NCBI GenBank assembly: GCA_028825345.1
Contig: JAPKAJ010000001.1
Span: 1-35,909 of the forward strand
DNA: 35,909 nt
Source of the DNA: Arenicellales bacterium
GTDB taxonomy: Bacteria; Pseudomonadota; Gammaproteobacteria; Arenicellales; UBA868
Reading direction: 5' to 3'
Part shown: positions 1 through 35,909 of the stretch, piece after piece
Layout: each line of letters begins with the position of its first letter
Position numbering within the stretch: the stretch's first letter is position 1
The notes under the pieces: model-generated
Databases searched by the model: none
Seen by the model: the letters and a program-made list of their open reading frames with translations, nothing else
Told to the model about the DNA's origin: nothing
Position numbers and translations under genes: made by a program

Positions 1-109
1 CGAGACCCGGAATTATTCCGGAGTCGGCGACCAACGTCGTAACGCGTTTTTTCACGTCCGCGCGTAAACGCTTGGCCATTGTTTTCCCGTCTATAACTGT
101 TGCGACCAT
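1..109 (-). CDS. folD: Bifunctional methylenetetrahydrofolate dehydrogenase/cyclohydrolase, 5' end (runs off window)
   Basis: Hand translation from ATG at 109 gives MVATVIDGKTMAKRLRADVKKRVTTLVADSGIIPGL, matching the FolD N-terminal pattern (A.IIDGK..A..LR...V..L....PGL). Not in the ORF track because it is partial. Confidence 0.88.
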   Translation of the reverse strand, partial: MVATVIDGKTMAKRLRADVKKRVTTLVADSGIIPGL

Positions 110-181
110 CGGGCGAGCGGTGCTTCCGCGTTCTGCCAAGGCGTTATTACCTTACCACTGGGAATTTATGCACACTTGAAA

Positions 182-931
182 TCACCGAGTTTTAAAGTGA
201 GGGCGACGCACCTTTTTGTTCGGCCAGTTCGTGGATGGTCGGTTTCTAGCGATAGAGCGATTGGTTTCGCGGATTATGCTGATGTTATCTCGCACCCAGG
301 TCAGCGCCAGGATCTGGTCGCGGAAACCGTTGGACGCCGATCCTGCCAGGGCGTCGTCGTACTTTGACAGATCAAGAAAACCAAAAACGCCGAGCCGATA
401 ATTGACGGTAACAATCACCACGTCGCCCTGGGCAGCAAGAATAGAACCGTCATGTTCATTGCCGGACCCGATGTAGTAAGCGCCCCCGTGAATCCAGAAC
501 AACACCGGCCGGGCGCGACCGTCCGCTGCAGGTGTGTAGATGTCCACAACCAGGCAGTCCTCACTGTATGTCGCTGACGACGACCCTAGACCGGGGATTT
601 TGGGTTGCATTGCGCGATTACCCGGCCGCGTGGCATCCAGCGTGCCCGACCAGGGTCCACGAAGTTCCGGTGCCTTGAAGCGGCGTTCACCGACGGGAGG
701 CTTTGCGTAGGGAACGCCCCGGTAGATCTGGATATCGTTTTCCGACTTTCCGACAATGGCGCCAAGCCGTGTCGTTATCGTGGTCATCGCAGGGACTTCC
801 TGTTCCTGGCGCACACCACCCACGACTTCCACCGCTACCACTGGCACCGATACCATAATGGCTGTCAACAAACCTGCAAGAAATCCTCGTTGTTTACCGG
901 TCCTGTTGCTTTCTGCATCTGCTTTGATCAC
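182..931 (-). pseudogene. 3'-truncated type-B carboxylesterase with a signal-peptide-like N-terminal extension
   Basis: From ATG at 787 (MTTITTRLG) to about 278 (DQILALTWVRDNI) it is nearly identical to the start of 11073..12545. It then runs into unrelated sequence and stops before the GESAG nucleophile motif, so the whole catalytic triad is missing. Upstream GTG at 931 has a GGAG RBS and adds a hydrophobic stretch (GFLAGLLTAIMVSVPVVA). Confidence 0.85.
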
Positions 932-962
932 AAATTTCTCCCATGGTCACGTCGCTTCCAAT

Positions 963-987
963 ACTGAATAGTGAATCAATATTCAAA
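963..987. promoter_or_regulatory. Palindromic operator copy 1 with overlapping leftward sigma70-like promoter
   Basis: ACTGAATAGTGA-A-TCAATATTCAAA, 3 mismatches to the consensus palindrome. Minus strand: TTGTGA (996-991), 17 bp, CACTAT (973-968). Confidence 0.75.
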
Positions 988-1091
988 TTATCACAAACGA
1001 TTTTTCAGGGGCTTAGCTTATGGTAGCAAGATGGTTGAATCGAAATTGTGGGATTCCATTTCGCACGTTCTTTGAGGTGATGTCGTCATGC

Positions 1092-2588
1092 CTAAAGATC
1101 ACCCCATCGCGTGCGATTCTGGACATCAAGTTCTGCACCGACAATATAGCTCGGTAAATCCAGCACCAGCGATTGTCGCTCAGTCTCATTGTACGCTGGC
1201 CATTGCGGCAGGCCACCGCCGTTGGGGTTGCCGCTGCGAGCAAAATTGATCAGCGTCTGTGACCAGGCTTGGGCCAGCGCCTGAATTTCCGGGTCCTCCC
1301 TGTCGTGCATGACCAACCCGAGACCTTCTTTGCTGGCGTAGCTGTTGAACGTGAAACTCATCTCGGCACCGTGCGCCGCGCCTAGCTTGCCGTCCATGGC
1401 GTTGCTGGGCACATCGAATCGGTATAACCAACCACCCACGCCAGCAGTTGTTGCTGCTTCAACATTCTTGATGGCGGCACGCCGGAATGAGTCAGTCAAT
1501 ATGTACCCATAGAGGGTTCTGGGGTCGTCGTTGGGGTATTGCTGTTGCAACGTGGCCAGGTAATCCCTGGGATCTTCATCTTCTATCACCCTGCGCGCCG
1601 CTGCGGTCGCCACAGGTCCGAATACATCATTACCGCGATTCGGGTCATCGGGCATCAGCATCGAGAATGCGCTGCCTTCATCGCGATTGGAGCCCGCGAA
1701 GTAAGGTATCCCCGCAGACTTACTTTGAGCGAAAGCCTCGGGTCGTGTTCGGGTCACCACCGTACCGTCTATGCAGGCGCCCACGCGAGCCCCGAGCGTC
1801 TGTTGTGCCTGAAAAATTTGTGGACCCTGCATCGAAGCCAGCTTAGCTGGCAGATCCTGGGTGGCAACCTTGAGCTGCTTCGCCAGTAGCGGTGCCACGT
1901 CGGCCGGTGGTGTTGTTGGCGAGGTACCGCTGTGTGAAATTGCTTTGTGGTAAAGGCCGTCGGCAGCCGGTGCCGCCAGTAAACAGTTGACTGACGAGCC
2001 TCCGGCGGAACAGCCAAAGATGGTCACGTTTCCTGCATCGCCGCCGTAGTCGCCTATGTTGTCGCGTACCCACTCAAGCGCAAGGATCTGATCGCTAATA
2101 CCGTTGGAGGCAGATCCTTGATACTGATCACCATAGGCAGACATGTCCATGAAGCCGAGCAGACCCACGCGGTAGTTGATCGTCACCACTACCACGTCGC
2201 CTTGCCCGGCCAGCACGTCGCCGTAATGCTCAGAACCCGAACCGGTACTGAACCCGCCGCCATGTATCCAAACCATGACCGGTCGTTTACCCGCTGAGGC
2301 GGGGGTGTATATGTTCAGGAACAGGCAGTCTTCGTCGTAGGTTTCGCTAGCGACATCACGCCGGGAAAGTATGGCGAATAATTCGTTTCCCGTAGGGACC
2401 GGTTGTAACGATCGATTACCGGCGGTGCTGGCATCAAATGTGCCAGTCCAACCGCCTGACGGTTGTGCAGCCTGAAAGCGCAGATTGCCCGCAGTCGCTG
2501 CGCCGAAGCGGATGCCATGGAACATGTGGATGTCTTCGTCGCGGATGCCTTCGATGGCGCCCAGGCGGGTATTGAAACGAGTTTTCAT
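1092..2588 (-). CDS. Type-B carboxylesterase (COesterase/PnbA-like)
   Basis: EDCLFLNIYTP, WIHGGG oxyanion motif, GCSAG nucleophile, NRDEG acid, GAAHGAE His. Start chosen at MKTRFNTRLG by alignment with paralog starts; 2597 or 2648 are possible. Confidence 0.9.
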   Translation of the reverse strand: MKTRFNTRLGAIEGIRDEDIHMFHGIRFGAATAGNLRFQAAQPSGGWTGTFDASTAGNRSLQPVPTGNELFAILSRRDVASETYDEDCLFLNIYTPASAGKRPVMVWIHGGGFSTGSGSEHYGDVLAGQGDVVVVTINYRVGLLGFMDMSAYGDQYQGSASNGISDQILALEWVRDNIGDYGGDAGNVTIFGCSAGGSSVNCLLAAPAADGLYHKAISHSGTSPTTPPADVAPLLAKQLKVATQDLPAKLASMQGPQIFQAQQTLGARVGACIDGTVVTRTRPEAFAQSKSAGIPYFAGSNRDEGSAFSMLMPDDPNRGNDVFGPVATAAARRVIEDEDPRDYLATLQQQYPNDDPRTLYGYILTDSFRRAAIKNVEAATTAGVGGWLYRFDVPSNAMDGKLGAAHGAEMSFTFNSYASKEGLGLVMHDREDPEIQALAQAWSQTLINFARSGNPNGGGLPQWPAYNETERQSLVLDLPSYIVGAELDVQNRTRWGDL

Positions 2589-2787
2589 TGCTGTCATACC
2601 AGTACCAACGTTGCTCTGGGGATAAGAAGAATCGTAGTCGACTCCCATGCTACAGAATCGGAATCAGCTATGTCACCGGAATTTTAACTCACTCTACCTA
2701 AACCCAATTTTTCCTCTTCCCATTGCCTTCAAAAACCGTGTAATGTCGCTTCTTTCTCCACCATCATTCTTGCAAACAGGAGCGCCA

Positions 2788-4155
2788 ATGAAAGCCCTGG
2801 TCGAAGGCCCGATCACCGGCGGAACCAGAGGCCGACCGTTCGCCGCGTCCACGCTCGATTTCGAGAAGCTGGGTTATGAGGAAGAGGAATATTTGCTGTC
2901 TGGCACCGCGGCCGGTTTTCACGACCTTGATGATTCCTTCTCCCGACGCGATGGACTTTGGACGGTTGAACCAGCAGCACAATCTGAATACTGCACACGT
3001 CTACTTGTCTACCGCCCAAAAGATCCAAAGGCATTCAATGGAACCGTTGTACTACTGTGGAACAACGTCACTGCGGGCTACGATCTCTTCGGTGCAGACA
3101 GCCTCGAACTATTTGAAAACGGATCTGCACTCGCCTGCCTGACCATTCAGAAGGCGGGTATCGAAGGACTGCCGCCTCTCAAGCAGGGGCTGGCCCAGTG
3201 GGACCCTGACCGGTACGGCACATTATCAATTGCCTCTGATGACTACTCCTACGACATATTTACACAAGCAGCGCGCACGCTTGGACCAAACCGCGACACC
3301 CCAATCGACCCCGTGGGAGGGTTGCACGTTAAGCACGTCATCGCTCAAGGCGCTTCCCAATCTGCTAGCCGCCTGGCAACTTATATCAATGCAATCCAAC
3401 CTATCGAAAAGGTGTTGGACGGATTCATTCTTTCAATATATTTCGGTCAGGGAGCACCCATAGAGGTCTTTGATGCAGTGGTAAACATCAATACGTCAGG
3501 CGATAAAATTTCTGACAACCTGCTCCTGGGACGCAATGTGATTCGCGATGATCTGGGGATCCCAATATTCATTGTGAACTCTGAATTGGAGGCCATAGCT
3601 TGCTACAACGTAAGACAACCCGACACGAAAACATTCCGATACTGGGAATCTGCCGGTACCAGCCACACGTCCCGTCAAGGGCGTGAAAAACGCCGGCAAC
3701 TGTTTGAGCGAGATCAAATTGTCGGTCGTTTGATTGAACCTTGCGTAAACGAAATTCCGATGGGCCTGCTTTACGAAGCTGTCTTTCATCACATGCAGCA
3801 GTGGGTTGCGCAAGACATTGAGCCACCGATCCAACCGAAAATTAAATTCTCCGGTAATCCGCCAGAAATCGTCCGAGACGATCACGGCATTGCAGTCGGT
3901 GGTATCCGATTGCCCCAGGTGGACGTGCCAGTGGCGACTAACAGTGCTGTACCACTGGCAGCTGATCTGATCGCCTTGCTGGGTGGGTCTTGTTTTGCGT
4001 TCGATGCTGAAAAAATCAAATCACTTTACGGCGACAGGGCGACCTTTATTGCTCAGTTTGAAGCTGCTGCTGAAAATGCGGTGAGAAACGGCGTACTGCG
4101 CCCAAGAGATGTACCCGAACTGGTAGCCGAAGCTGAACTAAACTGGCCCGGATAG
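2788..4155 (+). CDS. Alpha/beta hydrolase domain protein (Abhydrolase_10-like)
   Basis: AGGAG RBS then ATG at 2788. Family-typical GYEEEEY, FNGTVVLLWNNVTAG, GASQSA nucleophile-elbow motif, AGTSH and RDDHGIAVGGIRLP. Confidence 0.8.
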   Translation: MKALVEGPITGGTRGRPFAASTLDFEKLGYEEEEYLLSGTAAGFHDLDDSFSRRDGLWTVEPAAQSEYCTRLLVYRPKDPKAFNGTVVLLWNNVTAGYDLFGADSLELFENGSALACLTIQKAGIEGLPPLKQGLAQWDPDRYGTLSIASDDYSYDIFTQAARTLGPNRDTPIDPVGGLHVKHVIAQGASQSASRLATYINAIQPIEKVLDGFILSIYFGQGAPIEVFDAVVNINTSGDKISDNLLLGRNVIRDDLGIPIFIVNSELEAIACYNVRQPDTKTFRYWESAGTSHTSRQGREKRRQLFERDQIVGRLIEPCVNEIPMGLLYEAVFHHMQQWVAQDIEPPIQPKIKFSGNPPEIVRDDHGIAVGGIRLPQVDVPVATNSAVPLAADLIALLGGSCFAFDAEKIKSLYGDRATFIAQFEAAAENAVRNGVLRPRDVPELVAEAELNWPG

Positions 4156-4201
4156 TCGGCCTCCATCTGCACTCAGCCCAACCATAACGATCCTCCAGAG
4201 T

Positions 4202-4606
4202 TTACGCGGGGCGAAATACAGGGATGACGCCACCATCGGGAAACTGTTCAAACGTCACCTGCACTGCCATGCCGGCCTTGGCGTCCGCGGGATCGCAGTC
4301 CACCAGGTTGCTCGGCATACGCACGCCCTCCTTCAGGTCGATCCAGGCGAGGATCAGCGGCAGCCGCCCCTCGTGACGGGGATGATAGACGCGGTGCAGG
4401 CGCGCATGACTGTAGACGGAGCCGCGGCCCGACACTGCACGCCAGGCAAGATCCGTGCTGCCGCAATGCTGGCAGCGCTGCTTCACCGGATACATCCATC
4501 CATTGCAGTCAATGCAACACTGCATGCGCAGCTCACCGGCGCGCGCCCCTTCAAAAAATGGTTCGTTATTTTCGTCGGGCTCCGGCAGCCATGTCGCTTC
4601 AGTCAT
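4202..4606 (-). CDS. DUF35-type Zn-ribbon/OB-fold protein (ChsH2 C-terminal-like)
   Basis: CxxC...CxxC Zn ribbon (CIDC, CQHC), GRGSVYS, GMAVQVTF. Lies directly downstream of a thiolase-fold gene, the canonical pairing. Confidence 0.9.
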   Translation of the reverse strand: MTEATWLPEPDENNEPFFEGARAGELRMQCCIDCNGWMYPVKQRCQHCGSTDLAWRAVSGRGSVYSHARLHRVYHPRHEGRLPLILAWIDLKEGVRMPSNLVDCDPADAKAGMAVQVTFEQFPDGGVIPVFRPA

Positions 4607-4617
4607 CGTTCGTCTCC

Positions 4618-5784
4618 TCAGGCCGCTTCCGGCGACAGTACCAGGGTTGAGTGATAGGCCAACACGCCGCCGTTGCCGGACACCATGATAAGGTCGTTAG
4701 GCGCCTGGCGCTCGCCACCCTGACCGCGCCCCTGGATCACGGCTTCCGAAACCGGTGTCATGCCCCACATATAGAACGACGACAGCTCTCCGCCGCCCGT
4801 GTTGGTAGGCAGGCCGCCGCCGGGACCGAGTTGGCCATCGGCGACAAACGATCCGCCCTCGCCTTTTTCGCAGAAGCCATAATCTTCCAGCGTGACGATC
4901 ACCGTATAGGTGTAGCAATCGTAGATCTGGCACTGACTGACGTCGCTAACTTTGGCACCGGCCATGGCCAGCGCGCGCGGAGCTGATTGCGCACCGGCCG
5001 TATGAATGTACGGATCGTGATCCGCCTGACCTGTGTCGTGGTTGTGACTCTGGGAAAACCCGCGGATGTACACCGGCGGCTGCTTGAGGTCCCGGGCACG
5101 TTCCGCTGACGTAACAATAACGGCCACACCACCGTTGGAGACCAGGCAGCAGTCGAGAACATGGAACGGTTCTACCACCCAGGGCGACGCGTTGTAACCA
5201 TCCAGGTCCAGTGGCTCCCTTTTGCTGGCACGCGGATTCATGGCGGCCCACTGACGTTGGGAGATGGCCACGGCAGCGAGTTGCTCCTGAGTGGTACCGA
5301 ACAAGTCCATGTGGCGTTGAGCTGCCATGGCATACCTGGGCAGAGCGCCGATAATGCCGTAAACGGGCTCAAGCGATGCCATAGCATTGGGCGGTCCGGA
5401 TCTTGCGTACGACACCGCGCCGCTACGTTGGTTTTCCTTCAACGGTGAATCCGCGAACACGCAACACACAGTGGTTGCTAGCCCGTTTGCCACAGCCATA
5501 GCGGCATACTGAATCATCTGCCCTGCACTGGAGCCGTAACCCTGCATGTAGGTCAGCAGGTTCAATTGCTTGAGGCCCAGGGTCATATGCAGGGGCACAC
5601 CGACCCCCTCACCTATACCGGCATTAACCAGCAGTCCGTCCAGATCGGATTTCTGCAGCCCCGCATCTTCCAGCGCCAGGAATACGGCCTCGGCAGCCAG
5701 GTCTTCGGCGTCCCGATAGACGCGACCCATCTCGGTGATGCCTAGGCCAGTGATGGCGACCGCGCTGTTCATTGGATGTTTCAT
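4618..5784 (-). CDS. SCP2/Ltp2-type thiolase-fold protein, probably a non-thiolytic (aldolase-like) member
   Basis: VAITGLG, LDCCLVSNGGVA, IYDCYT, NTGGGELSSFYMWG. No Cys at the usual N-terminal nucleophile position (QGYGSSAG) and no GHP motif. Confidence 0.85.
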   Translation of the reverse strand: MKHPMNSAVAITGLGITEMGRVYRDAEDLAAEAVFLALEDAGLQKSDLDGLLVNAGIGEGVGVPLHMTLGLKQLNLLTYMQGYGSSAGQMIQYAAMAVANGLATTVCCVFADSPLKENQRSGAVSYARSGPPNAMASLEPVYGIIGALPRYAMAAQRHMDLFGTTQEQLAAVAISQRQWAAMNPRASKREPLDLDGYNASPWVVEPFHVLDCCLVSNGGVAVIVTSAERARDLKQPPVYIRGFSQSHNHDTGQADHDPYIHTAGAQSAPRALAMAGAKVSDVSQCQIYDCYTYTVIVTLEDYGFCEKGEGGSFVADGQLGPGGGLPTNTGGGELSSFYMWGMTPVSEAVIQGRGQGGERQAPNDLIMVSGNGGVLAYHSTLVLSPEAA

Positions 5785-5823
5785 GATAGCTGACTCCTAA
5801 ATGACGGGACTGGCCCGGCAGCG

Positions 5824-7416
5824 CTAGACAAGTTCACTAGCCACCAGCAACTCGATGCAGTCCTTTTCGATGGGTTTCTCCGAGATGGTTTTGGGAATCT
5901 CAATTAGCGCCTGGAAGATCTCCGGAACATCGTTGCGCTCCAGGTGCTCGCGGCAGTAGTCGAGCAGTTGCCCGCTGTCGTAGCCAGTCGGATCAGCGGG
6001 CACAACAGCCGCCACCAGGGTTTTCTCTCCCGCGACGTTGCTTTCCTTGGCCACCCCATAGACAAACACATCTGCCACCAGGGGCGATCCCATGAGTACA
6101 GTTTCCACCAGTGTGGTGTTGACGAAATCCCCATTGCGTCGCACGCCGCCGCCAACCCGGTGGTGGAAGTAAAACCAGCCATTGTCATCCTTGTGGCCCA
6201 GGTCACCCATATGAAGCCAGCCATTGCGAACCTTATCGGAAGAGGCCTTGGTATTCTTGTAGTACTGGACAATGATCGGGCTGTTGTCCTCTTTGCGGAA
6301 ACAGATTTCACCCTCTACATTAGCTGCGCAGACAGCGCCGTGATCGTCGAGAATTTCAGCGACCCAGCCGCTGATCGGCTTGCCAATACTGCCCACTGGG
6401 CCTGTGCCGGGGGGGTTGCGCATAGCGCCGCCTTCGGTGGCTCCATAGACCTCGGTCAACTTCAGACCGAACCGCTTTTCAAACTTTTCCCACAGATGGG
6501 CAGGCATGCCGGCACTCTGGACGACGCGTATCGGATTGTCGGCGTCGTCTGGCTTTTCCGGCATCGCATAGATTTCGGGGATCATCCCCCCCAACAAGTT
6601 AAACGTGGTGCAACCATAGCGGCGAGTAATGTCCCACAATCGAGTCTTGGTGAACTTGCGGCTGATGACACAGCAAAGCTCCTGTCCAAGGGCGCCAGCC
6701 ATCGTGCCCTGGGCGTTGATATGCGTGAGGGAAAGGCCGGTGTAGTACCTGTCGCTGCTAGTAATAAAACCAGCAGAAAGGGGGCCTAGGGTAATACCCA
6801 TGTACTTGCGGTGTGTGAAATGTACGGCTTTGGGATTGCCAGTCGTACCGGAGGTAAACATCATAAACATAGTATCGTCCGGGTCCTGCTCCGCCAAAGC
6901 CAGCGGCTCCCCCGCCGCTTGGAGGAGATCAGAAAAGAGGATGGCGGGTAATGGTGTCCGCGGCGCGAGGGGAAGGTCTGCCGTGGACACCACCACCAGC
7001 CATTTGAACTCAGGACAGTTCGCCACTACCGACAGCAATGACGGTAGCGCGTAGTCGGCGCATATCGCGCCCTGGCATTCGGTGAATTCGAGCATGTAAC
7101 TGAGTTTGGCGCCCATGGTGCGAGGGTCGATGGGAACTAGCGCAGCGCCAAGGATTCCACTGGCCACCATCGTCTCCACAAACTCCGGATGATTGTTCAT
7201 CATCACCGCCAGCTTGTCCCCCTGGCTGACACCCAGATCATTCAGGCCCCGCGCCAGCGCCTGACCGTGATCGAAGAGCTGCCGGTAGGTTCGGGTCTCG
7301 TCCTCCAGTTGACCATCAGTGCCCACAGTGACAAACGTAAGAATCGCAAGGTCGGGGTTTGTCTGGGCTTTGTCCGTAATCAGCGCGGCCAGGTTGGTAT
7401 GGGCGGGACCGTTCAT
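5824..7416 (-). CDS. Acyl-CoA ligase (ANL superfamily, CaiC-like)
   Basis: FTSGTTGNPK AMP-binding loop, YGATEG, GWLHMGDLG, PKTISEK. ATG at 7416 overlaps the upstream TGA (ATGA), so the ORF-track start at 7602 is too long. Confidence 0.9.
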   Translation of the reverse strand: MNGPAHTNLAALITDKAQTNPDLAILTFVTVGTDGQLEDETRTYRQLFDHGQALARGLNDLGVSQGDKLAVMMNNHPEFVETMVASGILGAALVPIDPRTMGAKLSYMLEFTECQGAICADYALPSLLSVVANCPEFKWLVVVSTADLPLAPRTPLPAILFSDLLQAAGEPLALAEQDPDDTMFMMFTSGTTGNPKAVHFTHRKYMGITLGPLSAGFITSSDRYYTGLSLTHINAQGTMAGALGQELCCVISRKFTKTRLWDITRRYGCTTFNLLGGMIPEIYAMPEKPDDADNPIRVVQSAGMPAHLWEKFEKRFGLKLTEVYGATEGGAMRNPPGTGPVGSIGKPISGWVAEILDDHGAVCAANVEGEICFRKEDNSPIIVQYYKNTKASSDKVRNGWLHMGDLGHKDDNGWFYFHHRVGGGVRRNGDFVNTTLVETVLMGSPLVADVFVYGVAKESNVAGEKTLVAAVVPADPTGYDSGQLLDYCREHLERNDVPEIFQALIEIPKTISEKPIEKDCIELLVASELV

Positions 7417-8189
7417 TGGCGGGTATCTCCCGTTGCTTTGAGCTCGCCCATGCCCCAGGCAATACCTCTGCGCAGCAGTTCGTAATACACGGGCGAATTC
7501 CAGGAACCCCGCACCACGGGAATAATGTCCCTGATCGGTTTCATATCGTGCTTGCCCGCGCAGTGGCCCAAAGACAGATACAGCACCTCGCCCTCTCCCC
7601 AAGGGTGCACATACATCTGCGGGTGGCTGTCGCGATCGGTGCCATAGTCGGACCGTGCATAGCCGCTCGAAGGCTCGTTGTAGGAGGCCTCGAGTAATAC
7701 CAGCTGTTCTCCCAATTTTTCACAGTAATAGGGTTCTTCATCTTCCACTTCGAAGTCTGATATGCCTGCGGTCAGTGGGTGCTCAATATCACTGACCCGA
7801 ACAGTGAATTTTTGGTTGGCAGGATGAGCAATAAATCGGCTACCTAACAACTTCATAAAGTCGGGGGCAAGATCTGGCGTCTCCGCCTTGCGGCCTTCTA
7901 CGATCTCCAGGATGGCATTTGTCGCGTGCAGCGCGAACCATCTACCGCCGGCTTCAAGAAACTCTGCCAACGCAACCTGCTCTTCGGCTGTGGGACGAAG
8001 GTCACACGTATAAGTAATCAGCAGCTGGCACTGCTTAATGGTTTCCGTATCACCGAAATTTCCTGCTACATGCGTGTGAATATCTGCGTTTTCCGCAAGC
8101 ACCTTGAGCAGCTCGAGCCTGGCAAAATTGGTATTGTGATAACGGGCGTTGCAAACCAGATATACATTGTTGGGATGAGTCTGTTGCAT
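7413..8189 (-). CDS. ThuA-like domain protein (class I glutamine amidotransferase-like fold)
   Basis: GGRWFALHATN, HPLTAGISDFEVEDE.PY and GEVLYLSLGH patterns; AAGGAG RBS. Confidence 0.8.
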   Translation of the reverse strand: MQQTHPNNVYLVCNARYHNTNFARLELLKVLAENADIHTHVAGNFGDTETIKQCQLLITYTCDLRPTAEEQVALAEFLEAGGRWFALHATNAILEIVEGRKAETPDLAPDFMKLLGSRFIAHPANQKFTVRVSDIEHPLTAGISDFEVEDEEPYYCEKLGEQLVLLEASYNEPSSGYARSDYGTDRDSHPQMYVHPWGEGEVLYLSLGHCAGKHDMKPIRDIIPVVRGSWNSPVYYELLRRGIAWGMGELKATGDTRQ

Positions 8190-8233
8190 TGGCTAGTTCT
8201 CTCCTTCTTGCAGTCGCGTCATGTCCAGCATTT

Positions 8234-9763
8234 CTACATGCTCCCGATCGCGGGGTCATCTGCCCATAGTTCATTGATCTCGTGATCGGGGTCCAGTAGC
8301 AAAGACGGTTCAGTCGAAAATCTCATGGTTGCGGGTAAGTCCCGGCTATAGACGGGCCATTCTGGCAGCCCCGATGATGACGGCGCGCCTTCTCGTGCAA
8401 AACTCAACCAGGCATCCATGGTTCTGGCGGACAGCACATCCGCTTCTCGTCCTTCAACAAAAAATCCGGCCGAACCATTTTTATCGTACGTTCCCCAGTT
8501 GAAACCAAGTTCTACCGCATGACACGCACCCACGACGCCTTCCATCAGCGGCGACGGCCAATCAAACAGATAGGAATAGGTCACGGCGTGTTCAGACTGC
8601 GCTTCAAGCAATCGCAGCGCAGGAATCCTGAAAACCTGGTCCGTCATAAATGCGGCCAGTACATCCACGGGCAATGAAGCCTTGTGGCGTGACTGCAGCC
8701 ATTCCCGATATTTAGCGATGACTTTATCCGCTGTATCAGGAAAGAAGGCCGCTACCTCTGCCTGCAGCTGTTGCTCATTCATATTGACCCGGGCAGGATC
8801 AATCACGGCAAACAGTCGCCACTCTTCCCTGCACGTACCAGTCATTACGGCAACACCAGCAGCTGATCCTTTCCGCACAAGGTTAATTGGCATCTCAGGT
8901 ATGACTGTTCCGTCAACATTCGGCCGAAATGCGCCCATGCCAGGCAGATTTTTGCCAACGGCAGCTTTGGCAAAATTCACCTGTAACTCACTAAATGCAG
9001 AGACTGGCAGTGCCAGAAGCGCTGAAGGATCAAAGGTACCAAGCAGCTCCAGCGCCAGCTCTGCCACCTGAAGTCCCTTCTCTGGCGAATTGGCGGAATG
9101 GCAGGCACCGCTCTGGGGAATCGCCTTGTGAAAAAGCCCTTTCGCTGCGGGCATCGCCATGAGGCAACCCACGGACATGCCACCTGCACTTTCCCCAAAA
9201 ATAGTGATGTTTGCAGGATCCCCGCCGAAGACGGAAATGTTATCACGGGTCCATTCGAGTGCCGCCACCTGGTCAAGCAGCCCCTCATTTCCTGTGGCCG
9301 GGATCTTGCCCCCTGTAAGCGCTTTCAGGTTCAAAAAACCGAGAGCGCCCATACGATAGTTGATGGTCACTACCACAACATCACCACGATCTGCGAGGTG
9401 CTGGCCGTCATAGATGGGCTGTGATCCCGACCCCATCGTAAACCCACCACCATGAATCCAGAACATTACCGGTCGTTTGCCCGCGGTTGCGGGAGTCCAT
9501 ATATTGAGGAAGAGACAATCTTCAGCCTGCTCGGGCGGTGTGTCGGCTTGTCCCATAAGCCAGTCAAGCATGCTTGAGTCTTGCGGTGCCTCAGCACCAA
9601 ATTTTGATGCATCCCGAACACCATCCCAACCAGGGTGCGGCTGCGGTGCCTGCCATCGCAGGTCTCCTACGGGCGGTGCGGCAAATGGTATGCCACGAAA
9701 TACCTTAAGCTGGTTTTCCTGCGTACCTTTAATTTTTCCAAGTGTGGTCGTTACTACGGTCAT
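8234..9763 (-). CDS. Type-B carboxylesterase (PnbA-like)
   Basis: FRGIPFAAPPVGDLRW, EDCLFLNIWTP, WIHGGG, GESAG, REEW, GACHAVE. ATGA overlap with the upstream amidohydrolase. Confidence 0.93.
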   Translation of the reverse strand: MTVVTTTLGKIKGTQENQLKVFRGIPFAAPPVGDLRWQAPQPHPGWDGVRDASKFGAEAPQDSSMLDWLMGQADTPPEQAEDCLFLNIWTPATAGKRPVMFWIHGGGFTMGSGSQPIYDGQHLADRGDVVVVTINYRMGALGFLNLKALTGGKIPATGNEGLLDQVAALEWTRDNISVFGGDPANITIFGESAGGMSVGCLMAMPAAKGLFHKAIPQSGACHSANSPEKGLQVAELALELLGTFDPSALLALPVSAFSELQVNFAKAAVGKNLPGMGAFRPNVDGTVIPEMPINLVRKGSAAGVAVMTGTCREEWRLFAVIDPARVNMNEQQLQAEVAAFFPDTADKVIAKYREWLQSRHKASLPVDVLAAFMTDQVFRIPALRLLEAQSEHAVTYSYLFDWPSPLMEGVVGACHAVELGFNWGTYDKNGSAGFFVEGREADVLSARTMDAWLSFAREGAPSSSGLPEWPVYSRDLPATMRFSTEPSLLLDPDHEINELWADDPAIGSM

Positions 9764-10950
9764 ATTTCTGTACCGATCTGGTAGACGCGGGCCGCGCAGT
9801 CATGGAAGAGCTCGTTCTTCTCGGTCGCCGTGAGCTTTAGCGCCGTCGTGACTCTCTTGAACGCGTTCCAGAGATTCGTATACGAGCACGACACCTTGTC
9901 GATGGGAAAATTCGACTCGAACATGCAGCGCTCCACGCCGAAGGCTTCGATCAGCTCCGCAAAGTAGGGTTGCCACGCCGTCGCCATCTCATCGGACGAA
10001 GGTGGCGCGTCGCGCTCCTCATAGCCCCATCCGTAGGCCGGCATGCCGCAACCGCCCAGTTTCATTACGACGTTTGGGCAACCGGCGAGTGAGCGGACAG
10101 CCCGCTGCCACTCGATGAACACCACGCCATCTCGCTCATTGGCCAGCGGACCCTTCTTGATCAGACCGCCGATATGGTTAACGACGATACTCACGCCCGG
10201 GAACGCGTTGGCGAGGTCTTCGACCTCACAGAGTTGCGTGTAATACCCATAGGAGTCGAACGAGAGATTCAGGCGGTCGAGCACTTTGAACCCAGCCCGA
10301 AAGTCGTCACTTGCGAGCAGTCCAGGTGTATCACCGGCCGTGCGGGAGTTCCCGATATCCGGCGATTCATGCCAGGCGTGAGAATGGCGAATGCCTCGAA
10401 ACCGGGGGCTTGCCGCCCGGTGGGCAAGGAGCACAGGCTCCACCGCTGCACCCAGGGTCAGATCCGCATAACTGACGATGGCCCCACAGCACCGCGCATC
10501 CGGGCCGTAGAGATTGCTTGCGGCCATGGCCGCGATGCCGTTCACGAATTCGGTCTCGCCGACGCTGAAATCGGCGCCTCCGTCGGCTCGATACATCGCC
10601 ATGCTATCGATGAACACAGTGTCGACGACGTTGTGGCCGCCGCCGCGAACGTCGTCCATGAGATCGTCAGCGAGATAGCAAAGCGGGAGACGACCGATCC
10701 ACTTCGGCAACGCGTCGATCTCGGATTGGGTAAGTGATCCCTCGGGAGACTCGGGTCGCGGCCGCCGATCCCACAAATGGTGATGGGGATCGATGATGGG
10801 TTGTTCCGGGTCGATGACCTCTTCCGACGTGCGTGCGAGCCATTCCCGCAGCACGACGCCCGGCACGTCGGGAAGGTCTGACCATCGCGGCAGCCCGGCG
10901 CCGTTAGGATCGCCATTGCGCGCGAGGGCTTTGCGAATTATTTTTGACAT
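9760..10950 (-). CDS. Amidohydrolase_2 family metal-dependent hydrolase (lactonase-like)
   Basis: IIDPHHHLWD, RFRGIRH, VNHIGG, MKLGG, CMFESNFPID. Paralog of 34413..35525. The first 23 or so residues include a carboxylesterase-derived segment. Confidence 0.88.
   Translation of the reverse strand: MSKIIRKALARNGDPNGAGLPRWSDLPDVPGVVLREWLARTSEEVIDPEQPIIDPHHHLWDRRPRPESPEGSLTQSEIDALPKWIGRLPLCYLADDLMDDVRGGGHNVVDTVFIDSMAMYRADGGADFSVGETEFVNGIAAMAASNLYGPDARCCGAIVSYADLTLGAAVEPVLLAHRAASPRFRGIRHSHAWHESPDIGNSRTAGDTPGLLASDDFRAGFKVLDRLNLSFDSYGYYTQLCEVEDLANAFPGVSIVVNHIGGLIKKGPLANERDGVVFIEWQRAVRSLAGCPNVVMKLGGCGMPAYGWGYEERDAPPSSDEMATAWQPYFAELIEAFGVERCMFESNFPIDKVSCSYTNLWNAFKRVTTALKLTATEKNELFHDCAARVYQIGTEI
10882..10929 (-). 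pseudogene. 48-nt carboxylesterase C-terminal remnant fused in frame into the amidohydrolase N-terminus
   Basis: Encodes ALARNGDPNGAGLPRW; 41/48 nt identical by hand alignment to 12393..12440 (AFARTGDPNGAGLPHW) of the adjacent esterase. Confidence 0.8.
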
Positions 10951-10952
10951 AA

Positions 10953-10977
10953 ACTGAATGTTGATTCAATATTCAGT
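10953..10977. promoter_or_regulatory. Palindromic operator copy 2, bidirectional promoter
   Basis: ACTGAATGTTGA-T-TCAATATTCAGT, 1 mismatch. Plus strand: TTGACA (10944-10949), 17 bp, CAATAT. Minus strand: TTGTGT (10986-10981), 17 bp, CAACAT. Lies between divergent genes. Confidence 0.88.
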
Positions 10978-11072
10978 TAAACACAACACATTTTTCAGAG
11001 CAGGATCCGAAATCGGATCAACCGCCGCAGATAACACAACACCACCTTCAACACCCTCAAGGAGTCGGTACT

Positions 11073-12545
11073 ATGACCACGGTGACTACACAGCTTGGCA
11101 GCATTACCGGCAAGCCGGAAAACGACATCCAGATGTTCCTGGGCGTCCCATATGCAAAACCCCCGGTGGGTGAACGGCGCTTTCAGGCGCCGGAACTCCA
11201 TGGACCCTGGTCAGGCACGCTGGATGCCACCAGGCTGGGAAACAGGGCGATGCAACCTGAAAACCCAACAGCTCCACCATCACCGGAGCCATTCAGCGAA
11301 GACTGTCTGACTGTGGACATCTACACACCTGCAGCGGACGATCGCGCCCGGCCGGTGTTGTTCTGGATTCATGGCGGCGCCTACTACATTGGCTCCGGTA
11401 ATGACCACGACGGCTCTATTCTTGCTGCCCAGGGCGACGTTGTGGTGGTTGCTGTCAACTATCGGCTTGGCGTATTTGGTTTTCTCGATCTGTCGAAGTA
11501 CGACGACGACCTGGCCGGATCGGCATCCAACGGCTTCCGCGACCAGATCATGGCGCTGACCTGGGTGAGGGACAACATCAATGATTACGGGGGTGACCCC
11601 AACAACGTGACCATCTTTGGCGAATCTGCCGGTGGTGGTTCGGTCAATGCGATTCTGGCCGCACCCTCCGCCGACGGCCTGTATCACCGCGCCATTGCTC
11701 ACAGTGGCACCGCCATCACCAACCCACCGGCGTCACTGTCAACGGAATTCGCCGCACACTTGGAGGTGGACGAGAGTGAATTGCTCACCCATCTCAAGCA
11801 ACTCTCGGCTCAAGATTTGCTGGCGGCTCAGCTCGGCGCCGGTGTTCTGGGTGAGGCCTGCGTTGACGGCGTGGTGATCACCCGGGATACCTACCAGGCA
11901 ATTGCCGAGCGCGGCGCGCGAGGCGTACCCTACATCGCGGGCTCCAATCTGCATGAAGGCACCTTTATGACTTCGTTTGCCCCCGAAGGGACCCCCTTCG
12001 ACCCCATGACCGCTGTCCTGGGAGCAATGCCCTTCGACCTCCTCCGCGTCGGTACGGAACCCGGCGATTACGTGACCGCGATGCAGGACGCTTATCCCGA
12101 CGAGACTGGCAAGAATCTCTACCAGCGGGTCTATACCGAGATGTTCCGCCGCGCTGCTATACGCACAAGTGAAGCCGCCACAGCGGCTGGGTCCAGCGGC
12201 TGGCTGTACCGTTTTGACCTGCCGTCCTCCGTCATGGACGGCGTTCTCGGCGCCACCCACGGCTGTGAGGTTGCGTTCACCTTCAACGACTATGCGCGCC
12301 CGGAGATTTCGCGCATTTCCTTCGCCCACTACCACGATCCGAAGGATCCAGTGGTCCGCCGACTGGCGCAGCAGTGGTCAAACACGGTACTAGCCTTCGC
12401 GCGCACTGGCGATCCCAACGGCGCTGGTCTGCCGCACTGGCCTCCTTATTCGGCCGATCAACGTGAAGTCATGATCATGGACGCCGAATCGAGAATTGAG
12501 CAGGACCCGGATAACCAATTGCGCAAGCGGTGGGGTGATGCGTGA
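11073..12545 (+). CDS. Type-B carboxylesterase
   Basis: AAGGAG RBS; WIHGGA, GESAG, NLHEG, GATHGCE; triad intact. Confidence 0.93.
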   Translation: MTTVTTQLGSITGKPENDIQMFLGVPYAKPPVGERRFQAPELHGPWSGTLDATRLGNRAMQPENPTAPPSPEPFSEDCLTVDIYTPAADDRARPVLFWIHGGAYYIGSGNDHDGSILAAQGDVVVVAVNYRLGVFGFLDLSKYDDDLAGSASNGFRDQIMALTWVRDNINDYGGDPNNVTIFGESAGGGSVNAILAAPSADGLYHRAIAHSGTAITNPPASLSTEFAAHLEVDESELLTHLKQLSAQDLLAAQLGAGVLGEACVDGVVITRDTYQAIAERGARGVPYIAGSNLHEGTFMTSFAPEGTPFDPMTAVLGAMPFDLLRVGTEPGDYVTAMQDAYPDETGKNLYQRVYTEMFRRAAIRTSEAATAAGSSGWLYRFDLPSSVMDGVLGATHGCEVAFTFNDYARPEISRISFAHYHDPKDPVVRRLAQQWSNTVLAFARTGDPNGAGLPHWPPYSADQREVMIMDAESRIEQDPDNQLRKRWGDA

Positions 12546-12569
12546 TGCTCCGGCGACGAATGACGACAA

Positions 12570-13865
12570 GTGGATGATTCAGCAACAAGCACAGCCCCCG
12601 CTAGCCGAGTCGGTGTCAGTCGTGGCCAGCTCGTTCATGCGACTGTGCTGTTGTGCCTTGTCAACATGTTCAATGCTCTGGACCGAGGGGCTCTGGCAAT
12701 TCTGGTTGAGCCGATCAAGACAGACCTTGGCTTGTCCGACACACAGCTCGGGCTGCTCACCGGCTTTGCATTTAGTCTGACCTACGCGTTGTTCGGCATT
12801 CCGCTAGCGCGTCTGGCGGATACCCGCAGCAGGGTGAAACTGTTATCAGTCTGCCTGGCCGTGTGGAGCATTGCGACCGCGATTGCCGGATTCGCCCAAA
12901 ACTTTATTCAGCTGGCACTGACAAGAGTCGTGGTCGGCATTGGCGAAGCCGGTGGCTCTCCGGCGTCGGTGTCGATGATGGGTGAATACTACAAGCCGGA
13001 AAGTCGCAGCCGCGGGATGAGTCTGTTTATGCTAGGCGGTGTTACAGGAGGCGCATTGGGATTGGGGTTGGTCGGCGTAATAGCAGACCACTATGGTTGG
13101 CGAGTCGCTTTGTTTACCATGGGTCTGCCCGGTTTACTGCTCGCCATTGTTCTGTTGACGACTTTACGTGAACCCCCACGAGGGCGCTTCCAGAGCACCT
13201 CGGAGCGATTCGATACGGATATTGCCTGGTATCAGGCAGTCGCGCAGGTACTCAGTCGCCGAACCATGCAACACCTATTGCTCGCCTATGGCATCGGCGC
13301 CTTCGGTGGCGCGGGCGTCAGCGCCTGGCTCGGCGCTTTTTTTATGCGTAGCCACGGCATGTCCTTGAGCGAAGTGGGCGGGTTACTAGGCGTACTGGCT
13401 GGGTTGGCCTCATTCGCCGGTGTGATGTTCGGCGTGGTGTTTGGACCAAGGGTGGTGCGACGGGATCGGCGCTGGGAGCTGTGGTGGCCGGGCGCTGTCT
13501 ACCTTACGATCGTGCCTACCTGGATGCTGACCCTTTATATCTCTGACCTGTATCTGGTCGTTCTGATGCTGGCGATTACCGTGGCTCTTTCCTCATCCTG
13601 CGTGGGATTCGTTCTGACAAGTATTCAAAGCGTTCTGCCTGCACACCTTCGAGGCATGGGAACAGCCGCAGTCATGTTCGCCTCGAATCTGGTCGGTACT
13701 GGCGCGGGTCCACTACTTGTTGGCTATCTTAGCGATGTGCTAACGCCAACACTAGGGGGCGAGAGTCTGCGCTACGCCATGATCATTGGTGTCATGTTCA
13801 TTAGCTGGGGAGCCCTTCACTTTTTTATCGCCGCGAAACACCTCAGGAACGAATTAGTGTCGTGA
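12570..13865 (+). CDS. MFS transporter (spinster-like)
   Basis: About 12 hydrophobic segments, NALDR, LSDTQLGLLTG, ARLADTRSR motif A. Paralog of 23087..24412. Confidence 0.9.
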   Translation: MDDSATSTAPASRVGVSRGQLVHATVLLCLVNMFNALDRGALAILVEPIKTDLGLSDTQLGLLTGFAFSLTYALFGIPLARLADTRSRVKLLSVCLAVWSIATAIAGFAQNFIQLALTRVVVGIGEAGGSPASVSMMGEYYKPESRSRGMSLFMLGGVTGGALGLGLVGVIADHYGWRVALFTMGLPGLLLAIVLLTTLREPPRGRFQSTSERFDTDIAWYQAVAQVLSRRTMQHLLLAYGIGAFGGAGVSAWLGAFFMRSHGMSLSEVGGLLGVLAGLASFAGVMFGVVFGPRVVRRDRRWELWWPGAVYLTIVPTWMLTLYISDLYLVVLMLAITVALSSSCVGFVLTSIQSVLPAHLRGMGTAAVMFASNLVGTGAGPLLVGYLSDVLTPTLGGESLRYAMIIGVMFISWGALHFFIAAKHLRNELVS

Positions 13866-13905
13866 GGGAGTAAACGTTGTCGCAAACAAAAGGAGCAAAG
13901 AAACG

Positions 13906-14571
13906 ATGACCATCATGATCGAAGCCGAGCATATCCTCGGTAACTCGACACCCACCGCATTCGCTAACTACATCAAGGTTTACGGGGAAACCATGATCCC
14001 GGCAATGAACGATGTCGGGTATAACCTGGTTGGGGCCTGGCGCCAGGTGAGCGGTCCTCTCGGGCGGGACCTGTTCCTCACGACTGCCGAGTCAATGGCC
14101 GCCATGGAAAAGATTGGGCCCAGATTGCTCGAGCACAAAACCCTGACGGAGGGACTGCCTCGCTTCGCAGCGCTCGGGTTCACGGTGGACGAAGTCCTCA
14201 AGAACGGGAGGCCTTTCGCATTTGCCGACGACCGTCGCCTTCAACAGGGGGCAGCCAATACCGGCAGCGCTCCCCGATGCTACCGCCTGATTCGTCGTCG
14301 CGTAGGCGTCACTGGGATGACTGCCGCGAGTGAAGCACTCTCCGATCTGGCAGACCGACTCGAGGCCGCGGGAAGCTGGAAACTCTTTACCGCTTACCAG
14401 ACGACGTACGGCGACCGCCGCGAGATGAGTGAGATCTGGATTGCGGACGACATCACCCGGGAATGGTATCCCCAGGCTGCCTCAACGGAGGTGCTTGCCG
14501 CCCTTGATGCAGTCACCCACGAAGCCTCAGTTCATCTCCTGGATCCGCTCCCTTTCTCCAAGGCCCGTTAA
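13906..14571 (+). CDS. NIPSNAP-like (dimeric alpha/beta barrel) protein
   Basis: AAGGAG RBS; two repeated halves (GYNLVGAWRQVSG / SWKLFTAYQTTYG) and a C-terminal LLDPLPFS pattern typical of NIPSNAP. Confidence 0.6.
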   Translation: MTIMIEAEHILGNSTPTAFANYIKVYGETMIPAMNDVGYNLVGAWRQVSGPLGRDLFLTTAESMAAMEKIGPRLLEHKTLTEGLPRFAALGFTVDEVLKNGRPFAFADDRRLQQGAANTGSAPRCYRLIRRRVGVTGMTAASEALSDLADRLEAAGSWKLFTAYQTTYGDRREMSEIWIADDITREWYPQAASTEVLAALDAVTHEASVHLLDPLPFSKAR

Positions 14572-14616
14572 CCTAATCAACAATACAAGTCGTTAATCTA
14601 ATCACCAGGGTTCCCT

Positions 14617-16035
14617 ATGAAACTTCTACTACTCGCTATGCTACTGACCTCGGCCACCGCCTTTGCGGAGAAACGCTGACTGGCTGGAGGCCATCACATC
14701 CATAGCCATTTCAGCCCCGGATACGACTACAGTGTGAATCCGCCGCGCGCCATTATAGGTGGCGATGCGGTTAACCCGATGCCTACCAATGCCACGCTCG
14801 CAAAAAAGTATGGTTTATCCTGGATCGTGGGGACGGACCATGGCGGACCAAATCACAGTAAGATTAATCGGGATATGGCCTATCCCGCATTGTTGAAATC
14901 CCGTAAGGAAGTCCCCGAGGTAATTCAGTTTTATGGGATGGAGTTAAACAGCCCCGGGGCCGACCACAGTAGTTTGATTATTCCGTACACCCACGATGAA
15001 CAGCAGGTACTGTTTAGGTTGGAACATGGTTTTGACAAGCGCGAAGTATTCCCGTTGGATATTAGCCGTGATGTCGAGGACAACATGCTGGCCGCATTAA
15101 CGGTTATGAAGGCGCTGCCGTCACCCCCGGTGGTCATCGCCAACCACCCTTCCCGCACCGCTACTGCATACGGTGAATATGGTGACGATGATCCAGCCGA
15201 GTTTCGTCACTGGAATGACACCGCGCCCAATGTCGCTGTGGGTATGGCCGGCGCACCAGGACACCAGGCGATGCCGCTGGCAGGCGACGCCATCAAAAAA
15301 ACGCTCGCCTCATACAAGATGCCTCTGAAGTTACCTCGAGGTGCGTACCTTGGTTATCCGACACTGGGTGGCTTCGATCAGATGACCGCGAGAGTGGGTG
15401 GGTTTTGGGACTCGATGCTCGGTGAAGGACGACGCTGATGGATCACATCCAACTCAGATTTTCATCGTCACCATTCAGATGAGGGTGTCGATTTTTACCC
15501 GGGTGAATATTCCAAGACCTTTGTCTACGCCGAGAAGAATCATGAGGCCATCTTGGCCGCGTTGCGCTCCGGACAGGTCTTCGTAACAACCGGTGACCTT
15601 GTCAGCGAGGTTTATGTCACGGTCAGGTACCAAAAAGCTGAAGCATCAATGGGCGGCGAACTGGTCGTCGACCAGGGCAGTGCGGTCCAGATTGAAATTC
15701 GTGTGCGCGATCCGGACGGCAAAAATAGTAATGGCAGCTATCCTGCTTTAAGCAGAATAGATCTGATAGCCGGAAATGTCGGCGCAAGATCCGCCGACCT
15801 TAGCATCAACAGCAACAGCAGCACCCGGGTGCTGCACCGCTTCACGGCCAAAAACTGGCGAAGGGCGAGCGAGTTCCTGACGATGCGCACAACACTCGCC
15901 ATTAACGAATCAATGTACCTGCGTGTACGCGGCACTAACACCAAAGAGCTTGAACCCACGGAGGACGCTGCGGGTGAAAACCCCTGGGATGACCTCTGGT
16001 TCTACACCAACCCGGTATTCGTTACGGCGAGATGA
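14617..16035 (+). pseudogene. Secreted PHP-domain phosphoesterase-like gene interrupted by two in-frame TGA codons
   Basis: A single frame runs from ATG 14617 (signal peptide MKLLLLAMLLTSATAFA) to TGA 16035, with internal TGA at 14677-14679 (KR*LAGGHHIHS) and 15436-15438 (GEGRR*WITSNSDFH). PHP motifs HIHS, TDHGG, NHPSR and SDFH are present. It joins track ORFs 14734..15438 and 15553..16035. Confidence 0.82.
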
Positions 16036-16051
16036 AGGCACACCAATTACA

Positions 16052-16114
16052 AATGGGAAATTTAAGCCAGTAGAAGTCGAATCAAGAAACGTATCTGAAG
16101 AAAACAGAACTCTC
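16052..16114 (+). pseudogene. 63-nt remnant of a second Zn alcohol dehydrogenase gene (C-terminal part)
   Basis: Encodes NGKFKPVEVESRNVSEENRTL versus DGKIEPVEVESRNVAEANRTL at 21727..21789; 51/63 nt identical by hand. Confidence 0.82.
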
Positions 16115-16116
16115 GT

Positions 16117-17055
16117 TCAAGTGAGCTGCTTGCGCAGCGCAACCCGAAAGTCTGCTTCGTACACTTGCTCCGGTGCTTCGCGCACCATCTTATCAGCCGC
16201 GTGCGCATCGTCGCCGACGAGAATTCTCCACCGGTCGTTGTGCACGCCGTCGAGGATGATTGTCGCCGCCTGCCCCGCGCTGAGCGGCGCCTTGTTGCTA
16301 AAGTCATCCAACTGCTGCTGGATCGCCGCGCGAATCTGCTCGTCGCTGTCATTTCCGCCCGGCATGCCGCTTTCGACCATCCGCCTGCGAATCTTCGCAA
16401 TGTCGGCAGCACTCATGTCCTTCGGCGTCGGTCGGCCGAGCACCTTGTCGGTATTGATCGCAAGCGACGAGCCGATGTGGCCCGGCATCACCACCGCCAC
16501 CTTGACGTGCGGCGCATTCAGTCGCAGGTCGGTGACAAGGGCCTCGGAGAAACCTTTCACTGCAAACTTCGCCGCGCTGTACGCGGTGTTCGTTACTGCC
16601 CAGAAGCCGTTCACGCTGCTCGTGTTGACGATGTATCCCTCGCTGCTCGCCACCAGGAACGGCATGAACGCGCGGCTGCAGTAATACACGCCGAACCAGC
16701 AGACGCCGAAGGTGCGATCCCACTCTTCCCGCTTGTTGATCAGAAAACTTTCGCCGCCACCGATACCGGCATTGTTGAACAACAGATTGATGTCATCGCG
16801 CTCGTGCGCTTTCAGCGCGGCATCCCGAAACGCGAGGACTTGCGTTTCGTCTGCTACGTCGCACAGATGGGTTGTCACGCGCACCGACGGCGAGTCCTGT
16901 GCGCACAGCCGCTGCGTCTCATGCATGTTTTCTTCGGATACGTCGCAGGTCGCGACATGACATCCTGCCGCCGTCAGCTGCCGCACCAGCTCACGTCCCA
17001 TACCGGTGCCTCCACCGGTGACGATCGCGAGTTTGCCTTTGAAATCCTTCATCAC
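16117..17055 (-). CDS. Short-chain dehydrogenase/reductase
   Basis: TGGGTGMG Rossmann motif, NNAG, NTSS, YSAAK catalytic YxxxK. Confidence 0.92.
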   Translation of the reverse strand: MMKDFKGKLAIVTGGGTGMGRELVRQLTAAGCHVATCDVSEENMHETQRLCAQDSPSVRVTTHLCDVADETQVLAFRDAALKAHERDDINLLFNNAGIGGGESFLINKREEWDRTFGVCWFGVYYCSRAFMPFLVASSEGYIVNTSSVNGFWAVTNTAYSAAKFAVKGFSEALVTDLRLNAPHVKVAVVMPGHIGSSLAINTDKVLGRPTPKDMSAADIAKIRRRMVESGMPGGNDSDEQIRAAIQQQLDDFSNKAPLSAGQAATIILDGVHNDRWRILVGDDAHAADKMVREAPEQVYEADFRVALRKQLT

Positions 17056-17168
17056 GCTGTCATCTAGGCCGATATTTCCAGATGGCTCAATCCCGGTGCA
17101 ACGGCGATAACGCCGTCGTGGTCACCGAGAAAACGAACTGCTTCTAATCCTGATTTATTGGGTACCCC

Positions 17169-19601
17169 CTAGAACTCATAGGTAGCCTCAATCCCATAGC
17201 TCCTAGGTCTGGCGTAAGAATTAACTATTCCGAAAAGCGATTCGCCCCCGTTCCACACGAGGATTTCGTCATCGAACAGATTCCTGCCATACAGGGCCAG
17301 CCGCCACCGGTTTTCCGCAGCCTCTCGTATTGTCACGCGTATATTGGCCATGTTGTACTGCGGAACTTCCCTCCGATCGGTATTTTCCACATCGGACCAG
17401 CTTTTGGTTTGACCCGACCAGTCGAGGCGTACCTCCCCTTCGATACCAGGCATCACTGGAAACATATAAGCGGCCGATGCGGTCCATTTCCATTCGGGAG
17501 CATCGGGGAGTCTATTACCCTTCGTTTGAGCTAGACCGCCTTTGGGTTGAAAGGCCGAATCGATTTCTGCTTCAATCCACTGGACGCCTAGCCGCACGAA
17601 GAGATTCTCGGTGACCATCCCGGAGGCATTCAAGTCAAAACCCGTGCTATGGGCTTTACCGGTATTCCCATTGTAGGTCAAAGCCGAAGTTATACCGGCA
17701 AGGGGCCCTGCATCTTGTAGCATTATCGCGTCTTTCCAATCGAAATAGAATGCGGATCCTGTAAGATTCATACGGCCATCCAATAGCCTGAGCTTCGCGC
17801 CCAGTTCGTAATTGATCGCAGAATCACCATCAAAGTACAGCTTTGAATTCACAGCGACGAGTCTCTCGGAAACCAGGGCATCCTCCCCATCGCGAGTGGG
17901 CAGGTTGATATCACCGGCAGTTGCCAGAAGGTTATTCAGTAGGCCTAGATCATAGTTAAGATCGCCATTGTAGCCGCCCGGACGAAATCCGGTACTGACG
18001 ATGCCGAAATACATCATATCTTCATTCGGCCGCCAGGTCAGGCCAACCCTAGGTGTCCACTCCTGGTCATCAGTTCCCGCATTCACACGCGAGAACTCCT
18101 GCGTCATGTCTGTGTATCGCACACCTGCGTTAAGTTCCCAGCTTTCGGACAACGCGTAACTGAAATCGCCGAAGATCGCATATTCTTCAAGGCTATTATC
18201 AGGGCTATTTTCAGGCGCTAGCAGGAAGCTCTCATACTGCGGCCGCCACTGTTCCGTTTCTGGGGTCAGTCCAAAGGGTGCGTTTCTGCTTGTGGAATCG
18301 TCGCTGTCCTTGTAAAAAAATCCTGCTATCCAACCGAACGGACCATCCCCATTGGAAACCAGACGAAACTCCTGCGCAAAGCGTTCTGATTCGATGTAGA
18401 ACGTCCCGGCAAACGACGTCATATTAGTCATATCCTGAGGATTGCCAGTAAAAGGGATGGGGGCACTGGGATCACCGAACGGTGCCAATTGATAATTATT
18501 AACGAGTGCGGCATACCAGTCGATTAAGTGCGTACCGGTTTCCAAAAATTCTTGAGAAAAACTCGCGTCCCGATCGAAATAGGAAGTGGAGGACGTAAAA
18601 TCCGCCCAAGGAAACGCGTACTCAACCACCAGGTTATACTGTTGCAGATCATCGTAGGATCCAGGTGCAAATGGCGATGCTTGCGTTTCGACGTAATAAG
18701 GTGCTGAAGCCCAGGCATAGCTGTCCGTTTCGGATTCGAGGGTAGAAGCCGTGAATTTTACAGACAACTGATCCGTAGCCTGCCATTTGGCAGTTATCCT
18801 TCCCCCACTACTCGTCTCCGTGTTTATATCTTTCTCTACGGTGGTTCCGGCAATTGTTCTTCGGTCAAGATAGCCCGGTGACTCTGTTGTAAACCCCACC
18901 AGCCTGACGGCGAACTTGTCTTTAACAAGGGGGATGTTAACCATTCCGTCAAAACGGTAGCCTGTATCGCCGGACTCATTCATGCCATTAAAGTTGACCT
19001 GGACTTTAGAGGCCCACTCGTTGAGATCCGGCTGATTACTGATGTAACGGATGGTGCCCGCCATCGATCCCTCGCCGAACAGGGTTCCCTGGGGCCCATT
19101 GAGAACCTCGACACGTGCCAGGTCGAACATCACTCCACCGATCTGCCGATCCGGCTCCTGACCCCCGGTCACTGGTGTTTCATCGATGTATATAGACGTC
19201 ATGGCTTTAGTCTGGTTGGGTGCCTCATAACCGGATATCGCTCTTATACCCCGTATGCTGACGTTGGTTCTGGACGAATCAGTTTGAATAACATTGAGGC
19301 TGGGAACGGCAAGGGCCAAGTCGGCCATGTTCTGAAGACCCATGCTCTCGATCATAGACTCATCTATCGCCATCATGGAGAGGGGCGTGTCCATCTCCGC
19401 CGTATCCCTGTACGTGGCCGTGACCACAATCTCATCCAGGAAAGGTGTCGCTTTCTTTTTCGCTTCCCTTTCCATGTCACCCGCGGCGGCTGCATGGGTG
19501 GCCGCAGGTAAAAAGGTCAAAAAGCCAAAAAAAACCAGTGAAAATGTCACGACCTTGGCAGGCCAATCGCTTCTTCTTCCGATAAAGTTTCTTGAGATCA
19601 T
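17169..19601 (-). CDS. TonB-dependent outer-membrane receptor
   Basis: GAGGT RBS and ATG at 19601; signal peptide; TonB box LDEIVVTA; plug motif RVEVLNGPQGTLFG; C-terminal RPRSYGIEATYEF ending in Phe. Confidence 0.93.
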   Translation of the reverse strand: MISRNFIGRRSDWPAKVVTFSLVFFGFLTFLPAATHAAAAGDMEREAKKKATPFLDEIVVTATYRDTAEMDTPLSMMAIDESMIESMGLQNMADLALAVPSLNVIQTDSSRTNVSIRGIRAISGYEAPNQTKAMTSIYIDETPVTGGQEPDRQIGGVMFDLARVEVLNGPQGTLFGEGSMAGTIRYISNQPDLNEWASKVQVNFNGMNESGDTGYRFDGMVNIPLVKDKFAVRLVGFTTESPGYLDRRTIAGTTVEKDINTETSSGGRITAKWQATDQLSVKFTASTLESETDSYAWASAPYYVETQASPFAPGSYDDLQQYNLVVEYAFPWADFTSSTSYFDRDASFSQEFLETGTHLIDWYAALVNNYQLAPFGDPSAPIPFTGNPQDMTNMTSFAGTFYIESERFAQEFRLVSNGDGPFGWIAGFFYKDSDDSTSRNAPFGLTPETEQWRPQYESFLLAPENSPDNSLEEYAIFGDFSYALSESWELNAGVRYTDMTQEFSRVNAGTDDQEWTPRVGLTWRPNEDMMYFGIVSTGFRPGGYNGDLNYDLGLLNNLLATAGDINLPTRDGEDALVSERLVAVNSKLYFDGDSAINYELGAKLRLLDGRMNLTGSAFYFDWKDAIMLQDAGPLAGITSALTYNGNTGKAHSTGFDLNASGMVTENLFVRLGVQWIEAEIDSAFQPKGGLAQTKGNRLPDAPEWKWTASAAYMFPVMPGIEGEVRLDWSGQTKSWSDVENTDRREVPQYNMANIRVTIREAAENRWRLALYGRNLFDDEILVWNGGESLFGIVNSYARPRSYGIEATYEF

Positions 19602-19644
19602 GTTTACCTCTTCAATTTTGATTAGGTTGTTAAGCGGACGCACT

Positions 19645-19669
19645 ACTGAATACTGATTCAATATTCAGT
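19645..19669. promoter_or_regulatory. Palindromic operator copy 3 with leftward promoter for the TonB-dependent receptor
   Basis: ACTGAATACTGA-T-TCAATATTCAGT, 1 mismatch. Minus strand: TTGACA (19678-19673), 17 bp, CAGTAT. An extra box CCAATATTGA lies at 19681-19690. Confidence 0.88.
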
Positions 19670-19703
19670 TTATGTCAAACCCAATATTGAATAGTTTTGC
19701 AAT

Positions 19704-20258
19704 TTATAAAGAAAGCAAGTCGTAATTCTTCCCCATCCGGACCCGTAACGTTCGGGTCGCCCGTGCGAGGGCTGCAATCTGGTCTTCATAACCTCGGTTA
19801 GCGCTCCCCGCGTATTCCGGACCCCATCGACTTACATCGAGAAAACCAAAAATACTCAGGCGGTAATTGATCGACACCACCACAATGTCATTATTCCGAG
19901 CCAATGCGGTACCGTCGTATAGGTTGGCGGAGTCCTGGATCAACCCGCCACCGTGAATCCAGAAGATCACTGGGCACGGTTTGCCTCCTGTCCCGGGGTG
20001 TAGATGTTCAAGTACAGGAAATCCTCACTCTCAGCGCCAGGTTCCCTTCCAACCATGACTTCCTGATCAGCCGGCGGCTGCGGGCAAAAGTTTGGGAAGT
20101 GGGTCGCATCGAATGTCCCGTCCAGTCAGCGCTGGGGCCGGTGCACGCCAGCGTCTGCTGCCAACCGGTGCTGCCGCATATGGCAACCCCAGAAAAACAT
20201 CAACGCCGTCGTTGTGTAAACCCTACACCTTGCCTAATCGAGTCTTAACCACTGTCAT
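19704..20258 (-). pseudogene. Degenerate carboxylesterase
   Basis: GGGAG RBS and ATG at 20258 give [32 protein letters not shown], with TAG at 20225-20223. Frameshifts precede SEDFLYLNIYTP and IFWIHGGG. After DQIAAL it jumps out of frame to RTGDPNVTG (19767-19741). Confidence 0.9.
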
Positions 20259-20441
20259 CACGTTCTCCCTTTGAGTTTGAAACAGGCGGACCAACCGAGT
20301 GCGTTACGACCTGGTCCCATAGATAGCCTCCGGAAAATATGCGAACTCAGAGGCTCGACATTTGGTGACTGGTTCCAACAGCAAATACTTTATGCAACAC
20401 ACAACCTCCAGTTCATCAGCTGTCCGCGCAGAGAGTTGTTT

Positions 20442-20495
20442 CAGTTTCAGTTTCAGTTTCAGTTGCAGTTGCAGTTGCAGTTGCAGTTGCAGTTG
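20442..20495. repeat. Compound hexanucleotide tandem repeat (CAGTTT)3(CAGTTG)6
   Basis: Directly visible; ends flush against operator copy 4 at 20496. Confidence 0.95.
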
Positions 20496-20520
20496 ACTGA
20501 ATATTGATTCAATATTCAAT
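20496..20520. promoter_or_regulatory. Palindromic operator copy 4, probable bidirectional promoter
   Basis: ACTGAATATTGA-T-TCAATATTCAAT, 1 mismatch. Minus strand: TTGGCA (20529-20524), 17 bp, CAATAT. Plus strand: TTGCAG (20487-20492, inside the repeat), 17 bp, CAATAT. Confidence 0.85.
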
Positions 20521-20796
20521 TTATGCCAAAAATTATAATCCCGTACGTAAAGTGGCTATCTCGTCCTTGCTGCATAGGCTCGTTCCCGACCATTTGGTTG
20601 AGAACGTTAATCACCTCAGAGACGAGTTCGTGATCACAATTGTTATGAAAACGCCCGGAAATGGATTGACACTGGCTTCAACCGGTTTCGTGACACAAAA
20701 CCCCAAAAACGTTAAACCTGACATTTGATTTCGACGGGATAAAGAAAACGACGGATTCCGGTGTGTACCAGAGACCTAAACTAAACAGGAGACATT

Positions 20797-21843
20797 ATGA
20801 AAGCATTTCAGGTAGCAGAAAATGGCAAACCACTAGTAGAAGTAGAACTAGAAACACCAACACCAACGGGCCAAGAAATTCTGCTAAAGACTATATCATG
20901 TGGAGTTTGTCATTCAGATATTCATATACACGATGGTTATTTTGAACTGGGTGGAGGAGCGAAGCTTCCAACTCCTCTAATGGAACCTTTAACCATGGGT
21001 CATGAAATATTTGGAGAAGTTATTGCCTTTGGGGAAAAGGTTTCCAATATAAAGGTAGGCGAGAAATATGTTGCTTACCCATGGATAGGGTGTGGAGATT
21101 GTGAACTTTGTAACGTCGACAAAACGCAATACTGTATGAACAATACAAACCTTGGCGTCAACGTAGGCGGCGGATATGGCGATCATGTATTGGTGCCCGG
21201 AGAACAATATCTATTTGATGCAGGAGACACCCCGGACAACCTGGCCGGTAGCTATGCATGCAGAGGTCTTACTGCTTTTAGTGCTCTAAAAAAAGCCGAA
21301 CCTTTTCCTCAGGATAACTCATTGGTAATTATCAGTGCGGGAGGTTTAGGTCTCCTGGCTTTAAAAATTGCCATAGCAAAATATGGCATTAATCCGATCG
21401 TCATCGATATTGATGACGATAAGCTAAAAGTTGCAAAAGAGTTGGGCGCTTCTGCTGTCATTAACTCTTCATCTGAAGGAGCCGCAGGGAAAATACTTGA
21501 ACTGACTGGCGGTGGTGCAAGATCTATAGTCGATTTTGTTGGTGCCGAAGTTACTGCTAATTTGGGTTATCAATGTCTTACCAGAGGCGGGACACTAGTA
21601 GTCGTTGGCCTATTCGGCGGCCAGATTAAGGTTGCTTTGCCCGTACACGTTTTGACAGAAAAGAAACTCATCGGTTCTTATGTCGGAAGTTTAGGAGAAA
21701 TGAAAGAACTAATGGCACTAGTTGCGGATGGAAAAATTGAGCCCGTAGAAGTTGAATCAAGAAATGTAGCTGAAGCAAACAGGACGCTTAAAGAAATGAA
21801 AGAAGGAAAACTTTTAGGCCTGGTCGCTTTAACACATAGCTAA
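20797..21843 (+). CDS. Zn-dependent (MDR) alcohol dehydrogenase, AT-rich
   Basis: AGGAG RBS; CGVCHSD, GHE, structural Zn CGDCELC...C, AGGLG nucleotide-binding motif. Confidence 0.93.
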   Translation: MKAFQVAENGKPLVEVELETPTPTGQEILLKTISCGVCHSDIHIHDGYFELGGGAKLPTPLMEPLTMGHEIFGEVIAFGEKVSNIKVGEKYVAYPWIGCGDCELCNVDKTQYCMNNTNLGVNVGGGYGDHVLVPGEQYLFDAGDTPDNLAGSYACRGLTAFSALKKAEPFPQDNSLVIISAGGLGLLALKIAIAKYGINPIVIDIDDDKLKVAKELGASAVINSSSEGAAGKILELTGGGARSIVDFVGAEVTANLGYQCLTRGGTLVVVGLFGGQIKVALPVHVLTEKKLIGSYVGSLGEMKELMALVADGKIEPVEVESRNVAEANRTLKEMKEGKLLGLVALTHS

Positions 21844-22044
21844 GCTTATGAGCACGACCGGAGCGCTGGAAGCTGGCGTCATCGACCGGCTTACGCCGAC
21901 GGCGAGGGAATAGAAACGGCGATAACGATCGCAGAGAGATTAGCGAAGTTGCCGGGTACGTGTATGCGTTAACCACACAGCATATGCACAAGAATGGCCT
22001 TGGAATAATGAAAGCCGATTTCTACACAAACGATACCTGACGTT

Positions 22045-22977
22045 TTACAAAAGGGTTTGCAGCTTGGCCGCTACCCCGGCCACGGCGTCTATCCAATTCT
22101 GATCGCGGTCGCCAACAGTAAATTTTGACAACTCCTGACGTTCGCCGATAAGTAGCACGTGGGACAATCCCTCTCGACCCGCCACCACTTCAGGTTGGGC
22201 CCCGGCTTCATTCAACCAGAAATCTCCGTAAGTCTTTGTCACACCATCAACCGTACAAGCACCCTCCACCACGACATGGAGCGTTTCGGTGCCGAGGTTA
22301 CCGGCTGGCACAACTCTGGCGCTAGGATCACCCTTCAACAACACCAGAACCGGGCCAACCCTGCGATCGCCCATGAGAGAAACGGTCGCTCGAATACCCG
22401 GCGAAACTTCGTCCCAGTCCTTCGCAGTGTCAAAACTGCTATCCAGATGGCCGAGTGATGTTTCGCCCAGGGTCGAGGCAATAGCAGACCCCTCAGGGCT
22501 CGGATGCTCATCCTGAATACCCAACTTATCAGAGAATGGCTTTTGCTGGACTGCGGCTTGCTCCTGAAGTTTTTTGTCAACCGGACAGGCCGGCCAGCCG
22601 CGACGGTCGCCAAAAACCAGCACCCCATAGCCTCCCTTCGGGCCCCAGGCCACGTTGTCGCCGGGATAAGAGATGCTGCCGTCCTGGAAGCGAAACTGGC
22701 CATCGACATAGGCATATTTACCCACATTGGTCGTCCCAAGAATGGACATCCGCCAGGTATCCGAGTCGTGTCCATGGGCCGGTCCCCGGGGCATCTCGTC
22801 TTCCATCGGCCCAAAACAACTAAACAATATATAGGGCCCTGCGGTGTCGTCGCCCATCAGTAAGTCCAGCGATTTGCCAACTCCGAAAAATCGCCGCCAA
22901 CCTTCCACGTGACGATAAGACAGGTTTAGCTGACCATTAACAGCCGGGTCGATCTTTCCAACCGGTGTTGAATACAT
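22045..22977 (-). CDS. Hypothetical protein, possibly tandem cupin/beta-barrel fold
   Basis: GGAGG RBS; 310 aa; last gene of the BVMO operon. HGHDSD and HVVVEG...V patterns resemble cupin motifs. No firm family call. Confidence 0.6.
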   Translation of the reverse strand: MYSTPVGKIDPAVNGQLNLSYRHVEGWRRFFGVGKSLDLLMGDDTAGPYILFSCFGPMEDEMPRGPAHGHDSDTWRMSILGTTNVGKYAYVDGQFRFQDGSISYPGDNVAWGPKGGYGVLVFGDRRGWPACPVDKKLQEQAAVQQKPFSDKLGIQDEHPSPEGSAIASTLGETSLGHLDSSFDTAKDWDEVSPGIRATVSLMGDRRVGPVLVLLKGDPSARVVPAGNLGTETLHVVVEGACTVDGVTKTYGDFWLNEAGAQPEVVAGREGLSHVLLIGERQELSKFTVGDRDQNWIDAVAGVAAKLQTLL

Positions 22978-23086
22978 AACGATTCCTCCAATTTTTCATC
23001 CCCGCCAAGTCTTAACGGGTACCTGGTAAATAACAAACACGGGCAGCATCTAGATCTAGACCTAACCCCTTAGTAGTATCGTTTTC

Positions 23087-24412
23087 TCACGACACTAATT
23101 CGTTCCTGATGTGTTTTGCAGCAACAAAAAAGTGAATCGAAGCCCAGCCAATGATCGTGACACTACCGATCATGGCATAACGCAGGCTTTCGCTACCCAG
23201 CTCTGGCGCCAGTGCATCGCTGAGCAGTCCGATAAGTAGTGGTCCTGCACCAACCCCGATGAGATTCGTCGCGAACATGATTCCTGCCATTCCCATACCG
23301 CGAAGGTGTGCGGGCAACACGCTTTGCATACTCGTCAAAACGAGCGCCACGAAGGATGTGGTGATGACAATAGTGACGCCCAGCATCGCGCACGCCATAT
23401 AGATGTTGTCGAGATAAAGGGTCAACATCCAGGTTGGTACGGTCAATGAACTCGCAATACCGGGCCACCACAGCTCCCAGCGCCGATCGCGCCGCACGGC
23501 TAGCGGTCCAAGCGCTGCGCCGAGCATCACGCCTGCTATCGTGCACAATCCAACCACGCCACCGAGCAATGCGCCCACTTCGCTTAAGGACAGGCCGTGG
23601 CTGCGCATGAAAAATGCGCCGAACCAGGCGCTCACACCGGCGCCGCCGAATGATCCGATGCCATAGGCAATGAAGACGTGCAACATCGTTCGCCGACGCA
23701 GTACCTGGCCAATGGCCTGATACCAGGTGATGTCTGTATCGAACTGCTCTGTGGTGTTCTGGAAGCGGCCTCGCAGGGGGTCCCGCAAAGTCGTGACCAG
23801 AATGATTGCGAGCAACACACCGGGCAGACCCATGGCAAAAAAAGCGACTCGCCAGCCATAGTGGTCGGCAATCACCCCGACCAAAGCCAGTCCTAACGTA
23901 CCGCCGGCCGCGCCGCCCAGTTGATACCAACTCATTCCCCGGCTGCGATTCTCCGGCGTGTAATAGTCCCCCATCATCGACACAGACGCCGGGGCACCCC
24001 CGGCTTCGCCTATACCGATGACGATCCTTGTCAGCGCCAACTGAATAAAGTTTTGAGCAAAACCGGCTACCGCAGTCGCAGCACTCCACACCGCCAGGCA
24101 CACCGCTAACAGTTTCACCCTACTGCGAGTATCTGCCAGGCGCGCCAGAGGTATACCGAACAATGCATAGGTCAGACTGAATGCAAACCCGGTGAGCAGT
24201 CCAAGCTGCGTATCGGTCAAGCCCAGATCTGCCTTGATTGGCTCAATCAGAATCGACATAGCCGCCCTGTCCAGCGCATGAAACAGGTTAACAAGGCCGA
24301 GCAGCACCGTCGCATGAATGAGCACCCCGCGGCTGACAGCGGCTCCGCTAGCAGGGTCCGTGCCCTGGGCAGGCGTCGAAGCGCCCCCGTTTACCGCCGG
24401 TGAACTGCTCAT
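23087..24412 (-). CDS. MFS transporter (spinster-like)
   Basis: Paralog of 12570..13865, with long identical stretches (DTQLGLLTGFAFSLTYALFGIPLARLADTRSRVKLL; end RNELVS). ATGA overlap with the upstream VOC gene. Confidence 0.9.
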   Translation of the reverse strand: MSSSPAVNGGASTPAQGTDPASGAAVSRGVLIHATVLLGLVNLFHALDRAAMSILIEPIKADLGLTDTQLGLLTGFAFSLTYALFGIPLARLADTRSRVKLLAVCLAVWSAATAVAGFAQNFIQLALTRIVIGIGEAGGAPASVSMMGDYYTPENRSRGMSWYQLGGAAGGTLGLALVGVIADHYGWRVAFFAMGLPGVLLAIILVTTLRDPLRGRFQNTTEQFDTDITWYQAIGQVLRRRTMLHVFIAYGIGSFGGAGVSAWFGAFFMRSHGLSLSEVGALLGGVVGLCTIAGVMLGAALGPLAVRRDRRWELWWPGIASSLTVPTWMLTLYLDNIYMACAMLGVTIVITTSFVALVLTSMQSVLPAHLRGMGMAGIMFATNLIGVGAGPLLIGLLSDALAPELGSESLRYAMIGSVTIIGWASIHFFVAAKHIRNELVS

Positions 24413-24876
24413 TCGTCAAATTCCAACAGCTCAACATCGAAACCCAATTTTTCGAGTCCCTGCAGGAAGGCATAGCGGCCACCAGGTGCAGCGCCCATCG
24501 CAGGGAAGTTACCGTTCTGCAGCAACGGCAAACCAATGTCTTCCAGACTGCCAATGACAGGCTCCATCCCATTCACGATAAAGGCAAGGTGATGGATGCC
24601 GTTGCCTTTTTGGGCCAGGCAGTCCTGAAAAACGCTTGGCCCTTCAACAGGTTCTATAAACTCCAGCACGATGTTCTTCAATGGAATATAGCCAACCCGG
24701 GCGCGCCCCTCAGTAGGTTTGCCTCGATAGAGGCTCTGGGTCTCCTCATGAGCTCCGGTGACGCTCGAAGGAGGTGTTTCGATGCCGAACAATTCGGCGA
24801 ACATTGTTAAATATTTTTCGACATCGTCTACGACAAAAGCAATTTTTAAAACGTTGTGCGGTAACAAAGAGTTCAA
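24409..24876 (-). CDS. VOC family protein (glyoxalase/methylmalonyl-CoA epimerase-like)
   Basis: GGAG RBS with TTG start; IAFVVDDVE, LEFIEP..GPS, GIHHLAF, VELLE. Confidence 0.85.
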   Translation of the reverse strand: MNSLLPHNVLKIAFVVDDVEKYLTMFAELFGIETPPSSVTGAHEETQSLYRGKPTEGRARVGYIPLKNIVLEFIEPVEGPSVFQDCLAQKGNGIHHLAFIVNGMEPVIGSLEDIGLPLLQNGNFPAMGAAPGGRYAFLQGLEKLGFDVELLEFDE

Positions 24877-24936
24877 GGGTGTCTCCTTTGATCAAATTTC
24901 CCTGGCATTATTCTTCGATCTGGTTATCAAACCATA

Positions 24937-26142
24937 TCAAATGCCGAGATCTTTCAGGCTGTAGTTCTTGAGCCGTTTCCTGGCTGAGTCGTCCCAGCGG
25001 AACTGGTCTTCGAAGCCGACGAACGGCTGGTAGAAGTAGCGGGTTTCAGCGGCGAAGTGTCGGGCGCGGGCATCGATGGCCGTGGCGATCACGCTCGAAC
25101 GCTCGAAGATTCTCGCATCGTCATAGACTTCATTCTCACCGGCGACCAGCGCGCCATGCTGCCCGATCACGGCTGCGCGACGATGAAAGCCGAACGTGAG
25201 CGACACCCGCTGATCTGGTGAAGTGTTGGCAAACGATCCATGCAGTATCTGGCGGTTGGCCACAGTCACGGAACCAGCTTCACAAAAGAGTGGCACCGCA
25301 GTCGGCAGGCGGTCAGAGCCGCCGTTGGCCTCGACCATCTGCTTGATGTCAACCTTGCCGAGCTTGTGCGTACCTGGCACCACCCACAGACAGTTGGCCG
25401 GTGTGCTGCGGTAGAGCTGTACCTGAAAGTTAAACCCGTGGCTACCTTCGTCCCAGTCCGGCGAGTCCCAGTGGGTGACACCGTCCTGGTGCCAGGCCAC
25501 GGACGCCCCAAGACCTGGCTGCTTGATGAAGATGGCATCGTTGTACGGCACGAAGTCCGGACCGTTAATGGCCTCGGCCACTGCAAGCAGACCCGGATGT
25601 CCATACACCCTAAGCCCAGCGTCCATCGCCTCACACATGTTGAACATCAAATAGATGACCTTGTCTGGGGTTTCGCCGTCCGGCACCGGCTCGAGCATCT
25701 TGGAAGGATGCCGGCCACCACCGGCCGCGGTGCCCCCCAACGGATCGCTCAGGGGCGTTACCCACAAATAGGTATCCCGCACGAGATCGTGACCCAACGC
25801 CGGTTGGCCAACCGCATCAACTTTTGCGCCCGGCGCGGCTGGTGCACGGCGCACCATATCGTTGACCCCCGTACGTAGCTCCTCGAGTTCGACCTGGTCG
25901 ATCACGTCTTCGAAGACATAAAAGCCATGGGTCCAATAAGCGGCGAGGATGTTCGGGTGCAGCGCGCCGTCGGCTGCAAATCGCAACGGACCCCGGTTGT
26001 CTAGCGCGAGCGCACGCGCGCACCCTTCTTCCATGTAATCGGCCATGTCAGCTGCATGTTGGGCGGCTGTGGGCCTCTTCCGGTATTCGACCTGATTACC
26101 CTTCCGATCCGAGACGGAATTTTTCAATCGTGTCTCATCCAT
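24937..26142 (-). CDS. PhyH-family 2-oxoglutarate/Fe(II) dioxygenase
   Basis: WHQD HxD motif, LWVVPGTH, distal HGS..N and R (DQRVSL) 2OG-binding residue. Confidence 0.88.
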   Translation of the reverse strand: MDETRLKNSVSDRKGNQVEYRKRPTAAQHAADMADYMEEGCARALALDNRGPLRFAADGALHPNILAAYWTHGFYVFEDVIDQVELEELRTGVNDMVRRAPAAPGAKVDAVGQPALGHDLVRDTYLWVTPLSDPLGGTAAGGGRHPSKMLEPVPDGETPDKVIYLMFNMCEAMDAGLRVYGHPGLLAVAEAINGPDFVPYNDAIFIKQPGLGASVAWHQDGVTHWDSPDWDEGSHGFNFQVQLYRSTPANCLWVVPGTHKLGKVDIKQMVEANGGSDRLPTAVPLFCEAGSVTVANRQILHGSFANTSPDQRVSLTFGFHRRAAVIGQHGALVAGENEVYDDARIFERSSVIATAIDARARHFAAETRYFYQPFVGFEDQFRWDDSARKRLKNYSLKDLGI

Positions 26143-26182
26143 CTTATCGCCCCTTAGTTGTTTTGGTTAACCATCTCTGCGG

Positions 26183-27964
26183 TTACTGCCTGAATTCCAG
26201 CCCTTCGTGGTCGCCTGCGTTTCGCCAGTCTTCAAGCAGTTTGAAAAATGCCAGTGGGCCTTGCGGGTACACAGTAATGGCGCCGCTGGATTTACCCTCG
26301 CCGTTGAAGTAACTGGGCGTGCACTCGCCCTGACCTAGGAAGGGGGGCGCCACGGTACTTTGAATCATCTTGGTCCAAGCCGATTCAGCCTCTTCGGTGA
26401 CCTCGACCTCACGTACGCCTTCTTCGAGGGCACGGCCGATGATGTACGTCAACTGCATCGCGGCCTCATCGACCAGGTGCGTGAAGTTCGAAGTGAGGCC
26501 GCCTTGTTTGGCCCCGACGATAAATGCGTTCGGAAAGCCGCGGGTGTGCGTGCCGTGCAAACTACGCATGTCGTCGCCCCAATGCGCTGACAACTTGCGA
26601 CCGTCCCGACCGATCAATTCGTAACCGATCCGCTGGGTGAACGCAGTGCCCACCTCGAAGCCCGTGGCGTAAATGAGACAATCAACTTCGTACTCGACGC
26701 CATCGACCACGACGGCGTTCTCGGTGATACGCTCGCAACCCTTGCCGTCGGTGTCGACCAGCTTCACGGCCGGTTCGTTGAAGGCCTGCAGGAACTCGTC
26801 GTGGAAGCACGGCCGCTTACAGAACAGCGCATACCAGGGCTTGAGCGCCGCTGCCGTGGCCGGATCCTGGACGTGTTCGTCGACCCGGGTCCGCAGCTCA
26901 TTCATCTTGCCCATATTCATGCGCTCCATCAGCGCACCGAACTCTTCCGGTGACATCTCGGCCCCGGCCTTCATGTGCTCGAGGATTCGGGCGATGAGGT
27001 CGGTCCAGGCATCGTCCACCAGGTCCTCGGTGACATCACCGCCGTGGGTCATCGCAGTGAAGTTCTCGATCCGCCTGGCCTGCCATCCTGGCTCCAGCGA
27101 CGCAGCCCACTCGGAATCGGTCGGTCGGTTGTTGCGCACGTCGATCGTCGAAGCAGTGCGCTGGAATACACAGAGTTCCTTGCACGCCTTGGCCAGGTGA
27201 GGAACAATCTGCACCGAGGTAGCGCCGGTGCCGATGAGACCCACCCGCTTGTCTCGGAGCTTATCCTGTCCTCCGAGCACGTTGCCGCCGGTGTAGTCGT
27301 AATCCCACCGACTGGTGTGGAAAGAGTGACCCTTGAAGTTCTCGATGCCTGGAATCCCCGGTAGCTTCGGCCGGTGTAGCGGACCATTACCGATGACTAT
27401 GAACTGGGCCCGTATCGCATCGCCCCGGTTAGTGCAGATAATCCATCGCGATGCGTCGGCATCCCAGTCGACGGCGGTGATCTCAGTCGAGAGGCAGGCA
27501 TTGTCGTAAAGTCCGAAGTGCTTGGCGATTCGCTGACAGTGCGCCTGGATCTCAGGTGCATGGACGTACTTCTCTGTGGGGACGTAGCCGGTCTCTTCGA
27601 GCAGCGGCAGGTAGACATATGAATCGATATCACACTGTGCCCCCGGGTAGCGGTTCCAGTACCACGTGCCTCCAACGTCGCCAGCTTTGTCGATGAGGCG
27701 CACGTCAGTAATCCCCGCCTGGACCAGGCGGGCGCCGACCGTCAGCCCCGAGAGCCCGGCACCGATCAGCGCCACTGTCACGTCGTCCGCCAGCGGCTCC
27801 CGCGGCGTCACCTCGCTGTAGGGGTCGTCGAGAAAATGAGCGTATTGCCCCTTGAGCTCAACAAACTGACTGATGCCGTCTGTGCGCATGCGCTTCTCGC
27901 GTTCTACGCGGTACTTTGCCCGGATCGATTCGGCGCCGAGGTCGGAATTGTCTGTCTCTGTCAT
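26183..27964 (-). CDS. Type I Baeyer-Villiger monooxygenase
   Basis: GAGLSG and GTGATS Rossmann motifs, GGTWYWNRYPGAQCD, BVMO fingerprint FKGHSFHTSRWD, ATGF. Start placed at MTETD (27964, AAGGGA RBS), not 28063. Confidence 0.93.
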   Translation of the reverse strand: MTETDNSDLGAESIRAKYRVEREKRMRTDGISQFVELKGQYAHFLDDPYSEVTPREPLADDVTVALIGAGLSGLTVGARLVQAGITDVRLIDKAGDVGGTWYWNRYPGAQCDIDSYVYLPLLEETGYVPTEKYVHAPEIQAHCQRIAKHFGLYDNACLSTEITAVDWDADASRWIICTNRGDAIRAQFIVIGNGPLHRPKLPGIPGIENFKGHSFHTSRWDYDYTGGNVLGGQDKLRDKRVGLIGTGATSVQIVPHLAKACKELCVFQRTASTIDVRNNRPTDSEWAASLEPGWQARRIENFTAMTHGGDVTEDLVDDAWTDLIARILEHMKAGAEMSPEEFGALMERMNMGKMNELRTRVDEHVQDPATAAALKPWYALFCKRPCFHDEFLQAFNEPAVKLVDTDGKGCERITENAVVVDGVEYEVDCLIYATGFEVGTAFTQRIGYELIGRDGRKLSAHWGDDMRSLHGTHTRGFPNAFIVGAKQGGLTSNFTHLVDEAAMQLTYIIGRALEEGVREVEVTEEAESAWTKMIQSTVAPPFLGQGECTPSYFNGEGKSSGAITVYPQGPLAFFKLLEDWRNAGDHEGLEFRQ

Positions 27965-28025
27965 AGGGGGTCCCTTGCTGGGTGGATTATAGAAGATTCG
28001 CCGTTCGCTATGCCGCCCGCTTGTG

Positions 28026-28091
28026 AAGCGCACCAGACCAGGGTCCGCAGGGTTCCGGCGCATGTAGCGTCATTCACCACTGGGGGGTCAT
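28026..28091 (-). pseudogene. Carboxylesterase N-terminal remnant in the BVMO leader
   Basis: GAGGAAG RBS, then ATG-AC joined to CCCCCAGTGG-TGAATGACGCTA-CATGCGCCGGAACCCTGCGGACCCTGGTCTGGTGCGCTT (PPVGE..HAPEPCGPWSGAL). About 48/63 positions identical by hand to 11160..11222 (PPVGERRFQAPELHGPWSGTL). Confidence 0.78.
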
Positions 28092-28185
28092 GTCTGCTTC
28101 CTCTCTTTTTATTCCTTGTATTTACCTGGCCAATCCCAAAAAAAGGTGTGCACTGGATGAACCAGGTATTTGTTCGTTGTATCAA

Positions 28186-28210
28186 ACTGAATTTTGATTC
28201 AATATTCAGT
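28186..28210. promoter_or_regulatory. Palindromic operator copy 5, bidirectional promoter
   Basis: ACTGAATTTTGA-T-TCAATATTCAGT, 1 mismatch. Plus strand: TTGTAT (28177-28182), 17 bp, CAATAT. Minus strand: TTGATA (28219-28214), 17 bp, CAAAAT. Lies between the divergent BVMO and ABC operons. Confidence 0.88.
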
Positions 28211-28256
28211 TTATATCAACGTAAATCGTGTTGTAAATATGTAAATGGAGGTTGAG

Positions 28257-29339
28257 TTGGCACGCTACATCCTGAAACGCCTAGCGCTGATTGTGCCAAC
28301 ATTGCTTGGCATCATCACTGTAAATTTCTTCCTCGTGCAACTTGCGCCGGGTGGTCCGGTCGACCAGATGATTGCCAATATCAGTGGCGAGGCTGTTTCG
28401 GTCACTTCCCGCATCGCGGGTACGGCCGTTGATCAGAGCATATCGGAACCGACCACACAATACGCCGGTGCAGATGGCATCGACCCTGCCATGATCAAAG
28501 CGCTGGAAAAACAGTTCGGCTTTGATCGACCACTGCATGAGCGTTATTTCCAATTGTTGTGGAATTATCTGCGCTTTGACCTAGGGGAAAGTTACTACCA
28601 GAATCGACGCGTGGCGGACCTGGTGATAGAACGGTTCCCGGTGTCAATCTCGCTCGGTCTCTGGTCGATGTTACTGACCTATCTCATCTCGATTCCACTA
28701 GGCGTTGCCAAGGCGGTACGCGATGGCAGCCACTTCGATGTCTGGACCAGCGCAGCGATTTTCATGGGTTACGCGACGCCCGGTTTCATGTTTGCCATCC
28801 TACTGATTGTGGTGTTTGCCGGGGGCAGCTACTACGACCTCTTCCCCTTAAAGGGACTGGTATCGGAAAATTTTTCTGAGATGTCCTGGCCAGGCAAGAT
28901 TGCTGATTACTTCTGGCACATGACGTTGCCGGTCGCGGCGTTGACGATTGGTAGTTTTGCGACGCTGACTATGCTCACCAAGAACTCTTTTATCGAGGAA
29001 CTCTCCAAGCAGTTCGTGCTCACGGCGCGTGCCAAGGGTTTGGATGAGCGGCGAGTGCTGTACGGGCATGTGTTCAGGAATGCCATGCTGGTTGTCGTGG
29101 CCGGTTTCCCGGCGGCGTTGATTGGCGTGCTGTTTACTGGCGCGATGCTGATCGAGGTGATTTTTTCTTTAAACGGCCTGGGCCTGCTGGGATTTGAGGC
29201 GACCCTTACTCGCGATTACCCGATCATATTCGGTACCCTGTACGTCTTTACCCTCGTCGGGCTGCTATTGCACCTGATAGGTGACATTATCTATACACTG
29301 GTGGACCCCCGCATTGATTTTGAAACGAGAGGCGCATAG
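28257..29339 (+). CDS. yejB: Peptide-type ABC transporter permease, YejB-like
   Basis: [49 protein letters not shown] loop, [10 protein letters not shown] start at 28257 after GGAGG; ATG at 28245 is the alternative. Confidence 0.85.
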
Positions 29340-29343
29340 AGGT

Positions 29344-30387
29344 ATGAATCTGACGCCTCTGACACGTCGTCGCCTCGCCAGCTTTCGCGCCAACAAGCGC
29401 GGCTTCTGGTCACTGCGAATTTTCTGTGTGCTATTGGTACTCAGCTTGTTGGCCGAGCTCATCGCCAACGACAAACCGCTATTGCTCGGCTACGACAACC
29501 AAGTCTTCATGCCGATCTTGTTTCGTTATTCGGAAACCGCCTTCGGCGGCGTCCTGCATTCGGAAGCGGCCTATCGCGACCCGGAGGTCAAGGCCCTGAT
29601 CGAAGCCAGGCACGGCTGGATGCTGTGGCCGCCGGTTCCGTTCAGCTACGACACGATCGACTGGCAAATTAACGAGCCGGTGCCATCGCCGCCGTCGGCG
29701 CGCCATTGGCTGGGTACCGATAATGTGGCGCGAGATGTGATGGCGCGCATTATCTACGGTTTCAGATTGTCAGTCTTGTTCGGGTTGGCGCTGACAATTC
29801 TGAGTTCTGTTGTCGGCATCGGTGTCGGCGCCGTACAGGGTTTTTTTGGCGGCTGGGTGGACCTGATCGGCCAGCGCCTGGTAGAAATCTGGGCGGGTAT
29901 GCCAGTGCTGTTCCTGTTGATCATTCTGGCGAGCCTGGTGCAGACCAGCGTATTCATGCTGCTTGGCCTGCTGCTGCTATTTTCCTGGATGCAGTTGGTG
30001 GCGGTGGTCAGGGCTGAGTTCCTGCGCACCCGCAACTTCGATTATGTACAAGCCTCTCGCTCCCTTGGGGTGTCGAACTTCGACATCATGCGCCAGGACG
30101 TACTGCCGAATGCGATGGTGGCTGCATTGACCTTCCTGCCCTTTATTTTGACAGGTTCCATTACCACGTTGACGTCCCTCGATTTTCTCGGTTTTGGTTT
30201 ACCAACGGGCTCGCCGTCACTGGGCGAACTGCTTGCGCAGGGTAAGTCCAACCTGCAGGCTCCCTGGCTCGGATTATCGGGCTTTTTTACCCTGCTGATC
30301 ATGTTGACCTTGCTGATCTTTATCGGCGAAGCAGTGCGCGATGCGTTTGATCCGCGCCGCTCTGTAGTGAGTGTGGATGCGCCATGA
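29344..30387 (+). CDS. yejE: Peptide-type ABC transporter permease, YejE-like
   Basis: RRRLASFRANKRGFWSL, AELIANDKPL, HWLGTD..ARDVMARIIYGFRLS, GEAVRDAFDPR. Start at ATG 29344. Confidence 0.88.
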   Translation: MNLTPLTRRRLASFRANKRGFWSLRIFCVLLVLSLLAELIANDKPLLLGYDNQVFMPILFRYSETAFGGVLHSEAAYRDPEVKALIEARHGWMLWPPVPFSYDTIDWQINEPVPSPPSARHWLGTDNVARDVMARIIYGFRLSVLFGLALTILSSVVGIGVGAVQGFFGGWVDLIGQRLVEIWAGMPVLFLLIILASLVQTSVFMLLGLLLLFSWMQLVAVVRAEFLRTRNFDYVQASRSLGVSNFDIMRQDVLPNAMVAALTFLPFILTGSITTLTSLDFLGFGLPTGSPSLGELLAQGKSNLQAPWLGLSGFFTLLIMLTLLIFIGEAVRDAFDPRRSVVSVDAP

Positions 30388-31979
30388 GTGATCGAATTCT
30401 AGCGGTGAGTGATCTGTCGGTGGCTTTCCACGGGAAAGCGGTGGTCCATGGTGTGAACCTGCACATCGATCGGGGAGAGACCCTGGCGCTGGTGGGTGAG
30501 TCCGGTTCCGGAAAATCCGTGACTGCACTGTCGATTCCCCAGTTGCTGCCCTACCCCCAGGCAGGACATCCAACAGGCTCAATATGCCTCGATGGTATTG
30601 AAATGATCAATGCCTCGAAAGCGACCCTGCTCAAGATGCGGGGCAATCGGGTCAGCGTGATCTTCCAGGAACCCATGACGTCGTTAAATCCGCTGCACAC
30701 CATTGAACGCCAGGTTGGCGAGGTGTTGTTTGTACACCAACGACTTGGCCGGGATGCCGTCCGCAAGCGTACTTTAGAACTACTGGAGTTGGTGGGCTTA
30801 CAGCGAGCGAACGAGCGGCTCACGGCCTTTCCTCACGAGCTCTCCGGTGGTCAGCGCCAGCGAGTGATGATCGCAATGGCGCTCGCTAACGAGCCGGATC
30901 TGCTTATTGCCGATGAGCCGACAACGGCGCTTGATGTCACCGTCCAGGCGCAAATATTGACCCTGCTAAAAGACTTACAAGCCCGGCTCAACATGGCGCT
31001 GCTGCTCATTACCCACGATCTGGGTATTGTGCGCAAGATCGCCGATCGGGTGTGCGTGATGCATGACGGACTCATTGTCGAGGAAGCCCCAACGAAAACT
31101 CTGTTTACGGCTCCAGCCCATACCTATACCCGGACGCTCCTGACCGCGCAACCGAAAGGCAACCCTATGCCCGCCCCGCCAGATGCGGCGCCGTTGCTGC
31201 AAGCTGAGGGCATATCCGTACACTTTCCGATCGGCCAGGGTTTTCTCAAGGCCAAGCGCGTCCTGAAAGCCGTCGATGCGGTTTCCTTCACCGTGCGCAA
31301 GGGCCACACCATCGGCGTTGTCGGTGAGTCTGGGTCGGGTAAGACCACCCTCGGGATGGCGCTGCTACGGCTGGTTCGGAGCAAGGGTCGCGTTGTCTTT
31401 GACGGCGAAGAGATCCACGGACTTAGCAACAAAGCATTGCGGCCCTATCGGCGCCGGATGCAGGTTGTGTTCCAGGATCCCTATGGCTCCTTGTCACCAA
31501 GGCGTTCGGTTCGGCAGATTATCGAACAGGGACTCCACGTACATGAACCGCAGTTCGATGAAGCGGCCCGGACCAGCCTGGTCGACCAGGCACTGGAAGA
31601 TGTTGGTCTTGACCCGATCGACAAGGATCGCTATCCACACGAATTTTCCGGCGGTCAACGGCAACGCATAGCGATTGCGCGGGCTGTGATCCTGCGACCT
31701 GATCTGATCATCCTCGATGAACCCACCTCGGCCCTTGATATGTCGGTGCAGGCCCAGGTGATCGATCTTTTGCGCGACCTGCAGGCACGGTATGGATTGT
31801 CATACCTGTTTATCAGCCACGACCTGAGAGTGGTGCGGGCGCTTGCTGATGAACTGATCGTGATGAAAGACGGCGTTATCGTCGAGCAGGGCCCGGCGGC
31901 TTTGATTTTCGCGCAACCTAAACAGGACTACACTAAAGCATTACTGGCGGCAGCGTTTGACCAGGTGGTGGTCGAATGA
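30384..31979 (+). CDS. yejF: ABC transporter ATP-binding protein with two NBDs, YejF-like
   Basis: Two Walker A motifs (GESGSGKS/T), two SGGQRQR signatures, two DEPT Walker B motifs. Confidence 0.88.
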
Positions 31980-33838
31980 AGCAACGCCCTGGTGTTTGGA
32001 TCCTGCTATTGGCCTGGTGCACTTTTCTTTTTGCGGATTGTCTTGCCGCCGAATCCGGCGCTAAAGCGGCGGGCCCCCATTGGCAGCACGGCCTGTCAAT
32101 CTATGGTGAGTTCAAATACCCGCCTGGCTTTAAGCACTTCGACACTGTTAATCCCGGTGCGCCAAGCGGGGGGCGGTTGGTACGCTCGCTAGGCTACAGC
32201 TTCAACAACTTTACACCGATTATCGACAAAGGCCTGCTGGCACCCGGTGGCGACACTCTTGTTGAACCGATCCTGTACGATTCTCTGCTCAGGGCTTCTG
32301 CGGATGAACTCGGGGTCAGTTATGGGAGTCTCGCTGAATTCATTGCAGTTTCTGACGATATGACCGAGGTGCGAATGAAACTCCGCCAGCAAGCGCGCTG
32401 GCACGACGGAGTGCCGGTCACTTCGCTGGACGTCAAATTTACCTTCGAACACATTCGTGACAATGGAATGGCTGGTCTCAAGGTTTTCTTCCTGCCCCTC
32501 AAACAAGTGGAGGTGATCAGCGACAGAGAGGTGCACTTCAAGTATCACCATCCCGTAAACCTGAACGACATGGTGACGCTCGGCAAGATGCCTATCTTAC
32601 CCGAACACTACTGGCGAGAGCGGGACATGACTAAAACCACCACCGAACCGCCTCTTACCAGCGGTCCCTACCGGGTCAGCCGGTTCGAGCTTGGCAAGTT
32701 TATCGAATTCGAACGCGTCGCCGACTACTGGGGTAAAGACATCGGTCCGCACCGGGGCAGCTTTAACCTCGATGTGCTTCGGTTTGATGTGTATCGGGAC
32801 GGTACCGTCGCGCGCGAGGCACTGCATAAGGGATTAATCGACGCCTATCGCGAACGTGATGCTGCTCAGTGGGTGACGGGGTATCAACAGCAAGACCTTC
32901 TGGTGAAGGTTCAATATGACATACAGCAATACACGGGTTTGATGTCAGCGCTGGCCTTCAATCTGAACATGGCGCGCTTCCAGGACGTCCGCGTGCGGGA
33001 AGCACTTAGCCTCGCTTACAATTTTGACTGGACAAACAGCGTTATCGATTATGGTGTTTATCCAAAACCAATGAGTTTTTTTCACGGTAGCTTTCTGGCA
33101 GCCACCGGTCTGCCGTCCTCCAGTGAATTGGCATTGCTCGAACCGTTTCGGGAGCAACTGCCTGCCGAGGTGTTTACCGAACCACCCTGGACCCGCAGTT
33201 CAACTTCAAAACTGAGCCACCGCGACGCGCTGATCCGCGCACAGGGATTGCTGACTGAGGCCGGTTGGCGTTACCAGGACGGCAGACTAGTAGACGCGGA
33301 CGGCAATGGCTTTGAGATCGAATTTCTGATCACCAGCTCTGCAGGTCAACGCAGGCTGCTCCCTTATACTGCTCAGCTAAAGCGCCTCGGCATCGACGCA
33401 CACATACGTTTAGTTGAAACAGCGCAATACACCAACCTGCGGCGCATGGGTAAAGCCGATGCCGTTATCGGTAGTCTGAACGTCACCATGCCGCCCAGTT
33501 TGGAAGTACGTGCCTACTTCAGCTCCAAAAACAAGGGGCCGACAAACATGGCTCATGTCAATTCACCCGCGGTCGATGCCCTGATCGATTCCCTGCTGGG
33601 TGTGAGTAATCGCACAGAATTGATGACCGCCGGCCGGGCATTGGACCGGGTGTTGTACTGGCAATTCTACTTTATTCCCCTGCAGCCGCTCGACGGCCCG
33701 CGAACGGTGATGTGGGATAAATTCGACAAGCCTGATGTAGAGTCCCAGGACGTGGGAGGCTTTGGAGGCTTTCCTGTCACCTGGTCGTGGAACCCGGAAA
33801 AAGCCGGGCATGTCAGCCAGGCCCTGAAGCAGGATTAA
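31976..33838 (+). CDS. yejA: Extracellular solute-binding protein family 5, YejA-like
   Basis: Signal peptide; HGLSIYGEFKYPPGFKHFDTVNPGAPSGG, PLTSGPY, ERVADYWG, FQDVRVREAL, ALDRVL. Divergent from typical YejA. Confidence 0.78.
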   Translation: MKQRPGVWILLLAWCTFLFADCLAAESGAKAAGPHWQHGLSIYGEFKYPPGFKHFDTVNPGAPSGGRLVRSLGYSFNNFTPIIDKGLLAPGGDTLVEPILYDSLLRASADELGVSYGSLAEFIAVSDDMTEVRMKLRQQARWHDGVPVTSLDVKFTFEHIRDNGMAGLKVFFLPLKQVEVISDREVHFKYHHPVNLNDMVTLGKMPILPEHYWRERDMTKTTTEPPLTSGPYRVSRFELGKFIEFERVADYWGKDIGPHRGSFNLDVLRFDVYRDGTVAREALHKGLIDAYRERDAAQWVTGYQQQDLLVKVQYDIQQYTGLMSALAFNLNMARFQDVRVREALSLAYNFDWTNSVIDYGVYPKPMSFFHGSFLAATGLPSSSELALLEPFREQLPAEVFTEPPWTRSSTSKLSHRDALIRAQGLLTEAGWRYQDGRLVDADGNGFEIEFLITSSAGQRRLLPYTAQLKRLGIDAHIRLVETAQYTNLRRMGKADAVIGSLNVTMPPSLEVRAYFSSKNKGPTNMAHVNSPAVDALIDSLLGVSNRTELMTAGRALDRVLYWQFYFIPLQPLDGPRTVMWDKFDKPDVESQDVGGFGGFPVTWSWNPEKAGHVSQALKQD

Positions 33839-33843
33839 ATATA

Positions 33844-33870
33844 ACGATGTGCAACAGCCTGGCACATCGT
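33844..33870. terminator. Stem-loop after the ABC operon (possible terminator or stability hairpin)
   Basis: ACGATGTGC-N9-GCACATCGT, a perfect 9-bp inverted repeat 5 nt after the stop codon. No U-tract. Confidence 0.4.
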
Positions 33871-33986
33871 ATGAACACTGAAAGAGTCGCAAGTGCGCGA
33901 GTTAATAACGATTCCGGCGCTATTCACAACAAGCAATTTGCTAGTCGTGACTAGACAAGTATTTCAATCTCTGTGAGGAAAAGAGC

Positions 33987-34394
33987 ATGGCTATACAAAT
34001 TATCAAAGATTCCATCGATATCGGCATCATCACAAAAGATGCCAAGCCCATGCTCAAGTTCTACAGGGATACCCTGGGATTGACACCCGACGGGGAAATG
34101 GACCTGGGTGATGGCGGCAGGATAACGCGTCTTAAATGCGGGTCGACCGTCGTTAAACTTGTCGTACATGGCCAAGCGCCACCGGCGGAAGCTCCGCCAG
34201 GCGGCGTCAGGGGCGCGACCGGCTACCGCTACTGGACCATTACGGTTAGTAACCTTGAAGAGGTAACTAACGAATGTGCAGAGGCGGGTTTTTCGATTCC
34301 TGTCCCTGTGACCGAATTCCGACCTGGGGTCCGAATGTCAATAATCGAAGATCCGGATGGCAATTGGGTCGAATTGGTACAGAGAGATGGCTGA
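33987..34394 (+). CDS. VOC/glyoxalase family protein
   Basis: FYRDTLGL and EDPDGNWVELV motifs; GAGG RBS. Confidence 0.88.
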   Translation: MAIQIIKDSIDIGIITKDAKPMLKFYRDTLGLTPDGEMDLGDGGRITRLKCGSTVVKLVVHGQAPPAEAPPGGVRGATGYRYWTITVSNLEEVTNECAEAGFSIPVPVTEFRPGVRMSIIEDPDGNWVELVQRDG

Positions 34395-34412
34395 TGGCAT
34401 TCAGCTCGGTCT

Positions 34413-35525
34413 TCAAGGCAGTGTTAGCGAATACGCCCTCGCTGCCGTACCAAAGAAAAGGTCATTTTTCTGAGCGCTTGTCATACTGAGGTCCGTTGCG
34501 ATTAGCTTGAATGCGTTCCACAGGCTCGTGTAGGAATAAGCAACCTTATCTACCGGGAAGTTTGACTCGAACATGCATCGTTCGGGCCCATAAGCGTCGA
34601 TCAGGATTTCGACATAGGGTTTCCAGGCCTCCGCCAATCTCTGGGATGACGGTGGACCGGCGGCGTCAACTGTATAGTCGAAGCCATAATTTGGCATACC
34701 AAAACCGCCCACCTTCACAACCACGTTTGGGTGAGCGGCTACCAACCTGACGCTGCTTTCCCACGTATCAAACACCTGTGCAGTACGCTGACCTTCATAA
34801 GGGCCACAAGCGAGTGGCCCACCGATATGATTCAGTACAATAGTCACGCTAGGGAAGGCAGCCGCAAGATCGGCGACCTCTGCCAACTGGGTATGGTAGC
34901 CCCAACAGTCGAAGGTGAGTCCAAGTTTGTCGAGAACTGCAAAACCTTCTCTGAAGTCGTCCCTGCCCAGTAAACCGGAAATATCGCTGGTGGGATGATG
35001 AGAGTTGGCGATCGCTGATGATTCGTGCCATGCATGCGCATGGCGGATGCCGCGGAAGTTTTCGCCTGCGGCTTTGAGCGCGCACAATATCGGTTCGACG
35101 CCGGCACCAAGAGCCAGATCAGCGAAACCCACAATGCCGCCGCAGCAGCGCACGCCCTCTCCATATAGGCCGGAAGCTGCCATAGCCGCAACGCCCTGGG
35201 CAAACTGAACCTCGCCAACGGCCCTCAATGGGTCAGCGCTATCCTCTCTGTACATGGAAAGACACTCCACAAAAACAGTGTCGATCACATTGTGTCCGCC
35301 ACCTCGGATATCCTCCATCAGGTCATCGCCCAGGTATCGCAGATGAGTTCTCGCCCCATCGGGTAATGTCCGCCGGGGGCGTCGGTCAAACAGATGGAGA
35401 TGCGGATCAATGATTGGTTGTAACGGGTCTATCGCATCTTCAGGTGATTTTTCGAGCCAGGCGCGCAAATTATCGCCGCCGACGTCGCGCGGTAATTCGG
35501 CACTCGTCGTAGCATTTTTGGCCAT
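34413..35525 (-). CDS. Amidohydrolase_2 family hydrolase (paralog of 9760..10950)
   Basis: IIDPHLHLFD, FRGIRH, LNHIGG, VKVGG, CMFESNFPVD. Confidence 0.88.
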   Translation of the reverse strand: MAKNATTSAELPRDVGGDNLRAWLEKSPEDAIDPLQPIIDPHLHLFDRRPRRTLPDGARTHLRYLGDDLMEDIRGGGHNVIDTVFVECLSMYREDSADPLRAVGEVQFAQGVAAMAASGLYGEGVRCCGGIVGFADLALGAGVEPILCALKAAGENFRGIRHAHAWHESSAIANSHHPTSDISGLLGRDDFREGFAVLDKLGLTFDCWGYHTQLAEVADLAAAFPSVTIVLNHIGGPLACGPYEGQRTAQVFDTWESSVRLVAAHPNVVVKVGGFGMPNYGFDYTVDAAGPPSSQRLAEAWKPYVEILIDAYGPERCMFESNFPVDKVAYSYTSLWNAFKLIATDLSMTSAQKNDLFFGTAARAYSLTLP

Positions 35526-35854
35526 TGCGGAAGATCCAATCCAATTCTGGACAAACGAGCATAACCCAGTTGTGACCCGGCTACCTCCTTGCTCATTGCA
35601 GCCCAGACCCTGCTGTGTAGGTATTAGTGGTTTGGACCAGTGACGTGGGAGGTTTTTGCTTAGGCTCAGGAGATCGAGTCTCTGGCTTTTAAGTGTTCTG
35701 TTTAATTGTTCAAGCTGCGGGGTTTTTCAAATTCGCTCACCTGGGTACGACGGCACTAACTACCAATCAATCGTCAAAACGGAAACTACCCCCGCTCCTA
35801 ATGCTCCGCATGTGTGGTGGCAACCGCCACCTCACCTACACTAGGAGTACAAAT

Positions 35855-35909
35855 ATGTTCAAAGCAATTGGTCAGTTCTTTACCGCATTATTCACCATGT
35901 TTTCAGCAC
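35855..35909 (+). CDS. Start of an unknown small or amphipathic protein (runs off window)
   Basis: AGGAG RBS (35843-35847) then ATG: MFKAIGQFFTALFTMFSA..., open to the window end. Confidence 0.5.
   Translation, partial: MFKAIGQFFTALFTMFSA

What the first reader, a model, noticed from the sequence alone, without database searches (positions are those of the whole stretch)
182..28091. Regulon growth by promoter capture: operator+esterase cassettes copied, esterase deleted, new genes left behind the operator
Seen: seven esterase-derived sequences, three intact and four broken, and every broken one lies just downstream of an operator. Copy 1 leads to the truncated esterase (787-278). Copy 2 leads leftward to a 48-nt C-terminal scar and then the amidohydrolase operon, and rightward to an intact esterase. 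Copy 4 leads to the esterase pseudogene. Copy 5 leads leftward to a 66-nt N-terminal scar and then the BVMO operon. Inference: the operator spread attached to an esterase gene, and later deletion wired other catabolic genes into the regulon. Alternative: several orthologous clusters were acquired from relatives and redundant esterases were pruned.
Basis: partly seen in the sequence, partly recalled or inferred. Interest (0 to 1): 0.75.

Follow-up and report, generated by a model that had tools for sequence, protein, structure and literature searches.

The report
Pruned operon copies behind TetR operators
A catabolic gene island carries leftover esterase fragments in front of genes that relatives keep in one operon behind an intact esterase, so it is likely ordinary trimming of several copies of a predicted TetR-repressed operon, not capture of new genes.

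Summary
The five palindromes, the esterase pseudogene and both scars are real (0/1000 shuffles). The 'truncated' esterase (787-278) is most likely a chimeric assembly join. In three other runs the contigs continue into the esterase C-half, G041 has the gene intact, and contig C163 holds its missing half. The count is therefore four intact and three broken. The palindrome is the predicted operator of a TetR gene on C163. It lies 1-21 nt before that TetR's orthologue in 9 of 9 relatives with upstream DNA, mostly with no esterase nearby. G791 has operator-TBDR-esterase-BVMO-amidohydrolase-ThuA-ligase-thiolase in one run, and G848 and G836 have similar runs. BVMO and amidohydrolase were thus already behind the esterase, and the deletions shortened operons without adding genes. 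G848 and G836 carry their own esterase scars with no operator. TetR and ADH remnants in the window show that whole clusters were multiplied. Two side findings have more interest. A TonB-receptor signal peptide is fused to one esterase lineage (22 of 25 clade rows). In G791 an operator copy plus a cupin-gene head precedes an operon that sits behind ECF-sigma/FecR elsewhere.

The parts
1..279 (-). Foreign sequence, probably chimerically joined; 109-2 is a FolD-like start
280..931 (-). Esterase E1, 5' part. It is intact elsewhere and continues on G000:C163. GTG start at 931, esterase core from 787
820..941 (-). RBS plus signal-peptide-like head of E1, homologous to the 5' end of the TonB-dependent receptor that precedes the esterase in G791 (76%, E=1.5e-18)
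963..987 (.). Operator copy 1; upstream flank resembles that of the TetR gene's own operator on C163 (22/40, 0/5000 shuffles)
1092..2648 (-). Intact esterase E4 (49% aa to E3), no operator upstream
4202..8189 (-). ThuA-like gene, CoA ligase, lipid-transfer-type thiolase and ChsH2 (tail of the ancestral operon; 83.6% nt to G791)
8234..9763 (-). Intact divergent esterase E2 (37% aa to E3), between amidohydrolase and ThuA; absent at that place in G791
9760..10950 (-). Amidohydrolase_2 with a chimeric N-terminus (7 TetR-like codons, 11 esterase codons, then native GLPRW)
10882..10929 (-). Esterase C-terminal scar (esterase aa 441-456); 10929-10897 is esterase-only, the rest overlaps the native amidohydrolase start
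10930..10950 (-). Probable TetR start (7 codons), 2 nt after operator 2; resembles the G042 TetR start (1/5000 shuffles, 1 of 18 comparisons)
10953..10977 (.). Operator copy 2, divergent; TTGACA-N17-CAATAT on the + strand
11073..12545 (+). Intact esterase E3 (type-B carboxylesterase)
12570..13865 (+). MFS1 (77% nt to MFS2 at 23087-24412)
16053..16113 (+). Remnant of a second ADH 3' end (84% to 21728-21788), no operator
17169..19601 (-). TonB-dependent receptor behind operator 3; no esterase trace in the spacer (343/1000)
19645..19669 (.). Operator copy 3; TTGACA-N17-CAGTAT on the - strand
19741..20258 (-). Esterase pseudogene: stop at codon 12, frameshifts; aa ~162 appears joined to the aa-443 RTGDPN motif by an internal deletion (weak match)
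20496..20520 (.). Operator copy 4, divergent between the esterase pseudogene and the TetR remnant
20556..20707 (+). TetR 3' remnant (117/149 nt to the C163 TetR), followed by ADH 20797-21843, as in G042 (TetR then ADH)
26183..27964 (-). BVMO (83% aa to the G791 and 82% to the G848 operon BVMO), followed by PhyH, glyoxalase and MFS2
28027..28091 (-). Esterase N-terminal scar: RBS, ATG ACC, then codons ~29-50 with frameshifts
28186..28210 (.). Operator copy 5, divergent between scar/BVMO and a non-native yejBEFA-like ABC operon

Best explanation
The island likely holds three or more old, diverged copies of one catabolic cluster under a predicted autoregulated TetR repressor, and short deletions likely trimmed redundant leading genes (esterase, TetR, TonB receptor) from them. 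The 25-bp palindrome is inferred to be the TetR operator. It overlaps a predicted sigma-70 -10 element (CAnnAT, 17 bp after a TTG-type -35) and often serves two divergent promoters. The inferred ancestral run was operator/TBDR-esterase-BVMO-amidohydrolase-(MFS or ThuA-CoA ligase-thiolase-ChsH2). Complementary deletions at 3-9 nt microhomologies split it into short operator-headed units. One kept the esterase and MFS, one kept BVMO, and one kept amidohydrolase-ThuA-ligase-thiolase. The scars record the old gene order, so regulon membership of BVMO and amidohydrolase did not change. Some deletions joined reading frames: a TBDR signal peptide onto esterase E1, and TetR plus esterase codons onto the amidohydrolase. 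Shown directly: sequences, scars, gene orders in relatives, TetR-operator adjacency. Inferred: binding, promoters, polarity, mechanism of deletion and origin of the copies.
For: Operator 1-21 nt before the TetR orthologue in 9 of 9 genomes with upstream DNA (10 found among 400; G692 is cut by its contig end). Seven of these were found by the protein search, not by the collection-wide operator scan. The reversed pattern found 0 matches in these genomes. G791 has the operator-headed run at 83-84% nt to four separate window segments. G848 has esterase-BVMO-esterase 3' scar-amidohydrolase, with the scar's TGA overlapping the amidohydrolase GTG start. Sibling proteins P0126 and P0129 carry the same shifted-frame stretch before VSGLPRW. 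Native amidohydrolase starts are M/V-x-G-x-P-R-W or close in 9 of the 10 closest other-cluster representatives (P0002-P0011); P0004 is called from a later start. Scars occur without any operator in G848 and G836 (0/300 shuffles each). TetR and ADH remnants lie in the window. Paralogue pairs at 77-79% nt (MFS, E1/E3, TetR remnant, glyoxalase) are more diverged than window orthologues are from G791/G848 (83-86%). E1 and E3 fall in separate clades, each with a G042 counterpart. The scars are no closer to the window's E3 than to G848's esterase (29/33 vs 29/33; 31/42 vs 32/42). operator-TetR-BVMO occurs in 5 genomes with no esterase in the fetched stretches.
Against: No genome shows the exact pre-deletion state of operators 2 or 5. 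Only 3 of 400 genomes held the close amidohydrolase, so ancestral order rests on G791, G848, G836 and G042. G042 has esterase directly before ThuA, with no BVMO or amidohydrolase. The TetR origin of the amidohydrolase's first 7 codons rests on one match (1/5000, 18 comparisons), and in G042 that TetR starts 21 nt after its operator, not 2 nt. E2 and yejBEFA have no operator-linked counterpart in the fetched relatives and may be real recruits. The ADH remnant (84%) is no older than the G791 split. The tree is a quick search without bootstrap, with long branches. No binding or expression data.
Confidence: 0.72

Rival explanations
1. One reading: operator+esterase cassettes were copied next to unrelated catabolic genes, and esterase deletion then wired those genes into the regulon.
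For: Both scars are significant and lie 22 and 94 nt from an operator. Operators 1, 2, 4 and 5 all head an esterase or its remnant. In G791 a copy of operator plus gene head really does precede another operon (185 nt, about 89% identical), so this mechanism exists in this regulon, with a cupin-like gene as the passenger.
Against: BVMO and amidohydrolase follow the esterase directly in G791 and G848. The operator tracks TetR. Scars also occur without an operator. Window esterases are 37-76% identical at protein level and lie in deep separate clades. No transposase or integrase among 31 ORFs scanned.
Confidence: 0.1
2. One operon was duplicated in place in this lineage (tandem or inverted, the palindrome acting as a fold-back point at operator 2) and then subdivided by complementary deletions; nothing was imported.
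For: Window segments are all 83-84% from G791. Scar 2 lies inverted relative to E3 across operator 2 and matches E3 well (29/33). Complementary retention of esterase, BVMO and amidohydrolase fits a split of one operon.
Against: Paralogue pairs (77-79% nt) predate the split from G791/G848. Scars match G848's esterase as well as E3. E3 shows no identity switch at codon 441.
Confidence: 0.13
3. The truncation of esterase E1 at 279 is real in a minor strain (island end joined beside folD), so four copies are broken, as first read.
For: The window itself has the join. X1 was read only to 69%, and contigs drop rare variants.
Against: None of the listed pieces in 4 runs bridges it; three runs and G041 continue into the C-half; G000 itself holds the C-half on C163; the depth ratio is 8.5 vs 188.
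Confidence: 0.08

Closest known systems
TetR-family divergent local regulons (TetR/tetA paradigm; genome-context survey PMC3511530, passages read)
   Same: PF00440 repressor with a palindrome in front of its own gene and a divergent enzyme gene within 200 bp.
   Different: Uncharacterised TetR subfamily and 25-bp operator; one exact-string search found no paper. Several operator copies and TetR remnants lie in one island. Binding and ligand untested.
EdcR/edc oestrogen cluster of Caenibius tardaugens (PMC8700777, passages read)
   Same: TetR repressor, palindrome over the -10 box of several promoters of one catabolic cluster, autoregulatory site.
   Different: Operator TnnCnnTACnAnTnGTAnnGnnA does not match. 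The substrate here is unknown. Protein homology to EdcR was not tested.
Promoter capture / gene fusion by deletion (PMC4395868, passages read; E. coli citT case as cited there)
   Same: Deletion places a downstream gene behind an upstream gene's promoter and start, sometimes in frame.
   Different: There the gene gains a promoter it lacked. Here BVMO and amidohydrolase were already in the run behind the esterase. The G791 operator+cupin-head copy is the closer analogue.
Deletion-born fusion genes (PMC12803068, abstract only) and relocalisation by fusion, FadA-FwsR (10.1101/091744, abstract only)
   Same: In-frame joins of neighbouring genes by deletion; E1 gains a targeting segment from the upstream gene.
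   Different: Here the donor is a TonB-receptor signal peptide and the fusion persists across a whole esterase clade. Localisation is untested.

Membership tests
TetR-family local regulon | N-terminal TetR HTH (PF00440) in the cognate regulator | tested here: met
   E=1.6e-12 for the G041 copy, 97% identical to G000:C163
TetR-family local regulon | Palindrome directly before the regulator gene, conserved with it | tested here: met
   9 of 9 orthologue loci with upstream DNA, plus C163/G041
TetR-family local regulon | Operator overlaps promoter elements | tested here: inconclusive
   -35 matches 5-6 of 6 at 17 bp from CAnnAT on one side of operators 2-6, 4 of 6 for operator 1; consensus reading only
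TetR-family local regulon | Protein binds the site, represses, and is released by a ligand | not testable with these tools
   needs EMSA and reporter assays
Promoter capture (window BVMO and amidohydrolase) | Visible junction joining a promoter-bearing gene head to another gene | tested here: met
Promoter capture (window BVMO and amidohydrolase) | Captured gene was not under that promoter before | tested here: not met
   esterase-BVMO-amidohydrolase adjacent in G791 (operator-headed) and G848
Promoter capture (G791 TBDR operon) | Promoter plus gene head duplicated in front of an operon that has another regulator in relatives | tested here: inconclusive
   Duplication met. ECF-sigma/FecR/N-terminally extended TBDR in G848 and G836. 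A remnant of the lost extension was not significant (148-310/2000), so polarity rests on parsimony
Mobile regulatory cassette / MGE | Transposase or integrase, terminal repeats, uniform recent copies | tested here: not met
   none among 31 ORFs; flanks differ and esterases are 37-76% identical; target-site duplications not searched specifically
Deletion-born fusion gene (E1) | Both parents adjacent in a relative, in-frame join, parts of both flanks kept | tested here: met
   TBDR then esterase in G791 and G836; head scores 101 vs shuffle maximum 32; spacer before the esterase ATG kept
Deletion-born fusion gene (E1) | Fusion is expressed and exported | not testable with these tools
   hydropathy fits a signal peptide; no signal-peptide predictor run, no RNA reads laid
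Type-B carboxylesterase (PF00135) | COesterase fold with Ser-Glu-His motifs | tested here: met
   Pfam above cut-off; GxSAG, Glu and GAxH motifs in E1-E4 (motif roles recalled)
EdcR regulon | Operator TnnCnnTACnAnTnGTAnnGnnA | tested here: not met
   read against the window palindrome

The most novel reading that the evidence does not exclude
This TetR regulon is a natural record of operon-scale rewiring. A TBDR-esterase-BVMO-amidohydrolase operon under ECF-sigma/FecR cell-surface signalling was captured whole by a copied TetR operator. It was then multiplied and split by deletions into operator-headed units. One deletion gave the esterase the TonB receptor's signal peptide, founding a long-lived exported esterase family (22 of 25 clade rows) that works beside its cytoplasmic parent. 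yejBEFA and E2 would be true later recruits.
Probability: 0.35. Interest if true: 0.55.

Novelty: new member of a known kind. Interest (0 to 1): 0.33.

Why it matters
The headline claim (regulon growth through esterase-borne operators) does not hold, and one supporting case is probably an assembly error. What remains is a TetR-operator pair I found no paper for, well supported by comparative data and ready for an EMSA. It is also a readable natural series of deletion intermediates in several genomes, showing how a long catabolic operon is split and how deletions create fusion genes. If E1 is really exported through a borrowed TonB-receptor signal peptide, it is a wild, long-retained example of relocalisation by deletion, a process I found described from experimental evolution (10.1101/091744, abstract).

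Tried and rejected
Metagenome scan with the amidohydrolase alignment returned only 43-60% relatives and was not used. Viral-contig scans with the operator, TetR and amidohydrolase found nothing. Plasmid tblastn with TetR: no match. TetR in 399 genomes of G000's class: 0, one genome not scored. TetR in 400 other genomes of G043's order: 0. Operator in 27 congeners: 0. Earlier-findings look-ups were empty. Rejected: TetR-start origin of the right flanks of operators 3, 4 and 5 by start similarity (not significant; operator 4 is tied to TetR by its 3' remnant instead). Rejected: a TetR remnant between operator and ABM in G042 (379/1000). Rejected: a remnant of the N-terminal extension before the G791 TBDR. 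Rejected: an inversion breaking E3 at codon 441 (no identity switch). Rejected: G042's E1 leader matching the G791 TBDR at DNA level (970/1000; at protein level its tree sister P0345 does match). The operator-5 leader resembles a G044 leader only marginally (1/1000, 10 comparisons). The C-terminal motif at the end of the pseudogene is weak by itself (tblastn E=9.4). Three equal contig lengths between the amidohydrolase and TetR hit lists (66 x 44 values) hint at co-location, but that DNA was not seen. Other operator matches (Acidimicrobiia, Melioribacteraceae and others) were not annotated beyond a tblastn with window proteins. Literature searches gave no description of this regulon or operator; only the open-licence library was searched and no supplements were read.
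Full report
OBSERVATION. The window is a catabolic island: esterases, thiolase/ChsH2, CoA ligase, amidohydrolases, MFS, TonB-dependent receptor (TBDR), ADH, PhyH, BVMO and a yejBEFA-like ABC system. It is the whole contig C200 of G000. Five copies of a 25-bp palindrome are real. A PWM scan of the genome finds a sixth on C163 and nothing else above 18 bits. I tested the scars against six esterase genes with 1000 dinucleotide shuffles. The C-terminal scar scores 63 (maximum 32), its esterase-only 33 nt score 51 (maximum 31), and the N-terminal scar before BVMO scores 50 (maximum 32), all 0/1000. The eight other spacers tested show no esterase trace. Run X5, from another study, holds 12500-30000 in one contig, so these remnants and the pseudogene are genuine.

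THE TRUNCATED ESTERASE IS PROBABLY AN ARTEFACT. Contigs of X5, X7 and X10 that cover position 280 onward run into esterase C-terminal sequence. In X1, a possible source run read to 69%, bases 1-278 are a separate contig at depth 8.5 against 188, and no listed piece bridges the join. G041 carries 280-12674 at 98% with the esterase intact, followed by an operator and a TetR gene. G000's own C163 starts 27 nt further along the same gene. So there are four intact esterases and three broken ones. A rare strain with the join is not excluded.

WHAT THE PALINDROME IS. On C163 the sixth copy lies 1 nt before the ATG of a PF00440 protein. A protein search of 400 genomes of G042's family found 10 orthologues. 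In all 9 with upstream DNA the palindrome lies 1-21 nt before the start; G042 and G043 had first been found through the collection-wide pattern scan. Reversed-pattern controls gave 0 in these genomes. In G043, G079, G611, G615 and G619 the order is operator-TetR-BVMO (54-58% to the window BVMO). G079 and G615 also have a divergent BVMO directly on the other side. No esterase was found by tblastn in 12 fetched loci. The palindrome supplies a CAnnAT hexamer 17 bp after TTGACA or a near match, so I infer an operator overlapping sigma-70 promoters, as is usual for TetR regulators (PMC3511530 and PMC8700777, passages). Binding is not shown. The operator was not found in 27 congeners and the TetR not in 399 genomes of G000's class. 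G000 has its own genus-type yejF (57% to the window's). The island is therefore foreign to the genus or wrongly binned.

WERE THE GENES NEW? No. G791 has operator-TBDR-esterase-BVMO-amidohydrolase-ThuA-CoA ligase-thiolase-ChsH2 in one run, 83-84% identical in DNA to four separate window segments. The amidohydrolase search of the same family found 3 of 400 genomes. G848 has ECF sigma-FecR-TBDR-PhyH-esterase-BVMO-amidohydrolase-MFS. G836 has ECF sigma-FecR-TBDR-esterase-PhyH-BVMO-MFS-amidohydrolase. Neither shows the operator or a TetR orthologue; their completeness is not given. Both carry their own esterase scars. G848 has a 3' end whose stop overlaps the amidohydrolase GTG start, and G836 has a 5' end fused in frame to the MFS gene (0/300 shuffles each, 2 of 8 spacers tested). 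Orthologous amidohydrolases start M/V-x-G-x-PRW, which resembles the esterase motif GLPHW. The window's scar is thus best read as a short deletion between the two look-alike motifs of already coupled genes. The 25 nt before the window's BVMO start match the esterase-BVMO spacer of G848. Against this: G042 has esterase directly before ThuA, and no genome shows the exact prior state of operators 2 and 5.

WHAT WAS MULTIPLIED. Whole clusters, not operator+esterase cassettes. Operator 4 is followed on the right by a TetR 3' remnant and ADH, matching G042's esterase-operators-TetR-ADH divergon. The amidohydrolase's first seven codons resemble G042's TetR start (1/5000; one of 18 comparisons). Operator 1's upstream flank resembles the TetR operator's (0/5000). 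A second ADH left a remnant at 16053-16113. Paralogue pairs are 77-79% identical in DNA, more diverged than window orthologues are from G791 and G848 (83-86%). The scars match G848's esterase as well as the window's E3. A quick IQ-TREE tree (SH-aLRT only) puts E1 and E3 in separate clades, each with a G042 member, and E2, E4 and the pseudogene on long outside branches. It has 83 rows; I left out P0297, three chimeric or partial hits and 40 of the 60 weakest hits. Import of separately evolved clusters is the likelier origin; old in-place duplication is not excluded.

SIDE FINDINGS. First, the 48-residue head of E1 with its RBS is homologous to the 5' end of the TBDR that precedes the esterase in G791 (76%; score 101 vs maximum 32). 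The spacer before the esterase ATG is also kept. The head matches the TBDR segment in 22 of 25 database rows of the E1 clade, and only weakly in 2 of 94 others. It is hydrophobic like a signal peptide. This looks like a long-retained deletion-born fusion (compare PMC12803068 and 10.1101/091744, abstracts only); export is predicted, not shown. Second, in G791 the operator heading the operon is an about 89% copy of a neighbouring operator together with the first codons of a cupin-like gene. The same operon sits behind ECF sigma/FecR in G848 and G836, whose TBDRs carry an N-terminal extension. Its polarity is inferred by parsimony only. Esterase E2 and yejBEFA have no operator-linked counterpart in the stretches fetched and may be true recruits.

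VERDICT. Observation partly confirmed. This is an apparently undescribed TetR local regulon shaped by known processes (promoter capture and fusion by deletion: PMC4395868, passages). My searches cover only the open-licence library. Interest 0.33.

Noticed in passing
L203:16190-16373 and 17073-17255 (G791): Operator plus about 90 nt upstream and the first codons of a cupin-like gene are duplicated (about 89%) in front of the TBDR-esterase-BVMO-amidohydrolase operon: a likely real promoter capture.
   Followed up: partly
L218:12170-15001, L220:13500-16187, L203:2584-5595: TBDRs behind ECF sigma/FecR carry a signal-peptide-like segment internally, after their N-terminal (STN-type) extension; the G791 orthologue and esterase E1 use this segment as their N-terminus.
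   Followed up: partly
L220:7652-9010 (G836): MFS gene begins with about 26 in-frame codons of an esterase N-terminus, an independent fusion in a genome where no operator was found.
   Followed up: yes
window:28245-33838: yejBEFA-like ABC operon starts about 40 nt from operator 5 with no esterase trace; 57% to G000's own yejF, so a second, foreign copy and a candidate true recruit.
   Followed up: partly
window:20438-20495: Hexamer array (GTTTCA then GTTGCA units) abuts operator 4 in the leader of the esterase pseudogene; a G042 operator has a similar short flank.
   Followed up: no
window:14734-16035: CehA/McbA-like metallohydrolase in two ORFs; run X17 shows deletions across 14635-15480 and 15619-15994, so decay is ongoing among strains.
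   Followed up: partly
window:20797-21843: ADH gene has 43% GC against 55% for the window, yet is 88% identical in protein to the G042 gene.
   Followed up: no
L139, L140 (G041): A 98-99.6% identical island sits in a bin titled Planctomycetota, and close TetR/esterase hits are named from Acidobacteria and Planctomycetaceae bins, while the 65-72% orthologues are in G042's family: mis-binning or wide transfer.
   Followed up: no
P0346, P0349: Other near copies of esterase E3 in the protein database are frameshifted or internally deleted; P0346's extension reads through an operator.
   Followed up: no
L022, L025, L038, L046: A nearly identical 25-bp palindrome occurs in four Acidimicrobiia records with similar flanks; the regulator there was not identified.
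   Followed up: no
window:19682-19709: Degenerate half-site-like sequence 12 nt right of operator 3.
   Followed up: no

What the first reader, a model, noticed from the sequence alone, without database searches (positions are those of the whole stretch)
954..28219. Five copies of a 25-bp palindromic operator define a regulon spanning the region
Seen: ACTGAATATTGA-W-TCAATATTCAGT at 963, 10953, 19645, 20496 and 28186, with 3, 1, 1, 1 and 1 mismatches. All are intergenic and upstream of gene starts. The site is built from two near-palindromic 10-mers, T(G/C)AATATT(G/C)A, 11 bp apart, and a third box lies at 19681. Established: long palindromes overlapping promoters are typical of repressors such as the TetR family. 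Inference: one repressor, not encoded in the window, co-regulates the hydrolase/CoA operon, esterase-MFS operon, TonB receptor, ADH, BVMO operon and ABC transporter. I do not recognise the motif as a described operator.
Basis: partly seen in the sequence, partly recalled or inferred. Interest (0 to 1): 0.85.

Follow-up and report, generated by a model that had tools for sequence, protein, structure and literature searches.

The report
TetR operator of marine catabolic island
Five copies of a 25-base palindrome sit inside predicted promoters of this catabolic gene cluster and are likely the binding site of a TetR-family repressor encoded about 1 kb beyond the window's true left end, a new example of a familiar kind of local gene switch whose trigger chemical is unknown.

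Summary
The five sites are real (3,1,1,1,1 mismatches; none in 100 shuffles). The 2.68-Mb genome holds one more site within 6 mismatches, on contig C163, ending 1 bp before the ATG of a TetR-family gene. C163 continues the window's left end: window 1-279 is a chimeric join, and near-identical contigs run esterase, operator, tetR. All 12 of 12 orthologue loci found by protein search that had upstream DNA carry the site before tetR. In 26 of 27 sites a TTG-led -35 box lies exactly 3 bp outside, so the palindrome fills the promoter spacer and covers the -10 box; tetR is likely leaderless and autorepressed. The genes (BVMO, esterases, amidohydrolases, CoA ligase, thiolase/ChsH2, TonB receptor) suggest ketone-to-lactone breakdown of an unknown, likely bulky, compound. 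Binding, repression and inducer are untested. The cluster was not found in 27 genus relatives; its host is unsettled.

The parts
963..987 (.). Operator 1 (3 mismatches); predicted leftward promoter, -35 TTGTGA at 996-991, -10 CACTAT at 973-968, for the esterase starting near 931
10953..10977 (.). Operator 2; predicted two-way: -35 TTGACA 10944-10949 rightward (esterase-MFS-NIPSNAP-like); -35 TTGTGT 10986-10981 leftward (amidohydrolase ATG 2 bp from the site, likely leaderless)
19645..19669 (.). Operator 3; predicted leftward promoter, -35 TTGACA 19678-19673, for the TonB receptor
19679..19703 (.).
20496..20520 (.). Operator 4; leftward -35 TTGGCA 20529-20524 faces an esterase pseudogene; rightward -35 TTGCAG 20487-20492 faces the tetR remnant and ADH
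28186..28210 (.). Operator 5; predicted two-way: -35 TTGATA 28219-28214 leftward (BVMO operon), -35 TTGTAT 28177-28182 rightward (Yej-like ABC transporter)
1..279 (-). Foreign piece (5' end of a folD-like gene), most likely a chimeric assembly join; the true continuation is contig C163 (esterase 3' half, sixth operator, tetR)
280..931 (-). 5' part of a carboxylesterase (PF00135); the rest is on C163; whole in L027 and L047
1092..2648 (-). Carboxylesterase (PF00135); no operator in front
2647..4155 (+). Abhydrolase_10 protein; no operator in front
4202..10950 (-). Predicted operon from operator 2: Amidohydro_2 (9760-10950), carboxylesterase (8234-9763), ThuA-like (7413-8189), CoA ligase (ORF 5824-7602), thiolase-like (4618-5784), ChsH2-type OB-fold protein (4202-4606)
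11073..14571 (+). Predicted operon from operator 2: carboxylesterase, MFS transporter, NIPSNAP-like protein (below Pfam cut-off)
16117..19601 (-). TonB-dependent receptor (17169-19601) followed by a short-chain dehydrogenase (16117-17055)
19764..20261 (-). Carboxylesterase pseudogene fragment with internal stops
20556..20706 (+). Decayed 3' remnant of a second tetR copy (76% DNA identity to C163 tetR; tblastn E 1e-9), placed as the intact operator-tetR-ADH unit of L031/L049
20797..21843 (+). Zinc alcohol dehydrogenase
22045..28063 (-). Predicted operon from operator 5: Baeyer-Villiger-type monooxygenase (26183-28063; best NCBIfam hit PtlE, below cut-off), PhyH dioxygenase, glyoxalase-like protein, MFS, 310-aa protein without family
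28245..33838 (+). YejB/YejE/YejF-like ABC transporter and family-5 binding protein, predicted operon from operator 5

Best explanation
The palindrome is likely the operator of a TetR-family repressor whose gene lies just beyond the window's true left end, and it would block the predicted sigma-70 promoters in which it sits until an unknown inducer releases it. Shown: six sites, all in one linked region; the sixth ends 1 bp before the tetR ATG; the same placement recurs in orthologues down to 50% identity; a TTG-led hexamer lies 3 bp outside almost every site. Inferred: the hexamer is the -35 box and CA-N-N-AT inside the palindrome is the -10 box at 17-bp spacing. Because the site is symmetric, one operator can hold the -10 boxes of two divergent promoters (sites 10953, 28186, perhaps 20496). 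tetR would start transcription at its ATG (leaderless) and repress itself. Inferred with less weight (about 0.6): two dimers bind two overlapping TGAAT-N4-ATTCA units offset by 7 bp, each Gly55 reading the G of a pyrimidine-G step, as in FadR-type TetR proteins. Inferred weakly (about 0.4): the regulon imports a bulky ester, alcohol or ketone and degrades it by alcohol oxidation, Baeyer-Villiger oxidation, lactone or ester hydrolysis, CoA ligation and thiolase/ChsH2 cleavage, with a pathway ketone, acid or its CoA ester as inducer.
For: Only extra genomic site lies 1 bp before tetR. C163 joins the window: L027 and L013/L047 match C200 to position 280 and C163 after a 27-bp gap at 97.9-99.7%, and contigs of 3 of 4 laid runs from different studies leave position 280 into that same sequence. 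Orthologues found by protein search: 7 of 7 metagenome loci and 5 of 5 genomes with upstream DNA (G700 had none) carry the site; in all 5 of those genomes it ends 1 bp before the ATG. The other 3 TetR genes of this genome and a 29% relative with a different helix show no site at <=6 mismatches. The helix VAVGI(L/I)NYHF is kept in all 16 own and locus-derived orthologue rows of the tree. TTG at offset 9 in 26 of 27 sites, at most 5 at any other offset from 4 to 24. In the single-contig genome G660 all 4 pattern matches fall within 40 kb of tetR, one before a TonB-esterase-BVMO-amidohydrolase-ThuA-CoA ligase-thiolase-ChsH2 run at 79-90% identity, TonB apart (32%). Two-dimer model: G-to-C distance is 11 in both units, as described for FadR of Sulfolobus (PMC6449355 section 9). 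B. halodurans FadR binds two 16-bp repeats with half-site ATGA(A/G)T and a 4-bp spacer, and single TetR dimers read 15-17 bp against 22-32 bp for dimer pairs (PMC5397183). 23 of 39 core changes fall on the two positions outside all four half-sites; 7 of 9 changes before the outer G keep a pyrimidine. Gly55 is invariant in 92 of 92 and aligns with FadR(Sa) Gly48.
Against: No binding or expression data. G403 (2 near-perfect sites with -35 boxes) and G405 (1 strong site) show no orthologue of the TetR; these are MAGs of unknown completeness. Position 6 varies little more than position 5 (5 against 4 of 54 half-sites), and 15 of the 23 changes at 6/7 are in the half that holds the -10 box, so promoter constraint explains part of the pattern. 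8 of the 27 sites were found by motif search and are biased. The -10 box starts with C and matches only 3-4 of 6; the consensus scan found 3 of these promoters among 11 hits, a total no higher than in shuffles. The FadR tyrosine (Bh Tyr45, Sa Tyr51) is Asn or His here, and the FadR(Sa) dimer-contact Asn37 is Ala. Several genes of the cluster have no site in front.
Confidence: 0.88

Rival explanations
1. Same repressor, but one dimer binds the two near-palindromic 10-mers 11 bp apart, as the first reader parsed the site.
For: The 10-mer centres are one helical turn apart; positions 6/7 still prefer AT (5 and 18 changes in 54 half-sites), which a pure four-half-site model does not require.
Against: The centres of the 10-mers are their most variable positions. 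The only symmetric G-to-C distances are 4 and 18, neither the 11 of FadR-type dimers. The conserved span of 19-23 bp exceeds the 15-17 bp given for single dimers.
Confidence: 0.25
2. The motif is a copied promoter cassette, spread by local gene duplications, with no repressor bound.
For: Sites 963 and C163:1637 share 55 bp at 83.6%. The region has duplicated esterases, MFS genes and a tetR remnant. Some MAGs hold sites without the TetR.
Against: Symmetry is kept on the side with no promoter role, the C at the start of the -10 box departs from consensus in nearly all sites, and the site stays fixed before tetR genes only 50-53% identical whose other upstream DNA has diverged.
Confidence: 0.05
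3. The site is bound by a different regulator, and the neighbouring TetR is only one of its targets.
For: G403 and G405 have sites but no detected orthologue; similar palindromes lie before unrelated TetR genes in L010 and L018.
Against: No other regulator among the window's 31 scanned ORFs. In G612, G683, G715 the only site above 13 bits in 40-80 kb is the one before tetR. Helix and site are conserved together.
Confidence: 0.05
4. The palindrome is a REP, MITE end or recombination site.
For: Gene blocks are shuffled among related loci and sites often lie at block edges.
Against: Six copies in 2.68 Mb, all in one region, always before gene starts. The shared flanks are the -35 boxes. No Rfam match; no tRNA in 13 related loci; no transposase or integrase family among the window ORFs scanned.
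Confidence: 0.02

Closest known systems
Bacillus FadR (YsiA; B. halodurans FadR-DNA structure, PMC5397183, passages and section 15 read)
   Same: TetR fold (TM 0.60-0.82). Operator of two overlapping inverted repeats with a TGAAT-like half-site and 4-bp spacer; invariant glycine at the start of the recognition helix; site at its own promoter.
   Different: Offset of the two repeats is 7 bp here, 4 bp there. Tyr45 is Asn/His here. 18-20% identity; NCBIfam FadR model 31 bits against a cut-off of 200. Targets are not a standard beta-oxidation set.
FadR of Sulfolobus acidocaldarius (PMC6449355, sections 8, 9 and passages read)
   Same: Best sequence hit in the PDB (E 3e-8) and top fold match (Z 19.0, rmsd 2.1, 181 aligned; several others within about 1 Z). 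Local repressor of an about 30-kb cluster of esterases and CoA enzymes through a few sites; Gly-guanine contact after a pyrimidine; G and C 11 positions apart.
   Different: About 22% identity. The CoA-binding Arg73 and Arg86 align to Trp80 and Phe92 (read by eye). There most sites lie far from promoters; here they fill the promoter spacer.
Mycobacterial EthR/EthA (search listing only; BVMO nature of EthA and TetR nature of EthR partly recalled)
   Same: A TetR repressor next to a Baeyer-Villiger monooxygenase gene; in G404, G612, G636 and G683 the orthologue sits directly beside BVMO genes. EthR folds score Z 17-18.
   Different: 15% identity; no shared operator shown; here a multi-operon regulon with transport and CoA steps.
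SAR202 alicyclic-DOM oxidation scheme (PMC5395668, passages read)
   Same: Proposed order dehydrogenase, BVMO, lactone, esterase or lactonase, CoA steps matches the gene set here.
   Different: That scheme is a hypothesis, uses type II flavin monooxygenases, and comes with no regulator; here a single NAD(P)H/FAD-type BVMO sits in a compact regulon of Gammaproteobacteria.

Membership tests
TetR-family autoregulated repressor operator | Linked gene with an N-terminal TetR helix-turn-helix and all-helical TetR fold | tested here: met
   PF00440 46.4 bits over cut-off 24; model pLDDT 85.8, TetR structures fill the fold lists
TetR-family autoregulated repressor operator | Palindrome in the regulator's own promoter, conserved in orthologues | tested here: met
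   C163:1637; 12 of 12 protein-found loci with upstream DNA
TetR-family autoregulated repressor operator | Site overlaps the promoter elements of target genes | tested here: met
   TTG-led hexamer at fixed offset in 26 of 27 sites; promoters are predicted, start sites not mapped
TetR-family autoregulated repressor operator | Protein binds the site, represses, and is released by a ligand | not testable with these tools
   needs EMSA, reporter and ligand tests
Dimer-of-dimers TetR operators (QacR/FadR class) | Operator of 22-32 bp made of two overlapping inverted repeats | tested here: met
   25-bp site; two TGAAT-N4-ATTCA units with G-to-C distance 11; class definition from PMC5397183
Dimer-of-dimers TetR operators (QacR/FadR class) | Free positions lie outside the four half-sites | tested here: inconclusive
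   23 of 39 changes at positions 6/7, but position 6 barely exceeds position 5 and the -10 box confounds
Dimer-of-dimers TetR operators (QacR/FadR class) | Two dimers per operator in solution or in a structure | not testable with these tools
   no protein-DNA modelling or assay available
FadR (acyl-CoA-sensing TetR regulators) | Scores above the family cut-off | tested here: not met
   NF053878 31.2 bits, cut-off 200
FadR (acyl-CoA-sensing TetR regulators) | Basic residues that bind the CoA phosphates | tested here: inconclusive
   FadR(Sa) Arg73/Arg86 align to Trp80/Phe92 in a roughly 22% alignment; Bacillus FadR residues not compared
REP/MITE or recombination site | Many dispersed copies independent of gene starts | tested here: not met
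   6 copies, one region, all before genes; 4 matches within 40 kb in single-contig G660

The most novel reading that the evidence does not exclude
The cluster is a self-contained catabolic island for bulky alicyclic dissolved organic matter that moves between marine phyla with its own sensor and a portable promoter-operator unit, read by two TetR dimers at a 7-bp offset. A 98-99.6% identical copy is in a Planctomycetota MAG, and orthologues at 81% and 75% are in a Planctomycetaceae and an Acidobacteria MAG, while 27 genus relatives of this genome lack it. Misbinning explains this at least as well.
Probability: 0.12. Interest if true: 0.7.

Novelty: new member of a known kind. Interest (0 to 1): 0.42.

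Why it matters
It pairs an undescribed TetR subfamily with its operator and regulon in uncultured marine Gammaproteobacteria. The sensor is small, the operator is sharp and the promoter is built in, so tetR plus one promoter in a reporter strain would allow a direct screen for the compound that this BVMO-esterase-CoA pathway responds to. That is one practical handle on which dissolved organic molecules such bacteria use. The 7-bp offset would be a variant of the FadR-type two-dimer operator. The regulatory logic itself is textbook.

Tried and rejected
Motif in print: a full-text search for both 10-mers gave 8 papers, none on a TetR operator by title and abstract start; searches listed no paper on this regulator; RegPrecise and PRODORIC could not be queried. 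Three look-ups in earlier scan findings were empty. Rfam on the window, L027 and L001: 0 matches. The exact-pattern scan of genome contigs gave 20 loci; 9 of them (L002, L003, L005, L006, L009, L011, L012, L021, L007) showed no protein related to the cluster and were set aside as probable chance or other regulators. The loose pattern matched 28 of 151 genomes, 23 of them without the TetR, so single loose matches carry no weight; exact matches were in 3 of 7 genomes with the TetR and 1 of 144 without. TetR not found in 150 other genomes of the Planctomycetota MAG's family, 200 genomes of the own order, or at more than 29% in 399 scored class genomes. Host tests were not decisive: 4-mer models favour this genome over the planctomycete in every island piece, but only narrowly over G402 and G660; the folD piece matches neither this genome's folD (44%) nor genus relatives; the 295-bp tail of the planctomycete contig occurs nowhere else in 5 genomes. 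The record behind L027 could not be searched whole. A recombinase-site reading of the flank (resemblance recalled) was dropped because the flank is the -35 box; it was not tested with a tool. The QacR paper was not held, so offsets in other two-dimer TetR complexes were not surveyed. Supplements of the FadR papers were not read and may give the FadR(Sa) offset.
Full report
Observation. The pattern ACTGAATATTGA-W-TCAATATTCAGT matches the window at 963, 10953, 19645, 20496 and 28186 with 3, 1, 1, 1 and 1 mismatches; 0 of 100 shuffles gave a match. In the whole assembly (463 contigs, 2,682,929 bases) there are 4 sites at 1 mismatch, 2 at 3, none at 4-6 and 2 at 7; three local shuffles gave 2-5 at 7 and none below. 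So the motif is real and confined. The one site outside the window is C163:1637.

The regulator. On C163 the site ends 1 bp before the ATG of a 218-aa ORF with a TetR_N domain. Its AlphaFold model (mean pLDDT 85.8) matches TetR structures, FadR of Sulfolobus first (Z 19.0, with others within about 1 Z). No named NCBIfam TetR family reaches its cut-off. None of 31 window ORFs scanned is a regulator, but 20556-20706 is a decayed 3' piece of a second tetR copy, lying before the ADH gene as an intact operator-tetR-ADH unit does in L031 and L049.

C163 belongs next to the window. Contigs L013/L047 and L027 match the window down to position 280 (97.9-99.7%) and, after a 27-bp gap, C163 (99.3%), giving an intact esterase, the sixth site and tetR. 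In 3 of 4 laid runs from different studies a contig leaves position 280 into that same sequence, and in 2 of 4 the piece 1-278 continues elsewhere; no listed contig bridged 279/280. Window 1-279 encodes the start of a folD-like protein (name recalled; 44% to this genome's PF00763 gene) and is most likely a chimeric join. tetR begins about 1.08 kb past position 280. Behind it follow an ABM-like protein, a glyoxalase-like protein, a CoA-transferase III, an APH-like protein and a second CoA ligase, the latter ones on C380.

Site and protein travel together. A protein search of metagenome contigs gave 7 loci (62-97% identity); all 7 have a site at 2-6 mismatches before tetR. A profile search of 151 genomes of one gammaproteobacterial family (that of G404 and G402; G404 is titled Pseudomonadales) gave 6 further orthologues (51-71%). 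Five have upstream DNA, and in all five the site ends 1 bp before the ATG. These rows are not all independent: L027 is near-identical to this genome, L032 and L033 share a site, G612 and G683 are close. Controls: the three other TetR genes of this genome and a 29% relative show no site at <=6 mismatches. In single-contig G660 all four pattern matches lie within 40 kb of tetR. Against: G403 and G405 carry strong sites but no detected orthologue.

Promoter geometry. Over 27 sites (own 6, 13 beside orthologues found by protein search, 8 found by motif; left out were duplicates in L027, L047, L033 and two in L049, the weak sites in L053 and G660, and unrelated hits) a hexamer starting TTG lies exactly 3 bp outside the 25-mer in 26, and 18 match TTGACA in at least 5 of 6; no other offset from 4 to 24 exceeds 5. 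Seventeen bases after it stands CA-N-N-AT inside the palindrome. I read these as -35 and -10 boxes, so a bound protein would cover the spacer and the -10 box. Sites 10953 and 28186 have such boxes on both sides and lie between divergent operons. For tetR the ATG is 7 bases after the -10 box, where transcription normally starts (established knowledge), so the mRNA is likely leaderless. The -10 match is weak (3-4 of 6), and the consensus scan alone is not above chance (11 hits, 11.0 expected; 3 of the 11 are these promoters).

How the protein likely reads it. The 21-bp core holds four nearly invariant G/C positions (2, 9, 13, 20). They pair up as two G-N10-C units, each an inverted repeat TGAAT-N4-ATTCA, offset by 7 bp. 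B. halodurans FadR binds as two dimers to two 16-bp repeats with half-site ATGA(A/G)T and a 4-bp spacer, offset by 4 bp; single TetR dimers read 15-17 bp and dimer pairs 22-32 bp (PMC5397183, passages and section 15). For FadR of Sulfolobus a G and C 11 positions apart and a preceding pyrimidine decide where a dimer binds (PMC6449355 sections 8, 9). Here Gly55 is invariant in 92 of 92 aligned homologues and aligns with that Gly48; the base before the outer G is T or C in 52 of 54 half-sites; 23 of 39 changes fall on positions 6/7, the only ones outside all four half-sites. A 7-bp offset turns the second dimer by about 240 degrees, off the first dimer's face, whereas 11 bp would put both on one face. 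Caveats: position 6 (5 changes) hardly exceeds position 5 (4); 15 of the 23 changes are in the half holding the -10 box; the FadR tyrosine is Asn or His here. I put the two-dimer reading at about 0.6.

What is regulated. Pfam and NCBIfam give carboxylesterases, two Amidohydro_2 proteins, a CoA ligase, a thiolase-like/ChsH2 pair, ThuA-like, SDR, zinc ADH, a BVMO (best NCBIfam PtlE, below cut-off; best PDB 5MQ6, E 2e-120, recalled as a polycyclic ketone monooxygenase), PhyH, two MFS, a TonB receptor and a Yej-like ABC system. G660 has esterase, BVMO, amidohydrolase, ThuA-like, CoA ligase, thiolase and ChsH2 at 79-90% identity in one run behind an operator and a TonB gene. In the 50% orthologues tetR is flanked by BVMO genes, so TetR plus BVMO looks like the old core. 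The order alcohol, ketone, lactone or ester, acid, CoA ester is the scheme proposed for alicyclic marine DOM (PMC5395668, passages), but no substrate is identified here. An acyl-CoA inducer is not supported by residue comparison: FadR(Sa) Arg73 and Arg86 align to Trp80 and Phe92. Not all genes have a site in front.

Host and mobility. This genome's RpoB is closest to gammaproteobacterial structures (organisms of the entries recalled). The tetR was not found in 200 genomes of its order and window 1-20000 not in 27 genus relatives. A MAG titled Planctomycetota (RpoB 49% identical) holds two contigs 98-99.6% identical to the cluster, and orthologues are annotated in a Planctomycetaceae and an Acidobacteria MAG. 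But none of 150 other genomes of that planctomycete family has the TetR, the two contigs carry almost no other DNA, and composition is not planctomycete-like. In the tree the own protein groups with family-G404/G402 sequences in one starred clade (no clade test run, so no donor is claimed). Misbinning, of the planctomycete contigs and possibly of this window too, is as likely as transfer. The first 3 kb are held at half their words or more by 17 of 24 listed runs, all marine or unspecified metagenomes.

Verdict. I found no description of the motif in the searches run. It is a new member of a well-known kind, with a modest twist in operator geometry and real use as a sensor to find the pathway's substrate. 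Interest 0.42.

Noticed in passing
L010:2499-2523 and L018:405-429: Near-identical palindromes lie at the start of unrelated TetR genes with ordinary recognition helices in a Desulfobacteraceae MAG and a Brocadiia MAG (the latter a double-TetR plus PhaC/hydrolase fusion). The two-unit, 7-bp-offset operator may be used by other TetR proteins, or these are chance hits in AT-rich DNA.
   Followed up: partly
L007:2499 and L008:2499: Two identical variant palindromes in one Pseudomonas sp. MAG, one between SDR genes and upstream of an esterase and a BVMO; no TTG box at the usual offset; regulator not sought.
   Followed up: no
window 10880-10950 (-): The N-terminus of the amidohydrolase carries a 16-19 residue piece 74-81% identical to the esterase C-terminus, and its ATG is the reverse complement of part of the opposite promoter's -35 box.
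   Followed up: partly
window 20437-20495: A hexamer tandem repeat (TTCAGT then TTGCAG units) abuts operator 4 and supplies its rightward -35 candidate.
   Followed up: no
window 35600-35909: Multi-copy sequence with depth spikes in all 4 laid runs; 28 bp recur on C176; the planctomycete-MAG contig diverges at 35615. Possibly a mobile-element end at the island edge; no Rfam match.
   Followed up: partly
P0142, P0144, P0146, P0148 and others: Many of the next relatives of this TetR are 400-460 aa proteins with two matched TetR units in one chain.
   Followed up: no
window 14734-16035 (+): Two ORFs (234 and 160 aa) without Pfam family and without an operator, possibly pieces of one broken gene.
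   Followed up: no
window 22045-22977 (-): 310-aa protein without Pfam or NCBIfam family at the end of the BVMO operon, kept at 68% in L032.
   Followed up: no
L030, L032, L049, L102: The same gene blocks occur in different orders and orientations in related loci, each time with operators at the new block starts.
   Followed up: partly

What the first reader, a model, noticed from the sequence alone, without database searches (positions are those of the whole stretch)
10944..10986. The operator is itself a symmetric, bidirectional promoter module
Seen: each half of the palindrome supplies a CAnnAT -10-like hexamer. A TTG-starting hexamer lies exactly 17 bp upstream of it on all 8 sides facing a gene start: TTGTGA, TTGTGT, TTGACA, TTGACA, TTGGCA, TTGCAG, TTGATA, TTGTAT. 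The 2 sides facing no gene start have GCTTCC (954-959) and GGACGC (19636-19641). Inference: a 43-bp unit TTGnnn-N3-palindrome-N3-nnnCAA holds two overlapping opposite-strand sigma70 promoters blocked by one repressor, with direction set by the flanking TTG. The -10 matches to TATAAT are weak, though the key -11 A and -7 T are kept.
Basis: partly seen in the sequence, partly recalled or inferred. Interest (0 to 1): 0.75.

Follow-up and report, generated by a model that had tools for sequence, protein, structure and literature searches.

The report
TetR operator doubling as two-way promoter
A 43-base DNA unit repeated five times in this bacterial gene cluster is likely the binding site of a TetR-type repressor that also likely serves as the promoter for whichever neighbouring gene starts there, on one side or both, which is a tidy case of a known design.

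Summary
Observation confirmed: all ten hexamers are as stated.

A sixth copy sits on the start of a TetR-family gene on another contig, which close relatives place 1.76 kb from site 1.

In 14 of 14 distinct tetR upstream regions TTG lies 17 bp before the CAnnnT. In 13 of 14 the ATG follows 6-8 nt later, the geometry of a leaderless sigma70 transcript.

Over 40 related sites, sides facing a gene start carry TTG in 47 of 55, with consensus TTGACA and only at spacer 17; other sides in 1 of 18.

The rule is a tendency, not a law. Eight gene-facing sides lack TTG, only 8 of 16 two-gene units have it on both sides, and site 4 faces gene remnants. No start site or binding was measured.

This is a TetR-repressed pair of overlapping divergent promoters, like PacrA/acrR and leaderless acuR. 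One neat detail: four in-frame Met-Ser-Lys starts spell the opposite strand's TTGACA.

The parts
10944..10986 (.). Unit 2 (the finding): operator plus both flanking -35 hexamers
10953..10977 (.). 25-bp palindrome, likely TetR operator (centre 10965)
   Evidence: link to TetR
10944..10949 (+). -35 TTGACA for the esterase; on the other strand it overlaps the ATG-TCA-A start of the amidohydrolase
10967..10972 (+). predicted -10 CAATAT; predicted +1 at 10979
   Evidence: register inferred from tetR
10981..10986 (-). -35 TTGTGT for the amidohydrolase
10958..10963 (-). predicted -10 CAACAT; ATG at 10950 follows after 7 nt
9760..10950 (-). amidohydrolase (PF04909), candidate leaderless start Met-Ser-Lys; next in-frame start is codon 28
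11073..12545 (+). carboxylesterase (PF00135)
954..996 (-). Unit 1, one-way: TTGTGA-17-CACTAT towards the esterase start at 931; other side GCTTCC faces a gene end
19636..19678 (-). Unit 3, one-way: TTGACA-17-CAGTAT towards the TonB-dependent receptor (SD-led ATG at 19601); other side GGACGC
20487..20529 (.). Unit 4: TTGCAG towards tetR remnant and ADH (20797); TTGGCA towards a frameshifted esterase
20556..20706 (+). 3' remnant of a tetR paralog
28177..28219 (.). Unit 5: TTGTAT towards an ABC transporter operon (28245); TTGATA towards a flavin monooxygenase (26183-28063)

Best explanation
The 25-bp palindrome is likely the operator of a TetR-family repressor encoded on a neighbouring contig, and each half-site likely doubles as a weak sigma70 -10 element that is predicted to fire when a TTGACA-like -35 lies 17 bp upstream in the flank. 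Shown: the repeats, the hexamers, the TetR gene with the operator on its start, and the association of TTG with gene-facing sides. Inferred: RNA polymerase uses CAnnAT as the -10 and starts 6-7 nt later. Inferred: the TetR dimer covers both -10s and spacers, so one binding event would silence both directions until a ligand, probably a substrate or product of the ester-degrading enzymes, releases it. Inferred: tetR is autorepressed and leaderless. Units between two genes can be two-way (sites 2 and 5). Units with one gene are one-way, and their idle flank has no -35 (sites 1 and 3). A minority of regulated genes lack the TTG and would rely on a weaker -35 or a separate promoter.
For: Six copies in the genome score 38.6-44.5 bits; the next site scores 18. 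The sixth lies on the start of a PF00440 TetR gene. Genomes reached by TetR homology carry the motif at tetR: 9 of 10, and the tenth with a relaxed pattern. Two further genomes had no match (a Myxococcota relative; a tetR at a contig edge). In 14 of 14 distinct tetR upstream regions (44-100% protein identity) TTG is 17 bp before CAnnnT, and in 13 of 14 the in-frame ATG follows after 6 nt (8 cases), 7 nt (2) or 8 nt (3). Spacings of 17 and 6 are the commonest for sigma70 (PMC8407463, passages). Over 40 sites: gene-facing sides TTG 47 of 55, other sides 1 of 18. Without window sites and three orthologs it is 38 of 45 vs 1 of 14; collapsed by descent group 26 of 31 vs 0 of 5, Fisher p 7e-4. Gene-facing consensus is T53 T51 G48 A29 C24 A35 of 55, and TTG occurs 0 of 55 at spacers 14-16 and 18-20. 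Eleven unrelated pattern matches have TTG on 0 of 22 sides. The host has canonical sigma70-like promoters before several tRNA genes.
Against: No start site, reporter or binding data. -12 is C at all 55 gene-facing sides, and the invariant A and T were fixed by my search pattern, so they do not show promoter function. Eight of 55 gene-facing sides lack TTG (six face monooxygenase genes). For L068, L071 and L072 the scan found no alternative above 7 of 12. L065 has TTG on a side with no gene, made by tetR's Ser-Lys codons. One tetR (L056) is SD-led, not leaderless. The copies share descent, and I assigned sides to classes by hand with the hexamers in view. Two gene-facing ORFs (L010, L083) have no Pfam support, and L010 and L062 were kept because their flanks resemble other copies. 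An unrelated TetR gene (L021) has the same core and no TTG.
Confidence: 0.8

Rival explanations
1. The TTG flanks are outer contacts of a longer repressor site, or inherited baggage of duplicated copies, and the real promoters lie elsewhere.
For: Copies are related by descent (shared A-tract upstream of sites 1, 2 and tetR). -12C and the 3 of 6 match are poor for sigma70. Two monooxygenase-facing sides have a separate TATAAT 34 nt from the centre (L008, L054).
Against: An operator contact should not depend on gene direction, yet TTG is 47 of 55 vs 1 of 18. Idle flanks read CTGCAT or CTGCAC where tetR promoters read TTGCAT. The tetR ATG leaves no room for a leader. TTG-17-CAnnnT-ATG persists in two Myxococcota relatives whose palindrome is degenerate.
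Confidence: 0.07
2. The TTG is a real -35 but the -10 is read in the 18-bp register (AATATT), or units work essentially one way, with the weaker side (TTGTGT, TTGTAT, TTGTTT) nearly silent.
For: The scanner prefers TTGACA-18-AATATT at site 2 (10 of 12). In 8 of 16 two-gene units only one side has TTG.
Against: In the 18-bp register position -11 would be the variable base (A, C, G or T across tetR promoters) and the modal gap to ATG would be 5 nt. Weaker TTG flanks are kept in orthologs (L039, L028, L060).
Confidence: 0.11
3. The palindrome is bound by an activator or a different regulator, not by this TetR acting as repressor.
For: Binding is untested, and a distant TetR gene (L021) and an S24-type repressor gene (L040) have matching cores upstream.
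Against: The motif travels with P0001 relatives down to about 48% identity. A protein centred on the spacer and -10 is placed to block polymerase.
Confidence: 0.02

Closest known systems
E. coli PacrA/acrR (PMC12825309; part 1 of 6 and passages read)
   Same: A TetR-family auto-repressor shuts both divergent RNAs of one compact promoter region, and -35 changes tune one direction.
   Different: There the -10 hexamer is partly shared. Here two separate -10s lie inside the operator halves, 3 bp apart, and the same register recurs at dozens of sites.
Rhodobacter acuR-acuI-dddL (PMC3017554; passages)
   Same: Leaderless TetR gene, operator inverted repeat overlapping a TTG/-10 promoter, conserved in relatives, catabolic targets.
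   Different: Described as one operon; different operator sequence; experimentally mapped, which this is not.
Bidirectional promoters of Warman et al. (bioRxiv 10.1101/2020.01.31.928960, part 1 of 2; PMC10268837 passages)
   Same: DNA symmetry gives -10 elements on both strands; 29 bp is named among enriched start spacings.
   Different: The class is defined by starts 7-25 bp apart with overlapping -10s, usually 18 bp. The prediction here is 28-30 bp with non-overlapping -10s and strong -35s. Their Figure S3 was not seen.
Divergent TetR-family regulator/target pairs in general (PMC3511530; abstract)
   Same: A TetR regulator represses nearby genes, mostly enzymes, from a short intergenic region.
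   Different: Here tetR itself is often not divergent from a target, and the operator is copied across an island of about 40 kb.

Membership tests
TetR-family operator | Palindrome at the start of a gene with a TetR helix-turn-helix | tested here: met
   (PF00440)
TetR-family operator | Motif conserved with the regulator across relatives | tested here: met
TetR-family operator | Direct binding, and release by a ligand | not testable with these tools
   needs EMSA or footprinting
sigma70 promoter | TTGACA-like -35 at 17 bp | tested here: met
   47 of 55 gene-facing sides, consensus TTGACA, no TTG at neighbouring spacers
sigma70 promoter | TATAAT-like -10 with -11A and -7T | tested here: inconclusive
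   A and T present but confounded with the operator and the search pattern; -12 is C; 3 of 6 match
sigma70 promoter | Transcription start about 6 nt after the -10 | tested here: inconclusive
   indirect only: tetR ATG 6-8 nt after it in 13 of 14; no raw RNA reads were served
Bidirectional promoter (Warman definition) | Divergent starts 7-25 bp apart around a shared -10 | tested here: not met
   predicted starts 10951 and 10979, 28 bp apart; the -10s at 10958-10963 and 10967-10972 do not overlap (definition)
Leaderless transcript | mRNA 5' end at the start codon, no Shine-Dalgarno | tested here: inconclusive
   geometry and conserved N-termini fit; 5' end not mapped

The most novel reading that the evidence does not exclude
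The 43-bp unit is a portable, triply coded cassette that began as the leaderless tetR promoter and was copied around a mobile marine catabolic island. The palindrome is the operator and both -10s. The first codons of a leaderless gene, ATG TCA AAA (Met-Ser-Lys), are at the same time the perfect TTGACA -35 of the opposite promoter (window amidohydrolase, L055 tetR, L053 glyoxalase, L028). New genes would come under the repressor simply by landing next to either flank, and unused flanks lose their TTG. Against it: any TTGACAT creates that ATG, and 8 of the 13 gene-facing ATGs at a 7-nt gap are not in frame with the gene.
Probability: 0.3. Interest if true: 0.5.

Novelty: new member of a known kind. 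Interest (0 to 1): 0.32.

Why it matters
It identifies an undescribed TetR regulon, with its operator and predicted start sites, over an esterase/monooxygenase/TonB-receptor island found in seawater. It also gives a natural series of about 40 variants of one promoter in which the -10 is held fixed at a non-consensus -12C by the operator and direction tracks the -35. That series could test how much a -35 alone sets direction, and the unit could serve as a compact two-way repressible promoter part. It does not change what is known about how repressors and divergent promoters work.

Tried and rejected
Family-wide search: 0 of 45 other genomes of the family carry the motif, so close kin gave no test.

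RNA: only assembled contigs were served, which cannot show starts or strand. Contigs from four metatranscriptomes cover parts of the TonB receptor gene (one reaches 19620, 23 nt from the predicted +1) and the stretch right of site 4 from 20552. None covers 19624-20287, which a run of unrecorded kind spans. This gap would fit an idle GGACGC side and also an idle TTGGCA side at site 4, but the contigs stop at different places and depth is 2-9, so I give it no weight.

A second register with -35 inside the half-site and -10 in the opposite flank was dropped because -11 would be T. The 18-bp register was dropped because -11 varies. The microsatellite origin of TTGCAG at site 4 was considered; L051 keeps TTGCAG without the repeat.

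Relaxed-pattern scans of ten genomes added scattered one-mismatch hits that I did not follow up.

Of 64 distinct contexts, 40 were tested and 11 served as unrelated controls. Thirteen were left out: near-duplicates, one cut by a contig end, one two-mismatch hit. Within the 40, seven sides were set aside (3 facing gene remnants; 4 cut, facing an IS fragment or facing a second operator).

Paper searches found no report of a start codon doubling as the opposite -35 (0 papers) or of this exact single-operator design (1 unrelated listing). Searches gave listings I did not read. The library lacks most subscription journals. The journal version of Warman et al. was not held. Three look-ups of earlier findings were empty.

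Full report
Observation. The window holds five copies of a 25-bp palindrome (cores at 963, 10953, 19645, 20496, 28186). The surrounding genes are carboxylesterases, amidohydrolases, MFS and ABC transporters, a TonB-dependent receptor, a flavin monooxygenase and dehydrogenases; no intact regulator was found in the window. TTG fills 3% of flank positions, and the chance that the two non-TTG sides are the two gene-end sides is 1/45. Site 4 is weaker than described: one side faces a frameshifted esterase, the other a tetR remnant and then ADH 268 bp away.

The repressor. A weight-matrix scan of the genome found one more copy, on contig C163 (39.9 bits; next best 18). It sits on the start of a 218-aa TetR-family gene, P0001. 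In relatives about 99% identical, C163 continues the window from position 280 leftwards, putting the tetR unit 1764 bp from site 1. The motif is absent from 45 other genomes of the family. It is present at tetR in genomes reached by protein homology (9 of 10, the tenth with a relaxed pattern; two further genomes had no match). I infer that P0001 binds it; binding was not tested.

The promoter register. This set was found by protein homology, independent of flanks. In 14 distinct tetR upstream regions, 14 have TTG 17 bp before CAnnnT, and 13 have the in-frame ATG 6, 7 or 8 nt after it (8, 2 and 3 cases). The exception, L056, has a Shine-Dalgarno-led start. Homologs share this N-terminus. Spacings of 17 and 6 are the commonest at sigma70 promoters (PMC8407463, passages), and leaderless TetR genes are known (acuR and Tn1721 tetR; PMC3017554, passages). 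This is the best evidence that CAnnAT is the -10, and it is indirect.

The direction rule. A core-only pattern gave 57 metagenome loci. With genome loci there were 64 distinct contexts. Gene direction came from Pfam and tblastn and was assigned by hand, not blind. Among 40 related sites, TTG is at the -35 position on 47 of 55 gene-facing sides and 1 of 18 other sides. Excluding window sites and three orthologs it is 38 of 45 vs 1 of 14; with one vote per descent group it is 26 of 31 vs 0 of 5 (p 7e-4). The gene-facing consensus is TTGACA, with no TTG at spacers 14-16 or 18-20. Eleven unrelated matches give 0 of 22 (all). Several idle flanks read CTGCAT or CTGCAC, one change from the TTGCAT of tetR promoters, which suggests decay. 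Kin are not independent, so the p values overstate.

Against. Eight gene-facing sides lack TTG, six of them towards monooxygenase genes, including the ortholog of site 5's minus side. Two of these have a separate TATAAT downstream; three have no alternative above 7 of 12. Of 16 two-gene units only 8 have TTG on both sides. L065 has TTG on a gene-free side. The -12 base is C throughout, and the -11A/-7T conservation cannot be separated from operator recognition. No raw RNA reads were available; the contig evidence is recorded under Tried and rejected.

Mechanism. Each operator half supplies a weak -10, and a good -35 in the flank would compensate. The repressor covers both -10s and both spacers, so it would block both directions and its own leaderless message until a ligand releases it. 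The ligand is unknown; an ester or its acid is a guess from the gene content. Predicted starts at a two-way unit are 28-30 bp apart.

Dual coding. TTGACAT on one strand reads ATG TCA A on the other, 7 nt after that strand's -10. In four cases this ATG opens the adjacent gene as Met-Ser-Lys: the window amidohydrolase, L055 tetR, L053 glyoxalase and L028. For L055 and L053 the next in-frame start lies inside the domain (codons 30 and 37). In 8 of 13 gene-facing cases the 7-nt ATG opens only a short frame, so part of this is a by-product.

Comparison. It works like PacrA/acrR, where AcrR represses both RNAs (PMC12825309), and like leaderless acuR. It fails the Warman definition of a bidirectional promoter (starts 7-25 bp apart, shared -10), though 29 bp is named there as an enriched spacing; their supplementary Figure S3 was not seen and may bear on this. 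My searches found no description of this regulon or of the start-codon/-35 overlap, within an open-access library only.

Verdict. It is a new member of a known kind. Interest 0.32.

Noticed in passing
window 1-279: The first 279 bases do not align to near-identical relatives, where the esterase at 182-931 continues into contig C163 and tetR. The minus strand there reads like the N-terminus of FolD (resemblance recalled, not searched). Either an assembly misjoin or an island junction that truncates the esterase.
   Followed up: partly
whole window; L064: The cluster's motif is absent from 45 other genomes of the family, yet DNA 97.8% identical over 9 kb is in a MAG titled Planctomycetota, and looser relatives are in Gammaproteobacteria. 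Mobile island or mis-binned contig.
   Followed up: partly
window 10882-10930: The start of the amidohydrolase gene contains a 49-nt piece 86% like the 3' end of the neighbouring esterase (12392-12440), so its N-terminus looks chimeric.
   Followed up: partly
window 20432-20495: A hexamer microsatellite abuts unit 4 and ends in its TTGCAG flank; its length differs among relatives.
   Followed up: partly
window 19704-20270 and 20556-20706: A frameshifted esterase and a tetR 3' remnant flank unit 4; RNA contigs cover the remnant and ADH.
   Followed up: partly
window 16041-16113 and 21716-21788: A 73-nt remnant of the low-GC ADH gene's 3' end lies 5.7 kb upstream of it.
   Followed up: no
L021:387-407: A 65% GC contig has the same core and the TAAAC flank before an unrelated, SD-led TetR gene, without TTG.
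   Followed up: partly
L056:1679 and 1789: One relative has two operators 110 bp apart, one per direction, between an esterase and an SD-led tetR: a split version of the two-way unit.
   Followed up: partly
window 14734-15438 and 22045-22977: ORFs of 234 and 310 aa with no Pfam or NCBIfam hit; the 310-aa one has a relative directly under an operator in L053.
   Followed up: no
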